From an uncultured Gammaproteobacteria bacterium (GTDB lineage Bacteria > Patescibacteriota > Microgenomatia > 0-14-0-10-38-17), in the NCBI GenBank assembly GCA_964348895.1, contig CAYGEH010000001.1, positions 384,103 to 448,102 on the forward strand: a stretch of DNA of 64,000 bases. The letters are read 5' to 3'. Below are positions 1 through 64,000 of this stretch, piece after piece. The notes under the pieces were generated by a model, which was not told the origin of the DNA, searched no databases, and saw only the letters and a program-made list of their open reading frames with translations. The number at the start of each line of letters is the position of its first letter. Positions within the stretch are counted from its first letter, which is position 1. Both the position numbers and the translations under genes were made by a program.

Positions 1-350
1 AAAATCTCTATCAAAACGAAGGATGGCAAGTGGTTTATCTTGACCAAGACATTGTTGTTTTTTCCAAAAAAGAAAACACCTTGCCCAGACTGGTCTTTGA
101 CGAAAGTTTCGTTAAAAGTTTTTCTCAGACCAGCCTTGGGTTTTTTAGACTAGGCAGACTTTTCAGTTTATTCGAAAAAACAGAATTGGCTAAAGCAAGC
201 TTTGAAGAAGCTCTAAGGCTTAACCCTGACTCTTATGGGGCAAATCTTGGTTTGGCCAGTATTTACCTTCAAACAGAGAACCCAGCTCTTCATTTTAAAG
301 CGAAAGGATTAATTAGCAAAACTAACTCTTGGTGGTATCGACTATGGTGA
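1..350 (+). CDS. TPR-repeat protein, C-terminal fragment. The frame is open from the window edge and the annotated GTG at 30 is probably internal.
   Basis: TPR-like motif ALRLNPDSYGANLGLASIYL. There is no stop between position 3 and 30 in this frame. Confidence 0.3.
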   Translation, partial: NLYQNEGWQVVYLDQDIVVFSKKENTLPRLVFDESFVKSFSQTSLGFFRLGRLFSLFEKTELAKASFEEALRLNPDSYGANLGLASIYLQTENPALHFKAKGLISKTNSWWYRLW

Positions 351-398
351 CGATAACCTTTGTTGACTAAGGGGGTTTTTACTAGAAACGAGAAAGTT

Positions 399-1316
399 TT
401 AAATATTTTGGGCAAGAAAATCCTTGAGACTTGCTCTGAGCTCAGGGTTTTTAAGAGCGAGGACAAGATTAACCTTTAACCAGCGGTAAGGATCACCAGT
501 GGTAAACCATTCTCCTGAAACGATTGGCTCGGCAATGGCGACATCTTCTTTTGCCAAAGTGTTGTTGGCATCAGCAAGCCAAAGCTCGTTACCAACAGAC
601 AGTTTTTGTTTTTCTAAAACCGAAAAAATCTTTGAAGAAATAATAAAGCGACCAAACTGGACTATATTAGAAGGGGCTTTATCAGCGGGCAATTTTTCTA
701 AAACCTCTGCCACTCGATTAGGATATTTAGGATCGTTAGTATAGCGAATACTTCCATAAAGACTGGTTTCTTCCCAGGGAACTTCTTGGGCACCCAAAAC
801 TATCGCTGGTTGATACTTTTGATAAACATTAATTAGTCGAGATAAATAATTCCCTGGTTTTTCTTCAACAACGAGATCGTCACCAAACATATAAACAAAA
901 GGGTCGCTGCCAATAAAATCTTTAACTGACAATATTGGCGAAGCATTGCCATAGGGAAGTTTGGGGTCTTGGGGAGTAAAATAAATTTTGGCTTCTTGCC
1001 AAAGTTTTTTTAAACTAGCCAAGAAGGCCTCTTTGCCATTTTCTTTTAAAAAAGATTCTAGTTCTTGGTCTGGAGTAAAGTATTCAGCGAGCCTTCGATC
1101 TCCGGGGCGATGAACAATATTAATTTCAGTAATACCAGCCCCAACCATCTCCTCAACCAAATACTGAATGTTGGGCTTATCAAGGATAGCAATTAACTCT
1201 TTGGGATAGGCCTTAGTGACAGGAAGAAAGCGAGTGCCTCGTCCAGCAGCAGCGATTACTCCCTTAACAACACGAGTCATTAAAACTATCCTAGCACGAC
1301 TTTTTTCAAAGAGCAA
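399..1316 (-). CDS. galU: UTP--glucose-1-phosphate uridylyltransferase (sugar nucleotidyltransferase)
   Basis: N-terminal motif GVIAAAGRGTRFLPVTKAYPKELIAILDKP matches the GalU/nucleotidyltransferase G-x-G-T-R-x-L-P signature. Length is 305 aa. Confidence 0.7.
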   Translation of the reverse strand: MLFEKSRARIVLMTRVVKGVIAAAGRGTRFLPVTKAYPKELIAILDKPNIQYLVEEMVGAGITEINIVHRPGDRRLAEYFTPDQELESFLKENGKEAFLASLKKLWQEAKIYFTPQDPKLPYGNASPILSVKDFIGSDPFVYMFGDDLVVEEKPGNYLSRLINVYQKYQPAIVLGAQEVPWEETSLYGSIRYTNDPKYPNRVAEVLEKLPADKAPSNIVQFGRFIISSKIFSVLEKQKLSVGNELWLADANNTLAKEDVAIAEPIVSGEWFTTGDPYRWLKVNLVLALKNPELRASLKDFLAQNI

Positions 1317-1409
1317 TAATAAAAAAGTTTAAGACGAAAAATAATATTTTTTTGTCGACTGAAAGTTTTAGTGTTAAAATATTTTTATAAGAAAGAAAAA
1401 AGTAAAACA

Positions 1410-1730
1410 ATGAAAAACACCAAACAATCTTTCCAACAAAATAAAACAATCCCAGATTCGGATCTGCCAGTCTTGGTTGATTTCTGGGCCCCTTGGTGTG
1501 GACCTTGTCGAATGATGGAGCCAATCTTAACAGAGATAGAAAAAGACTTAAAAGAAAAAATAAAAGTAGTTAAGGTTAATGTTGAAGAAAGTCAAGAATT
1601 AGCTATTCAATATGAAGTAATGAGCGTTCCGACCCTGCTTTTATTTAAAGAGGGTAAGGTTGTTAGACAGTGGTTGGGGTTGCAAAACGGCGAAAGATTA
1701 AAAAAAGAAATTAATCAGGCAATATCTTAA
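1410..1730 (+). CDS. trxA: thioredoxin
   Basis: WAPWCGPCRMMEP active-site CGPC motif and about 107 aa length. The start was moved to the internal ATG (MKNTKQ...). Confidence 0.85.
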   Translation: MKNTKQSFQQNKTIPDSDLPVLVDFWAPWCGPCRMMEPILTEIEKDLKEKIKVVKVNVEESQELAIQYEVMSVPTLLLFKEGKVVRQWLGLQNGERLKKEINQAIS

Positions 1731-2861
1731 ATGAGAGGAAGAAAACTATTCTTTTTATTCCTGTTTCTTTGTTTATTTTTTGCTTTCTCTTCTAATCCTT
1801 TAGCCCAAGAACAGGCTTTAATGGAGGGGAAAATTATTGAGATTCTTTCTGAGGAGCGACAAGATGATCAATTTTATCAACAGGTTTTAGTTTTGGTAAA
1901 AACCGGTCAATTTGCCAATCAACAAGTAACAGTAGAGACTGGTTTTTACGATCCCCTAACCCAACAACAATTCAAAAAGGGCGACAGGATTGTTTTGGCT
2001 TTATCAGCCGACATTGAGGGGAATAATATTTTTTATATTGCTGATTATGTTCGTCGTCCCCAACTGGCTTTATTAGGGGCAATTTTTATTTTCCTAGTTT
2101 TGGCGGTTGGTGGGTTTAAGGGTGTTTCTTCTCTTGTTGGGCTAGGTCTATCTTTTACTATAATTAGTCTGGTGGTTTTGCCGTTAATTAATCAAGGAAA
2201 AGATCCAGTTTTAGTTAGTGTTTTTTCGTCTATTTTAATGACCCCATTATTGTTTTACTCGGCTCATGGGTTTGGTCGAAAAACAACCGTGGCGGTGATT
2301 TCCGCCGTTATTGCCCTAACCTTGACTGGAGTTCTAGCTCGGGCCTTTATTATTGGGGCAAATATTTCTGGCTTGTCTTCTGAAGAAATAGGCTTCTTAT
2401 CAATTTCTCACCAAGGATTAATCAATCCCCGAGGTCTAGTTTTGGCAGGAATTATTATTGGAGCCTTGGGGGTTTTAGACGATATTACTATTTCTCAGAG
2501 TGCAATAGTGGAAAAATTAAAGAAAATTAAACCTGAGATTAAACGCAGAGATCTTTTTACCGAGAGTTTATCGATTGGCAGAGACCATATTGCCTCTATG
2601 GTTAACACTTTGGCCTTAGTTTATGTTGGCGCTTCTCTGCCCTTATTGCTGTTGTTTATTAATAGCGCTCAACCGTTATCGGTGGTTATTAATTATGAAA
2701 TTGTGGCAGAAGAGCTAATTAGAATTCTGGTTGGTAGTATTGGCTTGATTTTAGCGGTACCAGTTGCGACCTTTTTGGCTGTGTTGTTTTGGTCAGCCCC
2801 AGCCTCGGTCAGCTTGGAAAGAAAAAACAACAGACAAAAGAATGCTAAAATAAAAAAATGA
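1731..2861 (+). CDS. multi-pass membrane protein, possibly YibE/F-like
   Basis: Signal peptide followed by more than 8 hydrophobic helices. The ATG immediately follows the trx stop. The family call is tentative. Confidence 0.35.
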   Translation: MRGRKLFFLFLFLCLFFAFSSNPLAQEQALMEGKIIEILSEERQDDQFYQQVLVLVKTGQFANQQVTVETGFYDPLTQQQFKKGDRIVLALSADIEGNNIFYIADYVRRPQLALLGAIFIFLVLAVGGFKGVSSLVGLGLSFTIISLVVLPLINQGKDPVLVSVFSSILMTPLLFYSAHGFGRKTTVAVISAVIALTLTGVLARAFIIGANISGLSSEEIGFLSISHQGLINPRGLVLAGIIIGALGVLDDITISQSAIVEKLKKIKPEIKRRDLFTESLSIGRDHIASMVNTLALVYVGASLPLLLLFINSAQPLSVVINYEIVAEELIRILVGSIGLILAVPVATFLAVLFWSAPASVSLERKNNRQKNAKIKK

Positions 2862-3148
2862 AAGAAGAAATAATCGCCATTCTGAAAAAAATAAATGACC
2901 CAGAAATAGATGTTAGCATTTGGGATTTAGGCTTAATTTATGACGTTTCTTTTAAAGAAGGAGTGGCGATGATTAAAATGACCTTAACCGCTCCGGGCTG
3001 TCCGTTTATGGCCCAACTAGTTGATCAGGTTAAGCAAGAAGTGGGAGGATTAATTGGAGTAGAAAGCGTTAAAGTTGATTTAGTTTTTGAGCCACCTTGG
3101 AGCCCAGACAAAATGACAGAAGAGGGTAGAAAAAAATTGGGATGGTAG
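2858..3148 (+). CDS. DUF59/MIP18-family Fe-S cluster assembly protein (SufT-like)
   Basis: DPEIDVSIWDLGLIYDV...MTLTAPGCPF...VFEPPWSPDKM fits the DUF59 consensus. Confidence 0.65.
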   Translation: MKEEIIAILKKINDPEIDVSIWDLGLIYDVSFKEGVAMIKMTLTAPGCPFMAQLVDQVKQEVGGLIGVESVKVDLVFEPPWSPDKMTEEGRKKLGW

Positions 3149-3176
3149 CGCTTATTGATCACCAACGGCCTTAAAA

Positions 3177-3851
3177 ATGTTTCAATTTTTCATTAACTTT
3201 AAAACTTATCGCGAAGCAACAGGAGGGAAGGCAGTAGAATTGGCAAAGATTTGCTTTAAAGTTGCCAAGCAGGAAAAGGTAAAAATTATTTCTATTGTTC
3301 AAGCTGTGGATTTATTTCAAATTAACCAGGAGATTAAGGACTCGGTTTGGACACAGCACCTTGACGGTCAAGGGCCGGGACAAGCCACTGGCTGGATTAA
3401 TTTAGAAGCAGCAATTGAGGCGGGAGCAACGGGAACCCTACTTAACCATTCAGAACACCGCCTTCCTCCCGGAACAATAAAGCAAACAATTAAAAGAACT
3501 AAAGCAACTAGTCAAGAATTCTCGACGATGGTTTGTGCAGGAACACTAGGACAGCTTAAAAGGTTAGTTTTTACCAAGCCAGACTTTCTGGCTTATGAAA
3601 TTAAAGAATTGATCGCTGGCTCAGTTTCTATTGCTAAGGCTCGACCAAGCTTGGTAAGAAAGGCGATTTGTTTAGCCAAAACAAGAAGTCTTCCCCTTGT
3701 TGTTGGAGCGGGAATTAATGGGCCAGAAGATGTTTTTTTAGCTAAAAAGATGGGAGCACAAGGAGTCTTAGTTTCATCGGCGGTGGTTTTAGCTAAGAAT
3801 CCAAGAGAAAAATTAAGAGAAATGGTTAAAGTTGATATTAAAAATCTTTAA
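3177..3851 (+). CDS. tpiA: triosephosphate isomerase, short archaeal-type
   Basis: FINFKTYREATGG N-terminal motif, length 224 aa, C-terminal VVGAGINGPEDV...GVLVSSAV. Confidence 0.7.
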   Translation: MFQFFINFKTYREATGGKAVELAKICFKVAKQEKVKIISIVQAVDLFQINQEIKDSVWTQHLDGQGPGQATGWINLEAAIEAGATGTLLNHSEHRLPPGTIKQTIKRTKATSQEFSTMVCAGTLGQLKRLVFTKPDFLAYEIKELIAGSVSIAKARPSLVRKAICLAKTRSLPLVVGAGINGPEDVFLAKKMGAQGVLVSSAVVLAKNPREKLREMVKVDIKNL

Positions 3852-3855
3852 TAAA

Positions 3856-4293
3856 ATGTTAATTTATCTTGCGGCTGACCATCGTGGTTTTTTTTTGAAA
3901 GAAAAACTAAAAACTTGGTTAAACAAGAAAGGTTTTCAGGTTAAAGACTTTGGCAACACAGAGCTGAACCCTAACGACGACTATCCTGATTTTGTACAGA
4001 AGTTGGCAGAGGAGTTGAATAAAAACCCTGAAAGTAAGGGCATTATTATTTGTGGTTCTGGTATAGGAGTGGATATTGTTGCTAATCGGTTTAATCAGGT
4101 TCGCTGTGGCCTTGGTTTTAACGAAAAGCAGATTGCTCACGGCAGAGCTTTTAACAATATAAACTGTCTAGCTTTGCCAGCTGATTTTTTAAAACTTAAT
4201 CAAGCCAAAAAACTAGCAACTTCTTTTTTAACAACCAGCTTTTCAGACAAAGCAAGACATAAAAGGCGCTTAATAAAAATTGATAAAATTTAA
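3856..4293 (+). CDS. rpiB: ribose-5-phosphate isomerase B (RpiB/LacAB family)
   Basis: MLIYLAADHRG...IIICGSGIGVDIVANR. The start was moved to the ATG after the tpiA stop. Confidence 0.8.
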   Translation: MLIYLAADHRGFFLKEKLKTWLNKKGFQVKDFGNTELNPNDDYPDFVQKLAEELNKNPESKGIIICGSGIGVDIVANRFNQVRCGLGFNEKQIAHGRAFNNINCLALPADFLKLNQAKKLATSFLTTSFSDKARHKRRLIKIDKI

Positions 4294-4295
4294 CA

Positions 4296-5360
4296 ATGAG
4301 AAAAATAACAGACTATTCAGCTGGTTTTTTTGACGGAAAAAGAGTTTTGGTTAGGGTTGATTATAATGTTCCTCTAAAAGAAGAAAAAAAAGGCATTATG
4401 GTTGACGATGACAGTCGAATTAGATTGTCTTTGCCAACACTAAGATTTTTGACTGAACTAGGAGCACGAGTTATTTTACTAGCCCATTTAGGACAGCCAG
4501 AGGGAGGCCCTGATCCTAAGCTCTCGCTTTTTCCAGTTGCCAAAAAACTAAACGAACTGGCTTTTGGAATAATTGGATATAAAAAGAAGGTGCTTTTCTG
4601 TCCCAAAACGACAGGGGGGCCAGCCAAAAATCAAGCCAAAGAAATGGAAAAGGGCCAGATTCTATTATTAGAGAATTTGCGCTTTTCTTCTGATGAAGAA
4701 AAAAACAGCCCAGTTTTTGCTAAAAAATTAGCAAAGCTAGGCCATTTCTATGTTAATGATGCTTTTTCGGCTTCTCATCGTGAGCATGCTTCAGTGGTTG
4801 GTTTGCCCCAAGTTTTACCTTCAGCCGCTGGCCTGGCCTTAATAAAAGAAGTAGAAGAATTAACGAAGATTGTAAAAAAACCAACAAGACCTTTAGTTTT
4901 AGTTGTTGGGGGAATAAAAGAAGATAAGCTCGAATTTGCTACTAAAATGATCAACTGGGCTGATCAAGTTTTACTAGGAGGGCTATTGCCAGAAAAAATA
5001 AATAGCTTCCCCAAGCTATTAAAAGAGAAGAAAGTTTTTGCTGGTCGACTTCAGCCTGACAAGCAAGACCTAGATAAAGAAACACTAAAAGACTTCATTG
5101 AAATAATTAATCAGGCAAAAACAGTAATTTTTGCAGGTCCAGTTGGTAATGTCGACCAAGGTCATTGGCAGGGAACAAGAAGTCTCCTTGAAGCGGCAAT
5201 TAAATCAGGGGCCTTTGTTGTCGCTGGGGGAGGAGATACGGAAGCGGCATTGACGAAACTTGGACTTGTTGATAGCATTAATTATATTGCTTCTGGGGGA
5301 GGAGCAATGTTAGATTTTTTAGCCAAAAGAACTTTGCCGGGAATAGAGGTTTTACAATAA
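4296..5360 (+). CDS. pgk: phosphoglycerate kinase
   Basis: FDGKRVLVRVDYNVPL N-terminal motif and C-terminal GGGD/ASGGGA motifs. Confidence 0.9.
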   Translation: MRKITDYSAGFFDGKRVLVRVDYNVPLKEEKKGIMVDDDSRIRLSLPTLRFLTELGARVILLAHLGQPEGGPDPKLSLFPVAKKLNELAFGIIGYKKKVLFCPKTTGGPAKNQAKEMEKGQILLLENLRFSSDEEKNSPVFAKKLAKLGHFYVNDAFSASHREHASVVGLPQVLPSAAGLALIKEVEELTKIVKKPTRPLVLVVGGIKEDKLEFATKMINWADQVLLGGLLPEKINSFPKLLKEKKVFAGRLQPDKQDLDKETLKDFIEIINQAKTVIFAGPVGNVDQGHWQGTRSLLEAAIKSGAFVVAGGGDTEAALTKLGLVDSINYIASGGGAMLDFLAKRTLPGIEVLQ

Positions 5361-5437
5361 AAAGAAAAATAGCGGCAAGAGCAGAAACAGGAAGAATTTT
5401 TTTGAATTGAAATTAGTTTTTTTAACTATATATAAAA

Positions 5438-6460
5438 ATGTTAAACCTAGCTATTACTGGATTTGGTCGGATCGGGAGAGTCGCCCTAAGAGCGATTAGG
5501 CAAGATTATTTAAAAAAAGTTAAGGTAACCGCAATTAACACTTCAGGGGCAATGGATGTTGCTGGATGGGCCCACCTTTTTAAATATGATAGTGTTTATG
5601 GCACTTGGCCAGAAAAAGTAACTGTTTTGCCACCAGAAGGATCAGCAGAAATAGGCAGAATTAAAATAAATAAAGATGTTTATCCAGTTTTAGCCCAAAG
5701 AAACCCAGCCAAGATCGTTTGGAAAGACTATAAAGTTAACACAATTTTAGAATGCACAGGAGCGTTCTTAGATAGAAAAGCAGGAGACCATTTTATCGGT
5801 GGTGCTAAGAGAGTTGTTCTTTCCGCTCCCCCAAAAGACAGCAAAATTCCTGCCTTTGTTTTGGGAGTTAACGATCATAAGTATAAGGGTGAAAATTTAA
5901 TTTCAAACTCTTCTTGCACTACCAACTGTGTTGCCCCCATTATTAAAGTTATTGATCAAGAAATTGGATTCCAGGAGGCTTTAATGACGACTGTTCACGC
6001 TTATACCGCTAGCCAACAAGTAGTAGATGGTTCTGATAAAGATTTAAGACGAGCCCGAGCAGCGGGAGTTAACATTATTCCTACTGGAACTGGAGCAGCT
6101 CAATCTGTAGAAGAGGTTTATCCAGAAATATCAGGTCGATTTGCCGCTTCTGCTTTAAGGGTGCCAGTTGCTTGTGGCTCTTATGCCACTTTTATTTTTA
6201 AAACTAATCGGGCCACCTCAGTTGATGAGGTTAATCAAATTTTAGAAGCTAAGGCCAGAAAAGAGTTATTTGGAGTTTTAACTGTTTCTTTTGAGCCATT
6301 GGTTTCCTCTGACGTTATTGGTAATCCAGCTTCAGCGGTAGTTGATGCTGCTTCAACCCAAGTGATTGGTGACGACTTAGTTTATGTTTCTGCCTGGTAT
6401 GACAACGAGTGGGCCTATTCTTGTCGTCTAGTGGAATTGGCGATAAAGGCAGGTCGCTAA
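5438..6460 (+). CDS. gap: glyceraldehyde-3-phosphate dehydrogenase
   Basis: ITGFGRIGR Rossmann motif, active-site SNSSCTTNC, WYDNEW C-terminus. Confidence 0.9.
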   Translation: MLNLAITGFGRIGRVALRAIRQDYLKKVKVTAINTSGAMDVAGWAHLFKYDSVYGTWPEKVTVLPPEGSAEIGRIKINKDVYPVLAQRNPAKIVWKDYKVNTILECTGAFLDRKAGDHFIGGAKRVVLSAPPKDSKIPAFVLGVNDHKYKGENLISNSSCTTNCVAPIIKVIDQEIGFQEALMTTVHAYTASQQVVDGSDKDLRRARAAGVNIIPTGTGAAQSVEEVYPEISGRFAASALRVPVACGSYATFIFKTNRATSVDEVNQILEAKARKELFGVLTVSFEPLVSSDVIGNPASAVVDAASTQVIGDDLVYVSAWYDNEWAYSCRLVELAIKAGR

Positions 6461-6509
6461 ATTCAAATTTTGATTCTTCTTTCGATTCTGTTAAAAAAAG
6501 AGAGAAAAA

Positions 6510-7169
6510 GTGATTGTTCCGACAATTTTAACCACCGATCTTGCTTTAGTCCAAAAAAGGCTGTTGTTGTTGGCCAACCAAGTAAGTAGGGTTCAGATTG
6601 ATATTATTGACGGTCGGTTTACTACCAACCAAACAGTTCTTTTGTCCGACCTTCTTGAGTTGATTAAGAGAAAAAACATTCTCTTTGATTTTCACTTGAT
6701 GGTTGACAATCCAGTCGTTTTTTTAAATCAAGACTGGCCTAAGACGACAAGCCAAATTACTGGCCAAATTGAATTAATGGCTTCCCAGCTAGAATTTGTC
6801 AAAACTGTTAAAACAAAGGGGTTCTTAGCAGGGTTAGCTCTTGATTTAGAAACAGAAATAACCAGCTTAGAGGCGATGGCGCTTGGATTAGCCGACCAGG
6901 TGTTGTTGTTGGGAGTAAAGGCCGGTTTTAGTGGGCAAAACTTTAACCCCCTGGTTTTATCTAAAATTAAAGAGCTTCTGGCTTGGAGAGAACAGGAAAA
7001 ATGGTCTTTTAAGGTTGGTCTTGATGGAGGAATCAATGAAACAAACCTAGTTTTATGTGCTAAAATGGGAGTAGATGAGTTTTTTGTGGGAAGCGCGATT
7101 TGGAAAAATAAAAATCCACTTGAAGCGATAAAGGGGCTAGAAAAAGCAAGACAGAAACAGAGAAAATAA
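6510..7169 (+). CDS. rpe: ribulose-phosphate 3-epimerase
   Basis: IDIIDGRF and FHLMV motifs, 219 aa. GTG start with an upstream purine-rich RBS. Confidence 0.65.
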   Translation: MIVPTILTTDLALVQKRLLLLANQVSRVQIDIIDGRFTTNQTVLLSDLLELIKRKNILFDFHLMVDNPVVFLNQDWPKTTSQITGQIELMASQLEFVKTVKTKGFLAGLALDLETEITSLEAMALGLADQVLLLGVKAGFSGQNFNPLVLSKIKELLAWREQEKWSFKVGLDGGINETNLVLCAKMGVDEFFVGSAIWKNKNPLEAIKGLEKARQKQRK

Positions 7170-7236
7170 AAAAAAATCTTAATAATTAAAAATAAGACCA
7201 CAATTCTTAATTAACTTTTTTTAGATTAAAGCTTTT

Positions 7237-7785
7237 ATGAAAATAACCATTTTTGGCTACTCAGACGCTAAGCCTGGAGACCCTCTCTATCAAGCTGCTT
7301 TTGAAACTAGCAAGTTATTGGCCCAAGATGGATTTACCATCGTTAACGGTGCTGGCCCAGGGGTAATGAGAGCCTCAACTGAGGGAGCTCATGCCGGTGG
7401 GGGTAAGGCAATTGGAGCCACTTTTGACTCTGAGGGAATGACTTTTTTCGAAGGACAAGACCCAAACAATAGAGTTGACACTCTAATTACTCTAAGAACC
7501 TATGTTGAGAGAACAATGAAACTGTTAGAAGAAGGTCAAACTTATGTTATTTTTAACGGAGGAACCGGAACTATATCAGAATTTGCGATGGCTTGGGGAC
7601 TAGCTCGCCTTTATTTTGGCAACCATAAGCCAATGGTTTTCTATGGTTCTTTTTGGCATGAAGTAATTGAGGCCTTAGCTAAAAACATGTTGATAAGAGA
7701 AAAAGAGAAACAGGTTTATCGCATTGTTAACAACCCAGAGGATGCGGTCAGGGCAGTTAAAGAACTGGTTCAGGCTAAAAACTAA
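7237..7785 (+). CDS. LOG-family (TIGR00730) Rossmann-fold nucleotide-binding protein
   Basis: TIVNGAGPGVM plus GGTGTISE motifs typical of the LOG / lysine-decarboxylase-like family. Confidence 0.7.
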   Translation: MKITIFGYSDAKPGDPLYQAAFETSKLLAQDGFTIVNGAGPGVMRASTEGAHAGGGKAIGATFDSEGMTFFEGQDPNNRVDTLITLRTYVERTMKLLEEGQTYVIFNGGTGTISEFAMAWGLARLYFGNHKPMVFYGSFWHEVIEALAKNMLIREKEKQVYRIVNNPEDAVRAVKELVQAKN

Positions 7786-7897
7786 ATTAATTTCCCCTTC
7801 TTAAGACAAGACCTCTAATTAAAAGCTCTTTTTTTAGGGACAAAAAAAGCCTTGTTTTGCTTCTATTTTAGCTTGTTTTATGGTATATTAAAAGTCA

Positions 7898-8725
7898 ATG
7901 TCGAATCTTCCTGTTCCTAAGTTAGAAGAAAAGGCCAAAAAGCTTCGTCGACAGATTATTGAAATAATTCATCAGGCCGGATCTGGTCATCTTGGCGGCT
8001 CCCTTTCTTCTCTTGACATTTTAGTCGCTCTTTTTTTTGGTGGGGTAATTCGCTATAACTGTCAAGATCATCGCGACCCTAGGCGTGATCGGTTTATTTT
8101 ATCTTGTGGTCATGTTTGCCCAGCCTATTATGCTGTTTTGGCCGAGTGTGGTCTGATTAATAAAGAGGAATTAGTCAATCTAAGAAGACTAGGCTCGTCT
8201 CTTCAAGGACACCCTAGCAAGACCTTTCTACCTTTATTGGATTCTTCTAGTGGCTCGCTGGGTCAAGGGTTGTCTGTGGCAGTGGGATTGGCTTTAGCGG
8301 CCAAACTAAAGGGCGAACACCACAATGTTTATTGCTTAACTTCTGATGGAGAGCACAACGAAGGGTCAACTTGGGAAGCGGTTTTGACTGCTCGTCATCA
8401 TGGTCTTGGCAACGTGGTGAACATTATTGACAGAAACGGAATGCAGATAGGTGGAGAAACAGAAACGATTTTAACCCTTGATCCCCTGGCAGAAAAATAC
8501 AAAGCTTTTGGTTGGCGAGTTTTTGTTGTTGGTGGACACGACTACAGCGAACTGTTGCACGCTATTTGTCAGGCAAAAGATTATCGCCGAGAACCAAGCG
8601 TTATTATTGCCCAAACAACCCTGGGCCGAGGAGTTTCTTTTATGGAAAATAAAGAACGCTTTCACTCTGGAATGATGTCGGAAGAGGAATATCAACAAGC
8701 AAAGAAAGAATTGAATGGAGATTAA
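7898..8725 (+). CDS. transketolase, N-terminal (TPP-binding) subunit of a split enzyme
   Basis: GSGHLGGSLSSLDIL and SCGH...Y motifs. Followed directly by the C-terminal subunit gene. Confidence 0.85.
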   Translation: MSNLPVPKLEEKAKKLRRQIIEIIHQAGSGHLGGSLSSLDILVALFFGGVIRYNCQDHRDPRRDRFILSCGHVCPAYYAVLAECGLINKEELVNLRRLGSSLQGHPSKTFLPLLDSSSGSLGQGLSVAVGLALAAKLKGEHHNVYCLTSDGEHNEGSTWEAVLTARHHGLGNVVNIIDRNGMQIGGETETILTLDPLAEKYKAFGWRVFVVGGHDYSELLHAICQAKDYRREPSVIIAQTTLGRGVSFMENKERFHSGMMSEEEYQQAKKELNGD

Positions 8726-8744
8726 TAATTAAAATTAAGAAACA

Positions 8745-9674
8745 ATGTCGGCAATCAACTTAAAATCTCAGCGAGAAGTTTATGGTGAAGCCCTGTTAGA
8801 GCTAGCCCAAAAAGATAAACGAGTTTTGGCTCTTAGTCCAGACCTAGCTTTGTCAACGGGAATAGCAAAAATAGCTTCACAGCTAGAGAAAGGAAGGTTT
8901 TTTAATTTAGGAGTAGCAGAACAAAACGCAGTTGGTGTGGCCGCCGGCTTGGCAATGGAAGGATTTATTCCCTTTCTGTCTTCTTTTGCAGTTTTTATTC
9001 CAGGAAGATCTTTTGATCAAATTAGAGTTTCTGTTTGTCAGAATAAGGCAAATGTGAAGCTGGTTGGGTCACATTTGGGCTTTTCTAATGCTGGAGACGG
9101 AGCTACGGCCCAATCAGTGGAGGATCTGGCCTTAACAAGAGTCTTGCCCGAAATGATAGTTTTGTCTCCTTCGGATGCCAATGAAACGCGGATGGCAGTT
9201 TTTGCCGCCGCCAAACACCAGGGACCAGTCTATCTTAGAATTAGTCGAGACAAAACAGCGACGGTTGTTAGCGATGATGATTTTATTATTGGTCAGGCCA
9301 AAGTGTTGATTCCAGGACAAAGCGTTACTGTTATTGGGACTGGACCAATTCTCTCCCAACTGCTTGACTTCGCCAAAGACTTAGGAATAGAATTAATTAA
9401 TTGTGCTACCATAAAGCCCCTAGACGAAGAAACAATTGTTGCTTCAGCCAAAAAAACTGGTCGGGTGGTGACAGTGGAAGAACATTCAATTATTGGGGGT
9501 TTGGGGTCAGCAGTAGCAGAAACACTATCAGCTTATTATCCGGTACCAATAATGAGAATTGGTTTTCCTGACTGTTTTGGTGAGTCGGCGCGCCAACCAG
9601 AAGAGCTTTATCATAAATATAATTTGACAAAAGAAGGAATTAAACAAAAAATAGCAAGGTTTTTAATAGAATAG
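8745..9674 (+). CDS. transketolase, C-terminal (pyrimidine-binding) subunit
   Basis: Transketolase-like pyrimidine-binding motif (GVAEQNAVGVAAGLA) and a C-terminal transketolase domain. Confidence 0.85.
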   Translation: MSAINLKSQREVYGEALLELAQKDKRVLALSPDLALSTGIAKIASQLEKGRFFNLGVAEQNAVGVAAGLAMEGFIPFLSSFAVFIPGRSFDQIRVSVCQNKANVKLVGSHLGFSNAGDGATAQSVEDLALTRVLPEMIVLSPSDANETRMAVFAAAKHQGPVYLRISRDKTATVVSDDDFIIGQAKVLIPGQSVTVIGTGPILSQLLDFAKDLGIELINCATIKPLDEETIVASAKKTGRVVTVEEHSIIGGLGSAVAETLSAYYPVPIMRIGFPDCFGESARQPEELYHKYNLTKEGIKQKIARFLIE

Positions 9675-9692
9675 CTACGAATTAAAATAAAA

Positions 9693-10448
9693 ATGAAGAC
9701 AGTAAGCTTAGAGACTATTAGCAACAACGGTCGTTTTTTAATTTTAGCCTATGATCACGGCATGGAGCATGGCACAGCAAGCTTCAATAAGAAAAATATC
9801 GACCCAGCTTATATTATGGACTTGGCCGATAGCGGTTATTTTACTGGGGTTGCCTTGCAAAAGGGAATAGCCGAAAAATATTATCAACCTCACAAACATA
9901 AGGTTCCCTTAATTATTAAACTAAACGGAAAGACTAATCTTTTGACTGAAGAACCTTATTCACCTCAGCTTTGCCAAGTTGATGAAGCAGTTAGCTTGGG
10001 GGCCAAGGCAGTAGGTTACACCGTTTATGTTGGTAGTAAACAGGAAAAGAAAATGACTACCGAGTTCGCTCGAATCGGTCGGGAAGCCGACCAGGCGGGG
10101 ATTCCTTTGATTGGCTGGATGTATCCTAGAGGAAGGTCGGTAAAAGGAAAAGAGTATAGTAAAGAGATTTTATCTTATGCGGCCAGACTGGCCCTAGAAA
10201 TGGGGGCGGAAATAGCAAAAATACCCTATACGGGAGACCCAGAAAGTTTTTCTTGGGTCTTGTCTGCGGCGGGAAAAGTGAAAGTAACCGTTCAGGGGGG
10301 AGCAAAAACCAATAAAAAAGATTTTTTTGAATTAGCTGAAGAAATAATGCACACCGGAGCCGACGGATTTATTGTTGGCCGTAATGTTTGGCAGGCCGAA
10401 AAACCTCTGGATGTGGCTAAAAAGTTAAACGAGATAGTCTTCAAATAA
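9693..10448 (+). CDS. class I fructose-bisphosphate aldolase, DhnA/archaeal type
   Basis: LILAYDHGMEHG and IIKLN...K lysine Schiff-base region, about 250 aa. Confidence 0.7.
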   Translation: MKTVSLETISNNGRFLILAYDHGMEHGTASFNKKNIDPAYIMDLADSGYFTGVALQKGIAEKYYQPHKHKVPLIIKLNGKTNLLTEEPYSPQLCQVDEAVSLGAKAVGYTVYVGSKQEKKMTTEFARIGREADQAGIPLIGWMYPRGRSVKGKEYSKEILSYAARLALEMGAEIAKIPYTGDPESFSWVLSAAGKVKVTVQGGAKTNKKDFFELAEEIMHTGADGFIVGRNVWQAEKPLDVAKKLNEIVFK

Positions 10449-10486
10449 TTTTAAACTTTTTAATCGTTAATCTTTAATTTTTAATT

Positions 10487-11431
10487 GTGACTTACGACAT
10501 TGTTACTGTCGGCTCAGCAACAGTTGATGTTTTTTTACGATCTGATGCTTTTGCCATTAATGATAGAGGACAAGAGTCCTTAGTTTTGTCGGGAGGCAAA
10601 ATTGAGGTTGAAGAAAAAATAATGACGGTTGGTGGGGGGGGGACTAATACTGCAGTTGGTTTTTCCAGGTTAGGCTTAAAGTGTGCTTGTGTAGCTCGCT
10701 TTGGCGAGGATTGGGCGGGAAACTGGATTAAGGAAAACTTAAAGAAAGAACTGTTTGACAAGCGGTTTTTAAAACAAATGAGCAAAGAAGAAACAGATTT
10801 CTCAACTGTTTTACTGTCTTCTACAGGAGAAAGAATTATTCTTACTTTTAGGGGTAAAACAAGAATCGATAAAAAAACTTTTCCTTTTAAGCTTTTATCT
10901 AAAACTAACTGGTTGTACCTAGCTTCACTTGAAGGCAACATTGAGTTGTTGGAAGACATAGTAAGTCAAGCTCAAAGAGAGCAAGTTTCGATAGTCCTAA
11001 ATCCTGGCAACCTAGAACTAGAAGAAAAAGATCGCTTGGGAGAAGTTTTTTCTAAGATTAGAATCTTAATTCTTAACGAAGAAGAGGCCAGAAGGTTTTG
11101 GGGAGAAAACTACTTGAACGAAATGGCGACAGCTGGTCCAAAAATGGTGGTTGTTACTTGTGGTAAAGCGGGGGCTTACTTTTATGAAAATGGACAAACT
11201 AAAAAAGAGTCGGCCCTAGAAGGAGAAGTAATAGACGCCACTGGAGCTGGAGATGCTTTTTCGGTTGGTTTGGTTGCAGGTTTGATTTGGGGATATTCTC
11301 CCCAAAAAGCAATGCAGGCTGGAATGACAGAGTCGCTGTCGGTGATTGGTAAAATTGGACCAAAAACAGGATTATTGACCAGAAAAGAACTAGAAGAAAA
11401 ATTAAATAATGGTTTTCCTTTGGACCAATAG
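10487..11431 (+). CDS. PfkB-family carbohydrate kinase
   Basis: GGGGTNTAVG N-terminal and DATGAGDAF C-terminal PfkB signatures. Confidence 0.75.
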   Translation: MTYDIVTVGSATVDVFLRSDAFAINDRGQESLVLSGGKIEVEEKIMTVGGGGTNTAVGFSRLGLKCACVARFGEDWAGNWIKENLKKELFDKRFLKQMSKEETDFSTVLLSSTGERIILTFRGKTRIDKKTFPFKLLSKTNWLYLASLEGNIELLEDIVSQAQREQVSIVLNPGNLELEEKDRLGEVFSKIRILILNEEEARRFWGENYLNEMATAGPKMVVVTCGKAGAYFYENGQTKKESALEGEVIDATGAGDAFSVGLVAGLIWGYSPQKAMQAGMTESLSVIGKIGPKTGLLTRKELEEKLNNGFPLDQ

Positions 11432-11485
11432 TTAACAGATTTCTTATTTTTATGCTTTAAGTCTTTTTTTAAATTTTAAATTGCA

Positions 11486-12466
11486 ATGTTTTCTAAAGAA
11501 GAAGGTTTTAAAAAAAAATTTGGTGACAAGAAAAAAGAAATGAGCCCAGAAGAATCTTCTGGTGGAGTAACTTTTTTTTTGTTAGTTGGCTCTGTTGGAA
11601 TAGCTTTGCTTTTTCATTTATCCAGCTTTTTACCTAACTGGTGGCAAGAAGTAACCACCCCAAGGGTATTTGAGTCTGAACGAGGAGAATTGTCTGAATC
11701 GTCGGTCGATTTAGAAGTGACGCCGACTCCTTGGCAGAAAGACCTAGAAGAAAGCTTAAGAAGTTTAGTTAAAGAAAAAGAAGGACTTTATGGTGTTTAC
11801 TTGTACCAGATTGACACCAGTCAGTCTATAGGAATTAATCACCAAGAAGAGTTTCCAGCTGCTTCGCTAATGAAGCTACCAGTAGTTGTTTCTTTGTATC
11901 AAGAGGCGGAAAGAAGACGACTTGATTTAGCGACAGAATACCGACTAAGACAGGAAGACAAACTTTCCGGCAATGGCAGTATCCATCTTCAACCAGAAGG
12001 AACAGTCTATACTTATCGTAGTTTGGCGAAACTGGCGATTGAACAGTCAGACAATACTGCAGTTAATGTTATTGCCAAAACTCTTGGTGAAAACAAAATT
12101 CAGACAACCATTAACTCTTTAAATTTATCAAGAACCAACTACTCTCTTCGTCAAACTAGCCCAGAAGATATGGGCAAATTACTGCTTTCTTTATACCAAA
12201 AAGAAACCTTAACTTCAGCCAACAGCAGAGAAATTATTGGCTATCTATCGCAAACTATTTTTAACGATCAAATTCCTGCCGCTCTACCTGAAAATGTGGT
12301 TATTGCCCACAAAATTGGTCTTGACGAAGGCATTTTGCATGATGCCGCAATTGTTTTTACCGATCAAGGCGACTTTGTTCTGGTGATTATGAGCAAGGAA
12401 GCTCTTCGCGAACAGGCCCAAGCAACCCTAGAAGAGATTACCAGAATGGTTTGGGAAGCAATTTAA
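11486..12466 (+). CDS. membrane-anchored class-A beta-lactamase-like serine hydrolase
   Basis: Carries the S-x-x-K (ASLMK), S-D-N (SDNTAVN) and K-T/I-G-like (HKIG) motifs in the correct order. It has an N-terminal TM helix. Confidence 0.55.
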   Translation: MFSKEEGFKKKFGDKKKEMSPEESSGGVTFFLLVGSVGIALLFHLSSFLPNWWQEVTTPRVFESERGELSESSVDLEVTPTPWQKDLEESLRSLVKEKEGLYGVYLYQIDTSQSIGINHQEEFPAASLMKLPVVVSLYQEAERRRLDLATEYRLRQEDKLSGNGSIHLQPEGTVYTYRSLAKLAIEQSDNTAVNVIAKTLGENKIQTTINSLNLSRTNYSLRQTSPEDMGKLLLSLYQKETLTSANSREIIGYLSQTIFNDQIPAALPENVVIAHKIGLDEGILHDAAIVFTDQGDFVLVIMSKEALREQAQATLEEITRMVWEAI

Positions 12467-12710
12467 GAATTAAGTCTAAAGATTAGAGATAATTCCAAAA
12501 TAATTTTTAGTCGCCTCAGTTTACTTTTTTAAAGCCTGCCTTTTTTAATTACTGATCATGTCGGACCTAAGGCGGAACCTTTTACTGCTTATTCATTTCT
12601 TGAACAGAAATTAGAATAAAGAAAAGATTTGCCTCTTTTTTAACTAAAAACATCCCACTTAACAAAGATAGAGCGAAGAACACCAAGCTTTTATACTATA
12701 ATAAAGATTA

Positions 12711-15110
12711 ATGGGTAGTCAGCAAAAAAAGAAAAAAACAACTTTGTTAATTGATTTTCTTGTTTTTCTTGGTCAGCCTCTTTTTTTCTTGTTAAAGTTT
12801 TTTTTACTAACGCTCCTTTATTTTGTTCTTTTTTTGAGAAAATTAGGCGCTAGTGTTGGAAGATTTTATCGTCAGGTCTGGGAACAGCAAATTTTAAAAT
12901 TTATTAAAAAACCAAGGAATTCTTTGTTTTTTGGTTTAATTGTTTCAAAAAGCCCAACTCTATCTAGAAAAAAGGCCAATTTTGACAGAAGAAAATCAAT
13001 TCAGACAAAGCCTGGTCTTGCTAGAACTTGGTCTAAAAGAGTAATTTCTTTTTTTAACTGGAAACATCTTGCCGGCCTAGCGGTTTTGGGGTTGTTGATT
13101 TACTTTTCTTGGTCGATCTTTAAAGACTTGCCTCATCCCCAAAAATTAACGACAAGAAAAGTTAAGCAAACCACAATAATTTATGATCGGAATGGAAATG
13201 TTCTTTATAAAATCTTTCGCCACCAAAACAGGACACTAATCCCTCTAGAAGAAATCCCCCTAGTGGTTAAGGAGGCTACGATTGCGATTGAGGACGCTAA
13301 TTTTTATCAACATCGGGGAATTTCCCTAACTGGAATTGGTCGAGGTATTTGGCGACTAATATCAGAGGGGCGAAGCGAGGGTGGCTCCACTATCACTCAG
13401 CAACTGGTTAAAAATGCCCTGCTAACACCAGAAAGAACCATTAGTCGAAAACTAAGAGAAGTAGTTTTGGCCTTAATGGTAGAGGCCCGTTTTAGCAAAG
13501 ATGAAATTTTACAAATGTATTTAAATGAAGTTAGTTATGGTGGGGCAACATATGGCATTGAGGAGGCCAGTCAGCGCCACTTTGGCAAATCAGCCCGCGA
13601 CCTTAATCTGTCAGAGGCAGCTTTTTTAGCTGGCTTGCCAGCTTCGCCGACGACGTTTTCTCCCTTTGGTGCCTATCCTCAGCTAGCTAAGCTTCGCCAA
13701 GAAGAGGTTTTGGCTCAAATGGAAAGGAGAGGTTTTATTACTGCCGAGGCGGCTCAAAGAGCAAAAGAGGCAGAGATTAGGTTAATTAGTTTAGGTCAAG
13801 ATATCCTAGCTCCTCACTTTGTTATGAAAACAAGACAGGAGTTGGCCAGCCTTTTTGGAACTCAACTTATGGAAGAGGGCGGCCTGCGCGTAACAACCAC
13901 ACTAGATTTAGATACTCAACAATTGGCGGAGCAAATAGTGAAAGAAGAGCTAGCCAAACTAACCAATTATCGAGTTAATAACGGCGCTGCTCTCGTAACT
14001 AATCCTCGCACTGGAGAAATTTTAGCAATGGTTGGTTCTCGAGACTATTTTGACTTGGAAAATGACGGTAAATTTAACGTCACTACCGCTTTAAGACAGC
14101 CGGGGTCGACTATTAAAGCAGTAAACTATGCTTTGGCCCTACAAAATGGATACACTTTAGCTAGTCAGATTTTAGATGCTCCAGTTAGCTTTCAGATTCC
14201 CGGTCAACCTCCTTATCGGCCAACTAATTATAACAATCGCTTTCATGGTTTGATGACCTTAAGAACGGCACTGGCCTGTTCTTATAACATTCCAGCGGTT
14301 AAGGTTTTGGCTAACTTGGGGGTTGACAGGATGGTTGACTTAGGCCAGAGAATGGGAATAGCAAGCTGGACAGAAAACAATCAGTTTGGTTTGTCACTTA
14401 CCCTAGGAGGAGGAGAAGTAACCATGAAAGAGTTAGCGACGGTTTATGGAGCCCTAGCCAATGGGGGATTTAGGGCTCCCCTGCAAACAATTATCATGGT
14501 TCACGATAGCAAGGGGCGCTTAGTTTGGCTAAACCCTTGCTTTGAACAAGCCAAGGCGAACCTAAATACTTTTGCTGTTCAAGCTACGGCTGGTGATAGT
14601 TCTTGTCGGGAACAAGTAATTTCTCCTCAAATAGCCTTTTTGTTAACCAGTGTTTTATCTGACAACCAAGCTCGCTCACCAGTTTTTGGCCAAAATTCAA
14701 TTATTAATATTCCCCATTATCAAGTTGCGGTTAAAACTGGAACCACTAATGATTTAAGAGATAACTGGACGATCGGTTACAGTCCAAGCCTATTGGTTTC
14801 CTCTTGGGTGGGAAACAACGATAATTCGCCGATGGCCGGAATTGCTTCAGGAATAACTGGAGCTTCGCCAATCTGGAGAAGGATTATGGAGACTTTATTA
14901 AAGCAAGAAGAGAAAGAAGAATTCCTGGTTCCCGAAGGAATTGTTAGTCGTTCAGTCTGTTTGTCTTGGGATCAAGAAAAACAAGCCTGCCAGCAAGAAC
15001 GAGAAGAATACTTTATCGAAGGAGATGAGCAGGAAATTGATTTTGGTCAAATTATAGAAAGAAACAGCAATAGAGAAAAACTTTTGCCAGCTCAGCAAGA
15101 CTCAAGATGA
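12711..15110 (+). CDS. class A penicillin-binding protein (PBP1A-type glycosyltransferase + transpeptidase)
   Basis: GT51 motifs EDANFYQHRGI, GGSTITQQLVKN, RKLREV. Transpeptidase motifs STIK and KTGTTND. A basic N-terminal tail precedes the TM helix. Confidence 0.85.
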   Translation: MGSQQKKKKTTLLIDFLVFLGQPLFFLLKFFLLTLLYFVLFLRKLGASVGRFYRQVWEQQILKFIKKPRNSLFFGLIVSKSPTLSRKKANFDRRKSIQTKPGLARTWSKRVISFFNWKHLAGLAVLGLLIYFSWSIFKDLPHPQKLTTRKVKQTTIIYDRNGNVLYKIFRHQNRTLIPLEEIPLVVKEATIAIEDANFYQHRGISLTGIGRGIWRLISEGRSEGGSTITQQLVKNALLTPERTISRKLREVVLALMVEARFSKDEILQMYLNEVSYGGATYGIEEASQRHFGKSARDLNLSEAAFLAGLPASPTTFSPFGAYPQLAKLRQEEVLAQMERRGFITAEAAQRAKEAEIRLISLGQDILAPHFVMKTRQELASLFGTQLMEEGGLRVTTTLDLDTQQLAEQIVKEELAKLTNYRVNNGAALVTNPRTGEILAMVGSRDYFDLENDGKFNVTTALRQPGSTIKAVNYALALQNGYTLASQILDAPVSFQIPGQPPYRPTNYNNRFHGLMTLRTALACSYNIPAVKVLANLGVDRMVDLGQRMGIASWTENNQFGLSLTLGGGEVTMKELATVYGALANGGFRAPLQTIIMVHDSKGRLVWLNPCFEQAKANLNTFAVQATAGDSSCREQVISPQIAFLLTSVLSDNQARSPVFGQNSIINIPHYQVAVKTGTTNDLRDNWTIGYSPSLLVSSWVGNNDNSPMAGIASGITGASPIWRRIMETLLKQEEKEEFLVPEGIVSRSVCLSWDQEKQACQQEREEYFIEGDEQEIDFGQIIERNSNREKLLPAQQDSR

Positions 15111-15220
15111 CAAAGAAAGAATAAAAGCTGAAGGCTAAAAAAACTAAACAAACTTTCCTAATCAAGGAACTTTTAAGCCTTAAAAACGCTGGTTCTAGGC
15201 CAGGCCAGAAAGTAAGATTA

Positions 15221-17515
15221 TTAATTGCGAAGATTTTCTTTTAAAGGATAACGGATTAAATCTGGCTTCTCAGAGTTAGGACAGTCCAAGCAAAAGATTG
15301 CCCCCAAGGGATCACGGAGAACAGCTTGCTCTCTGTGTTCAACGGTTTGAATCTCTTCTCCTGGTTTAACTAAGGCTCCGTTTTCTTGATTAATTAAAAC
15401 AACTTCTCGGGAATTTCCTTCGATGGGAGGAAGATAGCTTTGAATAAAATATTCAAACCTGGTTTCACAACCAGAATCTCCAGGCAAGTTTCCAGACAAG
15501 CGACAAACCAAATGGCCGACGACATTATCGGGTTTTGAGGGCCATTCTTCGGTCAATTCATCTTTTTCAAAAACAAAAGTAATAATTCTATTCCAAATTG
15601 AAGTGGCGCCGACTGCTCCAGAAACAACACTTCTCATTGAGGTGTTGTTGTTGTTGCCAATCCAAACAGCCACCAGTCGAGACGGATTATAACCAATCGT
15701 CCAGTTGTCTCTTAAATCATTAGTGGTTCCAGTTTTAACGGAAACCTCTGGATGACCTCTAACCACAAGAGAAGAACGGGAGCCAAAAACGGCACTTCTG
15801 GCGCCATTATCTAATAAGATGTGTGAAGTAATGTAGGCCGCTTCTTGGCTAATTACTCTTTCGCCAATTGTTCCTAGATTCTTTCGATTATCTAAGAGAA
15901 TTTGGCCGTCTTTGTCGGTTACTTCTAGAATGGAAACCAAGTCTTTTTTAACTCCTAGATTAGCCAGAACCCCAAAAGCAGTTGCCATATCGGTCATTTT
16001 TACTTCGCCTCCACCTAGGGTTAAAGATAGACCATATTGATCGGGATTATCAAAAGTAGTAATGCCAAAGTTTCTAGCTTCTTCAATAAAATTATTTAGT
16101 CCATTAAGGGCTAAGACTTTTACCGCTGGAATATTATAGGAGTTACCTAGGGCAAAACGAGTTTGAACAATACCATGAAAAGACAAATTATAGTTTCGAG
16201 GACAATAAGCCCTAAGTCCAGTTTGGCTAAAACAAGTGGGAGCGTCAATCAAGGGTGTGGCAGCGGTAATTTTTCCTCGATCAATGGCGATAGCATAATT
16301 AATTGGTTTTATAGCCGAACCGGGTTGCCTTAGGGCAGAGGTAGTGACGTTAAATTTACCGTCATTTTCCAAGTCAAAATAATCTCGAGAACCAACCATT
16401 GCTAAAATTTCTCCAGTGCGGGGATTAGTTACGAGAGCAGCGCCGTTAGTGACATTATGTTGAACGTTTTTCTCAATTTCTTCTTTGACTGCGGTTTGGG
16501 CCTGCTGTTGGATTGATAAATCCAGAGAGGTAAACACTCTCAGCCCACCCTGTTCTACTTGCTTTTGTCCAAACAGATCAACCAGCTGTTCCTTGACATA
16601 CATAATAAAATGAGGAGCCAGAATGGGTTCTCTAATAGCGGCATATTTTAGTTCTTCACTCTTGGCTGAATTAGCTTCTTCTTGAGAAATAAATCCCGCC
16701 TCAACCATTCGATCTAAAACTAATTCTTGTCGATTTTTGGCTAATTGTGGTTGAGCTCCAAAAGGAGAAAAGGTTGTTGGCGAAGCTGGTAATCCAGCCA
16801 AAAGTGAGGCTTCAGCTAGACTAAGATCAGAGGCTGGTTTATTGAAATAGCGACGGGCAGCCGCTTCAATCCCCCAAGCTGTTCCCCCGTAAGGGGTTTG
16901 ATTAAAATACATTTCTAAAATTTCATCTTTAGTGTAAATAGCTTCAGTTGCAACGGTTAAAAGAGCCTCTTTAATCTTTCGAGTTATGGTTCTTTCTGGT
17001 GTTAGCAGGGCATTTTTAACCAGTTGTTGAGTAATGGTGGAGCCACCTTGAAGGGTTTGGTTAAAAATGGTTTGATAAGAAGCACGAAGAATGCCTCTAA
17101 GAGAGAACCCAGAATGATGGTAAAAGTTTTGATCCTCAATTGCCAAAGTCGCCTTTTTAACATAATCTGGGATTTGATCAAGTTTAATAGGAGAGCGATT
17201 CTTGTCGGCGTATATTTCATAGAGGAGATTACCATCCCGATCATAAATTGAAGTAGAAAAGCTGGTTTGTTGAGCTAGCTTCTTGGGGGAAGGTAAGTCT
17301 TTAAGAATGACAAAATAAAAACTGACAATTAAACTAAAGAAAAGCCCTCCCAAAACAATTAATCGAACTCTTTTAACAAGTTTTCCAGTTTTTTGCTTTT
17401 CAATTTTTTTTAGTTTTGGCTTAACAAGAGAGCGCTTTGATTTTCTTTTCCGAAAAAGAGAGAAAAGTTTTTGAGCTAATAAATTATTAGTTTTTTTAGT
17501 CGTTTTTTTAATCAT
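15221..17515 (-). CDS. class A penicillin-binding protein (paralog of the upstream PBP1A)
   Basis: EDQNFYHHSGF, GGSTITQQLVKN, SAIK, KTGTTND. Domain order is the same as the plus-strand paralog. Confidence 0.85.
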   Translation of the reverse strand: MIKKTTKKTNNLLAQKLFSLFRKRKSKRSLVKPKLKKIEKQKTGKLVKRVRLIVLGGLFFSLIVSFYFVILKDLPSPKKLAQQTSFSTSIYDRDGNLLYEIYADKNRSPIKLDQIPDYVKKATLAIEDQNFYHHSGFSLRGILRASYQTIFNQTLQGGSTITQQLVKNALLTPERTITRKIKEALLTVATEAIYTKDEILEMYFNQTPYGGTAWGIEAAARRYFNKPASDLSLAEASLLAGLPASPTTFSPFGAQPQLAKNRQELVLDRMVEAGFISQEEANSAKSEELKYAAIREPILAPHFIMYVKEQLVDLFGQKQVEQGGLRVFTSLDLSIQQQAQTAVKEEIEKNVQHNVTNGAALVTNPRTGEILAMVGSRDYFDLENDGKFNVTTSALRQPGSAIKPINYAIAIDRGKITAATPLIDAPTCFSQTGLRAYCPRNYNLSFHGIVQTRFALGNSYNIPAVKVLALNGLNNFIEEARNFGITTFDNPDQYGLSLTLGGGEVKMTDMATAFGVLANLGVKKDLVSILEVTDKDGQILLDNRKNLGTIGERVISQEAAYITSHILLDNGARSAVFGSRSSLVVRGHPEVSVKTGTTNDLRDNWTIGYNPSRLVAVWIGNNNNTSMRSVVSGAVGATSIWNRIITFVFEKDELTEEWPSKPDNVVGHLVCRLSGNLPGDSGCETRFEYFIQSYLPPIEGNSREVVLINQENGALVKPGEEIQTVEHREQAVLRDPLGAIFCLDCPNSEKPDLIRYPLKENLRN

Positions 17516-17768
17516 AAATGTTCTTTTTTGGAATTCTAGAAAGAAACAAAAGGAAGGTTGTTATTTTTTGTTTTACTATTCTTTTCCAGCTTTTTGATTG
17601 TTAGCTGTTTGTTAGATAAACATTTACACTAAAGAAGAAGACGATTTTAAGGGAAAAGATCGGGTTTTAATAATAAAAATTTTTGACAGTTTAATTTGGG
17701 CCTTCTTACTTTTAGTTTAAATTCTTTTAATACCAAGATAAATCTACCCACAAGGTCTTTTTAAGGGC

Positions 17769-17792
17769 CAAGCCAGAAATTGGCTTGTTTTT
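17769..17792 (+). terminator. intrinsic-terminator-like hairpin in the fic upstream intergenic region
   Basis: CAAGCCA-GAAAT-TGGCTTG perfect 7-bp stem followed by TTTTT. No plus-strand gene lies upstream. Confidence 0.3.
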
Positions 17793-18005
17793 CCCTATAG
17801 CGCTTATATTATACTATAATTAAAGTAGCCAAATTAAGGATTTAGCGGTTTAATAAAGATATTCAAAAAGGCAAATCCATTGCAAGGTGATGCGAGACAA
17901 AATCTAATCGTTTCTAGTAATTAAGTTTTGCTAAAAGAAGTCAATGGTCAACTAGTCTTTTAGTTTGGTTCTTTGGTTTTAAATTATTAACTGTTTGGTT
18001 CCTAA

Positions 18006-19085
18006 ATGTTTTATCCTAAGTTTGTTATTTCACCAAAAATTCTAATTAATATTGGCCATATTGAAGCTTCGCGAGCAGTGATTGACAGAGCCCCCCTAAT
18101 TCCTTCTTATGAAAAAAGCTTCCAAGATGATGCTGTTTTGAGAACAGTTCATTTTGGAACCCGAATAGAAGGCAACGATTTGTCGCTGTCTCAAGCGGCT
18201 AGGGTTATGGCTGGAGAAGAGATTCTAGCAGGGAAACGCGATGTTCAAGAGGTGATCAATTACAGAAATGTGATTAATTTTATCGAGAAGCTGGTTGAGA
18301 AAAAAAGAGTTAGAAAAAACAAAGAAATAGTCTATCAGGAAGAAGATTTAAAGGAGATTCATTTTCTAACAACCAACAGGCTTTTACCTGAAGAAAAGTC
18401 AGGAGAATATCGCAAGGTTCAGGTGGTGGTAAGATCTTTATCAGGAGAAGTGGTTTTCCGAGCACCACCGGCAATAGAGGTTCCCTACTTGGTGACCTCT
18501 TTCTTCAAGTTTCTTAATTCAAGAGAGGGACGTCAATTGCACCCTGTTTTAAGGGCCGGTATTGCCCATTATGTTTTGGCTGCGATTCATCCTTTTGTGG
18601 AGGGTAATGGTCGTGGCGCTAGAGCTTTTGCCAATTTGATTTTGTTTGCGGAAGACTATGACATTAGAAGGCTTTTTTCTTTAGAAGAATTTTTTGATAA
18701 AAATCTAGGCGACTATTATGGTTTTTTAAAAAAAACCTCGGATCAGGCCAAGGAATTAGAAAAAAGAGACTTAACCGAATGGCTTGAGTTCTTTTCTCAA
18801 GCCCTGTCAGTGGAGCTTGGTCGAGTAAAAGAAGAGATTGAGCGCTTATCGGTTGATGGTCGTCTTAGGAAGAGATTAGGCGGAAAGCAAATTAGTCTTT
18901 CGGGTCGTCAAGTGAAGTTGATGGAATATATTAATGTTCATGGTGGAATTGATATGACTGCCGCCCGATCAATTTTGTCAATGGTGTCTGATGACACAAT
19001 TTTAAGAGAGTTTCAGGACCTGCGCGACAAAAAGGTGGTTAGAAAGGTAGGTAAAACTAAAGGGGCAAAATATATTTTAAGGTAA
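18006..19085 (+). CDS. Fic/DOC-family protein
   Basis: Canonical Fic motif HPFVEGNGRGAR. The C-terminal region is winged-helix-like. Confidence 0.8.
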   Translation: MFYPKFVISPKILINIGHIEASRAVIDRAPLIPSYEKSFQDDAVLRTVHFGTRIEGNDLSLSQAARVMAGEEILAGKRDVQEVINYRNVINFIEKLVEKKRVRKNKEIVYQEEDLKEIHFLTTNRLLPEEKSGEYRKVQVVVRSLSGEVVFRAPPAIEVPYLVTSFFKFLNSREGRQLHPVLRAGIAHYVLAAIHPFVEGNGRGARAFANLILFAEDYDIRRLFSLEEFFDKNLGDYYGFLKKTSDQAKELEKRDLTEWLEFFSQALSVELGRVKEEIERLSVDGRLRKRLGGKQISLSGRQVKLMEYINVHGGIDMTAARSILSMVSDDTILREFQDLRDKKVVRKVGKTKGAKYILR

Positions 19086-19161
19086 AGCAGTGTTTTGAAG
19101 ACAATTATCTTAAGACGATAAACCTAAGTGATTAAATAAAAATAAAGATAAAAAAATTTTA

Positions 19162-21015
19162 ATGATGTTATTTAAAGATTTAGCTCTTTATCTAGAAAAA
19201 CTAGAGAAGACCGACTCTCGACTGGCGATAACGCAAATCTTAGCTTCTCTTTTAGAAGAAGCTGATTATCGGGAGATTGATAAGTTATGTTATTTGATTT
19301 TAGGATATTTGGCGCCAGCTTATAAGGGAATAGAATTTGCCTTAGCCGACAAAATGATGATTAGGGTTTTGTCTCGAGCCTTTAATTTTGACCAGAAAGA
19401 AGTTCGACAGAAATACAAAATTAATGGCGATTTGGGCATAACGGCCCAAGAATTAAAAATAAGCGAGCCTCAGCAACAAATAGTGTGGAATGATCAAGAT
19501 TTTACCCATTTTAAGTCAGGGGAAAATCAGATTTTAGCCGAGAACCTGACTGAAAAGAAAAATTTTTTAACGATCGAAGAAGTTTATGATTACTTAATGA
19601 TAGTAGCAAAAAGTGAAGGAGAAGGAAGTCAGGAAAGAAAAGTAGCTTTAATGGCCTCTTTGTTGAAAATGACAGACCCTCTTTCGGTTCGTTATTTAGT
19701 GAGAATTCCCCTTGGTAGGCTAAGACTAGGTTTTTCGGAGTTGACTATTCTAGATGCCCTGTCATGGTTAATTTCTGCCGACAAAAAACACAGAGAGAGA
19801 ATAGAGCAGGCTTATAACATCCAGGCCGATATTGGAAATATTGCTCGAATAGTTAAAAAAGAAGGCTTGTCTGGCCTAGAAAAAGCGACAATTTCTCTGG
19901 GGGTGCCAGTTAATTTAGCTCTATGTCAGCGATTGTCTAATGCTGCGGAAATGATCAAGAAAATGGTGACTGAAGACGAAAAGAACGATTTAGTGGCAGT
20001 GGAGCCAAAATTTGACGGCACCAGAATTCAGGTTCATCTTAACTTTGAAGTAGAGGAAAAAAAAATTTGGTTTTTTACTCGAAGCCTAGAAAATGTGGCA
20101 AGAATGTTTCCCGATGTTTCTAGGGGACTAGAACAAGAGTTATTAGTAAAAAATGCAATTTTAGACGGTGAAATTATTGGTTACGATGGTAAAACGGGAA
20201 AACTGTTGCCATTTCAACAAACCATTCAGCGAAAAAGAAAGCATCAGATTGAAGAGGCAATCAATAAAACCCCATTGCGCTTTTATTGTTTTGATATTTT
20301 GTATCTTAATGACCAAAGTTTAATCAAAGCTCCCTTTAGTAAAAGAAGAGAAATTTTAAAAGGGCTAATTAACGACCAAAAACCGAAGCGGAAAGTTTTT
20401 TTATCTCCTCAGATTCTAACTAAAGACCCAGAAGAGCTGAAGACTTATCACCAAGAACAAATTAAAAAGGGACTAGAAGGAGTGGTGGTAAAGAAATGGC
20501 GTGATTCCTACAGTGTTGGTAAAAGAGGGTTTAGTTGGGTAAAGTTTAAGCAAGAAAAAGGCAAGGCCGGCGGTGGACTTTCTGACACCATTGATGGAGT
20601 TGTAATGGGCTATTATCGTGGTCGGGGACGGAGGGCTCAATTAGGAGCGGGGGCGTTTCTTTTGGGGATCAAAAAGTCTCGCGGTGATGATCAATTTCTA
20701 ACTGTTTCTAAAATTGGCACTGGCCTAACCGATGATCAGTGGCGAGAGCTAAAACTTCTTTGTGATGAAGTGATAGTCAACAAAAAGCCGATTAATTATG
20801 AGGTGAACAAAAATCTTTTTCCCGATGTTTGGTGTTCACCAAAGATTGTTGTGGAAATTGAAGCAGATAATGTTACGGTTTCGCCTCTTCATAGCGCTGG
20901 GCTTGCTTTGAGGTTTCCTCGCTTAGTTCGTTTTCGCCAAGATCGTGCCCCCAGACAAACAACCACAAGAGAAGAGCTCGAAGAGTTAAAAAAAATACAG
21001 GAAAACAATAGTTAA
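19162..21015 (+). CDS. ATP-dependent DNA ligase, Lig1/archaeal-type with N-terminal DNA-binding domain
   Basis: Adenylation motif I EPKFDGTR. N-terminal ...TDSRLAITQILASLL... is typical of the Lig1-type DNA-binding domain. Length is 617 aa. Confidence 0.8.
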   Translation: MMLFKDLALYLEKLEKTDSRLAITQILASLLEEADYREIDKLCYLILGYLAPAYKGIEFALADKMMIRVLSRAFNFDQKEVRQKYKINGDLGITAQELKISEPQQQIVWNDQDFTHFKSGENQILAENLTEKKNFLTIEEVYDYLMIVAKSEGEGSQERKVALMASLLKMTDPLSVRYLVRIPLGRLRLGFSELTILDALSWLISADKKHRERIEQAYNIQADIGNIARIVKKEGLSGLEKATISLGVPVNLALCQRLSNAAEMIKKMVTEDEKNDLVAVEPKFDGTRIQVHLNFEVEEKKIWFFTRSLENVARMFPDVSRGLEQELLVKNAILDGEIIGYDGKTGKLLPFQQTIQRKRKHQIEEAINKTPLRFYCFDILYLNDQSLIKAPFSKRREILKGLINDQKPKRKVFLSPQILTKDPEELKTYHQEQIKKGLEGVVVKKWRDSYSVGKRGFSWVKFKQEKGKAGGGLSDTIDGVVMGYYRGRGRRAQLGAGAFLLGIKKSRGDDQFLTVSKIGTGLTDDQWRELKLLCDEVIVNKKPINYEVNKNLFPDVWCSPKIVVEIEADNVTVSPLHSAGLALRFPRLVRFRQDRAPRQTTTREELEELKKIQENNS

Positions 21016-21058
21016 TGATTAAAAAGTTTATTTTTAATCTTTTTAGATTTTTTTAAAA

Positions 21059-21949
21059 ATGTTTTTTGTTCAATTCATTACCTTATTTTTGTTAACTTTA
21101 TTTTTCTCTTGGAGTCTTTTTCTACTAGCTTCGCCGAAGAAAAAGAAACCTGTTAGCCCAGAATCATCAATTTCAATCTTAATGATTATTCTCGAAATTA
21201 TTTTAGTTTTAATATTGGTACTTGCTTCTCTTGGAGAGGCGGTTTTGGGTTTAGTTATGGGGGTGAATTTGATTGGTTTTTTGTTGACTCCTGGACTAGT
21301 GCCTCTTTTGCACGGATCAACTAAGGTGAAGGTAAAAAATTTACGATTAGATTTTTTGGCAGTTTTTTTAATTTCAGCTCTACCGCTGATCTTTTTAAAA
21401 GATTTTCAAGTTTCAAGGGGAGAGGGTTTATTTTTATTATTAATTGGTGTTTTCTTTTTTAGTTGGCGCTGGCACCTATCAAGGCTTCTTTATAAAAGAA
21501 TTGTGATTAAAAAAAAGCGAAAATTAAGTTGGCGTTTGGTTTTAGGATTCTTGTTGGCAACAATATTTTTTCTCCTTTCGTTGTTAATGATTTTTTCTTT
21601 AGAATTAACCCCTTCTTTGTTTATTTTGGGTTTATTACCCTTGGCTTTACTGGTAAGCTTGCCAGAAATCTTAATTAATTTAGAGTTAATCAAAAACAAA
21701 CCCTTAGTCTTCTTGGACGGCTTGTTGTTGCCTCTAGTTTTTAATACCACTTTTATTTTAGGACTAGCTGCATTTTTATCTCCACTTAGAATTACCAACT
21801 TGTTTGTTTATCTTAAAACAGCACTTCTTTTCTTAATTGGTTTTGTTATTTTTTATTTCTTTGCTTGGTCTAAGAGAAGAATTGACCGTTTAGAAGGATT
21901 AATTTTAACTCTTTATTTCTTTTTAGCCTTAATAGTAATTTTGATTTAA
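21059..21949 (+). CDS. polytopic membrane protein, unknown function
   Basis: At least 8 predicted hydrophobic helices. No recognisable catalytic motif. Confidence 0.3.
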   Translation: MFFVQFITLFLLTLFFSWSLFLLASPKKKKPVSPESSISILMIILEIILVLILVLASLGEAVLGLVMGVNLIGFLLTPGLVPLLHGSTKVKVKNLRLDFLAVFLISALPLIFLKDFQVSRGEGLFLLLIGVFFFSWRWHLSRLLYKRIVIKKKRKLSWRLVLGFLLATIFFLLSLLMIFSLELTPSLFILGLLPLALLVSLPEILINLELIKNKPLVFLDGLLLPLVFNTTFILGLAAFLSPLRITNLFVYLKTALLFLIGFVIFYFFAWSKRRIDRLEGLILTLYFFLALIVILI

Positions 21950-21986
21950 AGGCAAAGAGTAAATCTTAAACAGGAGGTGAAAGAAA

Positions 21987-22316
21987 ATGATTAACGAAGA
22001 AGAACGGCAAAAGGCCGTCCTAAATTATTTATTTTTTCCAGCAATTTACTTTTTGGTAATTAAAACAAAGAGTTCTTTAGTTGTTTTTCACGCTAGACAG
22101 GCGTTAGTTTTATTTTTATTTTGGATTCTAGGTAACGTCCTGTTAGGAATAATTCCAGCTGTTCGTTTGTCTTTCTCGCCAGTTTGGAACATATTCTTTT
22201 TTTTGGGTTGGCTTTTTTTAATCGTCAAGGCTTATCAGGGAGAAGAATATAAAATTCCTTGGCTAATGGAAACTGTTTGGACAAAACTTAACAAATTAAA
22301 CAAGAGGAAGAAATAA
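21987..22316 (+). CDS. small membrane protein, unknown function
   Basis: RBS GGAGGTG sits upstream. Three hydrophobic helices. Confidence 0.3.
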   Translation: MINEEERQKAVLNYLFFPAIYFLVIKTKSSLVVFHARQALVLFLFWILGNVLLGIIPAVRLSFSPVWNIFFFLGWLFLIVKAYQGEEYKIPWLMETVWTKLNKLNKRKK

Positions 22317-22324
22317 CTTTTTAA

Positions 22325-22957
22325 ATGCTTATCTCTCGTAAGGAAGCCGGTTTTTTGCTGGCTCAAAAATTAGTTGCGGAAACAGAAACCAAAGAAGCGG
22401 TTTTGCTCGCCATTCCCAATGGGGGAGTAGTTGTGGCGGATCAAATAAGTCGTAGTCTTAGTTGGCCACTGGCTTTAATTGTTACCAAGAAAATCACCGC
22501 TCCCAACAATGAGGAGTTAGCCATTGGGGCAGTGGGCGACAAAGAAGATTCTGTTTTTTTAAACAACGAACTAATTGCTCAGTTAGGAATTGAAAAAGAC
22601 TATCTTGATCGAGAAATTAATTTTAGAATTGCCCAAGTTAAAAGAAAACAAAAAGAGCTTATGTTTAGAACCAGGCCTCTTCTAGCAGGGAAAAAAGCAA
22701 TTATTATTGATGACGGTATTGCTACGGGAGCCACCGTTATTGCCGCGATCAGACAAATAAGAAAAGAGAGCCCAGATGAAGTAATTGTGGCCGCCCCGGT
22801 GGTTTCATTTGTCGCTTTAGAAGAAATTGGAAAAGAGGCAGATAGAGTTATTTACCTTGAATCGCCAAAACTTTTCTTTTCCGTTAGTCAATTTTATCAA
22901 GATTTCAAGCAAGTAAGCGAAGAAGAAGTGAAAAGAATTTTAGCCACCCAAGAATGA
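22325..22957 (+). CDS. type I phosphoribosyltransferase
   Basis: PRPP-binding motif AIIIDDGIATGATV. Confidence 0.65.
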   Translation: MLISRKEAGFLLAQKLVAETETKEAVLLAIPNGGVVVADQISRSLSWPLALIVTKKITAPNNEELAIGAVGDKEDSVFLNNELIAQLGIEKDYLDREINFRIAQVKRKQKELMFRTRPLLAGKKAIIIDDGIATGATVIAAIRQIRKESPDEVIVAAPVVSFVALEEIGKEADRVIYLESPKLFFSVSQFYQDFKQVSEEEVKRILATQE

Positions 22958-23003
22958 TATAATTAGGCTTGTTTTCTTAACCTTTTAATTGTTCTTTTTA
23001 GGG

Positions 23004-23088
23004 CCGTGGTGGCGGAACTGGCAGACGCGCAGGTCTCAAAAACCTGTGGTGGTATCCCATCATGAGGGTTCGATTCCCTCCCACGGCA
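23004..23088 (+). tRNA. tRNA-Leu (anticodon CAA)
   Basis: Acceptor stem GCCGTGG/CCACGGC. Anticodon stem CAGGT/ACCTG with loop CTCAAAA. Long variable arm. T-arm GAGGG-TTCGATT-CCCTC. CCA is not encoded. Confidence 0.8.
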
Positions 23089-23186
23089 CAAAGAATTTTT
23101 TAATTATTAAGTTGCCCAAGAAGATAGCAAATCTTAGTTATTAAAATTTATTGTAGAAAGTTTTGTTTTTTTTGTCCTTGGATTTT

Positions 23187-23260
23187 GGGCTTGTGGGTAA
23201 ACGGCATACCGGCGCATTCGCATTGCGCAGTTCCGGGTTCAATTCCCGGCAAGTCCACCA
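23187..23260 (+). tRNA. tRNA-Ala (anticodon CGC)
   Basis: Acceptor stem GGGCTTG/CAAGTCC carrying the G3-U70 alanine identity pair. Anticodon loop TTCGCAT. T-arm CCGGG-TTCAATT-CCCGG. CCA is encoded. Confidence 0.75.
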
Positions 23261-23413
23261 CAAACAGCACACAGTGTTTTTTAAAAATTATTCTAAAAAA
23301 ACATAAGGTTTTTTAAAAACAACAAAGATTATCGTAGAGATATAATTTAGGGGACACCTTCAAGTGAAGCCGAGAAGTTATTTTGTCGCGAGGCTACATG
23401 TTAAAATAAGGCT

Positions 23414-24001
23414 ATGTTGGCGATTGTTGGTTTGGGTAATTGGGAAGCAAAATATCAAGACACAAGACACAATATTGGCTTTTTGGTTTTAGATCGATTG
23501 GTTCTTAGCACTTTTCCCGAGAAAGGGTGGCAAAAAAACGCTCGGACAAATTGTTTAGTTATAAAAACAGACAGATTTTTATTAGCTAAGCCACAGACTT
23601 CTATGAATTTAAGCGGCCAAGAAATTAAGAAATTAATTGATTTTTATAAAATAGATAGCAGAAATTTATTGATCGTTCATGACGATTTAGACCTTGAACT
23701 AGGAGAAATAAAAATTAGTAAAAATCAAGGTTCGGCAGGACATCGAGGAGTTAGGTCTGTAATTAAAGTTTTAGGAATCAAAGATTTTTGGCGGGCAAGA
23801 ATTGGTATTGGTCGACCCAAAGAAAATCAAAACAAAGAACAAATAGTTAATTTTGTTTTAAATAAGTTCTTTAAAGATGAGGAGAAGGTTTTGGCGAGAA
23901 CACTTGAAGAAGTGACTGACTTATTGCTCTTGGCGATAGAAAAAGGAATAGAGACAGTAAGAGGCAAGAAATCGGCGCTTAACATCAGTAATAGCAAGTA
24001 G
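23414..24001 (+). CDS. pth: peptidyl-tRNA hydrolase
   Basis: LAIVGLGN...YQDTRHNIGF N-terminal signature and GHRGVRS motif. Confidence 0.85.
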   Translation: MLAIVGLGNWEAKYQDTRHNIGFLVLDRLVLSTFPEKGWQKNARTNCLVIKTDRFLLAKPQTSMNLSGQEIKKLIDFYKIDSRNLLIVHDDLDLELGEIKISKNQGSAGHRGVRSVIKVLGIKDFWRARIGIGRPKENQNKEQIVNFVLNKFFKDEEKVLARTLEEVTDLLLLAIEKGIETVRGKKSALNISNSK

Positions 24002-24035
24002 TTCTTTTTTAGACGTTAATTTAAAATTAAAATTT

Positions 24036-24887
24036 ATGCCTAATTCTTCTGATGACTTTATTCCCGTAAGTGATGTTCTAAAAAGATTTAATAAAGACGA
24101 GGATAAATATATTTCTCGAGAATTTCAAAAGTATGGTTATGATTTAGCTTATAGCCTAGGAGATTTAAAGAATAAATCTCTTTATATTAGCTTGGCCAAA
24201 AAAGAACCGCGAGCCTTGCTGGAAAAAATAAAACATCAAGTGCTGGAAACAGGCAAGGGGGTAAATTTGGGTAAGTTGTTTATGTGGCAATTAAAACAAG
24301 CTCATTGGTTAAAAAAACTGAACAAGACCCGTTTACCTAAGGAATTTTACTTTAACTCCCCCCAATTAATAGCCAAGAAACTTTTAGGTCAAATTTTGGT
24401 AACCCAAGACCAGTATCGAATTTTACGAGCCGGAGAAATTACCGAAACAGAAGGTTACTTAGACGAAAAAGATTTAGCTTCTCACGCTCGATTTGGTAAT
24501 CAAGGGCGATCAAAAACAATGTTTAGTTTTTCGGGACAAGCTTATGTTTATTTGGTTTACGGTCAACATCACCTGTTTAATGTTGTTGCCCACAAAGAGG
24601 GTGAAGCAGGAGCCGTTTTGGTTAGATCCCTAAAGCCGTTAGTTGGTGGCAAGGGAAGAATTGCTGTCGGACCAGGAAAATTAACCTCTTGGTTAAAAAT
24701 TGATCAAGGTCACAATGAACTAGACTTAGTTTTATCGGAGAAAATTTGGATAGCCAAGGGCAAGAGTTTACCCAAGGAAAGAATTAACTCTGGGCCCCGC
24801 GTTGGGGTTGCTTACGCCAAAGAGTGGGCCAGTAAGCCTCTTCGTTTTTGGCCAAAATGTTGTCGATATGTTAGTAAAGACGACTAG
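24036..24887 (+). CDS. 3-methyladenine DNA glycosylase (Mpg/AAG family) with a roughly 100-aa N-terminal extension
   Basis: ETEGYLDEKDLASHARFG...YVYLVYGQHHLFNVV...GPGKL matches the Mpg core. The first roughly 100 aa have no counterpart in typical 200-aa Mpg proteins. Confidence 0.7.
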   Translation: MPNSSDDFIPVSDVLKRFNKDEDKYISREFQKYGYDLAYSLGDLKNKSLYISLAKKEPRALLEKIKHQVLETGKGVNLGKLFMWQLKQAHWLKKLNKTRLPKEFYFNSPQLIAKKLLGQILVTQDQYRILRAGEITETEGYLDEKDLASHARFGNQGRSKTMFSFSGQAYVYLVYGQHHLFNVVAHKEGEAGAVLVRSLKPLVGGKGRIAVGPGKLTSWLKIDQGHNELDLVLSEKIWIAKGKSLPKERINSGPRVGVAYAKEWASKPLRFWPKCCRYVSKDD

Positions 24888-25084
24888 AGGCTAGTTACTT
24901 TATTTTTTTTATTTACCATTTTAAGGTTAACGACATCTGTTGTCGGGGATTTTCGATTAAGACCGAGGCCAACCAAAACAAGATCAAATCGGGAACAAGC
25001 AAGTTTGTCTTAAAGTAAAAATAAAGACGAGGAGATCGTTTATCTTCTTGTCAAGGGACCTTTTTTTCTGTTAAATTTAATTTA

Positions 25085-25543
25085 ATGATCTTCCCTAGAA
25101 AGGTTTTTAAGCTTCTTTATCTTCCAGTGTTAGTGCTTATTTTAGTGATGTTTTTGATTATTAATGGTTGGTCAGCCTGGCAAGAAGGGGTGCTCTTGGG
25201 CGCAGGGTTAGTTTTAGGCTGGTTTCTAATTTCTGCCTATCTTAATTTAATTAAAATTCCCCAACTTTCTCTTGTTTTTTTATCAGCTGTTTTTCAGGTT
25301 GGATTTCTCCTGTTTTCTTTCTGGCTAGTAATTTCTAATCAAATGCTTTTGGCCTCAGGGGTTGCTTTGGGGGTTAATATTTTCTTTGTTAAGGAGCTGA
25401 TTGTTGATTATCAAGCAGAAGACAAAATGCGCCTAAAAACAAGATTGTTTAATAATATTAACCCATCCGATCGTTTAGTTTTAACCTATTTGTTAGTTTT
25501 TATTTTACTAGTTGTGTTGTTGGCTTTCTTTGTGATATATTAA
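25085..25543 (+). CDS. small polytopic membrane protein, unknown function
   Basis: Four to five hydrophobic helices. Confidence 0.3.
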   Translation: MIFPRKVFKLLYLPVLVLILVMFLIINGWSAWQEGVLLGAGLVLGWFLISAYLNLIKIPQLSLVFLSAVFQVGFLLFSFWLVISNQMLLASGVALGVNIFFVKELIVDYQAEDKMRLKTRLFNNINPSDRLVLTYLLVFILLVVLLAFFVIY

Positions 25544-25571
25544 TTTTTAAGGATATTTTTAACTAAAGAAA

Positions 25572-26336
25572 ATGTTTGATTTAACAGGAAAAATTGCTTT
25601 AGTAACTGGAGCTTCTCGTGGTATTGGTCGGGGAATTGCCGTTTGCTTAGCAAAGCAAGGAGCAAGTGTGGCGGTTAATTATCACTCTTCAGCCAACGAA
25701 GCCCAAGACGTGGTAAAAGAAATTGAAAGTTTGGGGCAGAAAGCAATTGTAGTTAAGGCTGACGTTGCCAAAAGTGATCAAGTTAAAACGATGGTAGAAA
25801 AAGTAGTTCAGGAGTTTGGCAGAATTGACATTTTAGTTAATAACGCTGGGGTTTTAAATTTCAAAATGCTAGATCAAATAACGGAAGAAGACTGGGATTG
25901 GGTGATTGATACCAATCTTAAGGGCCAGTTTCTCTGCGCCAAGGCGGTGGCCCCCTTAATGGAAAAAAATAATTGGGGCAGAATAATTAATATTGCTACT
26001 ATTGCCTCTGGCGGAGTTGGGGTTGGCTATCCAGCCCTGTCTCATTATTGCGCTTCCAAGGGCGGGACAATTGCTTTGACGGAAAGCTTGGCAATTGAAC
26101 TAGGACCAAAAGGAATTAATGTTACCGCAATTGCCCCGGGAGCGATTGAAACCGACATGATCAAAGACTTGACGGGAAATGAGCACGTTAAACAAGGAAT
26201 ACTGGCCCGTTTACCGATTAAAAGAATGGGTCAACCAGAAGATATTGGTGCCGCGGCTGTTTTTCTTGCTTCAGACGAGGCCAGCTATATGGCTGGTTCA
26301 GTGATTTATGTTGATGGTGGCTGGTTAGCCACTTGA
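25572..26336 (+). CDS. short-chain dehydrogenase/reductase, FabG-like 3-oxoacyl-ACP reductase
   Basis: TGASRGIGRGIA cofactor-binding motif, NNAG motif, and the catalytic S...Y-x-x-x-K region (YCASK). Confidence 0.8.
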   Translation: MFDLTGKIALVTGASRGIGRGIAVCLAKQGASVAVNYHSSANEAQDVVKEIESLGQKAIVVKADVAKSDQVKTMVEKVVQEFGRIDILVNNAGVLNFKMLDQITEEDWDWVIDTNLKGQFLCAKAVAPLMEKNNWGRIINIATIASGGVGVGYPALSHYCASKGGTIALTESLAIELGPKGINVTAIAPGAIETDMIKDLTGNEHVKQGILARLPIKRMGQPEDIGAAAVFLASDEASYMAGSVIYVDGGWLAT

Positions 26337-26355
26337 AGCAATTTATAAGAGAATA

Positions 26356-26544
26356 ATGTCCAAGCTGGCTATTGATCAAGAAAACTGCGTTCGCTGTGGA
26401 GCTTGCGTGGCAAGTTATCCTGATTATTTCGAATCCAAAGACAATCTCTTTTTAGCTAAAGAGGTTGAAGTTGACCAGCAAAAAACAAAAAGCGTTTCTA
26501 GTGTTTGTCCAGTCGGAGCTATTGGTGAAAAAAAACTACTTTAA
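26356..26544 (+). CDS. small single-cluster [4Fe-4S] ferredoxin
   Basis: C-x-x-C-x-x-C (CVRCGACV) plus a distal C-P (VCPVGAI). Length is 62 aa. Confidence 0.7.
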   Translation: MSKLAIDQENCVRCGACVASYPDYFESKDNLFLAKEVEVDQQKTKSVSSVCPVGAIGEKKLL

Positions 26545-26639
26545 GAACAAAAAAGTTGTAGCCAAAGGTTCTTTTTAGTCTTCTTTGAGCCATCTTCTTG
26601 AAAAAAACATTTTTTTAAAATTAGTTTTTTTGACTCGCC

Positions 26640-27629
26640 GTGTTTACAAATATTTGCTTGGGGGATAAAATAGGCGATATGATAAGAGAGATTGACAATT
26701 TGGCCAAGCAAACTGGGCTAAAACCAGCCCAAGCGGAGGGCTTGCTTAATCTTTTTTGTCAACAGATTAAAAACCAAGACCTTTTGATTGCCACTGGTTT
26801 AGCCAAATCTGTTCTTGATGATTTTCGGAGTAAAATCAGTAAATATCTTCTCCCATCTTCTGATAAAACAGTTTTTAATCAGGAAGGAGCTAAGTGGGTC
26901 CAAAAGATTAATCCCCAACCATTCAAATGGCAAATGTCGATATCTGGTAAAATGCCAAAAGCATTGGATAACATTTTTATTCAGTTTTCCAAAAAAAGAG
27001 ATAAGGCTAATCGAAAACTAGATCAGTTTCGGGCCACAAAAGAAACGGTTTGGCGGCGAGCTGCTCTAATGAGGGATCGGGGTGATTTAGATGGTCGTCG
27101 CCTTCTGTTCTTAGGTGATGCCGATTGGACTTGTTTGGCGGTAGCTTTCTTAAAGCAGGCTAGGAGAATTTTTGTTCTTGATATTGACGAGAGGGTTCTT
27201 GATGATCTAAAAGAAGTTAGTCAAAGCGTCGGCTTAAAGATAGAATGCTTAAAGCACGACTTGGCTAACCCCCTGCCAAATCATTTGTTTGGTAATTTTG
27301 ACGTAGTTTTTTCTGACCCTCCCTATACTGATAGGGCTGTTAATTTATTTTTGTCTCGCTCAATTGAAGCGCTTGACAAAAACCTTGCCAGTCGTATTTT
27401 CTTTTGCTACGGCCAAAGCGATCGGGCTCGGGAAAAAACCTTGAACATTCAGGGATTACTTAACCATTCTGGATTATTAATAGAGGAATGTTTGCCTAAG
27501 TTCAATCGCTATCTCGGGGCGACCTCAATTGGCTCTTCAAGCGCTTTATATATTAATAGTATAACAGCAAAAACTAAGCCAAGCATTGTTGGTCGGTTTA
27601 CTGCTCCAATTTACACTTGGCAGAAATGA
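26640..27629 (+). CDS. DUF43/BpsA-like methyltransferase-fold protein (possible branched-chain polyamine aminopropyltransferase)
   Basis: A GDAD motif (compare GDDD of BpsA) in LLFLGDADW, plus a downstream SDPPYT motif. The assignment is tentative. Confidence 0.35.
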   Translation: MFTNICLGDKIGDMIREIDNLAKQTGLKPAQAEGLLNLFCQQIKNQDLLIATGLAKSVLDDFRSKISKYLLPSSDKTVFNQEGAKWVQKINPQPFKWQMSISGKMPKALDNIFIQFSKKRDKANRKLDQFRATKETVWRRAALMRDRGDLDGRRLLFLGDADWTCLAVAFLKQARRIFVLDIDERVLDDLKEVSQSVGLKIECLKHDLANPLPNHLFGNFDVVFSDPPYTDRAVNLFLSRSIEALDKNLASRIFFCYGQSDRAREKTLNIQGLLNHSGLLIEECLPKFNRYLGATSIGSSSALYINSITAKTKPSIVGRFTAPIYTWQK

Positions 27630-28160
27630 AGCAAAAACTAAACGCGGAATATCTTCGTCATCAAAAGCCAGCCTCTAAACAATTAAAAGAGCTTAAGCGC
27701 CAATTAATATATCTTATTATTGATGATGTTTTAGACACCTATAACATTGGGGCGATTTTCAGATTGGCTGATGCGGTGGCGGCAAGCAGGGTTATTATTT
27801 GTGGACGATCAGAAACCCCCCCCCAACATAAAAATTCACCGAGCTGCAATTGGCACCGATAAATGGGTGCCATGGCAATATTGTGCTTCAACCTCAGAAG
27901 CGATTAAGAAGTTAAGAAAAGAAGTTGCGGGATTACGGGTTTTTGCAATTGAACAGTCAAGTCAAAGCGTTGATTATCGACAAATTAATTATTCTTTGCC
28001 GATTGCCCTGGTGGTTGGAAATGAAACCAGTGGGGTTAGTGACGAGGCGCTGTCCTTAGTTGATCAAGTTTTGGAAATACCAATGTGGGGGTTTAATGTT
28101 AGCTTAAATGTGATGATTTCTTTGGCGATTGTTTTGTGGAAAGTGATGGAAAAGAATTAG
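27617..28160 (+). pseudogene. SpoU/TrmH-class RNA 2'-O-methyltransferase interrupted by a frameshift at a C9 homopolymer (27816-27824)
   Basis: Frame A has LIYLIIDDVLDTYNIGAIFRLADAV...ICGRSETPP. Frame B continues NIKIHRAAIG...ALVVGNETSGVSD...NVSLNVMIS (SpoU motifs). Removing one C restores a single ORF. Confidence 0.7.
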
Positions 28161-28403
28161 ATTCTTTGAAAAAAGACTTTAGATGGCTGGAGTGTAATCA
28201 AAAACAAGGGAAGCTAAGTTTTTCCTGATAAATTGGCACCTTTTTAGTCTTGCTCTCCTTAAGTGCTTGCCTTGTCTTTACTTCTTTGGGCCCTCGTGTT
28301 AATATAATATTTGCCTCGTTTTTAAATGAGGTGCTTTTTTGTTCTTGGCACTTTGACAAATTAGTTGATTTATACAGACAACAAATGTTATTCAAATAAC
28401 ATT

Positions 28404-28423
28404 GGCATTCGGAATGTGGTAGG
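28404..28423 (+). promoter_or_regulatory. 5' arm of the pre-16S rRNA processing stem
   Basis: GGCATTCGGAATGTGGTAGG pairs over 20 positions (one mismatch, one G-U) with CCTACCACATTCGGAGTGCC at 30359-30378. Confidence 0.6.
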
Positions 28424-28498
28424 AAAGCCCGGGATATATTAATTATTATTAATATGTACCGGATCCAAACCAAGATAGGCTTAGGTTTATCTTGAGGT

Positions 28499-30263
<1,765 letters not shown>

Positions 30264-30358
30264 TAGGAGAAAATAGTCTTTTTGCCTCTCACGGTAAAAG
30301 GACTCTAAACTTTTTCCAAAATCAAAAATATCAACGGATGTTTTGATTTTATTATTTT

Positions 30359-30378
30359 CCTACCACATTCGGAGTGCC
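30359..30378 (+). promoter_or_regulatory. 3' arm of the pre-16S rRNA processing stem
   Basis: Complementary to 28404-28423. Confidence 0.6.
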
Positions 30379-30384
30379 AAAAAA

Positions 30385-30410
30385 CCCCGCCTGACACGGC
30401 GGGGTTTTTT
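30385..30410 (+). terminator. intrinsic terminator between 16S and tRNA-Ile
   Basis: CCCCGCC-TGACAC-GGCGGGG perfect GC-rich 7-bp stem followed by TTTTTT and preceded by AAAAAA. Confidence 0.5.
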
Positions 30411-30544
30411 AATGGGAAAGAAAAAGAAAAAGTAAGCTTGGCTTTGTGATAAGATAGGAAAGATAATTAGCAATTCGAAATTAAAGATTAAAAAAGATAA
30501 AATCACCAACACGTGACAAGGATTGGTGATAAGCAAATCGAATA

Positions 30545-30621
30545 GCACGCGTGGCTCAGGTGGCTAGAGCGCGTCTCTGATAAAGACGAGGTCCCTGGTT
30601 CGAGTCCAGGCGCGTGCACCA
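30545..30621 (+). tRNA. tRNA-Ile (anticodon GAT)
   Basis: Acceptor stem GCACGCG/CGCGTGC. Anticodon loop CTGATAA. T-arm GGTTCGAGTCC. CCA is encoded. Confidence 0.9.
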
Positions 30622-31040
30622 GAATAAATTTTGAGAGAAAAATGTCGACCACCTCGAGGCCTCGTCTTGTTTTGCCTCAAAGTTCTTTTTGGATTTGATC
30701 AGAAATTAAAAATCAAGATATAAAAAAGAGATACAATAAAATCCAGCGACTTCTTTAGTTTTTATTGACAAAGACGACTGCCACCTATATAATTAGTTTT
30801 GCTCTAACAAGAAGAGGTTATATATTTTCGGATGCGACATCAAAAATTTTCAGCTTGTTCCCTTAACTGGGTTCTTAGCTTTTATTGATAAGCAAAACTT
30901 CTTCTTTATTTAGGGCAATTTAAGCTCTTTAATTTAGCCCATCTTGTGTATCACACAGGAATTCCAAATCCTTAAGTGTTTTTTTTGTTTACGAAAGGTT
31001 TATTTTTTTTAAAGTTTCTCGCTTAAATGGCGAGCTTAAG

Positions 31041-31116
31041 GGGGCTATAGCTCAGCTGGGAGAGCGCCACATTTGCAATGTGGAGGTCACCGGTTCAATC
31101 CCGGTTAGCTCCACCA
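31041..31116 (+). tRNA. tRNA-Ala (anticodon TGC)
   Basis: Acceptor stem GGGGCTA/TAGCTCC with the G3-U70 pair. Anticodon loop TTTGCAA. T-arm GGTTCAATCC. CCA is encoded. Confidence 0.9.
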
Positions 31117-31266
31117 GCTCTTGTTAAATGAGCAAGCACTTTGAAAATTCGGTTTGTCATAAAAAAATAGATTAAAAAATCTATTCTTTGTTAGGGTAAG
31201 GATTTTAACTTTTAAAAAAGTTAAAGTTCTGGCTTTTAATTTTAATTTTAAGTAGTCAAAGAATTA

Positions 31267-34827
<3,561 letters not shown>

Positions 34828-34927
34828 AATTTTTTTGACTACGACAAAATAGATATAAAAAAAGCCTAAAAACGAATCCTTATCCTAACAAAGGATAGGT
34901 TTACTTTTTCTTGAAATAAAAAAACTT

Positions 34928-35068
34928 GCTTTGGTTATTGGAGCGTTGTGGTACCACCTGATTTGTTCGCCGTTTAGGCGGACACCATTCCGAACTCAGA
35001 AGTGAAACGCGACAGCGCCGACGATATTGCTTCCGCAAGGAAGTGAGAAAATAGGTCATAGCCAAAGC
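34928..35068 (+). rRNA. rrf: 5S ribosomal RNA (about 141 nt with a roughly 20-nt internal insertion)
   Basis: CCGAACTCAGAAGTGAAACG core. Terminal helix GCTTTGG/CCAAAGC. Confidence 0.8.
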
Positions 35069-35390
35069 ATTTTTTTTGCCCTAAAAACAATCGTTAGCCT
35101 TGAATTATAATAATAAACGACGACATCAAGCAAAACAGGCTAACTTTTCTCTTCGAAACAAGGGTTTTCTTGATTAGCTAGCTTATTCTTTGTTTTTAAC
35201 CCAAATTTGACTCAAAAGAAGAGAAGAAGAGCCAAGAAAGGTAGCGAGAAAAAACTAAAGATAATGAAAAAAAAGAAAAACTCGAAGAGTTTGGGCAAGG
35301 TAATTTTTTTACTGCTTTAGGCTTGGGAAATGTAAATTATCAGCAGAAACGCTAGCTTTTGAATGGTTTTTGGATTAGTATTGTTTAACA

Positions 35391-36398
35391 ATGAGCTCTG
35401 CTAGCTTGAAAAAAAAGCCATTTTGGCAGTATTTCTTGTTTGTTTTAATCGGGATCTTTCTTTTAGTTTTTTTAGTTTGTCTTTCTTTTGCTTTGAATTA
35501 TTATCGGCGATTTTCTTCTTCGGCTAAAATTAATCACACTGATATCAAAAAGTACCTTCTGGATGCCAAAATAAATAGCCCTCAAAACTTTAACCTTCTT
35601 ATTTTAGGCTTGGATTGGCGGAAGAACAGTGGTGGGCTTTTAACTGATACGATTATAGCTGGACTTTGGCGGCCCCAAAGCAATCGGGCTGTTTTTGTTT
35701 CTTTACCCAGAGACTTGTGGCTTGATCATCTTAAAACAAAAATTAACGCTCTTTATTTTTACGGTCGAGAACAAAATTATAACGATAAAACTTCTTTAAT
35801 TACCACAGAATTAGAAAAAGTTCTGGGAGAGCCGCTTGATTATTATTTAATACTTGATTTTGAGGTTATGGCGGAAATTATTGATTTGTTGTCGGGGGTC
35901 GAAATAGAAGTAGAAAGAGCCTTTGATGACTATTATTTTCCCGCCGATGACGGAACTAACAATCTAACCCACCTTAGGTTTGAAGCTGGTAGACAAACAA
36001 TGAACGGGAATAGAGTTTTGGAGTATATTCGCTCACGAAAGAGCGACGATCTTCAAGAAGGAACTGATGAGGCAAGAACAAAGCGCCAACAGAAGGTTCT
36101 TTTGGCTATTATTGATAAAATATCTAATCGCCAGTTTTTGGCCACTAATCCAGAAGCGGCAGGTAAACTATATCGCTATTGGCAGGACAACGTTGAGACT
36201 AATTTGCCTATTTCTCTATTGATCAATGCGAGCCTGGCCTATGTTCGTCAGGAAATGAGGTTGGAGTTTCTGTCTTTACCGGAAGAGTTTCTAACTAACC
36301 CCCCAATTGAAAAACATGGTCTTTGGGTTTGGGAGCCAATAGACAAAAGCTGGGGAGAAATAAGAGAATGGACTAGAAACAAGAGTGGTCTACAATGA
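35391..36398 (+). CDS. LytR-CpsA-Psr (LCP) family cell-envelope phosphotransferase
   Basis: N-terminal TM anchor. LILGLDWR...LTDTIIAG...VSLPRDLW LCP-domain motifs. Confidence 0.75.
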   Translation: MSSASLKKKPFWQYFLFVLIGIFLLVFLVCLSFALNYYRRFSSSAKINHTDIKKYLLDAKINSPQNFNLLILGLDWRKNSGGLLTDTIIAGLWRPQSNRAVFVSLPRDLWLDHLKTKINALYFYGREQNYNDKTSLITTELEKVLGEPLDYYLILDFEVMAEIIDLLSGVEIEVERAFDDYYFPADDGTNNLTHLRFEAGRQTMNGNRVLEYIRSRKSDDLQEGTDEARTKRQQKVLLAIIDKISNRQFLATNPEAAGKLYRYWQDNVETNLPISLLINASLAYVRQEMRLEFLSLPEEFLTNPPIEKHGLWVWEPIDKSWGEIREWTRNKSGLQ

Positions 36399-36562
36399 CA
36401 AACCAAATAATACTGGAGCCTTAACACAAGAATGCTAACGAGGCTCTTGAAAAAAAACAAAAGGGTTATTTTTTTTGAGATTTTAATTTTTAGTTTTTAA
36501 CTTTAAGCCTTTTAATGTTATAATACTTTCTGAGTCATTAACTAAAAAAGGAGGAGCAGTGA

Positions 36563-37708
36563 ATGGTCGAAAAGAAAACCAAAAAAATAAAGGCTTCGTC
36601 AGCAAAAAAAGCAAAAAAGACTAAAAAAACTGATCTTTTTTCTGGGCCAGTAACAATGGCCGATCTTTTAAGCAAGGCTTCTAAAGACTTTTATATTCCC
36701 AAGAAAGGAGAAGAGGTTTTGGCAACGGTTTCAGAAATTACCTCTAAGAAAATTTACTTTGACGTTGGGGCCAAAACCGAAGGAGTTCTTTTCGGCCGCG
36801 AATTAGATCGAGTTAAAGATTTTATCTTTCAATTGAAAGTTGGAGACAAGGTTAAAACAGTGGTTGGAGAAGTAGAAGACCCTCGAGGGCAAATTTTACT
36901 TAATTTGAGAAACATTGCTGGTAATTACGCTTGGTCTTTTTATCAAGAGAGGCTAACAGACGGCGAACCAATTGAAGTTGTTGGACAGGATCAAAATGCT
37001 GGTGGAATTTTAGTTCAAGCTCCGTTTGGATTAACTGGTTTTATTCCTGGTTCCTGTTTGGGATCAGAATGGATCAATCAAGAAAACCTTTTGGTTGGCA
37101 AAAAAATTAAGGTTTGTGTTATTGAAGTGGATCGAGAAAAAAATCGCTTGGTTTTTTCTGAACGAGCTGTTTCTGAAGCCGATCAGATTGCCCAAGAAAA
37201 ATCTATCTTAAATAAATTAAAAGAAGGCGAAGCGGTTAAAACGAAAGTAATTAAGATTGCTCCTTACGGACTTTTTGTTGAGGTAGAGCAAAGCGAAATA
37301 TCCCTAGAGGGCTTAGTTCATATTTCGGAGATTTCTTGGGAAAAAGTTACTAATTTAAACCATCTCTATCAAATCGGCGATGTTGTTGAGGCCAAAATTT
37401 TAAATAAAGAAGGTAATCGTCTTCAGCTTTCAATCAAACAATTAAAGTCTGATCCTTGGGAAGAAATAGTTAAAAAATATCCTGAAAACAAACAGATTGC
37501 TGGTAAGGTCACTAAAATTACCAATTATGGTTGGCTGGTAGAGCTAGATGAAGGGGTTGAAGGCTTAGTTCATATCTCTAAGATTCCCACTAATAAAAAA
37601 ACAGAAGTTGGCGATGAGGTTTCTTGCTTTATTGATTCGATTGATCCTGCTAATCGTAGAATTAGCCTAGGATTAGTTTTGGCTCAAAAGCCAATAGGAT
37701 ATAAATAA
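36563..37708 (+). CDS. rpsA: 30S ribosomal protein S1 (four S1 domains)
   Basis: Repeated S1-domain pattern (G.V.G.V..I...G.FV.L..G..GL.HISE). RBS GGAGGAG sits 6 nt upstream of the ATG. Confidence 0.75.
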   Translation: MVEKKTKKIKASSAKKAKKTKKTDLFSGPVTMADLLSKASKDFYIPKKGEEVLATVSEITSKKIYFDVGAKTEGVLFGRELDRVKDFIFQLKVGDKVKTVVGEVEDPRGQILLNLRNIAGNYAWSFYQERLTDGEPIEVVGQDQNAGGILVQAPFGLTGFIPGSCLGSEWINQENLLVGKKIKVCVIEVDREKNRLVFSERAVSEADQIAQEKSILNKLKEGEAVKTKVIKIAPYGLFVEVEQSEISLEGLVHISEISWEKVTNLNHLYQIGDVVEAKILNKEGNRLQLSIKQLKSDPWEEIVKKYPENKQIAGKVTKITNYGWLVELDEGVEGLVHISKIPTNKKTEVGDEVSCFIDSIDPANRRISLGLVLAQKPIGYK

Positions 37709-37854
37709 TCTTTAAAAAAAAGATAGATCAGCTCTTTTGTTTTTTTCTTTTTCTGCTCACTTAAAATCCCCCACGAGAAGAATACTTGCCTTGTTTAAAA
37801 AGATTTTCTTTTTTTAACCTCTAATTGTTAATCAATAGCTGTTAAAATAAGAAT

Positions 37855-39168
37855 GTGGTTAAGATTAAAACTGCTTTTGTTTGCCAACAGTGTGGTTATC
37901 AAACACCCAAATGGCAGGGTCGCTGTTCTAATTGCGGAGAATGGAACAGCCTAGAAGAGACTCAATCGGTAGTAACCAAAAAAGAAACCTTTCACCAAGG
38001 ACAGGTAAAGGCCTTAAGGTTCTCCGAAGTTAAAACCTACCAAAAAGAGCGAATTGTAACCGGCATTGGAGAATTAGATAGAGTTTTGGGTGGAGGAATT
38101 GTTCCAGGTTCGGTAGTTTTGGTTGCTGGAGAGCCTGGTATTGGCAAGTCGACTCTGTTATTACAGCTGTCTGAAGCCTTAAGCGAGAATATAATTTACT
38201 ACGTTTGTGGAGAGGAGTCGCCAGAGCAAATTAAAATGCGAGCTACTAGACTAGGAGCAAAAGGAGAAAACTTAATTTTAATTCCAGCCACCGATGTCGA
38301 CGAGATAACTTTTTCTCTTGCTTCTATAGAAAACAACAGCGTTATTATTGTTGATTCAATTCAAACATTAACAACCCAAGATCTAGTCGGGGCGGCTGGC
38401 TCAATTGGTCAGGCTAGAGAATCAGCCTCTCGTTTGATTGGTTTTGCCAAGAAAAAAAACGTCCCTGTCTTTTTAGTTGGTCATGTAACCAAATCGGGGG
38501 CAATTGCTGGGCCAAAAGTTTTAGAACACGCGGTTGATGCGGTTATTTATTTTGAGGGAGATCAGTATAGTCAGTTAAGGCTACTGCGTTCAGTTAAAAA
38601 CAGGTTTGGCGCTACTGGAGAAGTAGGCGTGTTTCTAATGACCTCTTTAGGACTGGAGCCAGTTAACAATCCGGCTGAAATCTTTCTTTCTGCGAATCAA
38701 GTATCGGTTGCTGGGGTAGTAAAAACAGTTCTGCTTAAAGGAACCAGGCCGTTAATTTTAGAGGTTCAATCCCTAGTAACACAGACGAATTTAGCTTACC
38801 CGAGAAGACTAGCCAAGGGGATGAGTCGTAATAAACTAGAGCTTCATACGGCTATTTTACAAAAGCATTTGAAAATTCCACTTTATAAAGAAGATGTGAT
38901 TTTGAATATTGCTGGAGGAGTGAAGAGCGAAGAGCCGGCGGTGGATTTAGCTTCTTGCTTGGCGATTTGGTCTTCTTATAAAAATAAAATCATTCAATCT
39001 GAAACGATTGCTTTTGGCGAAGTAGGCCTATTGGGAGAAATAAGGCCAACAGCCCAAGAGGAAAAGCGAATTCTCGAAGCAAAAAGACTAGGTTATAAAA
39101 CAGTTATTTCTTCTAAAAATACCACCAACCTTCTTGAAGCGGTGACAAAGATTAGCAACAGCAAGTAA
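37855..39168 (+). CDS. radA: DNA repair protein RadA/Sms
   Basis: N-terminal zinc ribbon CQQCGY...CSNCGEWNS, Walker A GEPGIGKSTLLLQ, KNRFG motif, and a C-terminal Lon-like domain. Confidence 0.9.
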   Translation: MVKIKTAFVCQQCGYQTPKWQGRCSNCGEWNSLEETQSVVTKKETFHQGQVKALRFSEVKTYQKERIVTGIGELDRVLGGGIVPGSVVLVAGEPGIGKSTLLLQLSEALSENIIYYVCGEESPEQIKMRATRLGAKGENLILIPATDVDEITFSLASIENNSVIIVDSIQTLTTQDLVGAAGSIGQARESASRLIGFAKKKNVPVFLVGHVTKSGAIAGPKVLEHAVDAVIYFEGDQYSQLRLLRSVKNRFGATGEVGVFLMTSLGLEPVNNPAEIFLSANQVSVAGVVKTVLLKGTRPLILEVQSLVTQTNLAYPRRLAKGMSRNKLELHTAILQKHLKIPLYKEDVILNIAGGVKSEEPAVDLASCLAIWSSYKNKIIQSETIAFGEVGLLGEIRPTAQEEKRILEAKRLGYKTVISSKNTTNLLEAVTKISNSK

Positions 39169-39991
39169 AAGCAAGCCTTACCCTACAAGACTTCTCTTTA
39201 TTGTTCGCTGCTTCAGGTTTTTTTCTGCTATTGGTGCTTCTTGTTGTCAAAAAATTTTCTTAATTTAATCTAAAAAAATTTTTCTGGTTCTAGGTCAAGA
39301 CTGTTAACAACAGAAAGCGACCCTAAGGACAAGAGAGAAGACTTCACTTTAAATAATTTTGTTTTTCCACAATCATTAAAAAAATTTCCCGAAGCCCTGT
39401 TTTAATATCAAAAGTATTGATAATAATAATTATCGGATACTTAGTTTTAGTAGTTGTAAATTCTATAGGCTTGACAAGAATTTGAGCTTGTGCTAATCTT
39501 GCTTTAATGACCAACAGAAGAAGAAAAGGGGTTAATGTTTCGGTTAATAAAAGAGTAGCTTGGAGCAGGCGTCAGCTGACAAAAATGATAAGACTAGGGG
39601 GATTGTTTGTTTCTCAGGCTAGCGCTTGATTTTTGAAGCAAGAAACAAGCAAGAAGCTCTTTTTAATTCTCTAATAATATAGACAAAAAAATAAGAGCAT
39701 CGCCGTCGTAGATTCCGGATTGTGGAAAGCCCGATGAGCAATGCCCTTAGATTAATCACAATACTAGCACAACAAATTTTGAAAAGTCAAGCAGAGAAAT
39801 AGAGGGTGCTTTCTTTAGAGGCGACAACTCTTGTCAATAAAAAAGACGAATAATTATCAAGCTTTTTCTTTGAGGTGGGAGGTAGTGTGTAGGGCAGGCC
39901 ACTACCTCCTTCCTTAAAGAAAGAACTTCCTTTAGTGTGTTTTTAAAAGAAATAACAAGACTGGTTGTTTTAGTGGCCAACGGTTTTAAAG

Positions 39992-40019
39992 TTGACAATG
40001 TCTTCCTGTTTGTTATAAA
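39992..40019 (+). promoter_or_regulatory. sigma70-like promoter directly upstream of the pilin-like gene (near-leaderless)
   Basis: TTGACA (39992-39997), then a 16-nt spacer, then TATAAA (40014-40019). The ATG is at 40030. Confidence 0.4.
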
Positions 40020-40029
40020 TTTATAATTG

Positions 40030-40842
40030 ATGAAAAGGTCTTCTGGGCAGGCGCTTTTAATTGTTTTATTGGTTTTGTCTGTCGCTTTAACAGCAGGACT
40101 GTCCTTAGTTGCGAGAACCACAACCGATATTTCTATTTCTCAAAAAGAAACCGAGTCGAATCGAGCTTTTGAGGCGGCCGAAGCGGGAATAGAAGAGGCT
40201 TTTAGGAAAATGGAGGGAGGCTTTGGTGGTGACAGCTTTTCAATTCCCACCTTGGAGGGGGGCGCTGAGGTTAATGTCGAACTTTCGGATCTTGCTGCTG
40301 ACCAATTTATGACAAGAAGTCTTCGTTCTGGAGAAGCAGCCACCTTTTGGCTGAATTATTTTCCTCTAGATGGCAAGAATTTTCCCGACGACTCAGTTAT
40401 TTGGACGGGGAGTCCACCGTCGAGTCAGCTAGATATTTGTTGGAGTGATGAAGCAGTAAACAACAGAATAGAGATTGTTATTTATTATCAACAAGGGACT
40501 ACTTTCGGTCTGAATCGCTATTATGGACAATCAGGGGGAGCAACAAATTGTCCCTCTGGATTTCCCCAAGGGTTCAGAATTCCCCTTGATGGAGCGACCA
40601 ATGCCTCCAGATTTAAGTTTGTTAATGTTCGTTTCTATGATGAAGACGACAACAGGGTGGTTAGGTTTATGGCCCAAAGCTCCAATAGCAGTTTACCTCT
40701 GCCTTCTCAGGGTAAGGTAATTACTTCTCAGGGGGTAACAGCGGATGTCTCAAGGCGAGTCCAAGTTATCAGAACTTGGCCTGAACTACCAGATTTCTTT
40801 GATTTTGTTCTTTTTTCTGGAGGAAGTCTTAGTAAGCCTTAA
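40030..40842 (+). CDS. PilX-N-domain-like type IV pilus minor pilin / pseudopilin
   Basis: N-terminus KRSSGQALLIVLLVLSVALTAGLSLVARTT matches the PilX_N pattern (Q-A-L hydrophobic helix after a Gly cleavage site). Confidence 0.45.
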   Translation: MKRSSGQALLIVLLVLSVALTAGLSLVARTTTDISISQKETESNRAFEAAEAGIEEAFRKMEGGFGGDSFSIPTLEGGAEVNVELSDLAADQFMTRSLRSGEAATFWLNYFPLDGKNFPDDSVIWTGSPPSSQLDICWSDEAVNNRIEIVIYYQQGTTFGLNRYYGQSGGATNCPSGFPQGFRIPLDGATNASRFKFVNVRFYDEDDNRVVRFMAQSSNSSLPLPSQGKVITSQGVTADVSRRVQVIRTWPELPDFFDFVLFSGGSLSKP

Positions 40843-41160
40843 TGAAGTAATTTCTTGACAAAAACAGCCCAAGGTGTTTTAATTACAAATAATTGCTTCT
40901 TGTGATAGTTCTTTTCACCTAAATTAAGATTATTTTTTGGTTTTTTCTAGTCTATTTTTTGAGAATAAAGCGGAAAGAAATTTTTCATTCGCTAACTTTT
41001 GTCTTGTTTAATCCTAAGTTCTTTCTTAATTGTTTTAGTTTGACTTTTTTTAAAAAACAAGTCCCAGTTTCTACTTAAGAATAAAGAAAGAGAAATATTC
41101 CCAAGATGGCACTTTGGGCATATAGAAAGAAGGCAATTACCAATTTTTAACTATATTTTA

Positions 41161-42366
41161 ATGTCTAATAGTTTTTCAGATCAACCTTTAGATAAATTTC
41201 GTCCTCTTGCCGAAATGAGGATTCCTGACGCCGATCTTCCTACTGATTATCGAGAGGGGATTTTAGATGTTCGGGCTGACGACGACCATGGTTTTTTGCG
41301 ACCAAATTTTATTCCCTCTCCTCAGGATATTTATATTTCTTCTTCACAGATTTATCGTTTTAAGCTTCGACCCGGAGATATTATTGGTGGCCAAGTGAGA
41401 GAGCCAAAGGAAAAAGAGCGATATTACGGGCTTTTAAGGGTAGAAAGGGTTAATGGTGTTTCAATTGAAGAAGCAGAACTTGATAAGAGGCCTCATTTTG
41501 AGGACCTATTACCCGTCTTTCCCGACCAGTGGTTAAGAATGGAAACAAAAACAGAAATATCATCAACCCGAATCATTGATTTAGTTGCCCCAATTGGCAA
41601 CGGACAAAGGGGATTAATTGTTTCTCCTCCCAAGGCAGGAAAAACCTGGTTGTTAAAAGATATGATGACTGGACTAGCGACAAACTTTCCTGATTTTCAT
41701 CTTATGGCAGTTTTGATTGGAGAGAGGCCCGAAGAAGTAACAGACATTCGTCGACACGTCAGGGAAGTTACTGGTGGGAGGGGAGAGGTGATTGCCTCTA
41801 ACTTTGATGAACCACCAGAGAACCAAACCCTAGCAGCTGAAGTGTCATTAGAACGAGCTAAAAGACTGGTAGAGATGGGGAAAGATGTTTTTATCTTAAT
41901 GGATTCGGTTACTAGATTGGCTCGAGCCTACAACCTGTCAATTCCCACTTCGGGCAGAACTCTCTCTGGCGGATTTGATCCAGCGGCTCTTTTTCCAGCC
42001 AAGCGCTATTTTGGTGCCGCCAGAAACATTGAAAATGGAGGGAGTCTAACGGTAGTGGGCACTTGTTTAGTTGATACCGGGTCTCGAATGGACGACTTGA
42101 TTTATGAAGAATTTAAAGGCACTGGTAACATGGAGCTTCATTTAGATCGGAGATTGGCCGACAGAAGAGTTTTTCCCGCGATTGAAATTCAACGCTCAGG
42201 AACCAGAAAAGAAGAACTTCTTTTTGGTGAAGCAATTTATCCCAAAATTGTTACGATGCGCAAAATGATTGATCTTTTGGGCGAAGAAGAGCGAACAGAG
42301 GTGTTTTTAGATAAGCTAAAGAAAACTAAAAACAATGAGGACTTTTTATCTCAACTGGGCAAATAA
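41161..42366 (+). CDS. rho: transcription termination factor Rho
   Basis: N-terminal RNA-binding region (GFLRPNF...). Walker A GQRGLIVSPPKAGKT. Q- and R-loop regions. A roughly 320-nt leader lies upstream. Confidence 0.85.
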   Translation: MSNSFSDQPLDKFRPLAEMRIPDADLPTDYREGILDVRADDDHGFLRPNFIPSPQDIYISSSQIYRFKLRPGDIIGGQVREPKEKERYYGLLRVERVNGVSIEEAELDKRPHFEDLLPVFPDQWLRMETKTEISSTRIIDLVAPIGNGQRGLIVSPPKAGKTWLLKDMMTGLATNFPDFHLMAVLIGERPEEVTDIRRHVREVTGGRGEVIASNFDEPPENQTLAAEVSLERAKRLVEMGKDVFILMDSVTRLARAYNLSIPTSGRTLSGGFDPAALFPAKRYFGAARNIENGGSLTVVGTCLVDTGSRMDDLIYEEFKGTGNMELHLDRRLADRRVFPAIEIQRSGTRKEELLFGEAIYPKIVTMRKMIDLLGEEERTEVFLDKLKKTKNNEDFLSQLGK

Positions 42367-42622
42367 TTAAAAGTTAGCCTCTTAAGCTTTAGATTTTTAT
42401 TCATCTCGTTTTTTTATTTTGAACTGCTTCTTCTAGCGATTTTTTTTGTTTTGGCGTGGCTTGAAACAAAAAAAAGGACTGATTTTTATTTTTTATTTAA
42501 GGATAACAAAAAACAAGATCAGGGTAGCAAAAAGATGACCACCAAAAAGAAAGAATGAAGAATTTGATTTAAGGCAGAGGTTGGTTGAATAATTGTTCGA
42601 CATTTGCTAAGATAATCAAGCA

Positions 42623-43720
42623 ATGTCTAGCCAATCTGGCTCACTACCAAGCGATTTTATCGCCTTTCTTCGAGCTTGGCTAGTTTTTTTTCAAAGACGC
42701 TTGTTGATTTTAACTTCTTTTTTAGATGAAAACAAATCTCGTGGTGCCTATCTTCTTTATCAAAAAAGAGGGAAGCTGGCTCGACCGTTTAGTCATTTTG
42801 GTGTGGGCTTAATGGTTATTTTAGGAGTGGCAATTTCGCCTCTTTTTTCAGCCGAAGGCTTTGATCAAACAACAAGCCAAGAGGGAATAGTTTTGGGCGA
42901 CAATGCAATCCATTTTACCGTTCTTGGTGTTGAGGAAGGGGGGTCTGGTCGCAGAGGGGGGGCGGTTGACTATACTGTAGCAGAAGGAGACACCGCTTCT
43001 TCTATCGCTCAGAAATTTAATGTTTCTCTTGATACGATAAGGTGGGCCAATGACTTAAGGTCAGTTGATGATGTTAAGGTTGGTCAGGTTTTGAAAATTT
43101 TACCAGAAACAGGGGTTTTACACAGCGTTAAGAGAGGGGAAACGGTTTATTCTATCGCTAAAACCTATGATGTTGACCCACAAGCAATTGTTGATTTTCC
43201 CTTTAACACCTTTATTAATGATGAAACCTTTGCTTTGGCAGTTGGTCAAGATCTAATTGTTCCTGGTGGGGTGATGCCTAGAATTGTTCCCTGGTCTCCG
43301 CCGCCAGTTCCTCGGGAGAATATTGCTCCACCTCCAGCACATTTAGCCCAAGGAGCAGGAGAATATATTTGGCCAACCACCGGAAGAATTTCTCAGGGCT
43401 ATCACTGGTATCATCGAGCGATTGATATTGCCGATCCCTCTGCCCCGGCAGTGGTGGCCAGCAGAGGAGGAAGGGTAACTGACGCTGGGTGGACAGCTCC
43501 AGCCCGAGGGTATGGTATTTATGTTTTAATTGATCATGGTGATGGAATTAAAACACTTTATGCTCACCTTTCTTCGGTGGCGGTTAGTGTTGGCCAACAG
43601 GTTCTGCGAGGACAAGTAATTGGAAGAATGGGGTCTACTGGTCGCTCTACTGGAACACATCTTCATTTTGAAATTCGCACCCCCTCTGGGAATGCTAACC
43701 CATTAAGTTATTTACAGTAA
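42623..43720 (+). CDS. LysM-domain M23-family peptidoglycan endopeptidase
   Basis: Two LysM-like segments (YTVAEGDTASSIAQKFNVS; HSVKRGETVYSIAKTY). M23 catalytic motifs HRAIDI and GSTGRSTGTHLHFEI. Confidence 0.8.
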   Translation: MSSQSGSLPSDFIAFLRAWLVFFQRRLLILTSFLDENKSRGAYLLYQKRGKLARPFSHFGVGLMVILGVAISPLFSAEGFDQTTSQEGIVLGDNAIHFTVLGVEEGGSGRRGGAVDYTVAEGDTASSIAQKFNVSLDTIRWANDLRSVDDVKVGQVLKILPETGVLHSVKRGETVYSIAKTYDVDPQAIVDFPFNTFINDETFALAVGQDLIVPGGVMPRIVPWSPPPVPRENIAPPPAHLAQGAGEYIWPTTGRISQGYHWYHRAIDIADPSAPAVVASRGGRVTDAGWTAPARGYGIYVLIDHGDGIKTLYAHLSSVAVSVGQQVLRGQVIGRMGSTGRSTGTHLHFEIRTPSGNANPLSYLQ

Positions 43721-43949
43721 AAAGAACAAAACTTTGACACTAAGATTCTTGTTTTTTTAGGCTTGACTCGAGACCACAGAAATCAACCTTAATCTTTAAC
43801 AGAACAGCAATCTTTAAAACGATTGTGTTCTTTCATTTCTTGTTGACACTTTTTTTGAAATGGTTTATTATCAAAACTATGGGGGGAAACGGTTAGGGAG
43901 TCTTGAAGGTAAGACCTGCTTCTGTAAAAACTTTCTTCCAGTCTAAAAA

Positions 43950-45905
43950 ATGAAATATTCAAAATATTGGTTAGCCCTAATTATTTTTTTGCTACCTCTT
44001 GTTTTCGCTCCGCCGTTGTTTAATGGTTATGGTTTGCCCAAATCTATTCTTTTTTTGCTAGGGGTTTTATTGGGCTGGGCAGGTCTATTATTACCTAGAC
44101 TTTTGGGGAGCAGAAACGAAGACGGCGAAGCTATTATTGTTGGCAATAAAGGGGTTTTGGGTTCTTCTCTGCTGTTGGCCTTAGTTTTTATTGTTTCTTC
44201 TTTTTTGCAACCAAACGTCTCGGCCCGCATTAATGCTTTGTCAGGAACAACGGCAATAGTAATTGGAGGAGTACTATTAATAATTTTAATTAAGCAGATT
44301 AGAGAAAAAGAGAGAGAAGCAAATGAAACTCAAAAGCTTTTTTTGGGAAGCATTACTGGCTCGGCTCTAGTTTTAGCTTTAATCGCTGTTCTCCAATCAG
44401 TCGGATTGCTGGAAAGAATAATTCGCTGGGAAGCACTTACCCTTTCTGTTTGGACTCCAACGGGATCAATTTTTACCACCCTGGTCTTAATTGTTTTAGC
44501 TCTTGTTTATGTGGGAAGGGCTTTTTGGCGAGCAGTAAAGGGTGAGTTCAAAATTGTCTCTTTAATTGGCTTATTAGCAACCCTGGTTGTTTTAATTTTG
44601 GGGGCAATCTTTACTGTTGTTGAGATTTTTGAATTAAGACCAATTTTAATTGACTTTCAGGCTGCTTGGGTGGTGGCGGTAGAGAGCTTTAAAAACTTTA
44701 CCAGTGCCATTTTTGGTGTCGGCCCAGGTAATTTTCGCATTGCCTATGCTCGTTTTCGACCAATAGGAATTAATGCGACCGAAGCCTGGGCTCTTTATTT
44801 TAACGCTTCTTTTGGTCAATATTTGAACTTATTGACCGAAACCGGTCTTTTAGGATTAGTGGCTTTTTTAGGAATTATCTTCTTTGTTTGGCGAGGGATT
44901 AAGGGAAATGGAGGTCGGCTAGTTGTTAATTATCCGGAATTGCTCTTGGGAGTTTTGCTAATTGGAGGGTTGTTTCTGTCTTTTGATATTAATTTATGGT
45001 TGGTGTTTTTTGTTCTTTTGGGGTTAGCGGGGAATAATTTGGTAAAGATAAAAATAAATCGCTATTTTTTGTTGACAATCTTGCTTGGTTTATTAATAGT
45101 GGTGGGCTCTTGGTATGGGAGGGCTGTTTGGGCCGATGCCTTATTTGCTCGGTCTTTAGCCGCCTTTGAACGAGGCGAAGGGGGTAACGCTTACAACTGG
45201 CAAGTCGAAGTATTGAATAGAAACCCCCACCTTGATATTTATCATTTAGCTTACGCCCAAACCAATTTAGCTCTAGCTGATGCTTTAGCACAAGAAGAAG
45301 ATCTAACCGAACAAGACCAGCAACAGATTACTATTCTTGTTCAACAGGGGATTCAGGCAGGAAAGAATGCCGTGGCAGTTAATCCGTTTTGGTTCGACAA
45401 TTGGGTAAGCTTAGCTAATATTTATCAACAGATTGTTGGTGTGGCCCAAGGAGCAGAGCAGTGGGTAATTGATTCGCTAAATCAGGCGATTGCTCTAGAC
45501 CCTGTCAGCCCAGAGGTTAGATTGCGACTGGGTGGGTTTTTCTTTGCCCTCGAAGATTTTGACTCAGCCCAACGCCAGTTTGAGCTTGCGGTTAACCTAA
45601 AACCAGATCATGCCAACGCCCACTACAATTTGGCTGCTACTTATCGGGCTCAAGAAAAATGGGCGGAAACAGTTTTGGTATTACAAACAGTTTTGTCTTT
45701 AACAGAGCCTGGATCGACAGATTTTGATTTAGTTCAACAGGAATTAGATGAGGCAAGAGCAAGGCTGCCTCAAGAAGAAGAGCCAGAGGTTCAAGATGGC
45801 GAAGAAGTGGGTCAGCTTCAGCCCCCCCAACCCCTACCAGAGCCGCAAATTAGCCCAATAAACCTACCTGTCGAAGAGGTTTCTCCACCGGAACCAGTTT
45901 TATAA
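43950..45905 (+). CDS. O-antigen ligase/Wzy_C-like polytopic membrane protein with C-terminal TPR repeats
   Basis: About 12 hydrophobic helices with a large loop typical of Wzy_C/O-OTase. C-terminal TPR-like repeats and a Pro/Glu-rich tail. Confidence 0.55.
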   Translation: MKYSKYWLALIIFLLPLVFAPPLFNGYGLPKSILFLLGVLLGWAGLLLPRLLGSRNEDGEAIIVGNKGVLGSSLLLALVFIVSSFLQPNVSARINALSGTTAIVIGGVLLIILIKQIREKEREANETQKLFLGSITGSALVLALIAVLQSVGLLERIIRWEALTLSVWTPTGSIFTTLVLIVLALVYVGRAFWRAVKGEFKIVSLIGLLATLVVLILGAIFTVVEIFELRPILIDFQAAWVVAVESFKNFTSAIFGVGPGNFRIAYARFRPIGINATEAWALYFNASFGQYLNLLTETGLLGLVAFLGIIFFVWRGIKGNGGRLVVNYPELLLGVLLIGGLFLSFDINLWLVFFVLLGLAGNNLVKIKINRYFLLTILLGLLIVVGSWYGRAVWADALFARSLAAFERGEGGNAYNWQVEVLNRNPHLDIYHLAYAQTNLALADALAQEEDLTEQDQQQITILVQQGIQAGKNAVAVNPFWFDNWVSLANIYQQIVGVAQGAEQWVIDSLNQAIALDPVSPEVRLRLGGFFFALEDFDSAQRQFELAVNLKPDHANAHYNLAATYRAQEKWAETVLVLQTVLSLTEPGSTDFDLVQQELDEARARLPQEEEPEVQDGEEVGQLQPPQPLPEPQISPINLPVEEVSPPEPVL

Positions 45906-46000
45906 TGCAAGGAGTTAATAGCGGAATCGCTTCTTTAGTGAGAAAAAGCCAAGGTTAAGAAACCTTAGTGGCAAGAAACCCCTTTTTGCTGTTTGCTTTT

Positions 46001-49000
46001 TTAATCTAGAGTAACCCCTTCCAGTCTTAATCCTTCGAAACGGAAGCCTCCAACACCAAGGTTTACTATAGGAGTGTGACACCAGGCCGAAAAAACACCG
46101 CTTCTCTCAGCTCGAATCCGATATTGATAGCTAAAATTTGCTTCAATACCAGTATCGGTATAGCTGTTACTATTGGAAGGAAGATTAAAAGTGTTTTCGA
46201 CTGGACCCTCTTGACGAGTTCTTACAACCTGATAACCTGTTTCTGTTAGGCTATTATCCTGCCATCTGACAATTAATTGGCCCGGATGCCTGCTATCATC
46301 AATTAAACAGTTGCTTGGCGGTTCGAGAATATCATAATCTAGATTAACTGTTCCTGTTAGTAGAGGAGAAACGCCAGTATCGGTGGTTGAGAAAATAGCT
46401 CGAAATTGAAAATAGCGATTAACGGTGGAGTTAATTGCTGATCCAGAAGGATTATTAAGATAAGACTGATTGGTTCTAAAGTCGTCCACCCAAACGCTTC
46501 GCCCCTCCCAGCCGTTAATCAACCTAAGACTGATTTGGGTAACACCATCAAGATGGGAAGGGAGAGGACCGGATAAATCAAACCATTCTCTCTGCCACTT
46601 AAAAACGGAAGCATTAGGGCTAAAACAGTGAGTGTTTGATCCGCCACAAATACCGCTTCCCTGATTGGGAACACTACCCCCCCAAGAAGCAACGGCAATT
46701 GTTCTAGTACCAGTGTTAACGTTGGTAACTATGCCTTGGAGAACATGAAATACCCCATTATAGTTTTCTCGTAAAATTACAGTTTCGGCAGGAAAAATAT
46801 GATGAATCATGCCGTTGTCGGGTAAAACAAAAACGGTGTCGTTTCTGGCACTGGCTTCAGAGGTGCCCCCGATATCAGAAGCGTTAAGAGAGGAGGCAAA
46901 ATCAATGGTAATGGAATGACTTCTTTTGTCCAGTTCATAAAGTTGTCTAATTTCCTCGGCTGAACGAGCAATATTATCAATTCTCACTTCGTCAATGATT
47001 CCTCTAAAAAAAGAATTAGCAGGACCATCGGGGTTTTTACCAATATAAGTAGTGGTATTATGTACAACAAGCGAACCATTAACGTTACCCGAAGCCTCTT
47101 CTTTACCATTAACATAGGTTCTGCAAGTAACGCCGTTGTTGGTAATAACAATATGGTTCCACTCACCCCACCTAATAACTTGTCTGGTATCAGGACAGCC
47201 GTCGTTGGTGCCTCCACCTGTGCTGGCAAAACGGTGGTGAACAAAAGCAGCGTTGCCGTTAGCATTACCCAGCCATATATGATAGTTTCGCCCTGGTTTG
47301 CCAACAATTCCTTTCCAGGCCTCATTTTGTTGATTGGCATAAATCCAAACAGAAACGGTGTAGCTAGAAATTCTTAAAGAAGCAGAGTCTGGAATAGCGA
47401 TATAATCACTGGTACCATCAAAGGTTCTTCCCTTATCAAATTTACCACCAGTAATTTGGGTTCCAGCGCTTAAACCGTGATTATTTGACAGGGTTTCGTC
47501 TTTGATGTTAATTGGTCTAGTAAGTCGATAAACCATTCTTAGGGCGTTATTTGAGGTATCAGTAATTCTCCAAGCCAAGCCAAAACCGCCCCCCCCTTCA
47601 GCCACTCGCCATAAAACTCTGTTCCAGCCCTTTTCAACTAAAACATCGGTTTGGAATTGATCAATATTTACTCCTTGACAAGTAGTGACAGTCGCCACTA
47701 GAACGCCATTAACCCAAACCTGGGAAGCATCGTCTGACCCCCAGCGGAAACGAATGGTTTGTTCTAGGGGAGAGTAAAGATAAATATGAGAATAAGCATA
47801 GACATTGTTACAGTCACCACCGCAAATAATGGCATCTAAATTAAAATTACCACTAGCGCTAGTGGCGGTTTGCCAGGTTCTGCCCCCGAAGGAGTCGCCA
47901 GGGGAGGGGTATTGATCAAGAAACAAAGCTTGATTACTTGAAGTGTCGCTACAGCCACCAGACGCCCAGCCACCGCTAAGACCGCCAAACAGTTGAGTAG
48001 TAGGATAACCACTGGTATCAGTTAGGCGTTCGCCAACACTAATGCCGACCTCAGAGTTATCGGCAAAGCGCCAGAGGCCAACAGTGTTGCTGTCAGGTTG
48101 ATGATTAGCAAAACTAGACTCACCGATAATGGCTTCAAGGAAAGTTCCGGTCCGATCAGAAGCAATATCAAAAGAAAATTTATTTTTATCGGAAAAATTA
48201 GTGGCAGAAAAGATTCGGGTAAGGCGATGATCTTGGCCAGCTCGATGGGACTCAGCTATAGCCTCTGGGTTTAGGGCGAGAGCCATTATTCTTACCTCGT
48301 CAATTGTGCCAAAAAAACGAGTAATAGCGCCACTGGATCCGATTCCAATAAAGAAATCAGCACTACTATCGGAAAGAGAAGCTGGAATCGTTCCGGTTAT
48401 GGTTCCATTTCTTAGTTCACCATTAATGTAAACATCAAGAGTTTGAGTGCTGGCATTATATATTCCAGCCACATGGGTCCAAACGAATGGTTGGAGAGCA
48501 ATAGAGCTTTGGCGAGTGGCTTGAGTGGCCCCTTGAACGCTAAATTCAACAAATCCGGATCGCACCTGGAAAAAATAAGAGCCTGATGTCCCGCTGAACC
48601 ATTTTGAAACGATAGTCTGGGCTATTGAAGTAATGGAATCATGTCTAACCCAAGCCTCAATTGTTAAACTGCCAGTAACATCCAGGCGGTTAGTTCCACC
48701 ACAGACGGAATCAAGGCAGAAAAGATGGCTACCACCACTAAAGTGTCTGGCCTTGCCAAAAAAACCATTAGTTACTGTTGTTCCTGAAGGAGTAAGATCG
48801 GCGACTGAGGCGCTGCCATCTTTAAGGAAGGCTCCCGCTCCCGAGGTTTCTTCAAAAGACCATAAACCAACAGTATTAGCGTCAGAAGAACGAGCTCCTG
48901 AGGCTAGGTTTAGGCTTCCTGTTCCCTCCATTTTAATATTATTACTGTTTGTTTTAATTAAGGGAGAAAGGAGAGCGTTATTTCCCCACAACCAGTTATG

Positions 49001-51391
49001 GGTATCAGCGTCAAGGTTTAATAGTTGTGCCTCGTTGTTAATTGGTCTCCATCCCTCCCAAGAACCATCATTGGGTGTGTTGGTGGCTCCGGTGCGAGTT
49101 TGAAATTCAATTATTCCAGCTTGATAGTTGCTAATAATTTCTGGTTTCGAAAGAGAACGAGAATAGAGTCGCAGAGAATCTATTGCCCCATTCATATACA
49201 TTGGCCCATAAAGAGTGGTTAGTCCGATTTGGGCTGGAGCAGAAGTGCTGGTAACCATGTTTCCCCCTGTGCCAGAGTATTGACCGTTAACTTCAACACC
49301 ATTAATATAAATTTCCATGTCTAGTGGACCCCTAACTACGGCGGCAACATGAGTCCATTGACCAATGGGAACAGATAGCCTTCCCCCGCCATAAGAGCGC
49401 CTGCTGGTGGGCCCAGGTCCTGTTCCGTCACCGTAGCTTATCATTAGATGGTTGGTTGGACCAAGGTGTAAATTAGTACCAAAATAGCTTCCACTATGAT
49501 TGTCGCTGTTAAAAATAGACGACCAGGATTCGCCAACAGTGCCGGCATTAGGCCGACCATTTAAAAAAATCCAACCTTCAATAGAAAAAGGTAACGTTAG
49601 GGAATTAAATCTTTCCCCCAAATTGACAAAGTCATTAGCCCCATCAAACATTAGAGCTCCAGCTCCCCAACGACGATTGTTGCTGGTCCAGCCAGAACCA
49701 GCCAAAAAGTCTCGGCCGCTGGTGTTGGCAAAGTTGGTTAAAGTACCATGATTACCCCCGCCAGAAGAATCAGAGGTGGTAGTCCCAGAGGCTTCATTAA
49801 ATCTCCAGTCGGCCAAAAGACCAGTAGAAGAAAAAGGGGTTTCACCATCGCCGGTTCGAGTGCCCAATTGGCTCCAAGACAAGGAATTTAAACCAACCAC
49901 AAATTCGCCAAGATCTATTACTTCAGAAGTATAAATTCCAGAAGGCCTTCTTTGGGCGTTATGCCTAATTTCTCGACTGGTTCGAGCAACATTGGAAATG
50001 CGAACTTCATCGATATGACCGTTAAAGTTTCTGCCGCCAGACCAAGAACCAAGCCAAACAGACTCAGTGGTGTTTCTAAGATAATTTCTTTGATTAACGC
50101 TTTCCAAGATGCCATTGACATAAACTTTAATATTAGTTCCATCATAAACACAAGCAACATGATACCACTCAAAAAGACCCTTACTGGCGAGACCAAAATC
50201 AATAGTAGTACTAGATCCATTCCCAAGAACACAGCCAAATCGGCCATCTTGGTGCCAAGTCATTTGATAACCTCGACTATTAAATTCTCTTTGAACGATG
50301 GCGTCTCCCCAAGAGGCGTCTGTTGAAAGACTGTTTGGCCAAACCCAAGCTTCAAGGGTGAATGTTCTTTCTGGGGCTAGAGCCAAAGAAGTTGAAATGA
50401 CAACGTGGTCGTTTGGTCCAGTAAAGTTGCCAGAAAAAGAGCTGACCTTGGCTTGGTCAGTGAAGGTGGCTCCACCTTGAGCTGTACCTCCATGACCTAG
50501 ACCAGAGCTATCCTGCCAATCATTATTCATGCGCCACAGACCGACAGTACTAGAGTCAACCGCCATTTCTTGGTATTTTATTCCTTGAGTGTTGTTATCA
50601 GGGAGGGGAAGGTCTCCTTCGTTGCCAGTTCGATTTCTAGTTCCAGACCAAAAAGCCCCACCCTGATTATAAACAATGGTTGGATCAATAAAAACAGGGT
50701 AGGCTCGACTGGGATCAGATAACCATTCCCAAGAGGGAATAAGTTTAATTAAATATTCTTTTTCTTTTTTTGAGTTATTATTGTTTTCTTTGTTTTCATT
50801 AGGAGTGATGGTTAGAATTACATCTTCGCTTCTTTGGCCATTGGCGTCAACCATAAATGGTTTTTCAAAATGAAATCGATATTCTTCAGTTTGTGGGTCA
50901 ACAAAAACAAACAACGAAGAAGGTTGATCTTTAAGAACAGCGTTTTCTAGGTCGGCAGTAAAGGTAAAAACGGCCTCTTGGTTTGGAAAAAGGCTTACCA
51001 GAGAGGAAAAGTCATCAACAACGACATCTTCTTTTAGGCCGTTATCAATGATCCGATAGACAATACTAATTCCTGGCCAGACATTTTGATAAATAAGCTC
51101 TTGATCGTTAGATTCTATTGTCTTAGCCTCTTTCTCTAAAGAAAAGTTTATCCAAGAGTCTCCTTGTCTAAACTTGGCATTTGGTTTATTTTTTCTTTCT
51201 CGGTTTCCAAGGTAAATTTGGAAGTTTTTCTCCTCTTCGGCTGATTGGTATAAGAAAAGGCTGTTGGAGGGGGCTTGAAAAAGCTTAGGTTGATCTGCTT
51301 TAGTGGGATCAGCCCTTTTTATTAGTATTAAAGAAACAATTAAGACTAATAAGAAAATAGCGATAGAAAATATTATTGATTTTTTGGTCAT
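46001..51391 (-). CDS. giant secreted/surface protein (1796 aa) with multiple LamG/concanavalin-A-like lectin domains and a C-terminal FN3-like domain
   Basis: N-terminal signal/anchor. Recurrent ...NFNGHIDEVRISN.ARS.EEI... LamG-type motifs (at least 6 copies). The gene starts 3 nt after the upstream giant gene. Confidence 0.6.
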   Translation of the reverse strand: MTKKSIIFSIAIFLLVLIVSLILIKRADPTKADQPKLFQAPSNSLFLYQSAEEEKNFQIYLGNRERKNKPNAKFRQGDSWINFSLEKEAKTIESNDQELIYQNVWPGISIVYRIIDNGLKEDVVVDDFSSLVSLFPNQEAVFTFTADLENAVLKDQPSSLFVFVDPQTEEYRFHFEKPFMVDANGQRSEDVILTITPNENKENNNNSKKEKEYLIKLIPSWEWLSDPSRAYPVFIDPTIVYNQGGAFWSGTRNRTGNEGDLPLPDNNTQGIKYQEMAVDSSTVGLWRMNNDWQDSSGLGHGGTAQGGATFTDQAKVSSFSGNFTGPNDHVVISTSLALAPERTFTLEAWVWPNSLSTDASWGDAIVQREFNSRGYQMTWHQDGRFGCVLGNGSSTTIDFGLASKGLFEWYHVACVYDGTNIKVYVNGILESVNQRNYLRNTTESVWLGSWSGGRNFNGHIDEVRISNVARTSREIRHNAQRRPSGIYTSEVIDLGEFVVGLNSLSWSQLGTRTGDGETPFSSTGLLADWRFNEASGTTTSDSSGGGNHGTLTNFANTSGRDFLAGSGWTSNNRRWGAGALMFDGANDFVNLGERFNSLTLPFSIEGWIFLNGRPNAGTVGESWSSIFNSDNHSGSYFGTNLHLGPTNHLMISYGDGTGPGPTSRRSYGGGRLSVPIGQWTHVAAVVRGPLDMEIYINGVEVNGQYSGTGGNMVTSTSAPAQIGLTTLYGPMYMNGAIDSLRLYSRSLSKPEIISNYQAGIIEFQTRTGATNTPNDGSWEGWRPINNEAQLLNLDADTHNWLWGNNALLSPLIKTNSNNIKMEGTGSLNLASGARSSDANTVGLWSFEETSGAGAFLKDGSASVADLTPSGTTVTNGFFGKARHFSGGSHLFCLDSVCGGTNRLDVTGSLTIEAWVRHDSITSIAQTIVSKWFSGTSGSYFFQVRSGFVEFSVQGATQATRQSSIALQPFVWTHVAGIYNASTQTLDVYINGELRNGTITGTIPASLSDSSADFFIGIGSSGAITRFFGTIDEVRIMALALNPEAIAESHRAGQDHRLTRIFSATNFSDKNKFSFDIASDRTGTFLEAIIGESSFANHQPDSNTVGLWRFADNSEVGISVGERLTDTSGYPTTQLFGGLSGGWASGGCSDTSSNQALFLDQYPSPGDSFGGRTWQTATSASGNFNLDAIICGGDCNNVYAYSHIYLYSPLEQTIRFRWGSDDASQVWVNGVLVATVTTCQGVNIDQFQTDVLVEKGWNRVLWRVAEGGGGFGLAWRITDTSNNALRMVYRLTRPINIKDETLSNNHGLSAGTQITGGKFDKGRTFDGTSDYIAIPDSASLRISSYTVSVWIYANQQNEAWKGIVGKPGRNYHIWLGNANGNAAFVHHRFASTGGGTNDGCPDTRQVIRWGEWNHIVITNNGVTCRTYVNGKEEASGNVNGSLVVHNTTTYIGKNPDGPANSFFRGIIDEVRIDNIARSAEEIRQLYELDKRSHSITIDFASSLNASDIGGTSEASARNDTVFVLPDNGMIHHIFPAETVILRENYNGVFHVLQGIVTNVNTGTRTIAVASWGGSVPNQGSGICGGSNTHCFSPNASVFKWQREWFDLSGPLPSHLDGVTQISLRLINGWEGRSVWVDDFRTNQSYLNNPSGSAINSTVNRYFQFRAIFSTTDTGVSPLLTGTVNLDYDILEPPSNCLIDDSRHPGQLIVRWQDNSLTETGYQVVRTRQEGPVENTFNLPSNSNSYTDTGIEANFSYQYRIRAERSGVFSAWCHTPIVNLGVGGFRFEGLRLEGVTLD

Positions 51392-51393
51392 TT

Positions 51394-54300
51394 TTAGTTG
51401 TTACCGATAATCCACCAGTTAAAGGAAATTCTTTCGTTAATAGCTCGGCTAACGCCGACGACAAAATATCTTCTTGTTTTAGTTATTTTTTCTCCTGTTT
51501 GTGGGTCAACCTCTTCAATTGTCTCAACCACTTTATTTTTGAGGTAAAGAACTTGGTTTTGAGTAGTTGAGGTTGGTGTTAAAAAGATCATGGCGTCACT
51601 AGTTAGATTTTCATTATATATAACTAAGTCTGTTTGACCAACTGGCAAGACAGCGCTTCCAGCGGAAGCATTAGTAACAATTCCTGGGGCCCAAACACCA
51701 ATGTTATTAAAGTTCTCTGAGGCGGCAACGACCATTCCTGGTCTTTCTTTTTCGGTAGAAATAGCAAGGCTGTCAACAGCAACTTGTCCAGCAAATTGGG
51801 CCGAGCCGTCAGCGTTAATCTTGGCAACAACCTCTTGATTAATCCCCTTGACAAGCAACTCTCCAAACCCTGAGCTTGGATCAAGTTCGGAATTAATAGA
51901 GAGGGGGCTCTCGCCTTGGACAGCACCGCCTTCGCTGTCTTGGTCTGTGCTATTGGCTAAATTAAAGACTAGGTCTTGGCCTCCGTGTGGTCTAATATTT
52001 CCAGCAATTAAGTCTCCGCCGACAGTTAAATGATGAGCAATAAAAACATTGCCGCCAATATCAATAGCGATTTTGCCGCTTAAGATGTCCAGACCTCCTA
52101 AGCCTTCTCTTTGTAGATATAATGTTCCATTCAAATTACTAACACCACCATCGGTTAAAGATAAGCTATTGATGGCTAGGCTATTTGTTGTCACTTGCCC
52201 GAAAACGGTTAAGTCGCCATGATGAATTAGTTTTTCAGTCAAGGAGGCAACATAACCTTTATTTATTTGCTCTTTTTCTTGAGAAGAAAAAAGAACTTCG
52301 TCTTCAACTGGCAAAACACTGCTGGTATTTAAATTAAGCCAACCCTCCACTTCAGCAAGTAATGTTTTAATATCTACTTCTTCATTTTGAGTTTTTTCTT
52401 CGTGAACTTGAACATTATTTTCATTGCTCTGTGTGTTTTCCTCGTTACCCTGAGATTGAGTCAACATCTCTTCTCTTACTATCGCCCTAATGTTATCTAG
52501 GCTAATGTTTTTAGTTAATAGCTCTCCAAAACCACCCTCTCTGGCCACCACTCGGTCAACATAGAGCGTGCCAGAAATAGTGGCATCCTGAGCCACTTCT
52601 AGATTTTGGGTTTTAATGCTTTCAGCTTCCAATTGGCCAAGATTGGCGTTGTTGGCCAATAAGTCCCCAAAGTTAGCCTTAAGAGAGTCAATTTCTGTTG
52701 CTGTTGTTGTTCCGGCCACTTCTAAATCTCCAAATAGAGTGGTTTGTTTAGTTTCGGTATCAAACTCCGCTGTTGGTTCATCGGTGGAATTAACAATCGA
52801 GATCTTTGAGTTTTGAGTTGTAGTTTTGATTGTTGCATTTTGATTGTCGAATTGTATTGTCCCTGTTTCTATCACTGGAGAAATAATTTTTTCTTGAGTA
52901 TTAATATTTGTGGCAGTAATATTATCGACAATTAAGCTTGTTGTTTGAATTAGGCCGGCTCTTAGCTCAGTGGTTATTGTTTCCGCAAAGGCACCAATTC
53001 TATTAATGGTTTCTCCAGTTGAATTTCTAACTAGCCTAAAATTAAATGGGTCAAGATTTGTTTGTTCTGCTGAAGAAGAAGGTTGACCATCATTAACTAA
53101 ACGTAAATCACCAGCACTGGCAAGATAAGCATCTGGGTCATACCAAGAAAGATTAATAAAAATTAATATTTTTCCAACTGCTTCTGGATCAGGATTATTA
53201 TATGTTTCTAGGGCTTTTCCGATAATTTGTCCAGCTCGAGTTGCCTTCATGCCAACACCAGGAATATCAGAAGAAGTAATGGGGTCTCCAGGTTTAATTG
53301 GACCGTTCTTAGTAGTAACTTTAACAGGAACACGACCAACAAGAGCGACTCTAGTGTTACTATTTTCAGTTCCGCCCATAACCTGGAATGGAGAAGTTGA
53401 AACAACGCCGACCAGTTTATTGTCATAGGGGCTAGTTGACTTATCAAGCAACCTATTGGTTGAAACAGAAAGAATGTCTCCTGGTTCAGTTGTAGTTATA
53501 GACTGATAATTTTCAGCCAAGTCAGAACCAGTAATCATCGGATCGCTTGTAGCTTTGGCCTCAAGCTCTGATTGAAGCTGAGCTTGTCGAGTGGCACAAT
53601 CAACACAATATTCAAGTTTGCCGAAATAGACTTCAGGGTTCGTTAACAATCTCATTCCTCTGCTTTTAGGATAAACCTTAAGTTCGTCGCTCTCAGCAAT
53701 AGCAGTAGGCTTAGCGTATCTGGTAATCTTATAGTTATTGCGGATATAGTCAACATCAGTTAGTTGTCCCAGCGTGGTCAGCCCATCATCAAAAACAGTT
53801 ACTTGGACTGGAATCCACCCTGAGTCCTGTGAAAAAGAAAGAGGAAGAATTGTCAAGTCCTGAATTTCTGAAGCCCAAACACCTCGAATTAAATCAGTCA
53901 CAGGATCATAAAGAACAAAAATTTCTGGATCTCTTGAAGAAGTGATAAACCTCCACCTGAGCCCAACGTCACGAGCTCCACACCAGGCAGCGTCTGAGCG
54001 ATTACACAGCACTCTAAAGCGAGCAATTGTATCAGCGGAATCAAGACTACGAGGTTGGAGCAAGGTGTTTACATCTGGGTCGGCAGTAGTTCTAATATTA
54101 GGGAAAAAAGTAGCGTCGTTAAGACCAACGTCCATGCTAACTGGACCAGCGGTAGGCATATCAAGAACGGTGGCCCCAGTGCCATATAGCATGTCTCCGT
54201 GATCAATACAGCTGGAGCACTCAAAATTTGTGGCGGTGACGGTGCCAACCACCTGGAGGGCCGTGCTTGGTGATGGTGTCCCAATGCCGACATTACCGGC

Positions 54301-57300
54301 GGCAGTAATCCTCATTCTTTCAGTCGTCGCACCAATAGTGGAATCGATTCTAATCCTTAGACCATCACCCACATCGGTTGTTCTAATATCAATGAAGCCA
54401 GCTGGAATTGTTCCGTTCACAAGTCCCCCGAACAACCTCATTCCCGTTGCCCCAATGCTTGGGTCGCCGCCGAACATTAAATTCCCGTCTATATTATTAT
54501 TTGCATTAGGCAACAAAATATTTCCTGTGCCTAAGGCCAATCTTTGTCCCGGACTTGTTGTTCCAATCCCAACATTGCCTACCCCTGTTATTCTCATTAC
54601 TTCAGCTGCGGCTCTGTCAGCTGTGCCAGTAGCGCCGCCACCAGCAGTTTGAAAGATAATGCTTGAAGTTCCTAAGCCAGTAGCAAGACCCGAAGCAAGG
54701 GTTAAATCTCCGCCTGCTAAATTAGTGCCTCCAACAAAAGCACCACCAGCGTTAACCGTCAAAGCATTACCCACGCCACTTGCGGTTCTTCTTTCTAAGC
54801 CAATAGTTCTGGCTGTTTCACCCCCAAACCCTAAGACTCTAGTGGGAGAGATTGTTCCAATCCCGACATTACCAGCAAGAAGAAGATTGTTAATATTAAT
54901 TAAGTTGTCTGCGGCGAAGGAAATATTATTAGAGGCAGAGTTAATGGTGATATCACCGGAAGCGTTAGAAATTGTTGATGAAGCTCCGCCGATATCAAGC
55001 CTAGCTTGAGGATTTGTTGTCCCTATTCCCACATTGCCTCCAGGTGCAAAAAAAACTCTATCTATCCCTCCAGGCAAGAACCTTATGGCAGAGTCGAGTG
55101 TTCCTAGGACCATTTCTCTACCAGTGGTTTCGACATATAAACCAGGCATTGACCAAGCAGCGCCAACTCTCAAAACACCTGATCCAGTTTCAGCATTAAT
55201 AACACGCATTTGGGAGCCCTCTATTCTTGTTTCCCCCAAAACGTGCAACCTTGCCCCCGGTGTTGCTGTTCCAATACCAAAATTTCCGGTTGCGTCAATT
55301 CTTACTCTTTCCGTGTTCCCAGTGAACATTGCTAAGTTGTTTAAAGCTGGGCGATCAAAACCGACGCCGGGATCTATAATTGATAAGCTTCTTGTTGGTC
55401 CTGATGTTCCGATGCCGACGTTGCCAGCAGTTGTCAGTGAAATTGCAGCATTGGCAGGATCAAGAAAGAAATTGCTGTTAGCGCTGTCAATAAACGTTGC
55501 TGAAATCATTGATGTGAAAGCGTGAATTGTGCCAGAAGAGGTGGCGTTCCCTCGAATATCTAATGTCATCGCTGGGGTGGTGGTCCCTATGCCAACATTA
55601 CCCCCTGGTGTTTCAAAAATAGTGGAATTAATAATCGTGTCTGCGTCTAGCATTTTGGGAATATAGTTGGCTGAAGTACCAGAAAAGTCGACAAGAGAGG
55701 ACCCCCAAAAACGAGAATCAATTGTTCTTGTTTGTAAAAGACCAGATGAGTGAGTGACCACAGTGTTGGTCGAGCCGGCACCAAGAGTTTGGATTCTTGC
55801 TTCTCCGGCAACATCTAGTCTTACCCCCGGTGTTGCTGTCCCTATCCCGACATTACCCAGTTCATTAACCATTAAAGCTTCAACTCCTCGAGCAGTTACT
55901 CGTAAAGGTCTTAAGTTAGAACCAGTCGCCGTCGCCAGATTAAGAAGAGCCCCAGTCCCAGTGTTGTTGGCAGTATCAGCCAAAGTAAACAGATTAACTC
56001 CTGCTCCAGTTGCTGCTCCCCAAGTAAAGGCAGTAGTAAAAGCACCATGAGCAAGAGAGAGGTTACCATCAGGGGCAGTTAAAGCATTCCATCTTACGGT
56101 TACTGGAGACCAAACTGGAGCTGCTCCAGCTCCTTGAGAGGCTAAGAATTGACCACTTGTTCCAGCTGCACCTCCAGGCATTAAGGCTCCGCTAAACTGA
56201 AGATTACCAGAGACATCAAGTCGTTGAGCGGGAGAAAGAGTTCCTATGCCGACGCTATTACCGGCTGGATTAAAAACTAACGGTTCCCCACCCCAAGTTT
56301 GAATAGCCTTGTAAGTGCCGAAATCTCCTAAGGTAATACCATCATTAAGAGAGGGTCCAACAAGTAGAGCATAATTTGCCGGGTCGCTATTTGCTAACCC
56401 AGAAGAATCTCGAATAACACTTAGTCTTTGTGCCGGTGTCGTCGTCCCAATCCCTACATTGCCAGCAGTAGTAATGGAGATTCCCCCAGTATCACCAATA
56501 GTCCGAGTTGCTCCTCCCAAACCAAGGTTAGCTCCCAGGGTTGGAGTTCCCCCTAGGGTGTAAGTGCCTCCGACTACTCCAGAGAGAGTTGGAGTAGCAA
56601 TACTTGGTGAAGTCCCAAAGACTAGGAGTCCAGAACCAGTCTCATCAGCAACCGAGAGAGCCAGGTTAGCTGAACTAATAGTAGTTGCCAGAGTCCCCCC
56701 AGTAGTAGTGGTGACTAGTCGATCAGCGGCCAGACCAGAGAAGGTGATTGTACCTGAGGAGGCAATTCCGGTTGCTGCAGCAATAGCCCCAGCACTATTA
56801 ACTTGGAACTGAGAAGCCGAACCAACAGAGAAAAGGGAAGCGGGGGTGGTGGTGTTAATGCCGACGTTACCGGCTCCACTAATAGTCATAGCTTGACGAG
56901 TAGTTATTCCGTCAGAAACCCAGAAGTTAAGCTGAGATTGTGTTCCGCTCGCTACATAGTCAGATCTAATAAGAGCCCTGTTGGCGTCATTTTGAGCGTG
57001 TCTAAACTCTAACCCTGGAAAGGACACAAGATCAGGAGTATCCATAAGCATTCTTGCCTCAAAGCCTGATCTTAATATCGTTAGAGCACGGGTTGGTGTT
57101 GCTGTCCCTATCCCGACATTACCCAGTTCATTAACCATTAAAGCTTCAACTCCTCGAGCAGTTACTCGTAAAGGTCTTAAGTTAGAACCAGTCGCCGTCG
57201 CCAGATTAAGAAGAGCCCCAGTCCCAGTGTTGTTGGCAGTATCAGCCAAAGTAAACAGATTAACTCCTGCTCCAGTTGCTGCTCCCCAAGTAAAGGCAGT

Positions 57301-60300
57301 AGTAAAAGCACCGTGAGAAAGAGAGAGGTTGCCATCAGGGGCAATTAAGGCATTCCATCTTAAGGACGAAGCAGGAATAGTTGAAGTCCAAGCTGGAGCA
57401 ACCCCAGCTCCTTGAGAGACAAGAAATTGACCACTACCTCCAGCTGCACCACCAGGCATTAAGGCTCCGCTAAACTGAAGGTTACCAGAGACATCAAGTC
57501 GTTGAGCGGGGGAGAACGTGCCGATGCCGACGTTATCATTAATAATTCTCATCGTCATCCACTCGACTCTATTTCCAAAATTAAGAGCACCCCCCACATT
57601 TCGGTAGTTAATATCACCAGCGGCAGCATTATTAAACCACTGACCCCCGCTTTGTGAGAATCCAATCCAAGCATTAACGCCCGCCCCCCCTGAACCTATT
57701 CCAGAAGGTCCCGTAGTGGGCATATCTATCCAGCTTCCACTTGCTAAGGGAAAGTCTCTTATTTCTAGTCCCCCATCGAATATCGCTCTTCCTCCAGCTA
57801 CTTGTAATCTTGCCCCCGGTGTCGTCGTCCCTATCCCCACATTACCAGCAGTAGTAATAGATAGCCCCCCAGTATCACCAATAGTCCGAGTTGCTCCTCC
57901 AAGACCAAGGTTAGCTCCCAGGGTGGGAGTTCCCCCTAGGGTGTAAGTGCCTCCGACTACTCCAGAGAGAGTTGGAGTAGCAATACTTGGTGAAGTCCCA
58001 AAGACTAGGAGTCCAGAACCAGTCTCATCAGCAACCGAGAGAGCCAGGTTAGCTGAACTAATAGTAGTTGCCAGAGTCCCCCCAGTAGTAGTGGTGACTA
58101 GTCGATCAGCGGCCAGACCAGAGAAGGTGATTGTACCTGAGGAGGCAATTCCGGTTAGGTTAACTAAGGCTCCAGCGTTAGTTAAACGCTCAGTCCCAGC
58201 TGTTCTTAGGCCACCATCAATTAAGTTAAGAGAGAAAGAACCAGTTCCTAGATTATCTAAACCCAAGACATCAGCAGTAGTAGTATTTCTAGCAATAGCA
58301 ACAGGACTAGTTCCAGAAAGAGTCAGAGGAGTAGCTCCAGTTAGAGTTAAACCAGCAAAGGTGGGAGCGGCAGCGGTATGAATATCCTGAGGTAGGTTAA
58401 GAGTCCAAGTCCGACTAGCAGATAAGTCTTGAACGCCAGTGGGGGAGACAGTGACCCGATTGGCTGTTCCTACTATTTCTAAAGTCCGACTAGTCGGGAC
58501 CATGGTTCCAGCAACTAAGGTAGTATCTCCATCAGCTAAAGTCAGAGTCCGATTAGCAGTAAGAGTAGTTGGAGTTAGACTAACAGCAAAGCTACCCGTA
58601 CCCCCAGCTCGACCTTGAAGAACAACGGCATCTTGAGTGGCTGCAGTCTCTACTCTTAAAGCTCCTCCTTGTAGTTGGAGTCGGGCCAGGGTTGGTGTCG
58701 CTGTCCCAATGCCGACGTTACCCAGCTCTGTTATTGTCATTCTATCCACTAGGTTATTTAATCCAGACCCAGAAGTTCCCGCAGGAGCGGTTTGAAAAAT
58801 AACAGCTCCTCCAGGTCCCGTTCCGGTCCCTCTACCTCCTGCTATTTGTAGACCACCGCCTGGAATGTTAGAGCCCAAGCCTCCAGTTCCCTGTAGTGTG
58901 TAAGAAGTGGGGGAAGTGGCCGTTACCCCTTGTCCAAAATAAATATTGTTAATAGGAAAAGAAGATGAGCCAGCCACAAAAAGATTGGCAGCAGTGGCGT
59001 TAGCGGAACGACCAATGGCGATAGAAGCGGTGTTTCCCGAAGCTCCTTCTCCAAGAGTAACTCCGCTAGCACCACTAATAGCAGATCTTCCAATCGTTAC
59101 ACTATTTCCTTGTAGTCCAGAAACGCCTTGGCCAATAGCAACAGCGTTATGGCTGGCCGAAGCACCATGACCAATTACTAGACTATCATTTCCTATATTA
59201 GAAGCACTATGGCCTATGGCATAAGATCTTATGGCAGTAGCAGAAGCCCCAGTGCCGATAGCAAAAGATTGATCTGACCCTGTAGTAGAACCTAATCCAA
59301 TAGCAAGAGAACTTGTACCACTTGCGTTTGCATTTCTGCCGATAGCTAATGAGCTGTTACCAGCAGCAATTGCTCCAAAGCCGAATCTTTCGCTGTTCAC
59401 ACCAGATCCTGGGCTGGTGATATTGCCAACAACATGTAGGGCACTAAGTGGACTCGCTGTCCCTATCCCGACATTACCCAGTTCATTAACCATTAAAGCT
59501 TCAACTCCTCGAGCAGTTACTCGTAAAGGTCTTAAGTTAGAACCAGTCGCCGTCGCCAGATTAAGAAGAGCCCCAGTCCCAGTGTTGTTGGCAGTATCAG
59601 CCAAAGTAAACAGATTAACTCCTGCTCCAGTTGCTGCTCCCCAAGTAAAGGCAGTAGTAAAAGCACCATGAGCAAGAGAGAGGTTACCATCAGGGGCAGT
59701 TAAAGCATTCCATCTTAGTGAAGAAGCAGGAATAGTTGAAGTCCAAACTGGAGCTGCTCCAGCTCCTTGAGAGGCTAAGAATTGACCACTTGTTCCAGCT
59801 GCACCTCCAGGCATTAAGGCTCCGCTAAACTGAAGATTACCAGAGACATCAAGTCGTTGAGCGGGAGCGGGAACACCGATTCCTACATTGCCAGTAAAAA
59901 AGCCAGAGCTGTTAACACTAAGAGTACCAGCAATATTCGTGTTGCCAGCGTGGTCAACGGCAAATTTAGTGGTCAAAGGAGAACCAGAGGCAAGCCTTAG
60001 CAGATTATAGCCGGTGCCGCCAGTTCCAGCCTCAGCATAGATTAGCGATCCAGTGGTAATGTTGCTATTTTGGACAGTAAAAGAGTTATCGGTAGTAGTG
60101 CCAGAAAAAATCATTACCCGCCCTCTAGTATCAGTATCAGGCTGAATTAAAATATCGCCACCACCGACTCCACCAGTAGATTGAATGGTAATTGCTTCGC
60201 CTCTTAGACCAAAAGTGCCAGAGGTAGACTCAATGGATGGAGAAGGGGAGGCCAAAACAAGATTACCACTGGCATTAATTACAGGAATTGTGTTGGCTGT

Positions 60301-61194
60301 AGCTGAAGGGGTTGCGGGATAGCCTTGTAAAAAACGGGCATTATAAGCATAGCCAACGGTAGCAATTTGTTGGCGAGGCGTCATTTCGGCGTCGGTTCCA
60401 ATGGTAATTCCCAACCAAAGATTAACGTTTTCAGCAAAGATGTTTGGATTTATGGGATTAACACTCCCCATCATGGTGGTGAAAATGCCGTCCTGATTAG
60501 TGCTGATATTTTTATTTTCCGTCCAAAGAGGGGTGCCACCTGTGCTAGCGCTATAAATTTGAAAAGTTGCCGAAACAGTAGCGTGAATAGGGGTGCCGAC
60601 ACTATTAGTAAGTCGGCCCTGAAAAGAAATTAGATTTGGTGGTAGAGTAGGAAGAACAGCCAAAGAAGGCTCTTCGGGTGGTTGGGCAATAAATTGAGCG
60701 TAAATTCCCCAACCCAAAGCACCAATTAAAAGAGTGATTATTAAAAAGCTAAAATACTTTGTGATTGGCGACGATTTGATAGGGTGGAGAGATGCTTCTT
60801 CGAAAGAAGGCTGAGAGAATTTAGTTAGCCAATTGATCTTTAAGGCCTCTTCTTGCTGACCATACTCTCTTTTAATCCAACTTGCAAACTTATTTAAAGA
60901 AATCGCTTTTCTTCTTATAGTGGAAGGAGAAACACCCCTCTTTTTTAATTGTTCAAGATATTGACTGATCTTTTGTTCAGTAATTAATGGGCGATGAGAT
61001 TTCTGTTCTTTTGTTGGCCCTGAAACACAATCGAATGAGGTTTTAGTTTTAGAAGAGTAATGTTTACCTTGTGAGGAACGACCAAAAAAAGAAGGGCTTT
61101 TTATAGAACGATAAAAACCCAAAAAATGAAAAAAAGATAATTTTTTTTCTTTGGCAGATTGAATATGACGAGTCATTTCCCCTTTGACTATCAA
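51394..61194 (-). CDS. giant (3266 aa) Gly/Thr/Ala-rich repeat surface protein with an N-terminal cytoplasmic integrase-core-binding (SAM-like) domain and a TM helix
   Basis: Residues about 70-110 (ITEQKISQYLEQL...STIRRKAISLNKFASWI) fit the Phage_int_SAM/core-binding pattern. A TM helix follows (FSFLIITLLIGALGWGIY). More than 20 beta-helix-like modules carry a (L/A)GNVGIGT(A/T)TP motif, as in tail-fibre-like proteins. Confidence 0.6.
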   Translation of the reverse strand: MIVKGEMTRHIQSAKEKKLSFFHFLGFYRSIKSPSFFGRSSQGKHYSSKTKTSFDCVSGPTKEQKSHRPLITEQKISQYLEQLKKRGVSPSTIRRKAISLNKFASWIKREYGQQEEALKINWLTKFSQPSFEEASLHPIKSSPITKYFSFLIITLLIGALGWGIYAQFIAQPPEEPSLAVLPTLPPNLISFQGRLTNSVGTPIHATVSATFQIYSASTGGTPLWTENKNISTNQDGIFTTMMGSVNPINPNIFAENVNLWLGITIGTDAEMTPRQQIATVGYAYNARFLQGYPATPSATANTIPVINASGNLVLASPSPSIESTSGTFGLRGEAITIQSTGGVGGGDILIQPDTDTRGRVMIFSGTTTDNSFTVQNSNITTGSLIYAEAGTGGTGYNLLRLASGSPLTTKFAVDHAGNTNIAGTLSVNSSGFFTGNVGIGVPAPAQRLDVSGNLQFSGALMPGGAAGTSGQFLASQGAGAAPVWTSTIPASSLRWNALTAPDGNLSLAHGAFTTAFTWGAATGAGVNLFTLADTANNTGTGALLNLATATGSNLRPLRVTARGVEALMVNELGNVGIGTASPLSALHVVGNITSPGSGVNSERFGFGAIAAGNSSLAIGRNANASGTSSLAIGLGSTTGSDQSFAIGTGASATAIRSYAIGHSASNIGNDSLVIGHGASASHNAVAIGQGVSGLQGNSVTIGRSAISGASGVTLGEGASGNTASIAIGRSANATAANLFVAGSSSFPINNIYFGQGVTATSPTSYTLQGTGGLGSNIPGGGLQIAGGRGTGTGPGGAVIFQTAPAGTSGSGLNNLVDRMTITELGNVGIGTATPTLARLQLQGGALRVETAATQDAVVLQGRAGGTGSFAVSLTPTTLTANRTLTLADGDTTLVAGTMVPTSRTLEIVGTANRVTVSPTGVQDLSASRTWTLNLPQDIHTAAAPTFAGLTLTGATPLTLSGTSPVAIARNTTTADVLGLDNLGTGSFSLNLIDGGLRTAGTERLTNAGALVNLTGIASSGTITFSGLAADRLVTTTTGGTLATTISSANLALSVADETGSGLLVFGTSPSIATPTLSGVVGGTYTLGGTPTLGANLGLGGATRTIGDTGGLSITTAGNVGIGTTTPGARLQVAGGRAIFDGGLEIRDFPLASGSWIDMPTTGPSGIGSGGAGVNAWIGFSQSGGQWFNNAAAGDINYRNVGGALNFGNRVEWMTMRIINDNVGIGTFSPAQRLDVSGNLQFSGALMPGGAAGGSGQFLVSQGAGVAPAWTSTIPASSLRWNALIAPDGNLSLSHGAFTTAFTWGAATGAGVNLFTLADTANNTGTGALLNLATATGSNLRPLRVTARGVEALMVNELGNVGIGTATPTRALTILRSGFEARMLMDTPDLVSFPGLEFRHAQNDANRALIRSDYVASGTQSQLNFWVSDGITTRQAMTISGAGNVGINTTTPASLFSVGSASQFQVNSAGAIAAATGIASSGTITFSGLAADRLVTTTTGGTLATTISSANLALSVADETGSGLLVFGTSPSIATPTLSGVVGGTYTLGGTPTLGANLGLGGATRTIGDTGGISITTAGNVGIGTTTPAQRLSVIRDSSGLANSDPANYALLVGPSLNDGITLGDFGTYKAIQTWGGEPLVFNPAGNSVGIGTLSPAQRLDVSGNLQFSGALMPGGAAGTSGQFLASQGAGAAPVWSPVTVRWNALTAPDGNLSLAHGAFTTAFTWGAATGAGVNLFTLADTANNTGTGALLNLATATGSNLRPLRVTARGVEALMVNELGNVGIGTATPGVRLDVAGEARIQTLGAGSTNTVVTHSSGLLQTRTIDSRFWGSSLVDFSGTSANYIPKMLDADTIINSTIFETPGGNVGIGTTTPAMTLDIRGNATSSGTIHAFTSMISATFIDSANSNFFLDPANAAISLTTAGNVGIGTSGPTRSLSIIDPGVGFDRPALNNLAMFTGNTERVRIDATGNFGIGTATPGARLHVLGETRIEGSQMRVINAETGSGVLRVGAAWSMPGLYVETTGREMVLGTLDSAIRFLPGGIDRVFFAPGGNVGIGTTNPQARLDIGGASSTISNASGDITINSASNNISFAADNLININNLLLAGNVGIGTISPTRVLGFGGETARTIGLERRTASGVGNALTVNAGGAFVGGTNLAGGDLTLASGLATGLGTSSIIFQTAGGGATGTADRAAAEVMRITGVGNVGIGTTSPGQRLALGTGNILLPNANNNIDGNLMFGGDPSIGATGMRLFGGLVNGTIPAGFIDIRTTDVGDGLRIRIDSTIGATTERMRITAAGNVGIGTPSPSTALQVVGTVTATNFECSSCIDHGDMLYGTGATVLDMPTAGPVSMDVGLNDATFFPNIRTTADPDVNTLLQPRSLDSADTIARFRVLCNRSDAAWCGARDVGLRWRFITSSRDPEIFVLYDPVTDLIRGVWASEIQDLTILPLSFSQDSGWIPVQVTVFDDGLTTLGQLTDVDYIRNNYKITRYAKPTAIAESDELKVYPKSRGMRLLTNPEVYFGKLEYCVDCATRQAQLQSELEAKATSDPMITGSDLAENYQSITTTEPGDILSVSTNRLLDKSTSPYDNKLVGVVSTSPFQVMGGTENSNTRVALVGRVPVKVTTKNGPIKPGDPITSSDIPGVGMKATRAGQIIGKALETYNNPDPEAVGKILIFINLSWYDPDAYLASAGDLRLVNDGQPSSSAEQTNLDPFNFRLVRNSTGETINRIGAFAETITTELRAGLIQTTSLIVDNITATNINTQEKIISPVIETGTIQFDNQNATIKTTTQNSKISIVNSTDEPTAEFDTETKQTTLFGDLEVAGTTTATEIDSLKANFGDLLANNANLGQLEAESIKTQNLEVAQDATISGTLYVDRVVAREGGFGELLTKNISLDNIRAIVREEMLTQSQGNEENTQSNENNVQVHEEKTQNEEVDIKTLLAEVEGWLNLNTSSVLPVEDEVLFSSQEKEQINKGYVASLTEKLIHHGDLTVFGQVTTNSLAINSLSLTDGGVSNLNGTLYLQREGLGGLDILSGKIAIDIGGNVFIAHHLTVGGDLIAGNIRPHGGQDLVFNLANSTDQDSEGGAVQGESPLSINSELDPSSGFGELLVKGINQEVVAKINADGSAQFAGQVAVDSLAISTEKERPGMVVAASENFNNIGVWAPGIVTNASAGSAVLPVGQTDLVIYNENLTSDAMIFLTPTSTTQNQVLYLKNKVVETIEEVDPQTGEKITKTRRYFVVGVSRAINERISFNWWIIGNN
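55836..56262. repeat. intragenic direct repeat family A, copy 1 (about 430 bp)
   Basis: More than 95% identical to 57104-57530 and 59447-59873. Confidence 0.8.
56440..56775. repeat. intragenic direct repeat family B, copy 1 (about 340 bp)
   Basis: About 98% identical to 57818-58155 (GGVVSGVGTYTLGGTPTLGANLG... module). Confidence 0.8.
57104..57530. repeat. intragenic direct repeat family A, copy 2
   Basis: Near-identical to copies 1 and 3. Confidence 0.8.
57818..58155. repeat. intragenic direct repeat family B, copy 2
   Basis: Near-identical to 56440-56775. Confidence 0.8.
59447..59873. repeat. intragenic direct repeat family A, copy 3
   Basis: Near-identical to copies 1 and 2. Confidence 0.8.
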
Positions 61195-61404
61195 AAAATG
61201 TTAGTCTTATTAGCTTTTTGCTATAATTAAAATAGGGTCGGAGCGAACAAAAATAGCGTATATTCTAAATTCTGTTTCCCCCAGCTTTAGTTTTGTGCCT
61301 ATTCGTTCAATCCGACTCTATTTTTTGATTGATTATTTTTTTCACAGCAAGCTTATAGTTTTTATCAAAAACAAGGGTTTATTTATTATTTTTAGCGAAC
61401 ACAG

Positions 61405-61941
61405 CTATGATTTTGTTTTAGAAGAAAGCTCTTCGTTTTGTTTAAAATGATGAAAAGAAGAATAATCATCCTTAAGGCTGCAAAAAGACAGAAATCCTCG
61501 AACATCTGACAGGTAGTTTCGAATCGTAGAAGAACTTTTTCCCTCAACTTTTAAAGATTTGGCAAATTGATCTAAAACTTGCCAGGCGTCATTAGTTTCT
61601 TTTTTTTCGGGAATATTGGCTATTTTTTTACCACGGTTATTTGGGATCCAACCCTGGTTAACAAAGAAGTCGGATAATTTTCTTAAAGCAGAGAGTCGAC
61701 GGTTAATGGTTGCAACAGAAACATAATTATTTTTTAAAAAAACACTGTAATGGTTTAAAACAACTGGTGATATCTTTTGAGCTATTATGATAGATTCAGC
61801 TGAATCTAGTTCTGGATAAAAGCTTGCCAACCAACCCAGAAAGTGACGAATATCAATAAGATAATTTCTGGCTGTATTTTCAGCTATTTTTTGTGTTTTC
61901 AAATATAAGGAAAACGGCCGGAGGATTTTCTTTGAGTCCAT
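61405..61941 (-). CDS. small protein (178 aa) made of two tandem phage-integrase N-terminal SAM-like (core-binding) domains, with no catalytic domain
   Basis: Two copies of the S..T...Y...[IV]..FL.W/F pattern (ENTARNYLIDIRHFLGWL and SSSTIRNYLSDVRGFLSF). Lies immediately upstream of, and co-oriented with, the giant gene. Confidence 0.5.
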   Translation of the reverse strand: MDSKKILRPFSLYLKTQKIAENTARNYLIDIRHFLGWLASFYPELDSAESIIIAQKISPVVLNHYSVFLKNNYVSVATINRRLSALRKLSDFFVNQGWIPNNRGKKIANIPEKKETNDAWQVLDQFAKSLKVEGKSSSTIRNYLSDVRGFLSFCSLKDDYSSFHHFKQNEELSSKTKS

Positions 61942-62960
61942 AAGTTTATAAAAATAACCACAAGAAAGAAAAAGAAAAAATTAACAAAATTGCTAGAAAA
62001 TCAAGGATTTGAGAAAATGTTTCTTTTTTCATGCGGTAATCAAAAATTAGCTTTAGATTATCAAGATTATCAATTATTACAATAAGACTACACTATTAGA
62101 AAAAGCCTGTCAAGTAATACTTATCCTTATCGAAAGAAGGTTTGATATATTATGATTGAGACAAAAAAGCACAAAAACAACCACTTTTTAATTTTTAACT
62201 AAAAATAAACAAGACACAATTAACCGCAATAACTAAAAATATATTTTCACGTGGATTTCATTTCAAAATATAAGCATAATTTAATATCTATTAACATATC
62301 AAAATAATATAAAGATTGAATACTTTGCCTTTTTTTAATTTGCGGTAATTATTTATCCTTTTTTCTCTTTAATTAATTAATTTTTAAGAAAAATTATTAA
62401 TTCTCTTAATATTTTTAACCTAAAGAAAGTTAAAATCCCTATTTTTCCGATTTTTTTATTTATTTCTTTTTCAAGAGGGGAAAGAGAAATAAAATTACCG
62501 CCAAAAACAACAAATAAGGCTTTTTTCTTATGAGGCGCCGTTATTTTTCACCCTTTTAGCTATTTTCACGGGCCCTAGTTAGCTGGAGTCGGGCAAAATA
62601 AACAAACAATGCTATTTTTAGCAGTTAAATGTTTTATTTGACAGAAAATATTAACACAAACATTAGTTCAAAATATTGGAATAAAATATAATTTATTTAT
62701 TTTTTTATTGACTCAAGCTGGCCACCACTGTTCTTTGAGATAAATTTTTCTCTTTTAAAGAAAGAAAGAAAATTGTGGTGTGAAAAGGTTTATAGTATAT
62801 AACTAGAAGATTAAAAAAAGACAATAAAGATAAAAGAGGGGCCTACAACAACAAGCAAAGAAAAGAACACCATAGAAAATTAAGAAATATAGTGTGCTTA
62901 AAGAAGAGTGGTCTTGGAGTTGAAAAGAATAAGGGGGGCCTTTCTCAAATTAAACTTTGA

Positions 62961-63389
62961 TTATCTAAAATTAACGGTAAGCACTTGGGGAAGGGGTTGA
63001 CCGTCCGAATGAGCATTAATTTCATATCGACCAACAGCAGCACTGGTTAGATAAAAGATCGCTTGGCCAGTACTATCTGTCTTTGGCTGAGAGTTTTCTA
63101 TTTTTACAGCCTGATTGGCGGTTAGCTCAACCGTTCTTCCTTCAACCGCTAGGCCTTGATTGTCAAGAAGAAAAACACTAACCTTTATCCTTTCTTTATC
63201 GTTCGCTTTGGCTGTTAATGGAGAACCAAAGAAATAAGAATTTGCCGGAGAATAAACAACTTCTCTAAAGGCCGCTCCGCCCAAGAAAGTACGAGAGCGA
63301 ACTAAAAAGACTGCACCAGAAACAATTAGCAAAACAATGGCAGCAATAAGAATGGGTGTTAGGCTTCGTCTTTTCTTTGTCTCTTCCAT
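62961..63389 (-). CDS. membrane-anchored hypothetical protein with a beta-rich (Ig/carboxypeptidase-regulatory-like) ectodomain
   Basis: N-terminal TM helix (ILIAAIVLLIVSGAVFLV) followed by a beta-strand-like region. Confidence 0.35.
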   Translation of the reverse strand: MEETKKRRSLTPILIAAIVLLIVSGAVFLVRSRTFLGGAAFREVVYSPANSYFFGSPLTAKANDKERIKVSVFLLDNQGLAVEGRTVELTANQAVKIENSQPKTDSTGQAIFYLTSAAVGRYEINAHSDGQPLPQVLTVNFR

Positions 63390-63611
63390 AAAACAAGTGC
63401 CTTAGTGGTAGCATAAATTAAAAAACATAGTTTGTCAATAAGAGACAACGGCTAATGTTTTGCAAGAAAAAAAGACTAGAAAAGAAGAATATTCTTGTGT
63501 TGGTAACATCTTAAAAACAAATAAAAAGTGGCCTTTTTTAATGCGGTAATTAAGCGGAAATGAACAAATGTTGTTTTGTGCTAAAAGTTCATTTGTTTCT
63601 TGACTTTTGGT

Positions 63612-63989
63612 TTATTTTAGCCTTGGTTTTGTGTGTACGTGTCTTTTTTGATATTTCTTGATCAAGATAACAAGAATAATAATTTCTAAGAAAATTAAAA
63701 AGACAATGTCTCTTATAGGTATAAGAATTAAGGCTAATAGCTTACTAGCAAGAACAACAATTTGCTGATAAAGAGCCTCCGTGAAGCTAAGAACACGGAA
63801 AGAGAGAATATTGCTTTTTGGAGAAAAGTTATTTTGAAAAACATTTCCGACGTAATAACGGAAGGATTGACTTTCTTGATTGGGAAGATCAAAACTAAAG
63901 AAACCCTTTTTGTCGGTTTCTAGGACAAGCTTGTTTTCCTCAAAAGAAGAAGGTGTGTTTTTTTGGGCAATGGCATTTTTAGGGGCCAA
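63612..63989 (-). CDS. hypothetical protein with a C-terminal TM anchor. The N-terminus may lie beyond the window edge.
   Basis: ORF from the six-frame track with a C-terminal hydrophobic helix. No recognisable motifs. Confidence 0.25.
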   Translation of the reverse strand: MAPKNAIAQKNTPSSFEENKLVLETDKKGFFSFDLPNQESQSFRYYVGNVFQNNFSPKSNILSFRVLSFTEALYQQIVVLASKLLALILIPIRDIVFLIFLEIIILVILIKKYQKRHVHTKPRLK

Positions 63990-64000
63990 AGGTGAGCCCA

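Follow-up and report, generated by a model that had tools for sequence, protein, structure and literature searches.

A Giant Surface Filament of a CPR Bacterium with Integrase-Derived Domains at Its Cytoplasmic End, One of Them Split over Two Genes

Introduction

In a tiny-celled CPR bacterium, the cytoplasmic end of a giant filament bears integrase-derived, DNA-binding-type domains—one of which is split over two genes. The locus described here is probably an operon for a membrane-anchored, tail-fibre-like giant filament, on which a small protein docks via the split core-binding (CB) domain. Judged by profile coverage, the two gene halves are complementary parts of one CB domain; these halves appear as separate cistrons in most relatives, and as one polypeptide in other lineages. 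The literature that we searched holds no description of a CB-TM-fibre architecture, and the split arrangement is apparently undescribed.

Locus Layout

The window—the whole 64,000-nt stretch of DNA analysed here—carries a trio of minus-strand genes that run, 5' to 3', from 61405..61941 (178 aa) through 51394..61194 (the fibre giant, 3266 aa from a TTG, with a likely start at ATG 61176) to 46001..51391 (the LamG giant, 1796 aa). Independent ENA and Logan assemblies hold the trio in identical order, and the fibre/LamG junction is seen in eight contigs. A preliminary description of this DNA had placed three minus-strand ORFs at these positions, which re-reading of the ORFs confirmed. It had also set the two giants 3 nt apart; they are immediately adjacent, as it said, but the gap is 2 nt, from the TAA of the fibre giant to the ATG of the LamG giant. 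Stop-codon reassignment (code 25) was excluded, as the stops between the halves are TAA or TAG and table 11 reads through the genes in the window.

Upstream of the trio we found further elements, all on the minus strand. A promoter-like block, CTTGACAGGCTTTTTCTAATAGTGTAGTCT (62085..62114), consists of TTGACA, 17 nt and TAGTCT; it occurs once in the window and is near-identical in five related loci (L005, L003, L010, L033, and L012). Its match to the consensus suggests a promoter, although a generic sigma-70 scan did not flag it. Directly after it stand two tandem copies of TGATAATCT (62055..62073), conserved in an alignment of the upstream regions of six loci; the tandem is a candidate operator or 5' UTR element. 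An invertible promoter or phase variation was excluded, there being no convincing inverted repeats around the upstream region.

A 28-aa micro-ORF, MKKETFSQILDFLAILLIFSFSFLWLFL (61946..62032), encodes a single TM helix and abuts the start of the small CB gene. In each of the 13 loci checked, a homologous TM peptide of 28–42 aa with the motif ..LLIF..SF[LV]WL[FW] directly precedes the small gene, even where the small protein is only 27% identical. Further upstream, 62961..63389 encodes a 142-aa, TM-anchored Big_1/Invasin_D3 Ig-like protein (Pfam Big_1, E 5e-13); by tblastn, ~65 loci have an orthologue next to their small CB gene, which close relatives encode on the module's strand and many other loci divergently. 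The conserved 28-aa TM micro-protein, the Big_1 neighbour, the promoter-like block, and a covarying hairpin discussed below are newly found parts of the module.

The Split Core-Binding Domain

The 178-aa protein (Pfam SAM_1 and SAM_4) is soluble and basic, with a pI of 9.7. It holds a full CB domain, CB1, at residues 10–97 (SAM_1, E 4.5e-14), then helices A' and B' of a second one, CB2 (residues ~118–157), and then a non-conserved tail; residues 123–157 match positions 2–36 only of the 85 in the SAM_4 profile. The counterpart lies on the next gene: residues 71–110 of the fibre giant (60865..60984, minus strand), which are CB2 helices C' and D', match positions 43–82 only of the 83 in the SAM_1 profile. 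With CB2 only partly covered in either protein, the total comes to two CB domains rather than three, one of them split; where the preliminary description had counted two domains in the small protein and a third in the giant, there are one and a half plus a half.

The adjacent ORFs carry complementary, non-overlapping portions of a CB domain that homologues keep contiguous. Unjoined, each half covers half of the CB profile only; joined in silico, the window's two halves match profile positions 1–82 in one stretch (E 2.7e-11), and joins from three loci each match positions 1–82 in a single stretch, with E-values from 3e-11 to 1e-14. In alignment the joined window sequence is colinear with two unsplit relatives, P0034 and P0035; the MAFFT rows with the giants' N-termini were left out after misaligning to CB1, because the CB domain has an internal pseudo-repeat. 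AF2, run with an alignment, returned two four-helix domains for the joined chain (pLDDT 87.7), with the giant-derived helices at pLDDT 86–95—this is a model of an artificial fusion, in which those helices are covered by three alignment sequences only. It replaced a single-sequence AF2 model of the full joined tails, which had reached a pLDDT of 52 and gave non-significant Foldseek matches. Overlaid on XerD, the predicted CB fold fits at 1.7 Å.

The module is not a recombinase. Pfam gives no match to the catalytic domain PF00589 in the 178-aa protein, the fibre giant or the LamG giant, which bears out the earlier view of the small protein as an integrase SAM-like (CB) match that comes without a catalytic domain. 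NCBIfam XerC/XerD models match over ~3–101 of the model only, at 39–48 bits against cut-offs of ~330, and the spacer that follows the small gene is interrupted by stop codons in all frames. A PDB sequence search with the small protein returned nothing useful.

The Fibre Giant and the LamG Giant

From its N-terminus, the fibre giant comprises the cytoplasmic half-CB domain, a TM helix, a beta-rich LISFQGRL N-domain, a Gly/Thr-rich fibre, and a C-terminal region of ~900 aa; its first ~60 residues are not conserved. The TM helix at residues 147–169 (60688..60756, minus strand) is the sole hydrophobic window in 3,260 aa. The 140 aa on its N-side hold 26–27 K+R and 10 D+E, and the 60 aa that follow hold 2 K+R and 3 D+E. 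The helix is a type II signal anchor, N-in, with ~3,100 residues outside, a topology taken from hydropathy and a positive-inside calculation rather than from a dedicated predictor. A single TM helix after the N-terminal domain and an N-in orientation with a cytoplasmic CB part had both been proposed beforehand, and the hydropathy and the basic N-tail set against an acidic C-side flank agree with them.

The fibre part carries YadA-head-like and GNVGIGT repeats, with near-identical modules repeated inside the giant. The GNVGIGT repeats that had been described are borne out by 14 motifs of this type, and a tail-fibre-like exterior agrees with matches to tail-fibre PHROG families (9942, E 3e-24; 18345, E 2e-11). 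Weaker matches are those to YadA_head (E 4e-4) and, at residues 186–244, to NCBIfam Bdello_MAT_N (E 4e-5; 23.5 bits, under the cut-off of 60). The C-terminal ~900 aa are poorly conserved: they have no match in Pfam and no PDB sequence match, and a homologue search with the last 400 aa gave two weak matches only. Pfam finds no Peptidase_S74 in the giant.

The 1796-aa giant carries an N-terminal TM segment and Laminin_G_3 in four stretches (E 3e-92), as expected from its earlier description as a multi-LamG protein. It also shows a weak fn3 match (E 1.4e-3, below the Pfam cut-off) and an NCBIfam TafC-like match (E 4e-30, below cut-off). These domains mark it as a predicted membrane-anchored protein of lectin type. 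LamG/DUF2341 giants also lie near the module in six other loci (L007, L017, L018, L026, L046, and L071).

Conservation of Split and Unsplit Relatives

The family is CPR-wide and counts at least 313 cluster representatives at 50% identity and at least 313 metagenome loci. All 25 close homologues of the small protein stop after the first half of CB2, small-protein homologues ending directly past ..TIRNYLSDVRGFLxF; among the best 150 cluster representatives, 113 are at most 235 aa long, with matches that end at query residues ~150–157. The gene is split in 53 of 80 related metagenome loci, unsplit in 4 and unassigned in 23, and at least 53 of the 80 are split at the same loop. In other CPR lineages CB-CB-TM-fibre is one polypeptide (P0034, P0035, P0084, P0103, and P0131). 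Three of these are full-length—P0131 (2590 aa), P0084, and P0103—and the unsplit proteins of this series reach at most ~2,600 aa. With unsplit relatives in existence, the combination of inner CB domains, a single-pass anchor and a fibre giant that had been noticed in the window is real, not chance adjacency.

The preliminary description had also considered that 61405..61941 might be decayed, and one could read it as a xerC/xerD remnant beside an unrelated giant: relatives are labelled 'site-specific integrase' or 'XerD' by NCBI and JGI, and the NCBIfam models match the N-terminal ~100 residues. Conservation already refutes this, and we put its probability at practically nil. The representatives and metagenome loci counted above keep the ~155-aa length and the end point, most representatives ending at the same residue, and purifying selection is evident; no catalytic-domain remnant lies downstream, the missing half-domain sits on the next gene, and unsplit fusions to the fibre exist.

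The junction between the halves takes several forms, among them overlapping ORFs with a conserved TTG start, a TAA or TAG followed by ATG, spacers, and inserted genes. This variety excludes a pseudogene and, largely, recoding or splicing by frameshift, readthrough or intron. Expression of the two ORFs as one gene, yielding a single polypeptide by frameshift, readthrough, bypass or RNA splicing, might be suggested by the window itself, where both share a frame and a highly structured spacer lies between copies of a 15-nt direct repeat, TCTTCTAAAACWAAA, and by several relatives with one in-frame stop or a +1 overlap between the halves. However, the window spacer holds seven in-frame stops, and junction spacers of ~120–210 nt hold several stops in every frame; the frame relation varies between loci (0, +1, +2), L019 has stops in both frames, and whole unrelated genes lie inside some spacers. 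Where a single in-frame stop separates the halves, it is TAA or TAG rather than TGA, with an ATG after it. An intron or ribozyme in the spacer was likewise excluded—there is no match to an intron or ribozyme family in Rfam, and no group I or II intron would fit into so short a spacer. Single-polypeptide expression is thus very improbable and already largely refuted.

The partners of the CB module vary: it is joined to fibres, to collagen-repeat fibres and probably to DUF2341/LamG proteins. In three loci (L088, L046, and L071) the small gene precedes a TM and DUF2341/LamG-type giant in which the HMM used detects no second half-domain; in some cases, then, the small protein may do without a complementing half.

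The Spacer Element

Between the small gene and the fibre giant lies a structured element (61213..61325, minus strand) with a long covarying outer stem, an apical hairpin with a GGGGRAA loop, and a U-rich tail, TTTTAATTATAGCA. RNAfold gives it a z-score of -4.4. A covariance model, R1, in whose stem compensatory base pairs were counted, scores 109.8 bits at the hairpin, its only forward-strand match in the window; forward-strand matches in 16 related loci mostly start within ~10 nt past the stop of the small gene. The element looks like a terminator or a processing site. A simple terminator scan did not call it because the loop is too long for the scan, and Rfam gave nothing relevant at E <= 10 in 60900–62300, and no hit at its gathering threshold. 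A repeat or MITE was excluded, since neither the hairpin arm nor the covariance model has a second copy in the window.

How the split arose is a separate question, and one answer is compatible with the best explanation of the module: that an element like the intervening sequences (IVSs) of 23S rRNA, a long stem with or without a small ORF, either brought about the fission or moved into the gap; RNase III may cut the stem and so separate the two mRNAs physically. IVSs themselves are selfish stem-loops that carry S23p ORFs and are cut by RNase III (PMC4990558). 23S_rRNA_IVP ORFs sit at the split site in L012, L045, L049, L050, and L067 (Pfam-checked) and, by eye, in L040, L052, L055/56, and L108; the spacers of L013 and L035 hold a PDDEXK_3 and an SNase ORF, respectively. 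L067 has a 34-nt inverted repeat around its IVP ORF, beginning 13 nt ahead of the small gene's stop and ending 19 nt short of the giant's half-domain, and the ORF-less hairpin of the window has the size and shape of a short IVS. On the other hand, many split loci lack a spacer altogether, the hairpin of L050 is complete and lies before the ORF rather than around it, a hairpin followed by a U-rich tail is what an intrinsic terminator shows, and nothing similar turns up with the covariance model in the rRNA genes of the window itself. We hold an IVS-like origin to be possible, and no firmer than tentative.

Proposed Mechanism

The small protein supplies CB1 and CB2 helices A' and B', and the giant supplies C' and D', the TM helix, and ~3,100 outer residues. 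The two products would re-associate by fragment complementation—docking of the small protein on the fibre's cytoplasmic tail in this way is the most likely arrangement—and a basic CB-CB module would then be held by non-covalent contacts at the inner side of the fibre anchor. The terminator-like element after the small gene would let the soluble partner be made separately or in excess. Inside the cell, the CB-CB module may bind DNA or another cytoplasmic ligand without recombining it; for DNA, the argument is from fold, family, and basic charge only. On the cell exterior, attachment may be the work of the fibre together with the LamG lectin giant that is transcribed with it. The tie to an episymbiotic lifestyle is a conjecture.

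The role of the CB domains could also be quite different. With their DNA binding lost, they may act instead as a platform for protein–protein contacts in the cytoplasm, which might help in the assembly, clustering, insertion or retention of giant envelope proteins; the small protein would then be an adaptor, or a chaperone capping the N-tail as it emerges. The position of the small gene ahead of the giant, its translational coupling at many loci and the terminator-like element behind it fit a partner made beforehand and in excess; the gene also stands upstream of other giant types, and genes for membrane proteins (the micro-TM peptide and the Big_1 protein) always accompany the module. We nevertheless think a pure platform somewhat unlikely: the CB signature is near-invariant across the family (T.RNY..D..F; NRRLS.LRK), the fold superposes closely on that of XerD as described above, and we found no precedent for CB domains as pure protein adaptors.

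Another alternative is a ToxR-like one-component switch, in which the fibre senses contact, the tethered CB-CB module binds promoter DNA and regulates transcription, and the split tunes the response via the supply of the soluble half. The bitopic N-in topology agrees with ToxR-type regulators, CB is a DNA-binding fold, the CB module is basic (pI 9.7–10.2), and the promoter-like block is followed by tandem TGATAATCT, which could be operators. Yet Pfam gives no Trans_reg_C winged-helix match at E <= 0.1, neither a regulon nor a binding-site repeat appears elsewhere in the window, and a repetitive fibre of 3,100 residues would be an unusual sensor. Moreover, the CB module occurs on very different giants, and a generic anchoring role therefore fits at least as well. 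We regard such a switch as unlikely.

A bolder version combines several of these elements: the reconstituted CB-CB module would bind DNA at the cytoplasmic end of a host-contacting fibre—as a contact-responsive transcription switch working through regulated complementation of a deliberately split domain, or as a tether that keeps the chromosome or incoming DNA at the site of attachment—with the split made when a selfish element like the rRNA IVSs invaded a protein-coding gene. This is quite improbable as a whole; if true, it would provide a trans-envelope link between attachment and DNA.

Comparison with Known Systems

XerC/XerD-type tyrosine recombinases and the module have the N-terminal four-helix CB domain in common; the module differs in having no catalytic domain and in its CB tandem, the second member of which is split over two genes and tethered to the giant's anchor. 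Recombinase-derived DNA-binding folds are reused without recombination in plant ALOG transcription factors, in the SPbeta MrpR and phi3T SroF repressors, and in yeast Ndc10 (PMC3537659, PMC10927535, PMC10516654), and binders of these types are among the structural matches of the CB module. However, they are soluble nuclear or cytoplasmic proteins, none of them membrane-tethered, fibre-fused or split, and MrpR keeps a dead catalytic-like domain where the module has none. ToxR/CadC/TcpP-type regulators share the topology of an N-terminal cytoplasmic, putatively DNA-binding domain, one TM helix, and an outer C-terminal part; their OmpR-type winged helix is absent from the module, whose outer part is a ~3,100-aa fibre instead of a small sensor domain.

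The giant of the window resembles Bdellovibrio mosaic adhesive trimer (MAT) fibres, phage tail fibres, and YadA-type trimeric adhesins in a putative beta-rich N-domain right after a membrane-targeting segment (a weak match), PHROG tail-fibre matches, YadA-head-like repeats, and a variable C-terminal tip (PMC10769870). Unlike the window giant, MAT fibres carry a signal peptide that is cleaved off and lack a cytoplasmic part. The giant has no detected S74 chaperone-protease and no autotransporter anchor, is far longer, and carries recent internal module duplications. The spacer element resembles 23S rRNA IVSs in being a long stem-loop, sometimes with a 23S_rRNA_IVP ORF, that interrupts a functional unit whose fragments presumably still cooperate (PMC4990558); the interrupted unit here is a protein domain rather than an rRNA, and many family members are split without any element.

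Conclusions

A life spent attached to other cells is assumed for CPR/Patescibacteria, whose attachment and contact sensing are poorly understood. The locus adds a new domain architecture, in which giant surface fibres carry recombinase DNA-binding domains on their cytoplasmic tail. Its evolutionarily stable, natural split of a small four-helix domain is a ready test case for protein fragment complementation, and the spacer offers a candidate structured RNA, with possible IVS-type selfish elements in a former coding-sequence site; the architecture, the split domain, and the RNA element are all directly testable with recombinant fragments. The CB-fibre module is widespread, with at least 313 clusters at 50% identity and at least 313 metagenome loci, and databases call it 'site-specific integrase/XerD'—mobile-element counts are therefore inflated, and a cell-envelope system is hidden from view.

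Domain content of the module

The module comprises the three minus-strand ORFs of the preliminary description, all of which are present: a small gene at 61405-61941 (178 aa), a giant gene at 51394-61194 (3266 aa), and a LamG giant gene at 46001-51391 (1796 aa) that starts 2 nt past the giant's TAA stop. The source is a CPR/Patescibacteria genome with an rRNA operon, and the named relatives closest to the small protein in a homologue search are Candidatus Shapirobacteria MAGs.

Two integrase N-terminal SAM-like (core-binding, CB) domains had been ascribed to the small protein and a third to the giant; Pfam gives two in total, the second being split. Residues 10-97 of the small protein form one full CB domain and residues 123-157 match profile positions 2-36 of 85 of a second, while giant residues 71-110 match positions 43-82 of 83 only—unjoined, each half covers half of the CB profile. 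The small protein's C-terminal half was joined in silico to the giant's N-terminal half for the window and two distant loci, and each joined sequence gave a single full-length match (profile 1-82; E = 3e-11, 4e-14, and 1e-14). The two halves are complementary, and with the full-length joined match this means that there are two CB domains, the second divided between two genes. Profile searches and reading frames revealed no recombinase catalytic domain or remnant throughout the module, in agreement with its stated absence from the 178-aa protein; a recombinase identity is therefore rejected.

Relatives without the split also occur. Searching with the joined sequence brought up two proteins that cover its whole length, P0034 (annotated 'site-specific integrase, partial', Gracilibacteria) and P0035, and an exhaustive search found full-length unsplit giants including P0131 (2590 aa), P0084 (1869 aa), and P0103 (2524 aa). 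In these, one chain carries, in order, two complete CB domains, a TM segment, and an LSFQGRL fibre N-domain. Alignment of the joined window sequence to the unsplit proteins is colinear and puts the break in the loop that links helices B' and C' of the second CB domain; the halves are separate cistrons here and fused in other lineages. Single-CB versions were found as well (P0036; P0041, a complete gene of 655 aa). The extracellular part of P0131 contains seven collagen triple-helix repeat stretches, so the cytoplasmic CB module has been combined with different fibre types.

Conservation of the split and its junctions

The small-gene/giant and giant/LamG junctions recur in independent ENA and Logan assemblies and are therefore not an assembly artefact. 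The gene split is both ancient and conserved: the small protein's 25 word-indexed homologues all measure 142-231 aa, and 23 stop right after ...TIRNYLSDVRGFLxF (the exceptions are P0015, which is truncated, and P0023, which has a single CB domain). When 1.84 billion cluster representatives were searched exhaustively with HMMER, 313 matched at E <= 1e-10; among the best 150 of these, 113 are at most 235 aa long, and their matches stop at query residues ~150-157. A metagenome scan confirmed the small-gene family at at least 313 loci; of the 80 that were retrieved, 53 have the split and 4 do not, the other 23 being too short or too divergent to call. Both the small protein's tail and the first ~60 residues of the giant are lineage-specific extensions.

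Junctions vary in type—ORFs that overlap, with TTG as the conserved start (AAATTGAA...), TAA or TAG with ATG immediately after it, a 120-210-nt spacer with stops in every frame, or a spacer holding complete additional genes—and at one locus, L019, both relevant frames carry stops. With junctions this varied, no general explanation can come from recent pseudogene formation, a sequencing frameshift, programmed frameshifting, readthrough, UGA reassignment, or splicing; each half is produced as a polypeptide of its own. Either side of the window's spacer is a 15-nt direct repeat, TCTTCTAAAAC(A/T)AAA, at 61411-61425 and 61042-61056 (minus strand), which both ORFs read in frame as SSKTK; it is present in the window genome only and could stem from local duplication or coincidence.

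Small ORFs often occupy the gap in relatives (metagenome loci L012, L013, L035, L040, L045, L049/L052, L050, L055/L056, L067, and L108). Four-helix-bundle ORFs of the 23S_rRNA_IVP (IVP) family were Pfam-tested at five loci, three of the five exceeding the Pfam cut-off, and more copies were recognized by eye. Other spacer ORFs include a PDDEXK_3 protein, an SNase homologue, and, by eye, NYN- and DUF3800-like ORFs; like IVP, PDDEXK_3/GxxExxY is a family typical of 23S rRNA intervening sequences (IVSs), and the remaining small ORFs are nuclease-like. At L067 a 34-nt inverted repeat, running from 13 nt before the small gene stop to 19 nt before the giant half-domain, surrounds the IVP ORF between the two halves, an arrangement that matches rRNA IVS architecture. 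Such IVSs are stem-loop elements of a selfish kind that RNase III cleaves (PMC4990558). Given the IVP ORFs and L067, an IVS-like element may, purely as a hypothesis, have caused the fission or colonized an existing gap; however, many loci are split without any spacer, which speaks against an IVS origin.

In the window itself, the 16S match (28510-30263, plus strand, 1754 nt) and 23S match (31274-34821, plus strand, 3548 nt) run ~220 and ~620 nt beyond their Rfam models, so both contain insertions; a search of these found neither an IVP-type ORF nor a hairpin-element copy.

Predicted structure and topology

Modelling from a single sequence performed poorly (pLDDT 52), and an alignment-based model (family plus unsplit proteins) of the joined 214-residue construct reached pLDDT 87.7, for a chain that is an artificial fusion and whose last 55 alignment columns are covered by three rows only. 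The model has two four-helix domains (helices 4-16, 21-41, 59-71, and 76-95; then 118-132, 137-157, 165-177, and 182-203), with pLDDT 86-95 for the helices contributed by the giant. In silico, the joined module is thus predicted to be CB-like; it would share its fold with XerD CB domains, but lacks the recombinase catalytic domain. Lower-ranked structural matches, given without specifying the superposed domain, are the catalysis-free CB-derived DNA binders SroF, MrpR, Ndc10, and ALOG, and Foldseek agrees. Catalysis-free reuse is a principle that the module has in common with ALOG and MrpR (PMC3537659, PMC10927535, PMC10516654).

The giant has one hydrophobic segment only (residues 147-169); with 140 residues ahead of it, this is a signal anchor and not a signal peptide that is cleaved off. 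From the strongly basic N-tail (K+R 27, D+E 10, pI 10.2) and the acidic far side of the helix, the positive-inside rule gives a calculated N-in, C-out orientation for the giant, in line with the one first proposed. The small protein is also basic (pI 9.7) and by eye has no hydrophobic segment, which is consistent with its meeting the giant tail in the cytoplasm. The suggested ToxR-type architecture holds for topology, which the module shares with ToxR; however, ToxR-family membership is rejected, as the winged helix is absent.

The outside part resembles tail fibres and Bdellovibrio mosaic adhesive trimer (MAT) fibres, with YadA-head-like repeats, 14 GNVGIGT motifs, and tail-fibre PHROG matches. 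Its beta-rich N-domain weakly matches that of MAT fibres, where the domain occupies a comparable place, after the signal peptide (PMC10769870). The last ~900 residues gave no match in sequence searches and show little conservation, as a variable tip would. Three ~150-aa modules (residues 428-582, 1213-1367, and 1640-1789; 59431-59895, 57076-57540, and 55810-56259, minus strand) are 82-90% identical to one another, and two 128-aa modules (residues 1000-1127 and 1461-1588; 57796-58179 and 56413-56796, minus strand) are 92% identical. These duplications are recent, and within 55810-59895 they push local GC up to 0.47-0.49. Contigs often break within the giant, in most public assemblies at internal duplications—consistent with near-identical modules. 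The LamG giant has an N-terminal anchor, four Laminin_G_3 domains, and a weak fn3 match below cut-off.

Upstream region and 3' structured element

A 28-aa micro-ORF with one TM helix (61946-62032, minus strand) ends 4 nt before the small gene ATG, and a homologous 28-42-aa peptide occupies this position in 13/13 loci examined. Conserved neighbours on the minus strand are a TM-anchored Big_1/Invasin_D3 Ig-like protein (62961-63389), which adjoins the small gene in ~65 loci (same strand in close relatives, divergent in many others), and a 125-aa protein (63612-63989). An AT-rich ~930-nt non-coding region, also kept by relatives, holds a conserved promoter-like block (TTGACA, 17 nt, TAGTCT; 62085-62114, minus strand), tandem TGATAATCT repeats after it (62055-62073, minus strand), and further conserved blocks upstream (within 62035-62260, minus strand) including AATGAAATCCACGTGAAAA; the repeats and blocks are possible operator sites.

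Directly 3' of the small gene is a structured RNA element (61213-61325, minus strand) whose predicted folding far surpasses that of shuffled sequences (z = -4.4). A six-locus covariance model has one forward-strand match in the window; at 16 related loci it matches mostly <= ~10 nt past the small gene stop, and further downstream at L032 and L046. At L035 and L050 the element stays by the small gene though 800-900 nt, an inserted ORF, separate it from the giant. The outer stem covaries (TAGGGTCGG/CCGACCCTA, CAGGG/CCCTG, ATGCGGATCGCC/GGTGACCCGCAT, ACGGTGGACC/GGTCCACCGT), the pair counts coming from a model-fitted alignment and hence biased towards structure; in every case the apical loop is rich in G (GGGGRAA), and a TTTTAATTATA tail comes after it. 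An Rfam search returned no family match. Where the element lies, together with its U-rich tail, suggests a putative terminator, attenuator, or processing site at the small gene's 3' end.

Proposed mechanism and significance

From the Rosetta-stone argument and translational coupling, we infer that the small protein docks onto the giant tail by fragment complementation. The element after the small gene would uncouple expression of the two products, and the CB-CB module would bind DNA or another cytoplasmic ligand. We consider this complementation model, as a whole, somewhat more probable than not. Within it, a ToxR-like regulatory role seems unlikely and a non-DNA adaptor role only slightly less so; what remains falls to DNA or nucleoid tethering of an unspecified kind. 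Strict complementation, however, sits uneasily with the few relatives in which the small gene is paired with TM + DUF2341/LamG giants that have no detectable half-domain. Such a giant (AAWWDDSWMYRK motif), not a fibre, comes after the small gene at L046, L071, L088, and L108, so the small protein may not be confined to a single kind of giant envelope protein.

Full-text literature searches found no description of the CB-TM-fibre architecture or of the split, and databases label these proteins as integrases. The module represents a new architecture and a conserved domain fission; it might conceivably, though we think this quite improbable, be a device, created by an IVS-like element, for DNA-linked attachment or sensing across the envelope.

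Follow-up and report, generated by a model that had tools for sequence, protein, structure and literature searches.

A giant fibre gene of a Shapirobacteria-like Patescibacterium whose near-identical modules were probably overwritten recently by intragenic recombination

Phage tail fibres are well known for their mosaic evolution by module exchange, and the alpha C protein of group B Streptococcus and the staphylococcal Bap and Sdr proteins are repeat-bearing surface proteins whose length is changed by intragenic recombination. In this work we have analysed a window of DNA, 64,000 nucleotides in its full length, which encodes a giant protein sharing features with both groups. Like the alpha C, Bap and Sdr proteins it has near-identical in-frame DNA repeats, through which it could lose or gain sequence without a frameshift, but these are dispersed and interleaved (A...B-x-A-y-B-z-A) and not tandem. 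Like phage tail fibres and tailspikes such as the K1F endosialidase and T5 pb1, it appears to share their capping-loop motif and type of shaft, and among its relatives are proteins with a Peptidase_S74 domain (PF13884; P0136 and P0137) and the annotation 'tail fiber domain-containing protein'. Unlike the K1F and T5 fibres, it showed no S74 domain, whether searched as a whole or in segments, and the gene lies outside a prophage. The trimeric autotransporter adhesins YadA and BpaC resemble it in their YadA-head repeats and in the logic of a long, modular trimeric adhesin. However, the anchor is N-terminal here, and no Pfam match to the C-terminal membrane-anchor beta-barrel of YadA was found in the last 960 aa. 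Among the closest systems described is also the MAT (mosaic adhesive trimer) of Bdellovibrio bacteriovorus, specifically its non-S74 subgroup (Caulton et al. 2024, PMC10769870). As in MAT, a long fibre has its modules punctuated by a capping-loop motif, the make-up is chimeric and its distal parts vary, some relatives end in a C-terminal S74 chaperone and others lack one, and the protein is found in a cell living on other bacteria. Unlike MAT, the fibre comes from Patescibacteria, is known from sequence alone and is three times longer; it has a putative transmembrane anchor behind an integrase-type SAM-like domain, and its match to the MAT N-terminal domain (Bdello_MAT_N, NF053851; aa 186-244) is weak, at 23.5 bits against a cut-off of 60.

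The open reading frame of 3266 aa was found as the initial annotation had claimed, at 51394..61194 on the minus strand, on which the features mapped below by coordinates also lie. It begins at TTG 61194, but ATG 61176 is the likely true start (3260 aa), since the ribosome-binding site AAAGGGG precedes it. An identical 3266-aa product (P0298) is found on one NCBI contig (691,268 bp). The N-terminus is basic (27 K+R versus 11 D+E) and contains an integrase-type SAM-like, core-binding-like domain (60865..60984, aa 71-110), for which Phage_int_SAM_1 scored 22.9 bits on the isolated segment against a cut-off of 22.3; this region is presumably cytoplasmic. Six homologues have an equivalent N-terminal domain (L006, L007, L010, P0004, P0161 and P0304). 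The sole strongly hydrophobic segment in a Kyte-Doolittle scan (60685..60756, aa ~147-170) is read as a signal-anchor helix, and this only transmembrane segment of the fibre protein sits N-terminally. Both elements lie within the span of a conserved fibre base (59776..61035, aa ~54-473), the only part common to the closest orthologues (62-72% aa identity in L018-L022, 61% in L007); similarity ends at about aa 473, and beyond the base the shafts of the orthologues are completely different. A YadA-head-like repeat segment follows (58981..59436, aa ~587-738), with YadA_head (PF05658) at 35.3 bits against the Pfam cut-off of 25 on the segment aa 573-830 and PDB sequence matches to BpaC, YadA and Hep_Hag heads. 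It lies within the modular shaft (54277..59892, aa 435-2300), which has 17 GNVGIGTxxPxxxL motifs and modules of 46-292 aa. The C-terminal ~960 aa (51397..54276) gave no match in Pfam, PHROG and PDB sequence searches, and this part is partly conserved, with 27% identity to L010 over aa 2557-3263 and 44% to L011 and L012 over aa 2558-2695.

What kind of structure could such a shaft form? On trimeric beta-helices, the MAT paper defines a capping-loop motif V-G-G/N-pi-x-x-P-x-x-x-L (PMC10769870). The motif found here, V-G-I-G-T-x-x-P, is one residue longer than the printed consensus and occurs 17 times along the shaft in the pattern [GND][NSD]xG[IV][GN][TV]xxPxxxL. We suggest that it corresponds to the capping loop of trimeric beta-helix fibres, that is of MAT and of S74-type tail fibres. 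Searches against PDB sequences matched MAT fibres over 45-65 residues around the motifs only (8ond, E 2.8e-5; 8oml, 4.6e-3; 8ojn, 5.7e-3), and an AlphaFold monomer model of module A built from 22 sequences was of low confidence (pLDDT 68, pTM 0.42). It is these weak matches, together with the motif, which point to a trimeric beta-helix. The product is probably a membrane-anchored, trimeric fibre, which would be exposed on the cell surface. Its build would resemble that of phage tail fibres and MAT, with a conserved base followed by a shaft of heterogeneous modules joined by the motif. We found nothing specific in the literature on the motif string or on giant fibres of CPR bacteria.

Two modules of this shaft occur in near-identical copies. 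Module A is present three times, A1 at 59455..59865 (aa 444-580), A2 at 57100..57510 (aa 1229-1365) and A3 at 55834..56232 (aa 1655-1787), and module B twice, B1 at 57817..58155 (aa 1014-1126) and B2 at 56434..56772 (aa 1475-1587). By self-BLASTN, A3 and A1 are 95.4% identical over 412 nt with one 12-nt indel (55835-56234 versus 59456-59867), A2 and A1 94.9% over 410 nt (57101-57510 versus 59456-59865), A3 and A2 90.3% over 442 nt (55829-56258 versus 57095-57536), and B2 and B1 97.1% over 341 nt (56433-56773 versus 57816-58156). The E-values of 0 to 1e-163 exclude chance similarity. The copy numbers and, within 10-30 nt, the coordinates given in the initial annotation were thus correct, whereas of the A pairs only A3/A1 exceeds an identity of 95%, and the 98% given for B was measured as 97%. 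It had also described every copy as a complete module. This is true of A, which runs from motif to motif (134-138 aa), but B covers only the C-terminal 113 aa of a 292-aa and a 136-aa module, which are otherwise unrelated to each other. The difference from the other, diverged modules is as sharp as had been stated, although we counted 17 motif-bounded modules and not about 20: the others have in common only the motif of about 20 aa, are at most 47% identical elsewhere and show no detectable DNA similarity beyond 55-65 nt. No further long repeats and no extra A or B copies were detected in the 64-kb window by self-BLASTN. With periods above 500 nt, the repeats of the window and of L007 escaped Tandem Repeats Finder. 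Along the gene the order is A1-s1-B1-x-A2-y-B2-z-A3, and the copy spacings of 2355, 1266/1278 and 1383 nt are all multiples of three, so that all copies are in frame. The intervening segments are mutually unrelated, and the copies are therefore neither allelic duplicates nor a simple tandem array.

The identity between the copies is distributed in a mosaic way. A3 is identical to A1 over a perfect tract of 262 nt (55835..56096, matching 59456-59717), A2 matches both perfectly over 212-218 nt (57101-57312), and B2 is identical to B1 over 231 nt (56543..56773, matching 57926-58156). The identical stretch is the terminal ~210 nt of each A copy and the initial ~230 nt of each B copy. In A2, the first 66 codons have diverged (dS 0.30) and the next 69 equal those of A1; a single synonymous change in its last codon is the only difference within any of the tracts. 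A3 differs from A1 by the patch with the 12-nt indel (TSTIPASSL versus SPVTV) and one base. Outside the tracts, dS and dN are 0.30 and 0.058 between A1 and A2 and 0.27 and 0.026 for B, and dN/dS of about 0.1-0.2 indicates purifying selection on these diverged parts. If the mismatches were evenly spread, the A1/A2 run would not be expected (0 of 100,000 simulations), nor would the B run (p=1.1e-4). Purifying selection alone does not account for the identity, since synonymous sites are identical too within the tracts. A simple tandem duplication of the block B-x-A was also rejected: the motif is all that x (aa 1127-1228) has in common with z (aa 1588-1654). The recent duplication or gene conversion proposed in the initial annotation is supported, in that the perfect tracts of 212-262 nt adjoin, in one and the same copy, segments whose dS is 0.27-0.30. 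Such a pattern fits modules that are old paralogues and would have been homogenised recently by gene conversion or re-duplication.

We thus regard the locus as a giant fibre gene of a Shapirobacteria-like member of the ultra-small CPR/Patescibacteria whose A and B modules have recently been overwritten by intragenic recombination, a reading to which we give a probability of roughly three in four. According to this model, the three A and two B copies were formerly diverged paralogues, and they would have overwritten one another by RecA-type homologous recombination inside the gene, either through gene conversion or through unequal exchange and subsequent re-duplication. The outcome would be the difference-free tracts of 212-262 nt, adjoining older sequence in which dS is about 0.3. 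The GNVGIGTxxPxxxL motif marks A at its two ends and B at its 3' end, although not at its 5' end, which suggests either that exchanges preserving the register of the motif survive or that the motif DNA helps to initiate exchange. Because all the copies are in one reading frame, further exchange would leave the frame intact; it would delete or duplicate blocks of 422-1211 aa and alter both the length and the module content of the fibre. The copy-number and antigenic variation predicted in the initial annotation is plausible in the light of the in-frame copies, the variable orthologue shafts and the repeat array of L007 described below, but no length variant of this gene was present in any dataset examined. 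Copy number may vary, and perhaps with it the binding of a host or partner.

Could the assembly itself have produced this arrangement? The copy number and order in the window rest on one assembly, the full-length product is a singleton, and the length and module order of the organism's largest surface protein depend on how this assembly resolved five repeats. An assembler may have expanded or collapsed the repeats, or taken a wrong path through the graph, so that they are real in kind while their number, order or perfect tracts are not. A single contig carries the gene in full length, against five for its neighbours, every short-read assembly fails to cross the region, and nothing from the central part of the gene was found in the protein collection: a search with the unique A1-B1 segment returned no near-identical fragment. 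A short-read graph containing A three times and B twice would allow the intervening segments to be arranged in four different orders, and consensus polishing of a repeat could exaggerate perfect tracts. Trouble with assembly had been predicted for these repeats, and it occurred: four independent short-read contigs, 99.8-100% identical to the window, stop at the outer A copies (ERZ27247794, ERR3094288, ERZ27247803 and ERR3094290, ending at 56096, 55858, 59577 and 59817, respectively), and only the single NCBI contig encodes the full-length product. Yet three of these four contigs run k or k-1 bases into an outer A copy before they end, and the remaining one terminates with the final base of the identical tract shared by A3 and A1. 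These ends are the points at which the copies in the window begin or cease to be identical. At least two copies with the same branch points therefore exist in independent data. The copy-specific differences and the four unrelated intervening segments oppose a haplotype duplication, the reading frame is open for 9.8 kb, and comparable repeats occur in many relatives. On balance we consider an artefact unlikely; the near-identical A and B modules explain the breaks in short-read assembly.

A rival explanation is that each copy entered the gene from outside, by recombination with a paralogous fibre gene or with another strain's allele. The fibre ORF of L006 shares segments of 561 and 717 nt (90-93% identity) with the region about 4 kb downstream. 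Moreover, the SNPs relative to the independent assemblies cluster at the repeats, with four at the 5' edge of A1 (59847-59890), one in A3 (55906) and none elsewhere in ~19 kb, and these variants match neither A2 nor A3. Against such an outside donor, the 64-kb window has no additional copy of A or B, and the 212-nt tract common to all three A copies is most simply explained by intragenic exchange, so we hold a donor to be rather improbable. Finally, a programmed system is highly improbable, whether it worked through antigenic variation by cassettes, as at pilE/pilS or vlsE, or through a diversity-generating retroelement that targets the modules: the gene does encode a presumed surface fibre with a hypervariable shaft and there are integrase-type SAM-like domains at and upstream of it, but the scanned part of the window ORFs, the neighbours included, encodes no reverse transcriptase, integrase catalytic domain or silent cassettes, no silent donor cassettes lie outside the expressed gene within the 64-kb window, the inter-copy substitutions show no adenine bias (T>C 6, C>T 5, A>T 4, others), and the diverged parts are under purifying selection.

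Recent intragenic overwriting accords with what we observed in the family. In the orthologue L007, from another Patescibacteria assembly, the gene has 4.86 tandem units of 1584 nt, each beginning at the capping-loop motif, and the first four are identical to one another. Internal repeats of 90-100% identity are also present in L032, L063, L080 and L053, and 35 of the 85 recovered proteins of at least 1500 aa (~40%) contain internal repeats that are 90% or more identical in aa sequence. The A and B repeats are thus real, well explained and ordinary for this fast-evolving fibre family. Modules of the A type occur two to three times per protein in relatives with 41-76% mutual identity, compared with 91-96% here; no close relative was found among the GTDB species genomes and JGI metagenomes with the middle of the gene as a query. 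These patterns suggest that motif-bounded units are copied repeatedly and that the CPR fibre family keeps its base while quickly replacing its shaft. Fifty of the 59 homologous loci run off their contig, and short-read metagenomes systematically truncate these fibre genes. A bolder and more doubtful idea is that the capping-loop motif serves as a universal in-frame joint, with which Patescibacteria shuffle, amplify and homogenise the shaft modules of a membrane-anchored, tail-fibre-like organelle. Its parts would be the conserved base, the hypervariable shaft, the cytoplasmic SAM-like domain and a lectin-rich partner encoded downstream. If this were true, episymbionts would have gained a phage-like, rapidly evolving device for host recognition, and the repeats here would be a snapshot of the shuffling process. 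Adhesins mediate attachment to host cells in cultivated Patescibacteria (PMC10633639), and turnover of the shaft would bear on host range if the fibres have such a role.

The chromosomal surroundings of the gene are of the housekeeping type and not those of a prophage. Its neighbours include an rRNA operon and genes for S1, RadA, Rho, a LysM-M23 peptidase, a TPR protein, PBP1a and LytR; no phage structural or integration genes were found in the neighbourhood, and the sole PHROG match is to a family of unknown function. On the 3' side, 2 nt away, lies the gene for a protein of 1796 aa (46001..51391) with four Laminin_G_3 (ConA-like lectin) domains and one fn3 domain, which is probably in the same operon as the fibre gene. 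Upstream, a 178-aa protein (61405..61941) has two integrase-type SAM-like domains without a catalytic domain, and in L010 the domains of this protein are fused to the fibre.

The giant fibre gene, a minus-strand ORF of 3266 aa at 51394..61194, was verified; its start is likely the ATG at 61176, which has an AAAGGGG ribosome-binding site ahead of it. When the gene and the whole window were compared with themselves by BLASTN, two repeat families, A and B, were found inside the gene and nothing comparable elsewhere in the 64 kb. The initial annotation had placed and counted these copies correctly, and its identity of more than 95% for the A copies holds for one pair only, A3/A1 (55835-56234 against 59456-59867; 95.4% over 412 nt, with one 12-nt indel), the other two reaching 94.9% over 410 nt (A2/A1; 57101-57510 against 59456-59865) and 90.3% over 442 nt (A3/A2; 55829-56258 against 57095-57536). 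The 98% proposed for the B copies was slightly too high, since we measured 97.1% over 341 nt (B2/B1; 56433-56773 against 57816-58156). In the protein, module A occupies aa 444-580 (A1), 1229-1365 (A2) and 1655-1787 (A3) and module B aa 1014-1126 (B1) and 1475-1587 (B2), so that the order along the fibre is A1 ... B1-x-A2-y-B2-z-A3, where x, y and z are the intervening segments. The modular shaft carries 17 copies of the motif GNVGIGTxxPxxxL between aa 435 and 2300, which form the limits of modules of 46-292 aa. Module A is one complete module, beginning just past one motif and running through the next, and module B is only the C-terminal 113 aa of two modules with unrelated front parts. All other pairs of shaft modules have only the motif of about 20 aa in common and are elsewhere at most 47% identical.

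How did these copies come to be so similar? The identity within both families is a mosaic: over the final ~210 nt of A all three copies agree, as do both copies over the initial ~230 nt of B, with exact tracts of 262 nt (A3 and A1), 218 nt (A2 with A3), 212 nt (A2 with A1) and 231 nt (B). Simulations with evenly spread mismatches gave runs as long in 0 of 100,000 trials for A1/A2 and in a fraction of 1.1e-4 for B. Outside the tracts, the first 66 codons of A1 and A2 differ with a dS of 0.30 and a dN of 0.058, and the last 38 codons of B1 and B2 with a dS of 0.27 and a dN of 0.026. A1 and A3 differ only by one base and by a replaced patch the size of a loop (TSTIPASSL against SPVTV). Selection on the protein cannot account for the tracts, because identity in them is as high at synonymous sites as at the others. 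Simple tandem duplication and haplotype duplication are both ruled out as the origin of the A/B pattern, as the segments x, y and z show no relation to one another. A diversity-generating retroelement acting on the modules is excluded by the lack of an adenine bias among the substitutions between copies and of a reverse transcriptase among the ORFs scanned. The simplest reading is that gene conversion or re-duplication has recently overwritten parts of older paralogous modules, and the initial annotation, which had suggested duplication or gene conversion, was essentially right. We read the repeats as modules, bounded by the motif, that have been homogenised recently within a giant, tail-fibre-like surface protein of a CPR (Patescibacteria) bacterium. 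All copy spacings (2355, 1266/1278 and 1383 nt) are multiples of three, from which we infer that exchange between copies would shorten or lengthen the protein by 422-1211 aa without loss of the reading frame.

The genes next to the fibre gene are present on at least five contigs from NCBI, ENA and Logan assemblies, and the full-length fibre product is encoded on a single NCBI contig of 691,268 bp. Four short-read contigs, 99.8-100% identical to the window, break off inside the fibre gene. Two of them have k=31: L002, whose start at 55858 is 30 bases into A3, and L004, whose end at 59817 is 30 bases past the last base in A1 at which it is specific to that copy. L003 (k=141) stops at 59577, after 141 bases of the 262-nt tract, and the first base of L001, at 56096, is the final one of that tract in A3. 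A de Bruijn graph is expected to break in this way at a true multi-copy repeat, and these ends demonstrate that other datasets contain the branch points between copies too. Given three copies of A and two of B, the graph is compatible with four internal orders, and the order in the window rests on a single assembly. Five SNPs separate the independent contigs from the window over the ~19 kb compared, and each of them is located within an A copy or at its edge, one at 55906 inside A3 and four within 44 nt (59847-59890) at the 5' edge of A1, where the variants match neither A2 nor A3; there may be extra recombination or strain variation at these copies. L003 and L004 share their start, at exactly 62298 in AT-rich non-coding DNA, which points to a further repeat boundary, to a structural variant or to a drop in coverage.

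The A/B repeats are not unusual for this fibre family. In an orthologue from a Patescibacteria MAG (L007, 8966-16672 of a 597,657-bp contig), a unit of 1584 nt (528 aa) is repeated in tandem 4.86 times; every unit begins at the GNVGIGT motif, and there are zero differences among the first four. Intragenic repeats of 90-100% identity occur in four other loci (L032, 560 nt; L063, 543 nt; L080; L053), and repeats of 80-89% in several more. Among the 85 retrieved proteins of at least 1500 aa, 35 have internal stretches with an aa identity of 90% or more; this set of 85 is biased toward multi-copy proteins and includes this fibre and one neighbouring non-family protein. Module A is a widespread unit, with 4021 representative proteins at E<=1e-3, of which many are giant and hold several copies; A-type modules in relatives number 2-3 per protein and are 41-76% identical within a protein, against 91-96% here. 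In the closest orthologues (L018-L022) all similarity ends after aa ~473; in this family, therefore, the base is conserved and the shaft is rapidly replaced. Homologous metagenome loci leave their contig within the gene in 50 of 59 cases (11 of 19 among contigs of at least 20 kb). The repeats are a real, well explained and family-typical feature and no new kind of element.

The fibre begins with a basic N-terminus that holds an integrase-type SAM-like (core-binding) domain (60865-60984), whose score on the isolated segment is just over the Pfam cut-off, and continues with a single hydrophobic, presumably transmembrane helix at aa 147-170. The base (aa ~54-473) is 61-72% identical to orthologues and is followed by a YadA-head-like segment, with PDB matches to BpaC and YadA, and then by the shaft, whose motif regions gave PDB sequence hits to the Bdellovibrio MAT (mosaic adhesive trimer) fibres 8ond, 8oml and 8ojn. 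A capping-loop motif, V-G-G/N-pi-x-x-P-x-x-x-L, on trimeric beta-helices is common to MAT and S74-type phage fibres (PMC10769870). The final ~960 aa (aa 2300-3266; 51397-54276, minus strand) had no Pfam, PHROG or PDB sequence match and would form a partly conserved, undescribed tip region. Within it, proteins in MAGs with a Gammaproteobacteria label (L011, L012) share 44% identity over aa 2558-2695, and the Patescibacteria homologue L010 shares 27% over aa 2557-3263. The upstream ORF of 178 aa (61405-61941) is made up of two further integrase-type SAM-like domains without a catalytic domain, and such domains are fused to the fibre in the homologues L010, P0161, P0304 and P0004; the homologues L006 and L007 carry the domain too. 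In Patescibacteria, a DNA-binding-type domain at the predicted cytoplasmic end of a surface fibre is a recurrent architecture.

The context of the gene is chromosomal and CPR-like. In the rRNA operon (28510-35067), which only three ORFs of at least 90 aa overlap, the 16S gene spans 1754 nt against a 1533-position model and the 23S gene 3548 nt against 2925, indicating insertions of the kind often reported for CPR bacteria. Rho falls in a cluster with Shapirobacteria proteins at 90% identity, and RadA, S1, PBP1a and LytR are also nearby. The downstream gene (46001-51391, minus strand), encoding 1796 aa with four Laminin_G_3/ConA-like lectin domains and one fn3, lies 2 nt past the fibre stop and is therefore probably co-transcribed as a partner of the fibre; its product also matches part of the TafC fimbrial family. 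A 16-nt motif, TTTTT.AT(G)CGGTAAT, has three plus-strand sites (62025-62040, 62334-62349 and 63535-63550; 0.12 expected), all in AT-rich intergenic DNA upstream of minus-strand surface-protein genes, and may be a common regulatory or terminator element. Lastly, two convergent class A penicillin-binding protein paralogues with transglycosylase and transpeptidase domains (12711-15110, plus strand; 15221-17515, minus strand) form an inverted repeat with 70% DNA identity over ~770 nt.
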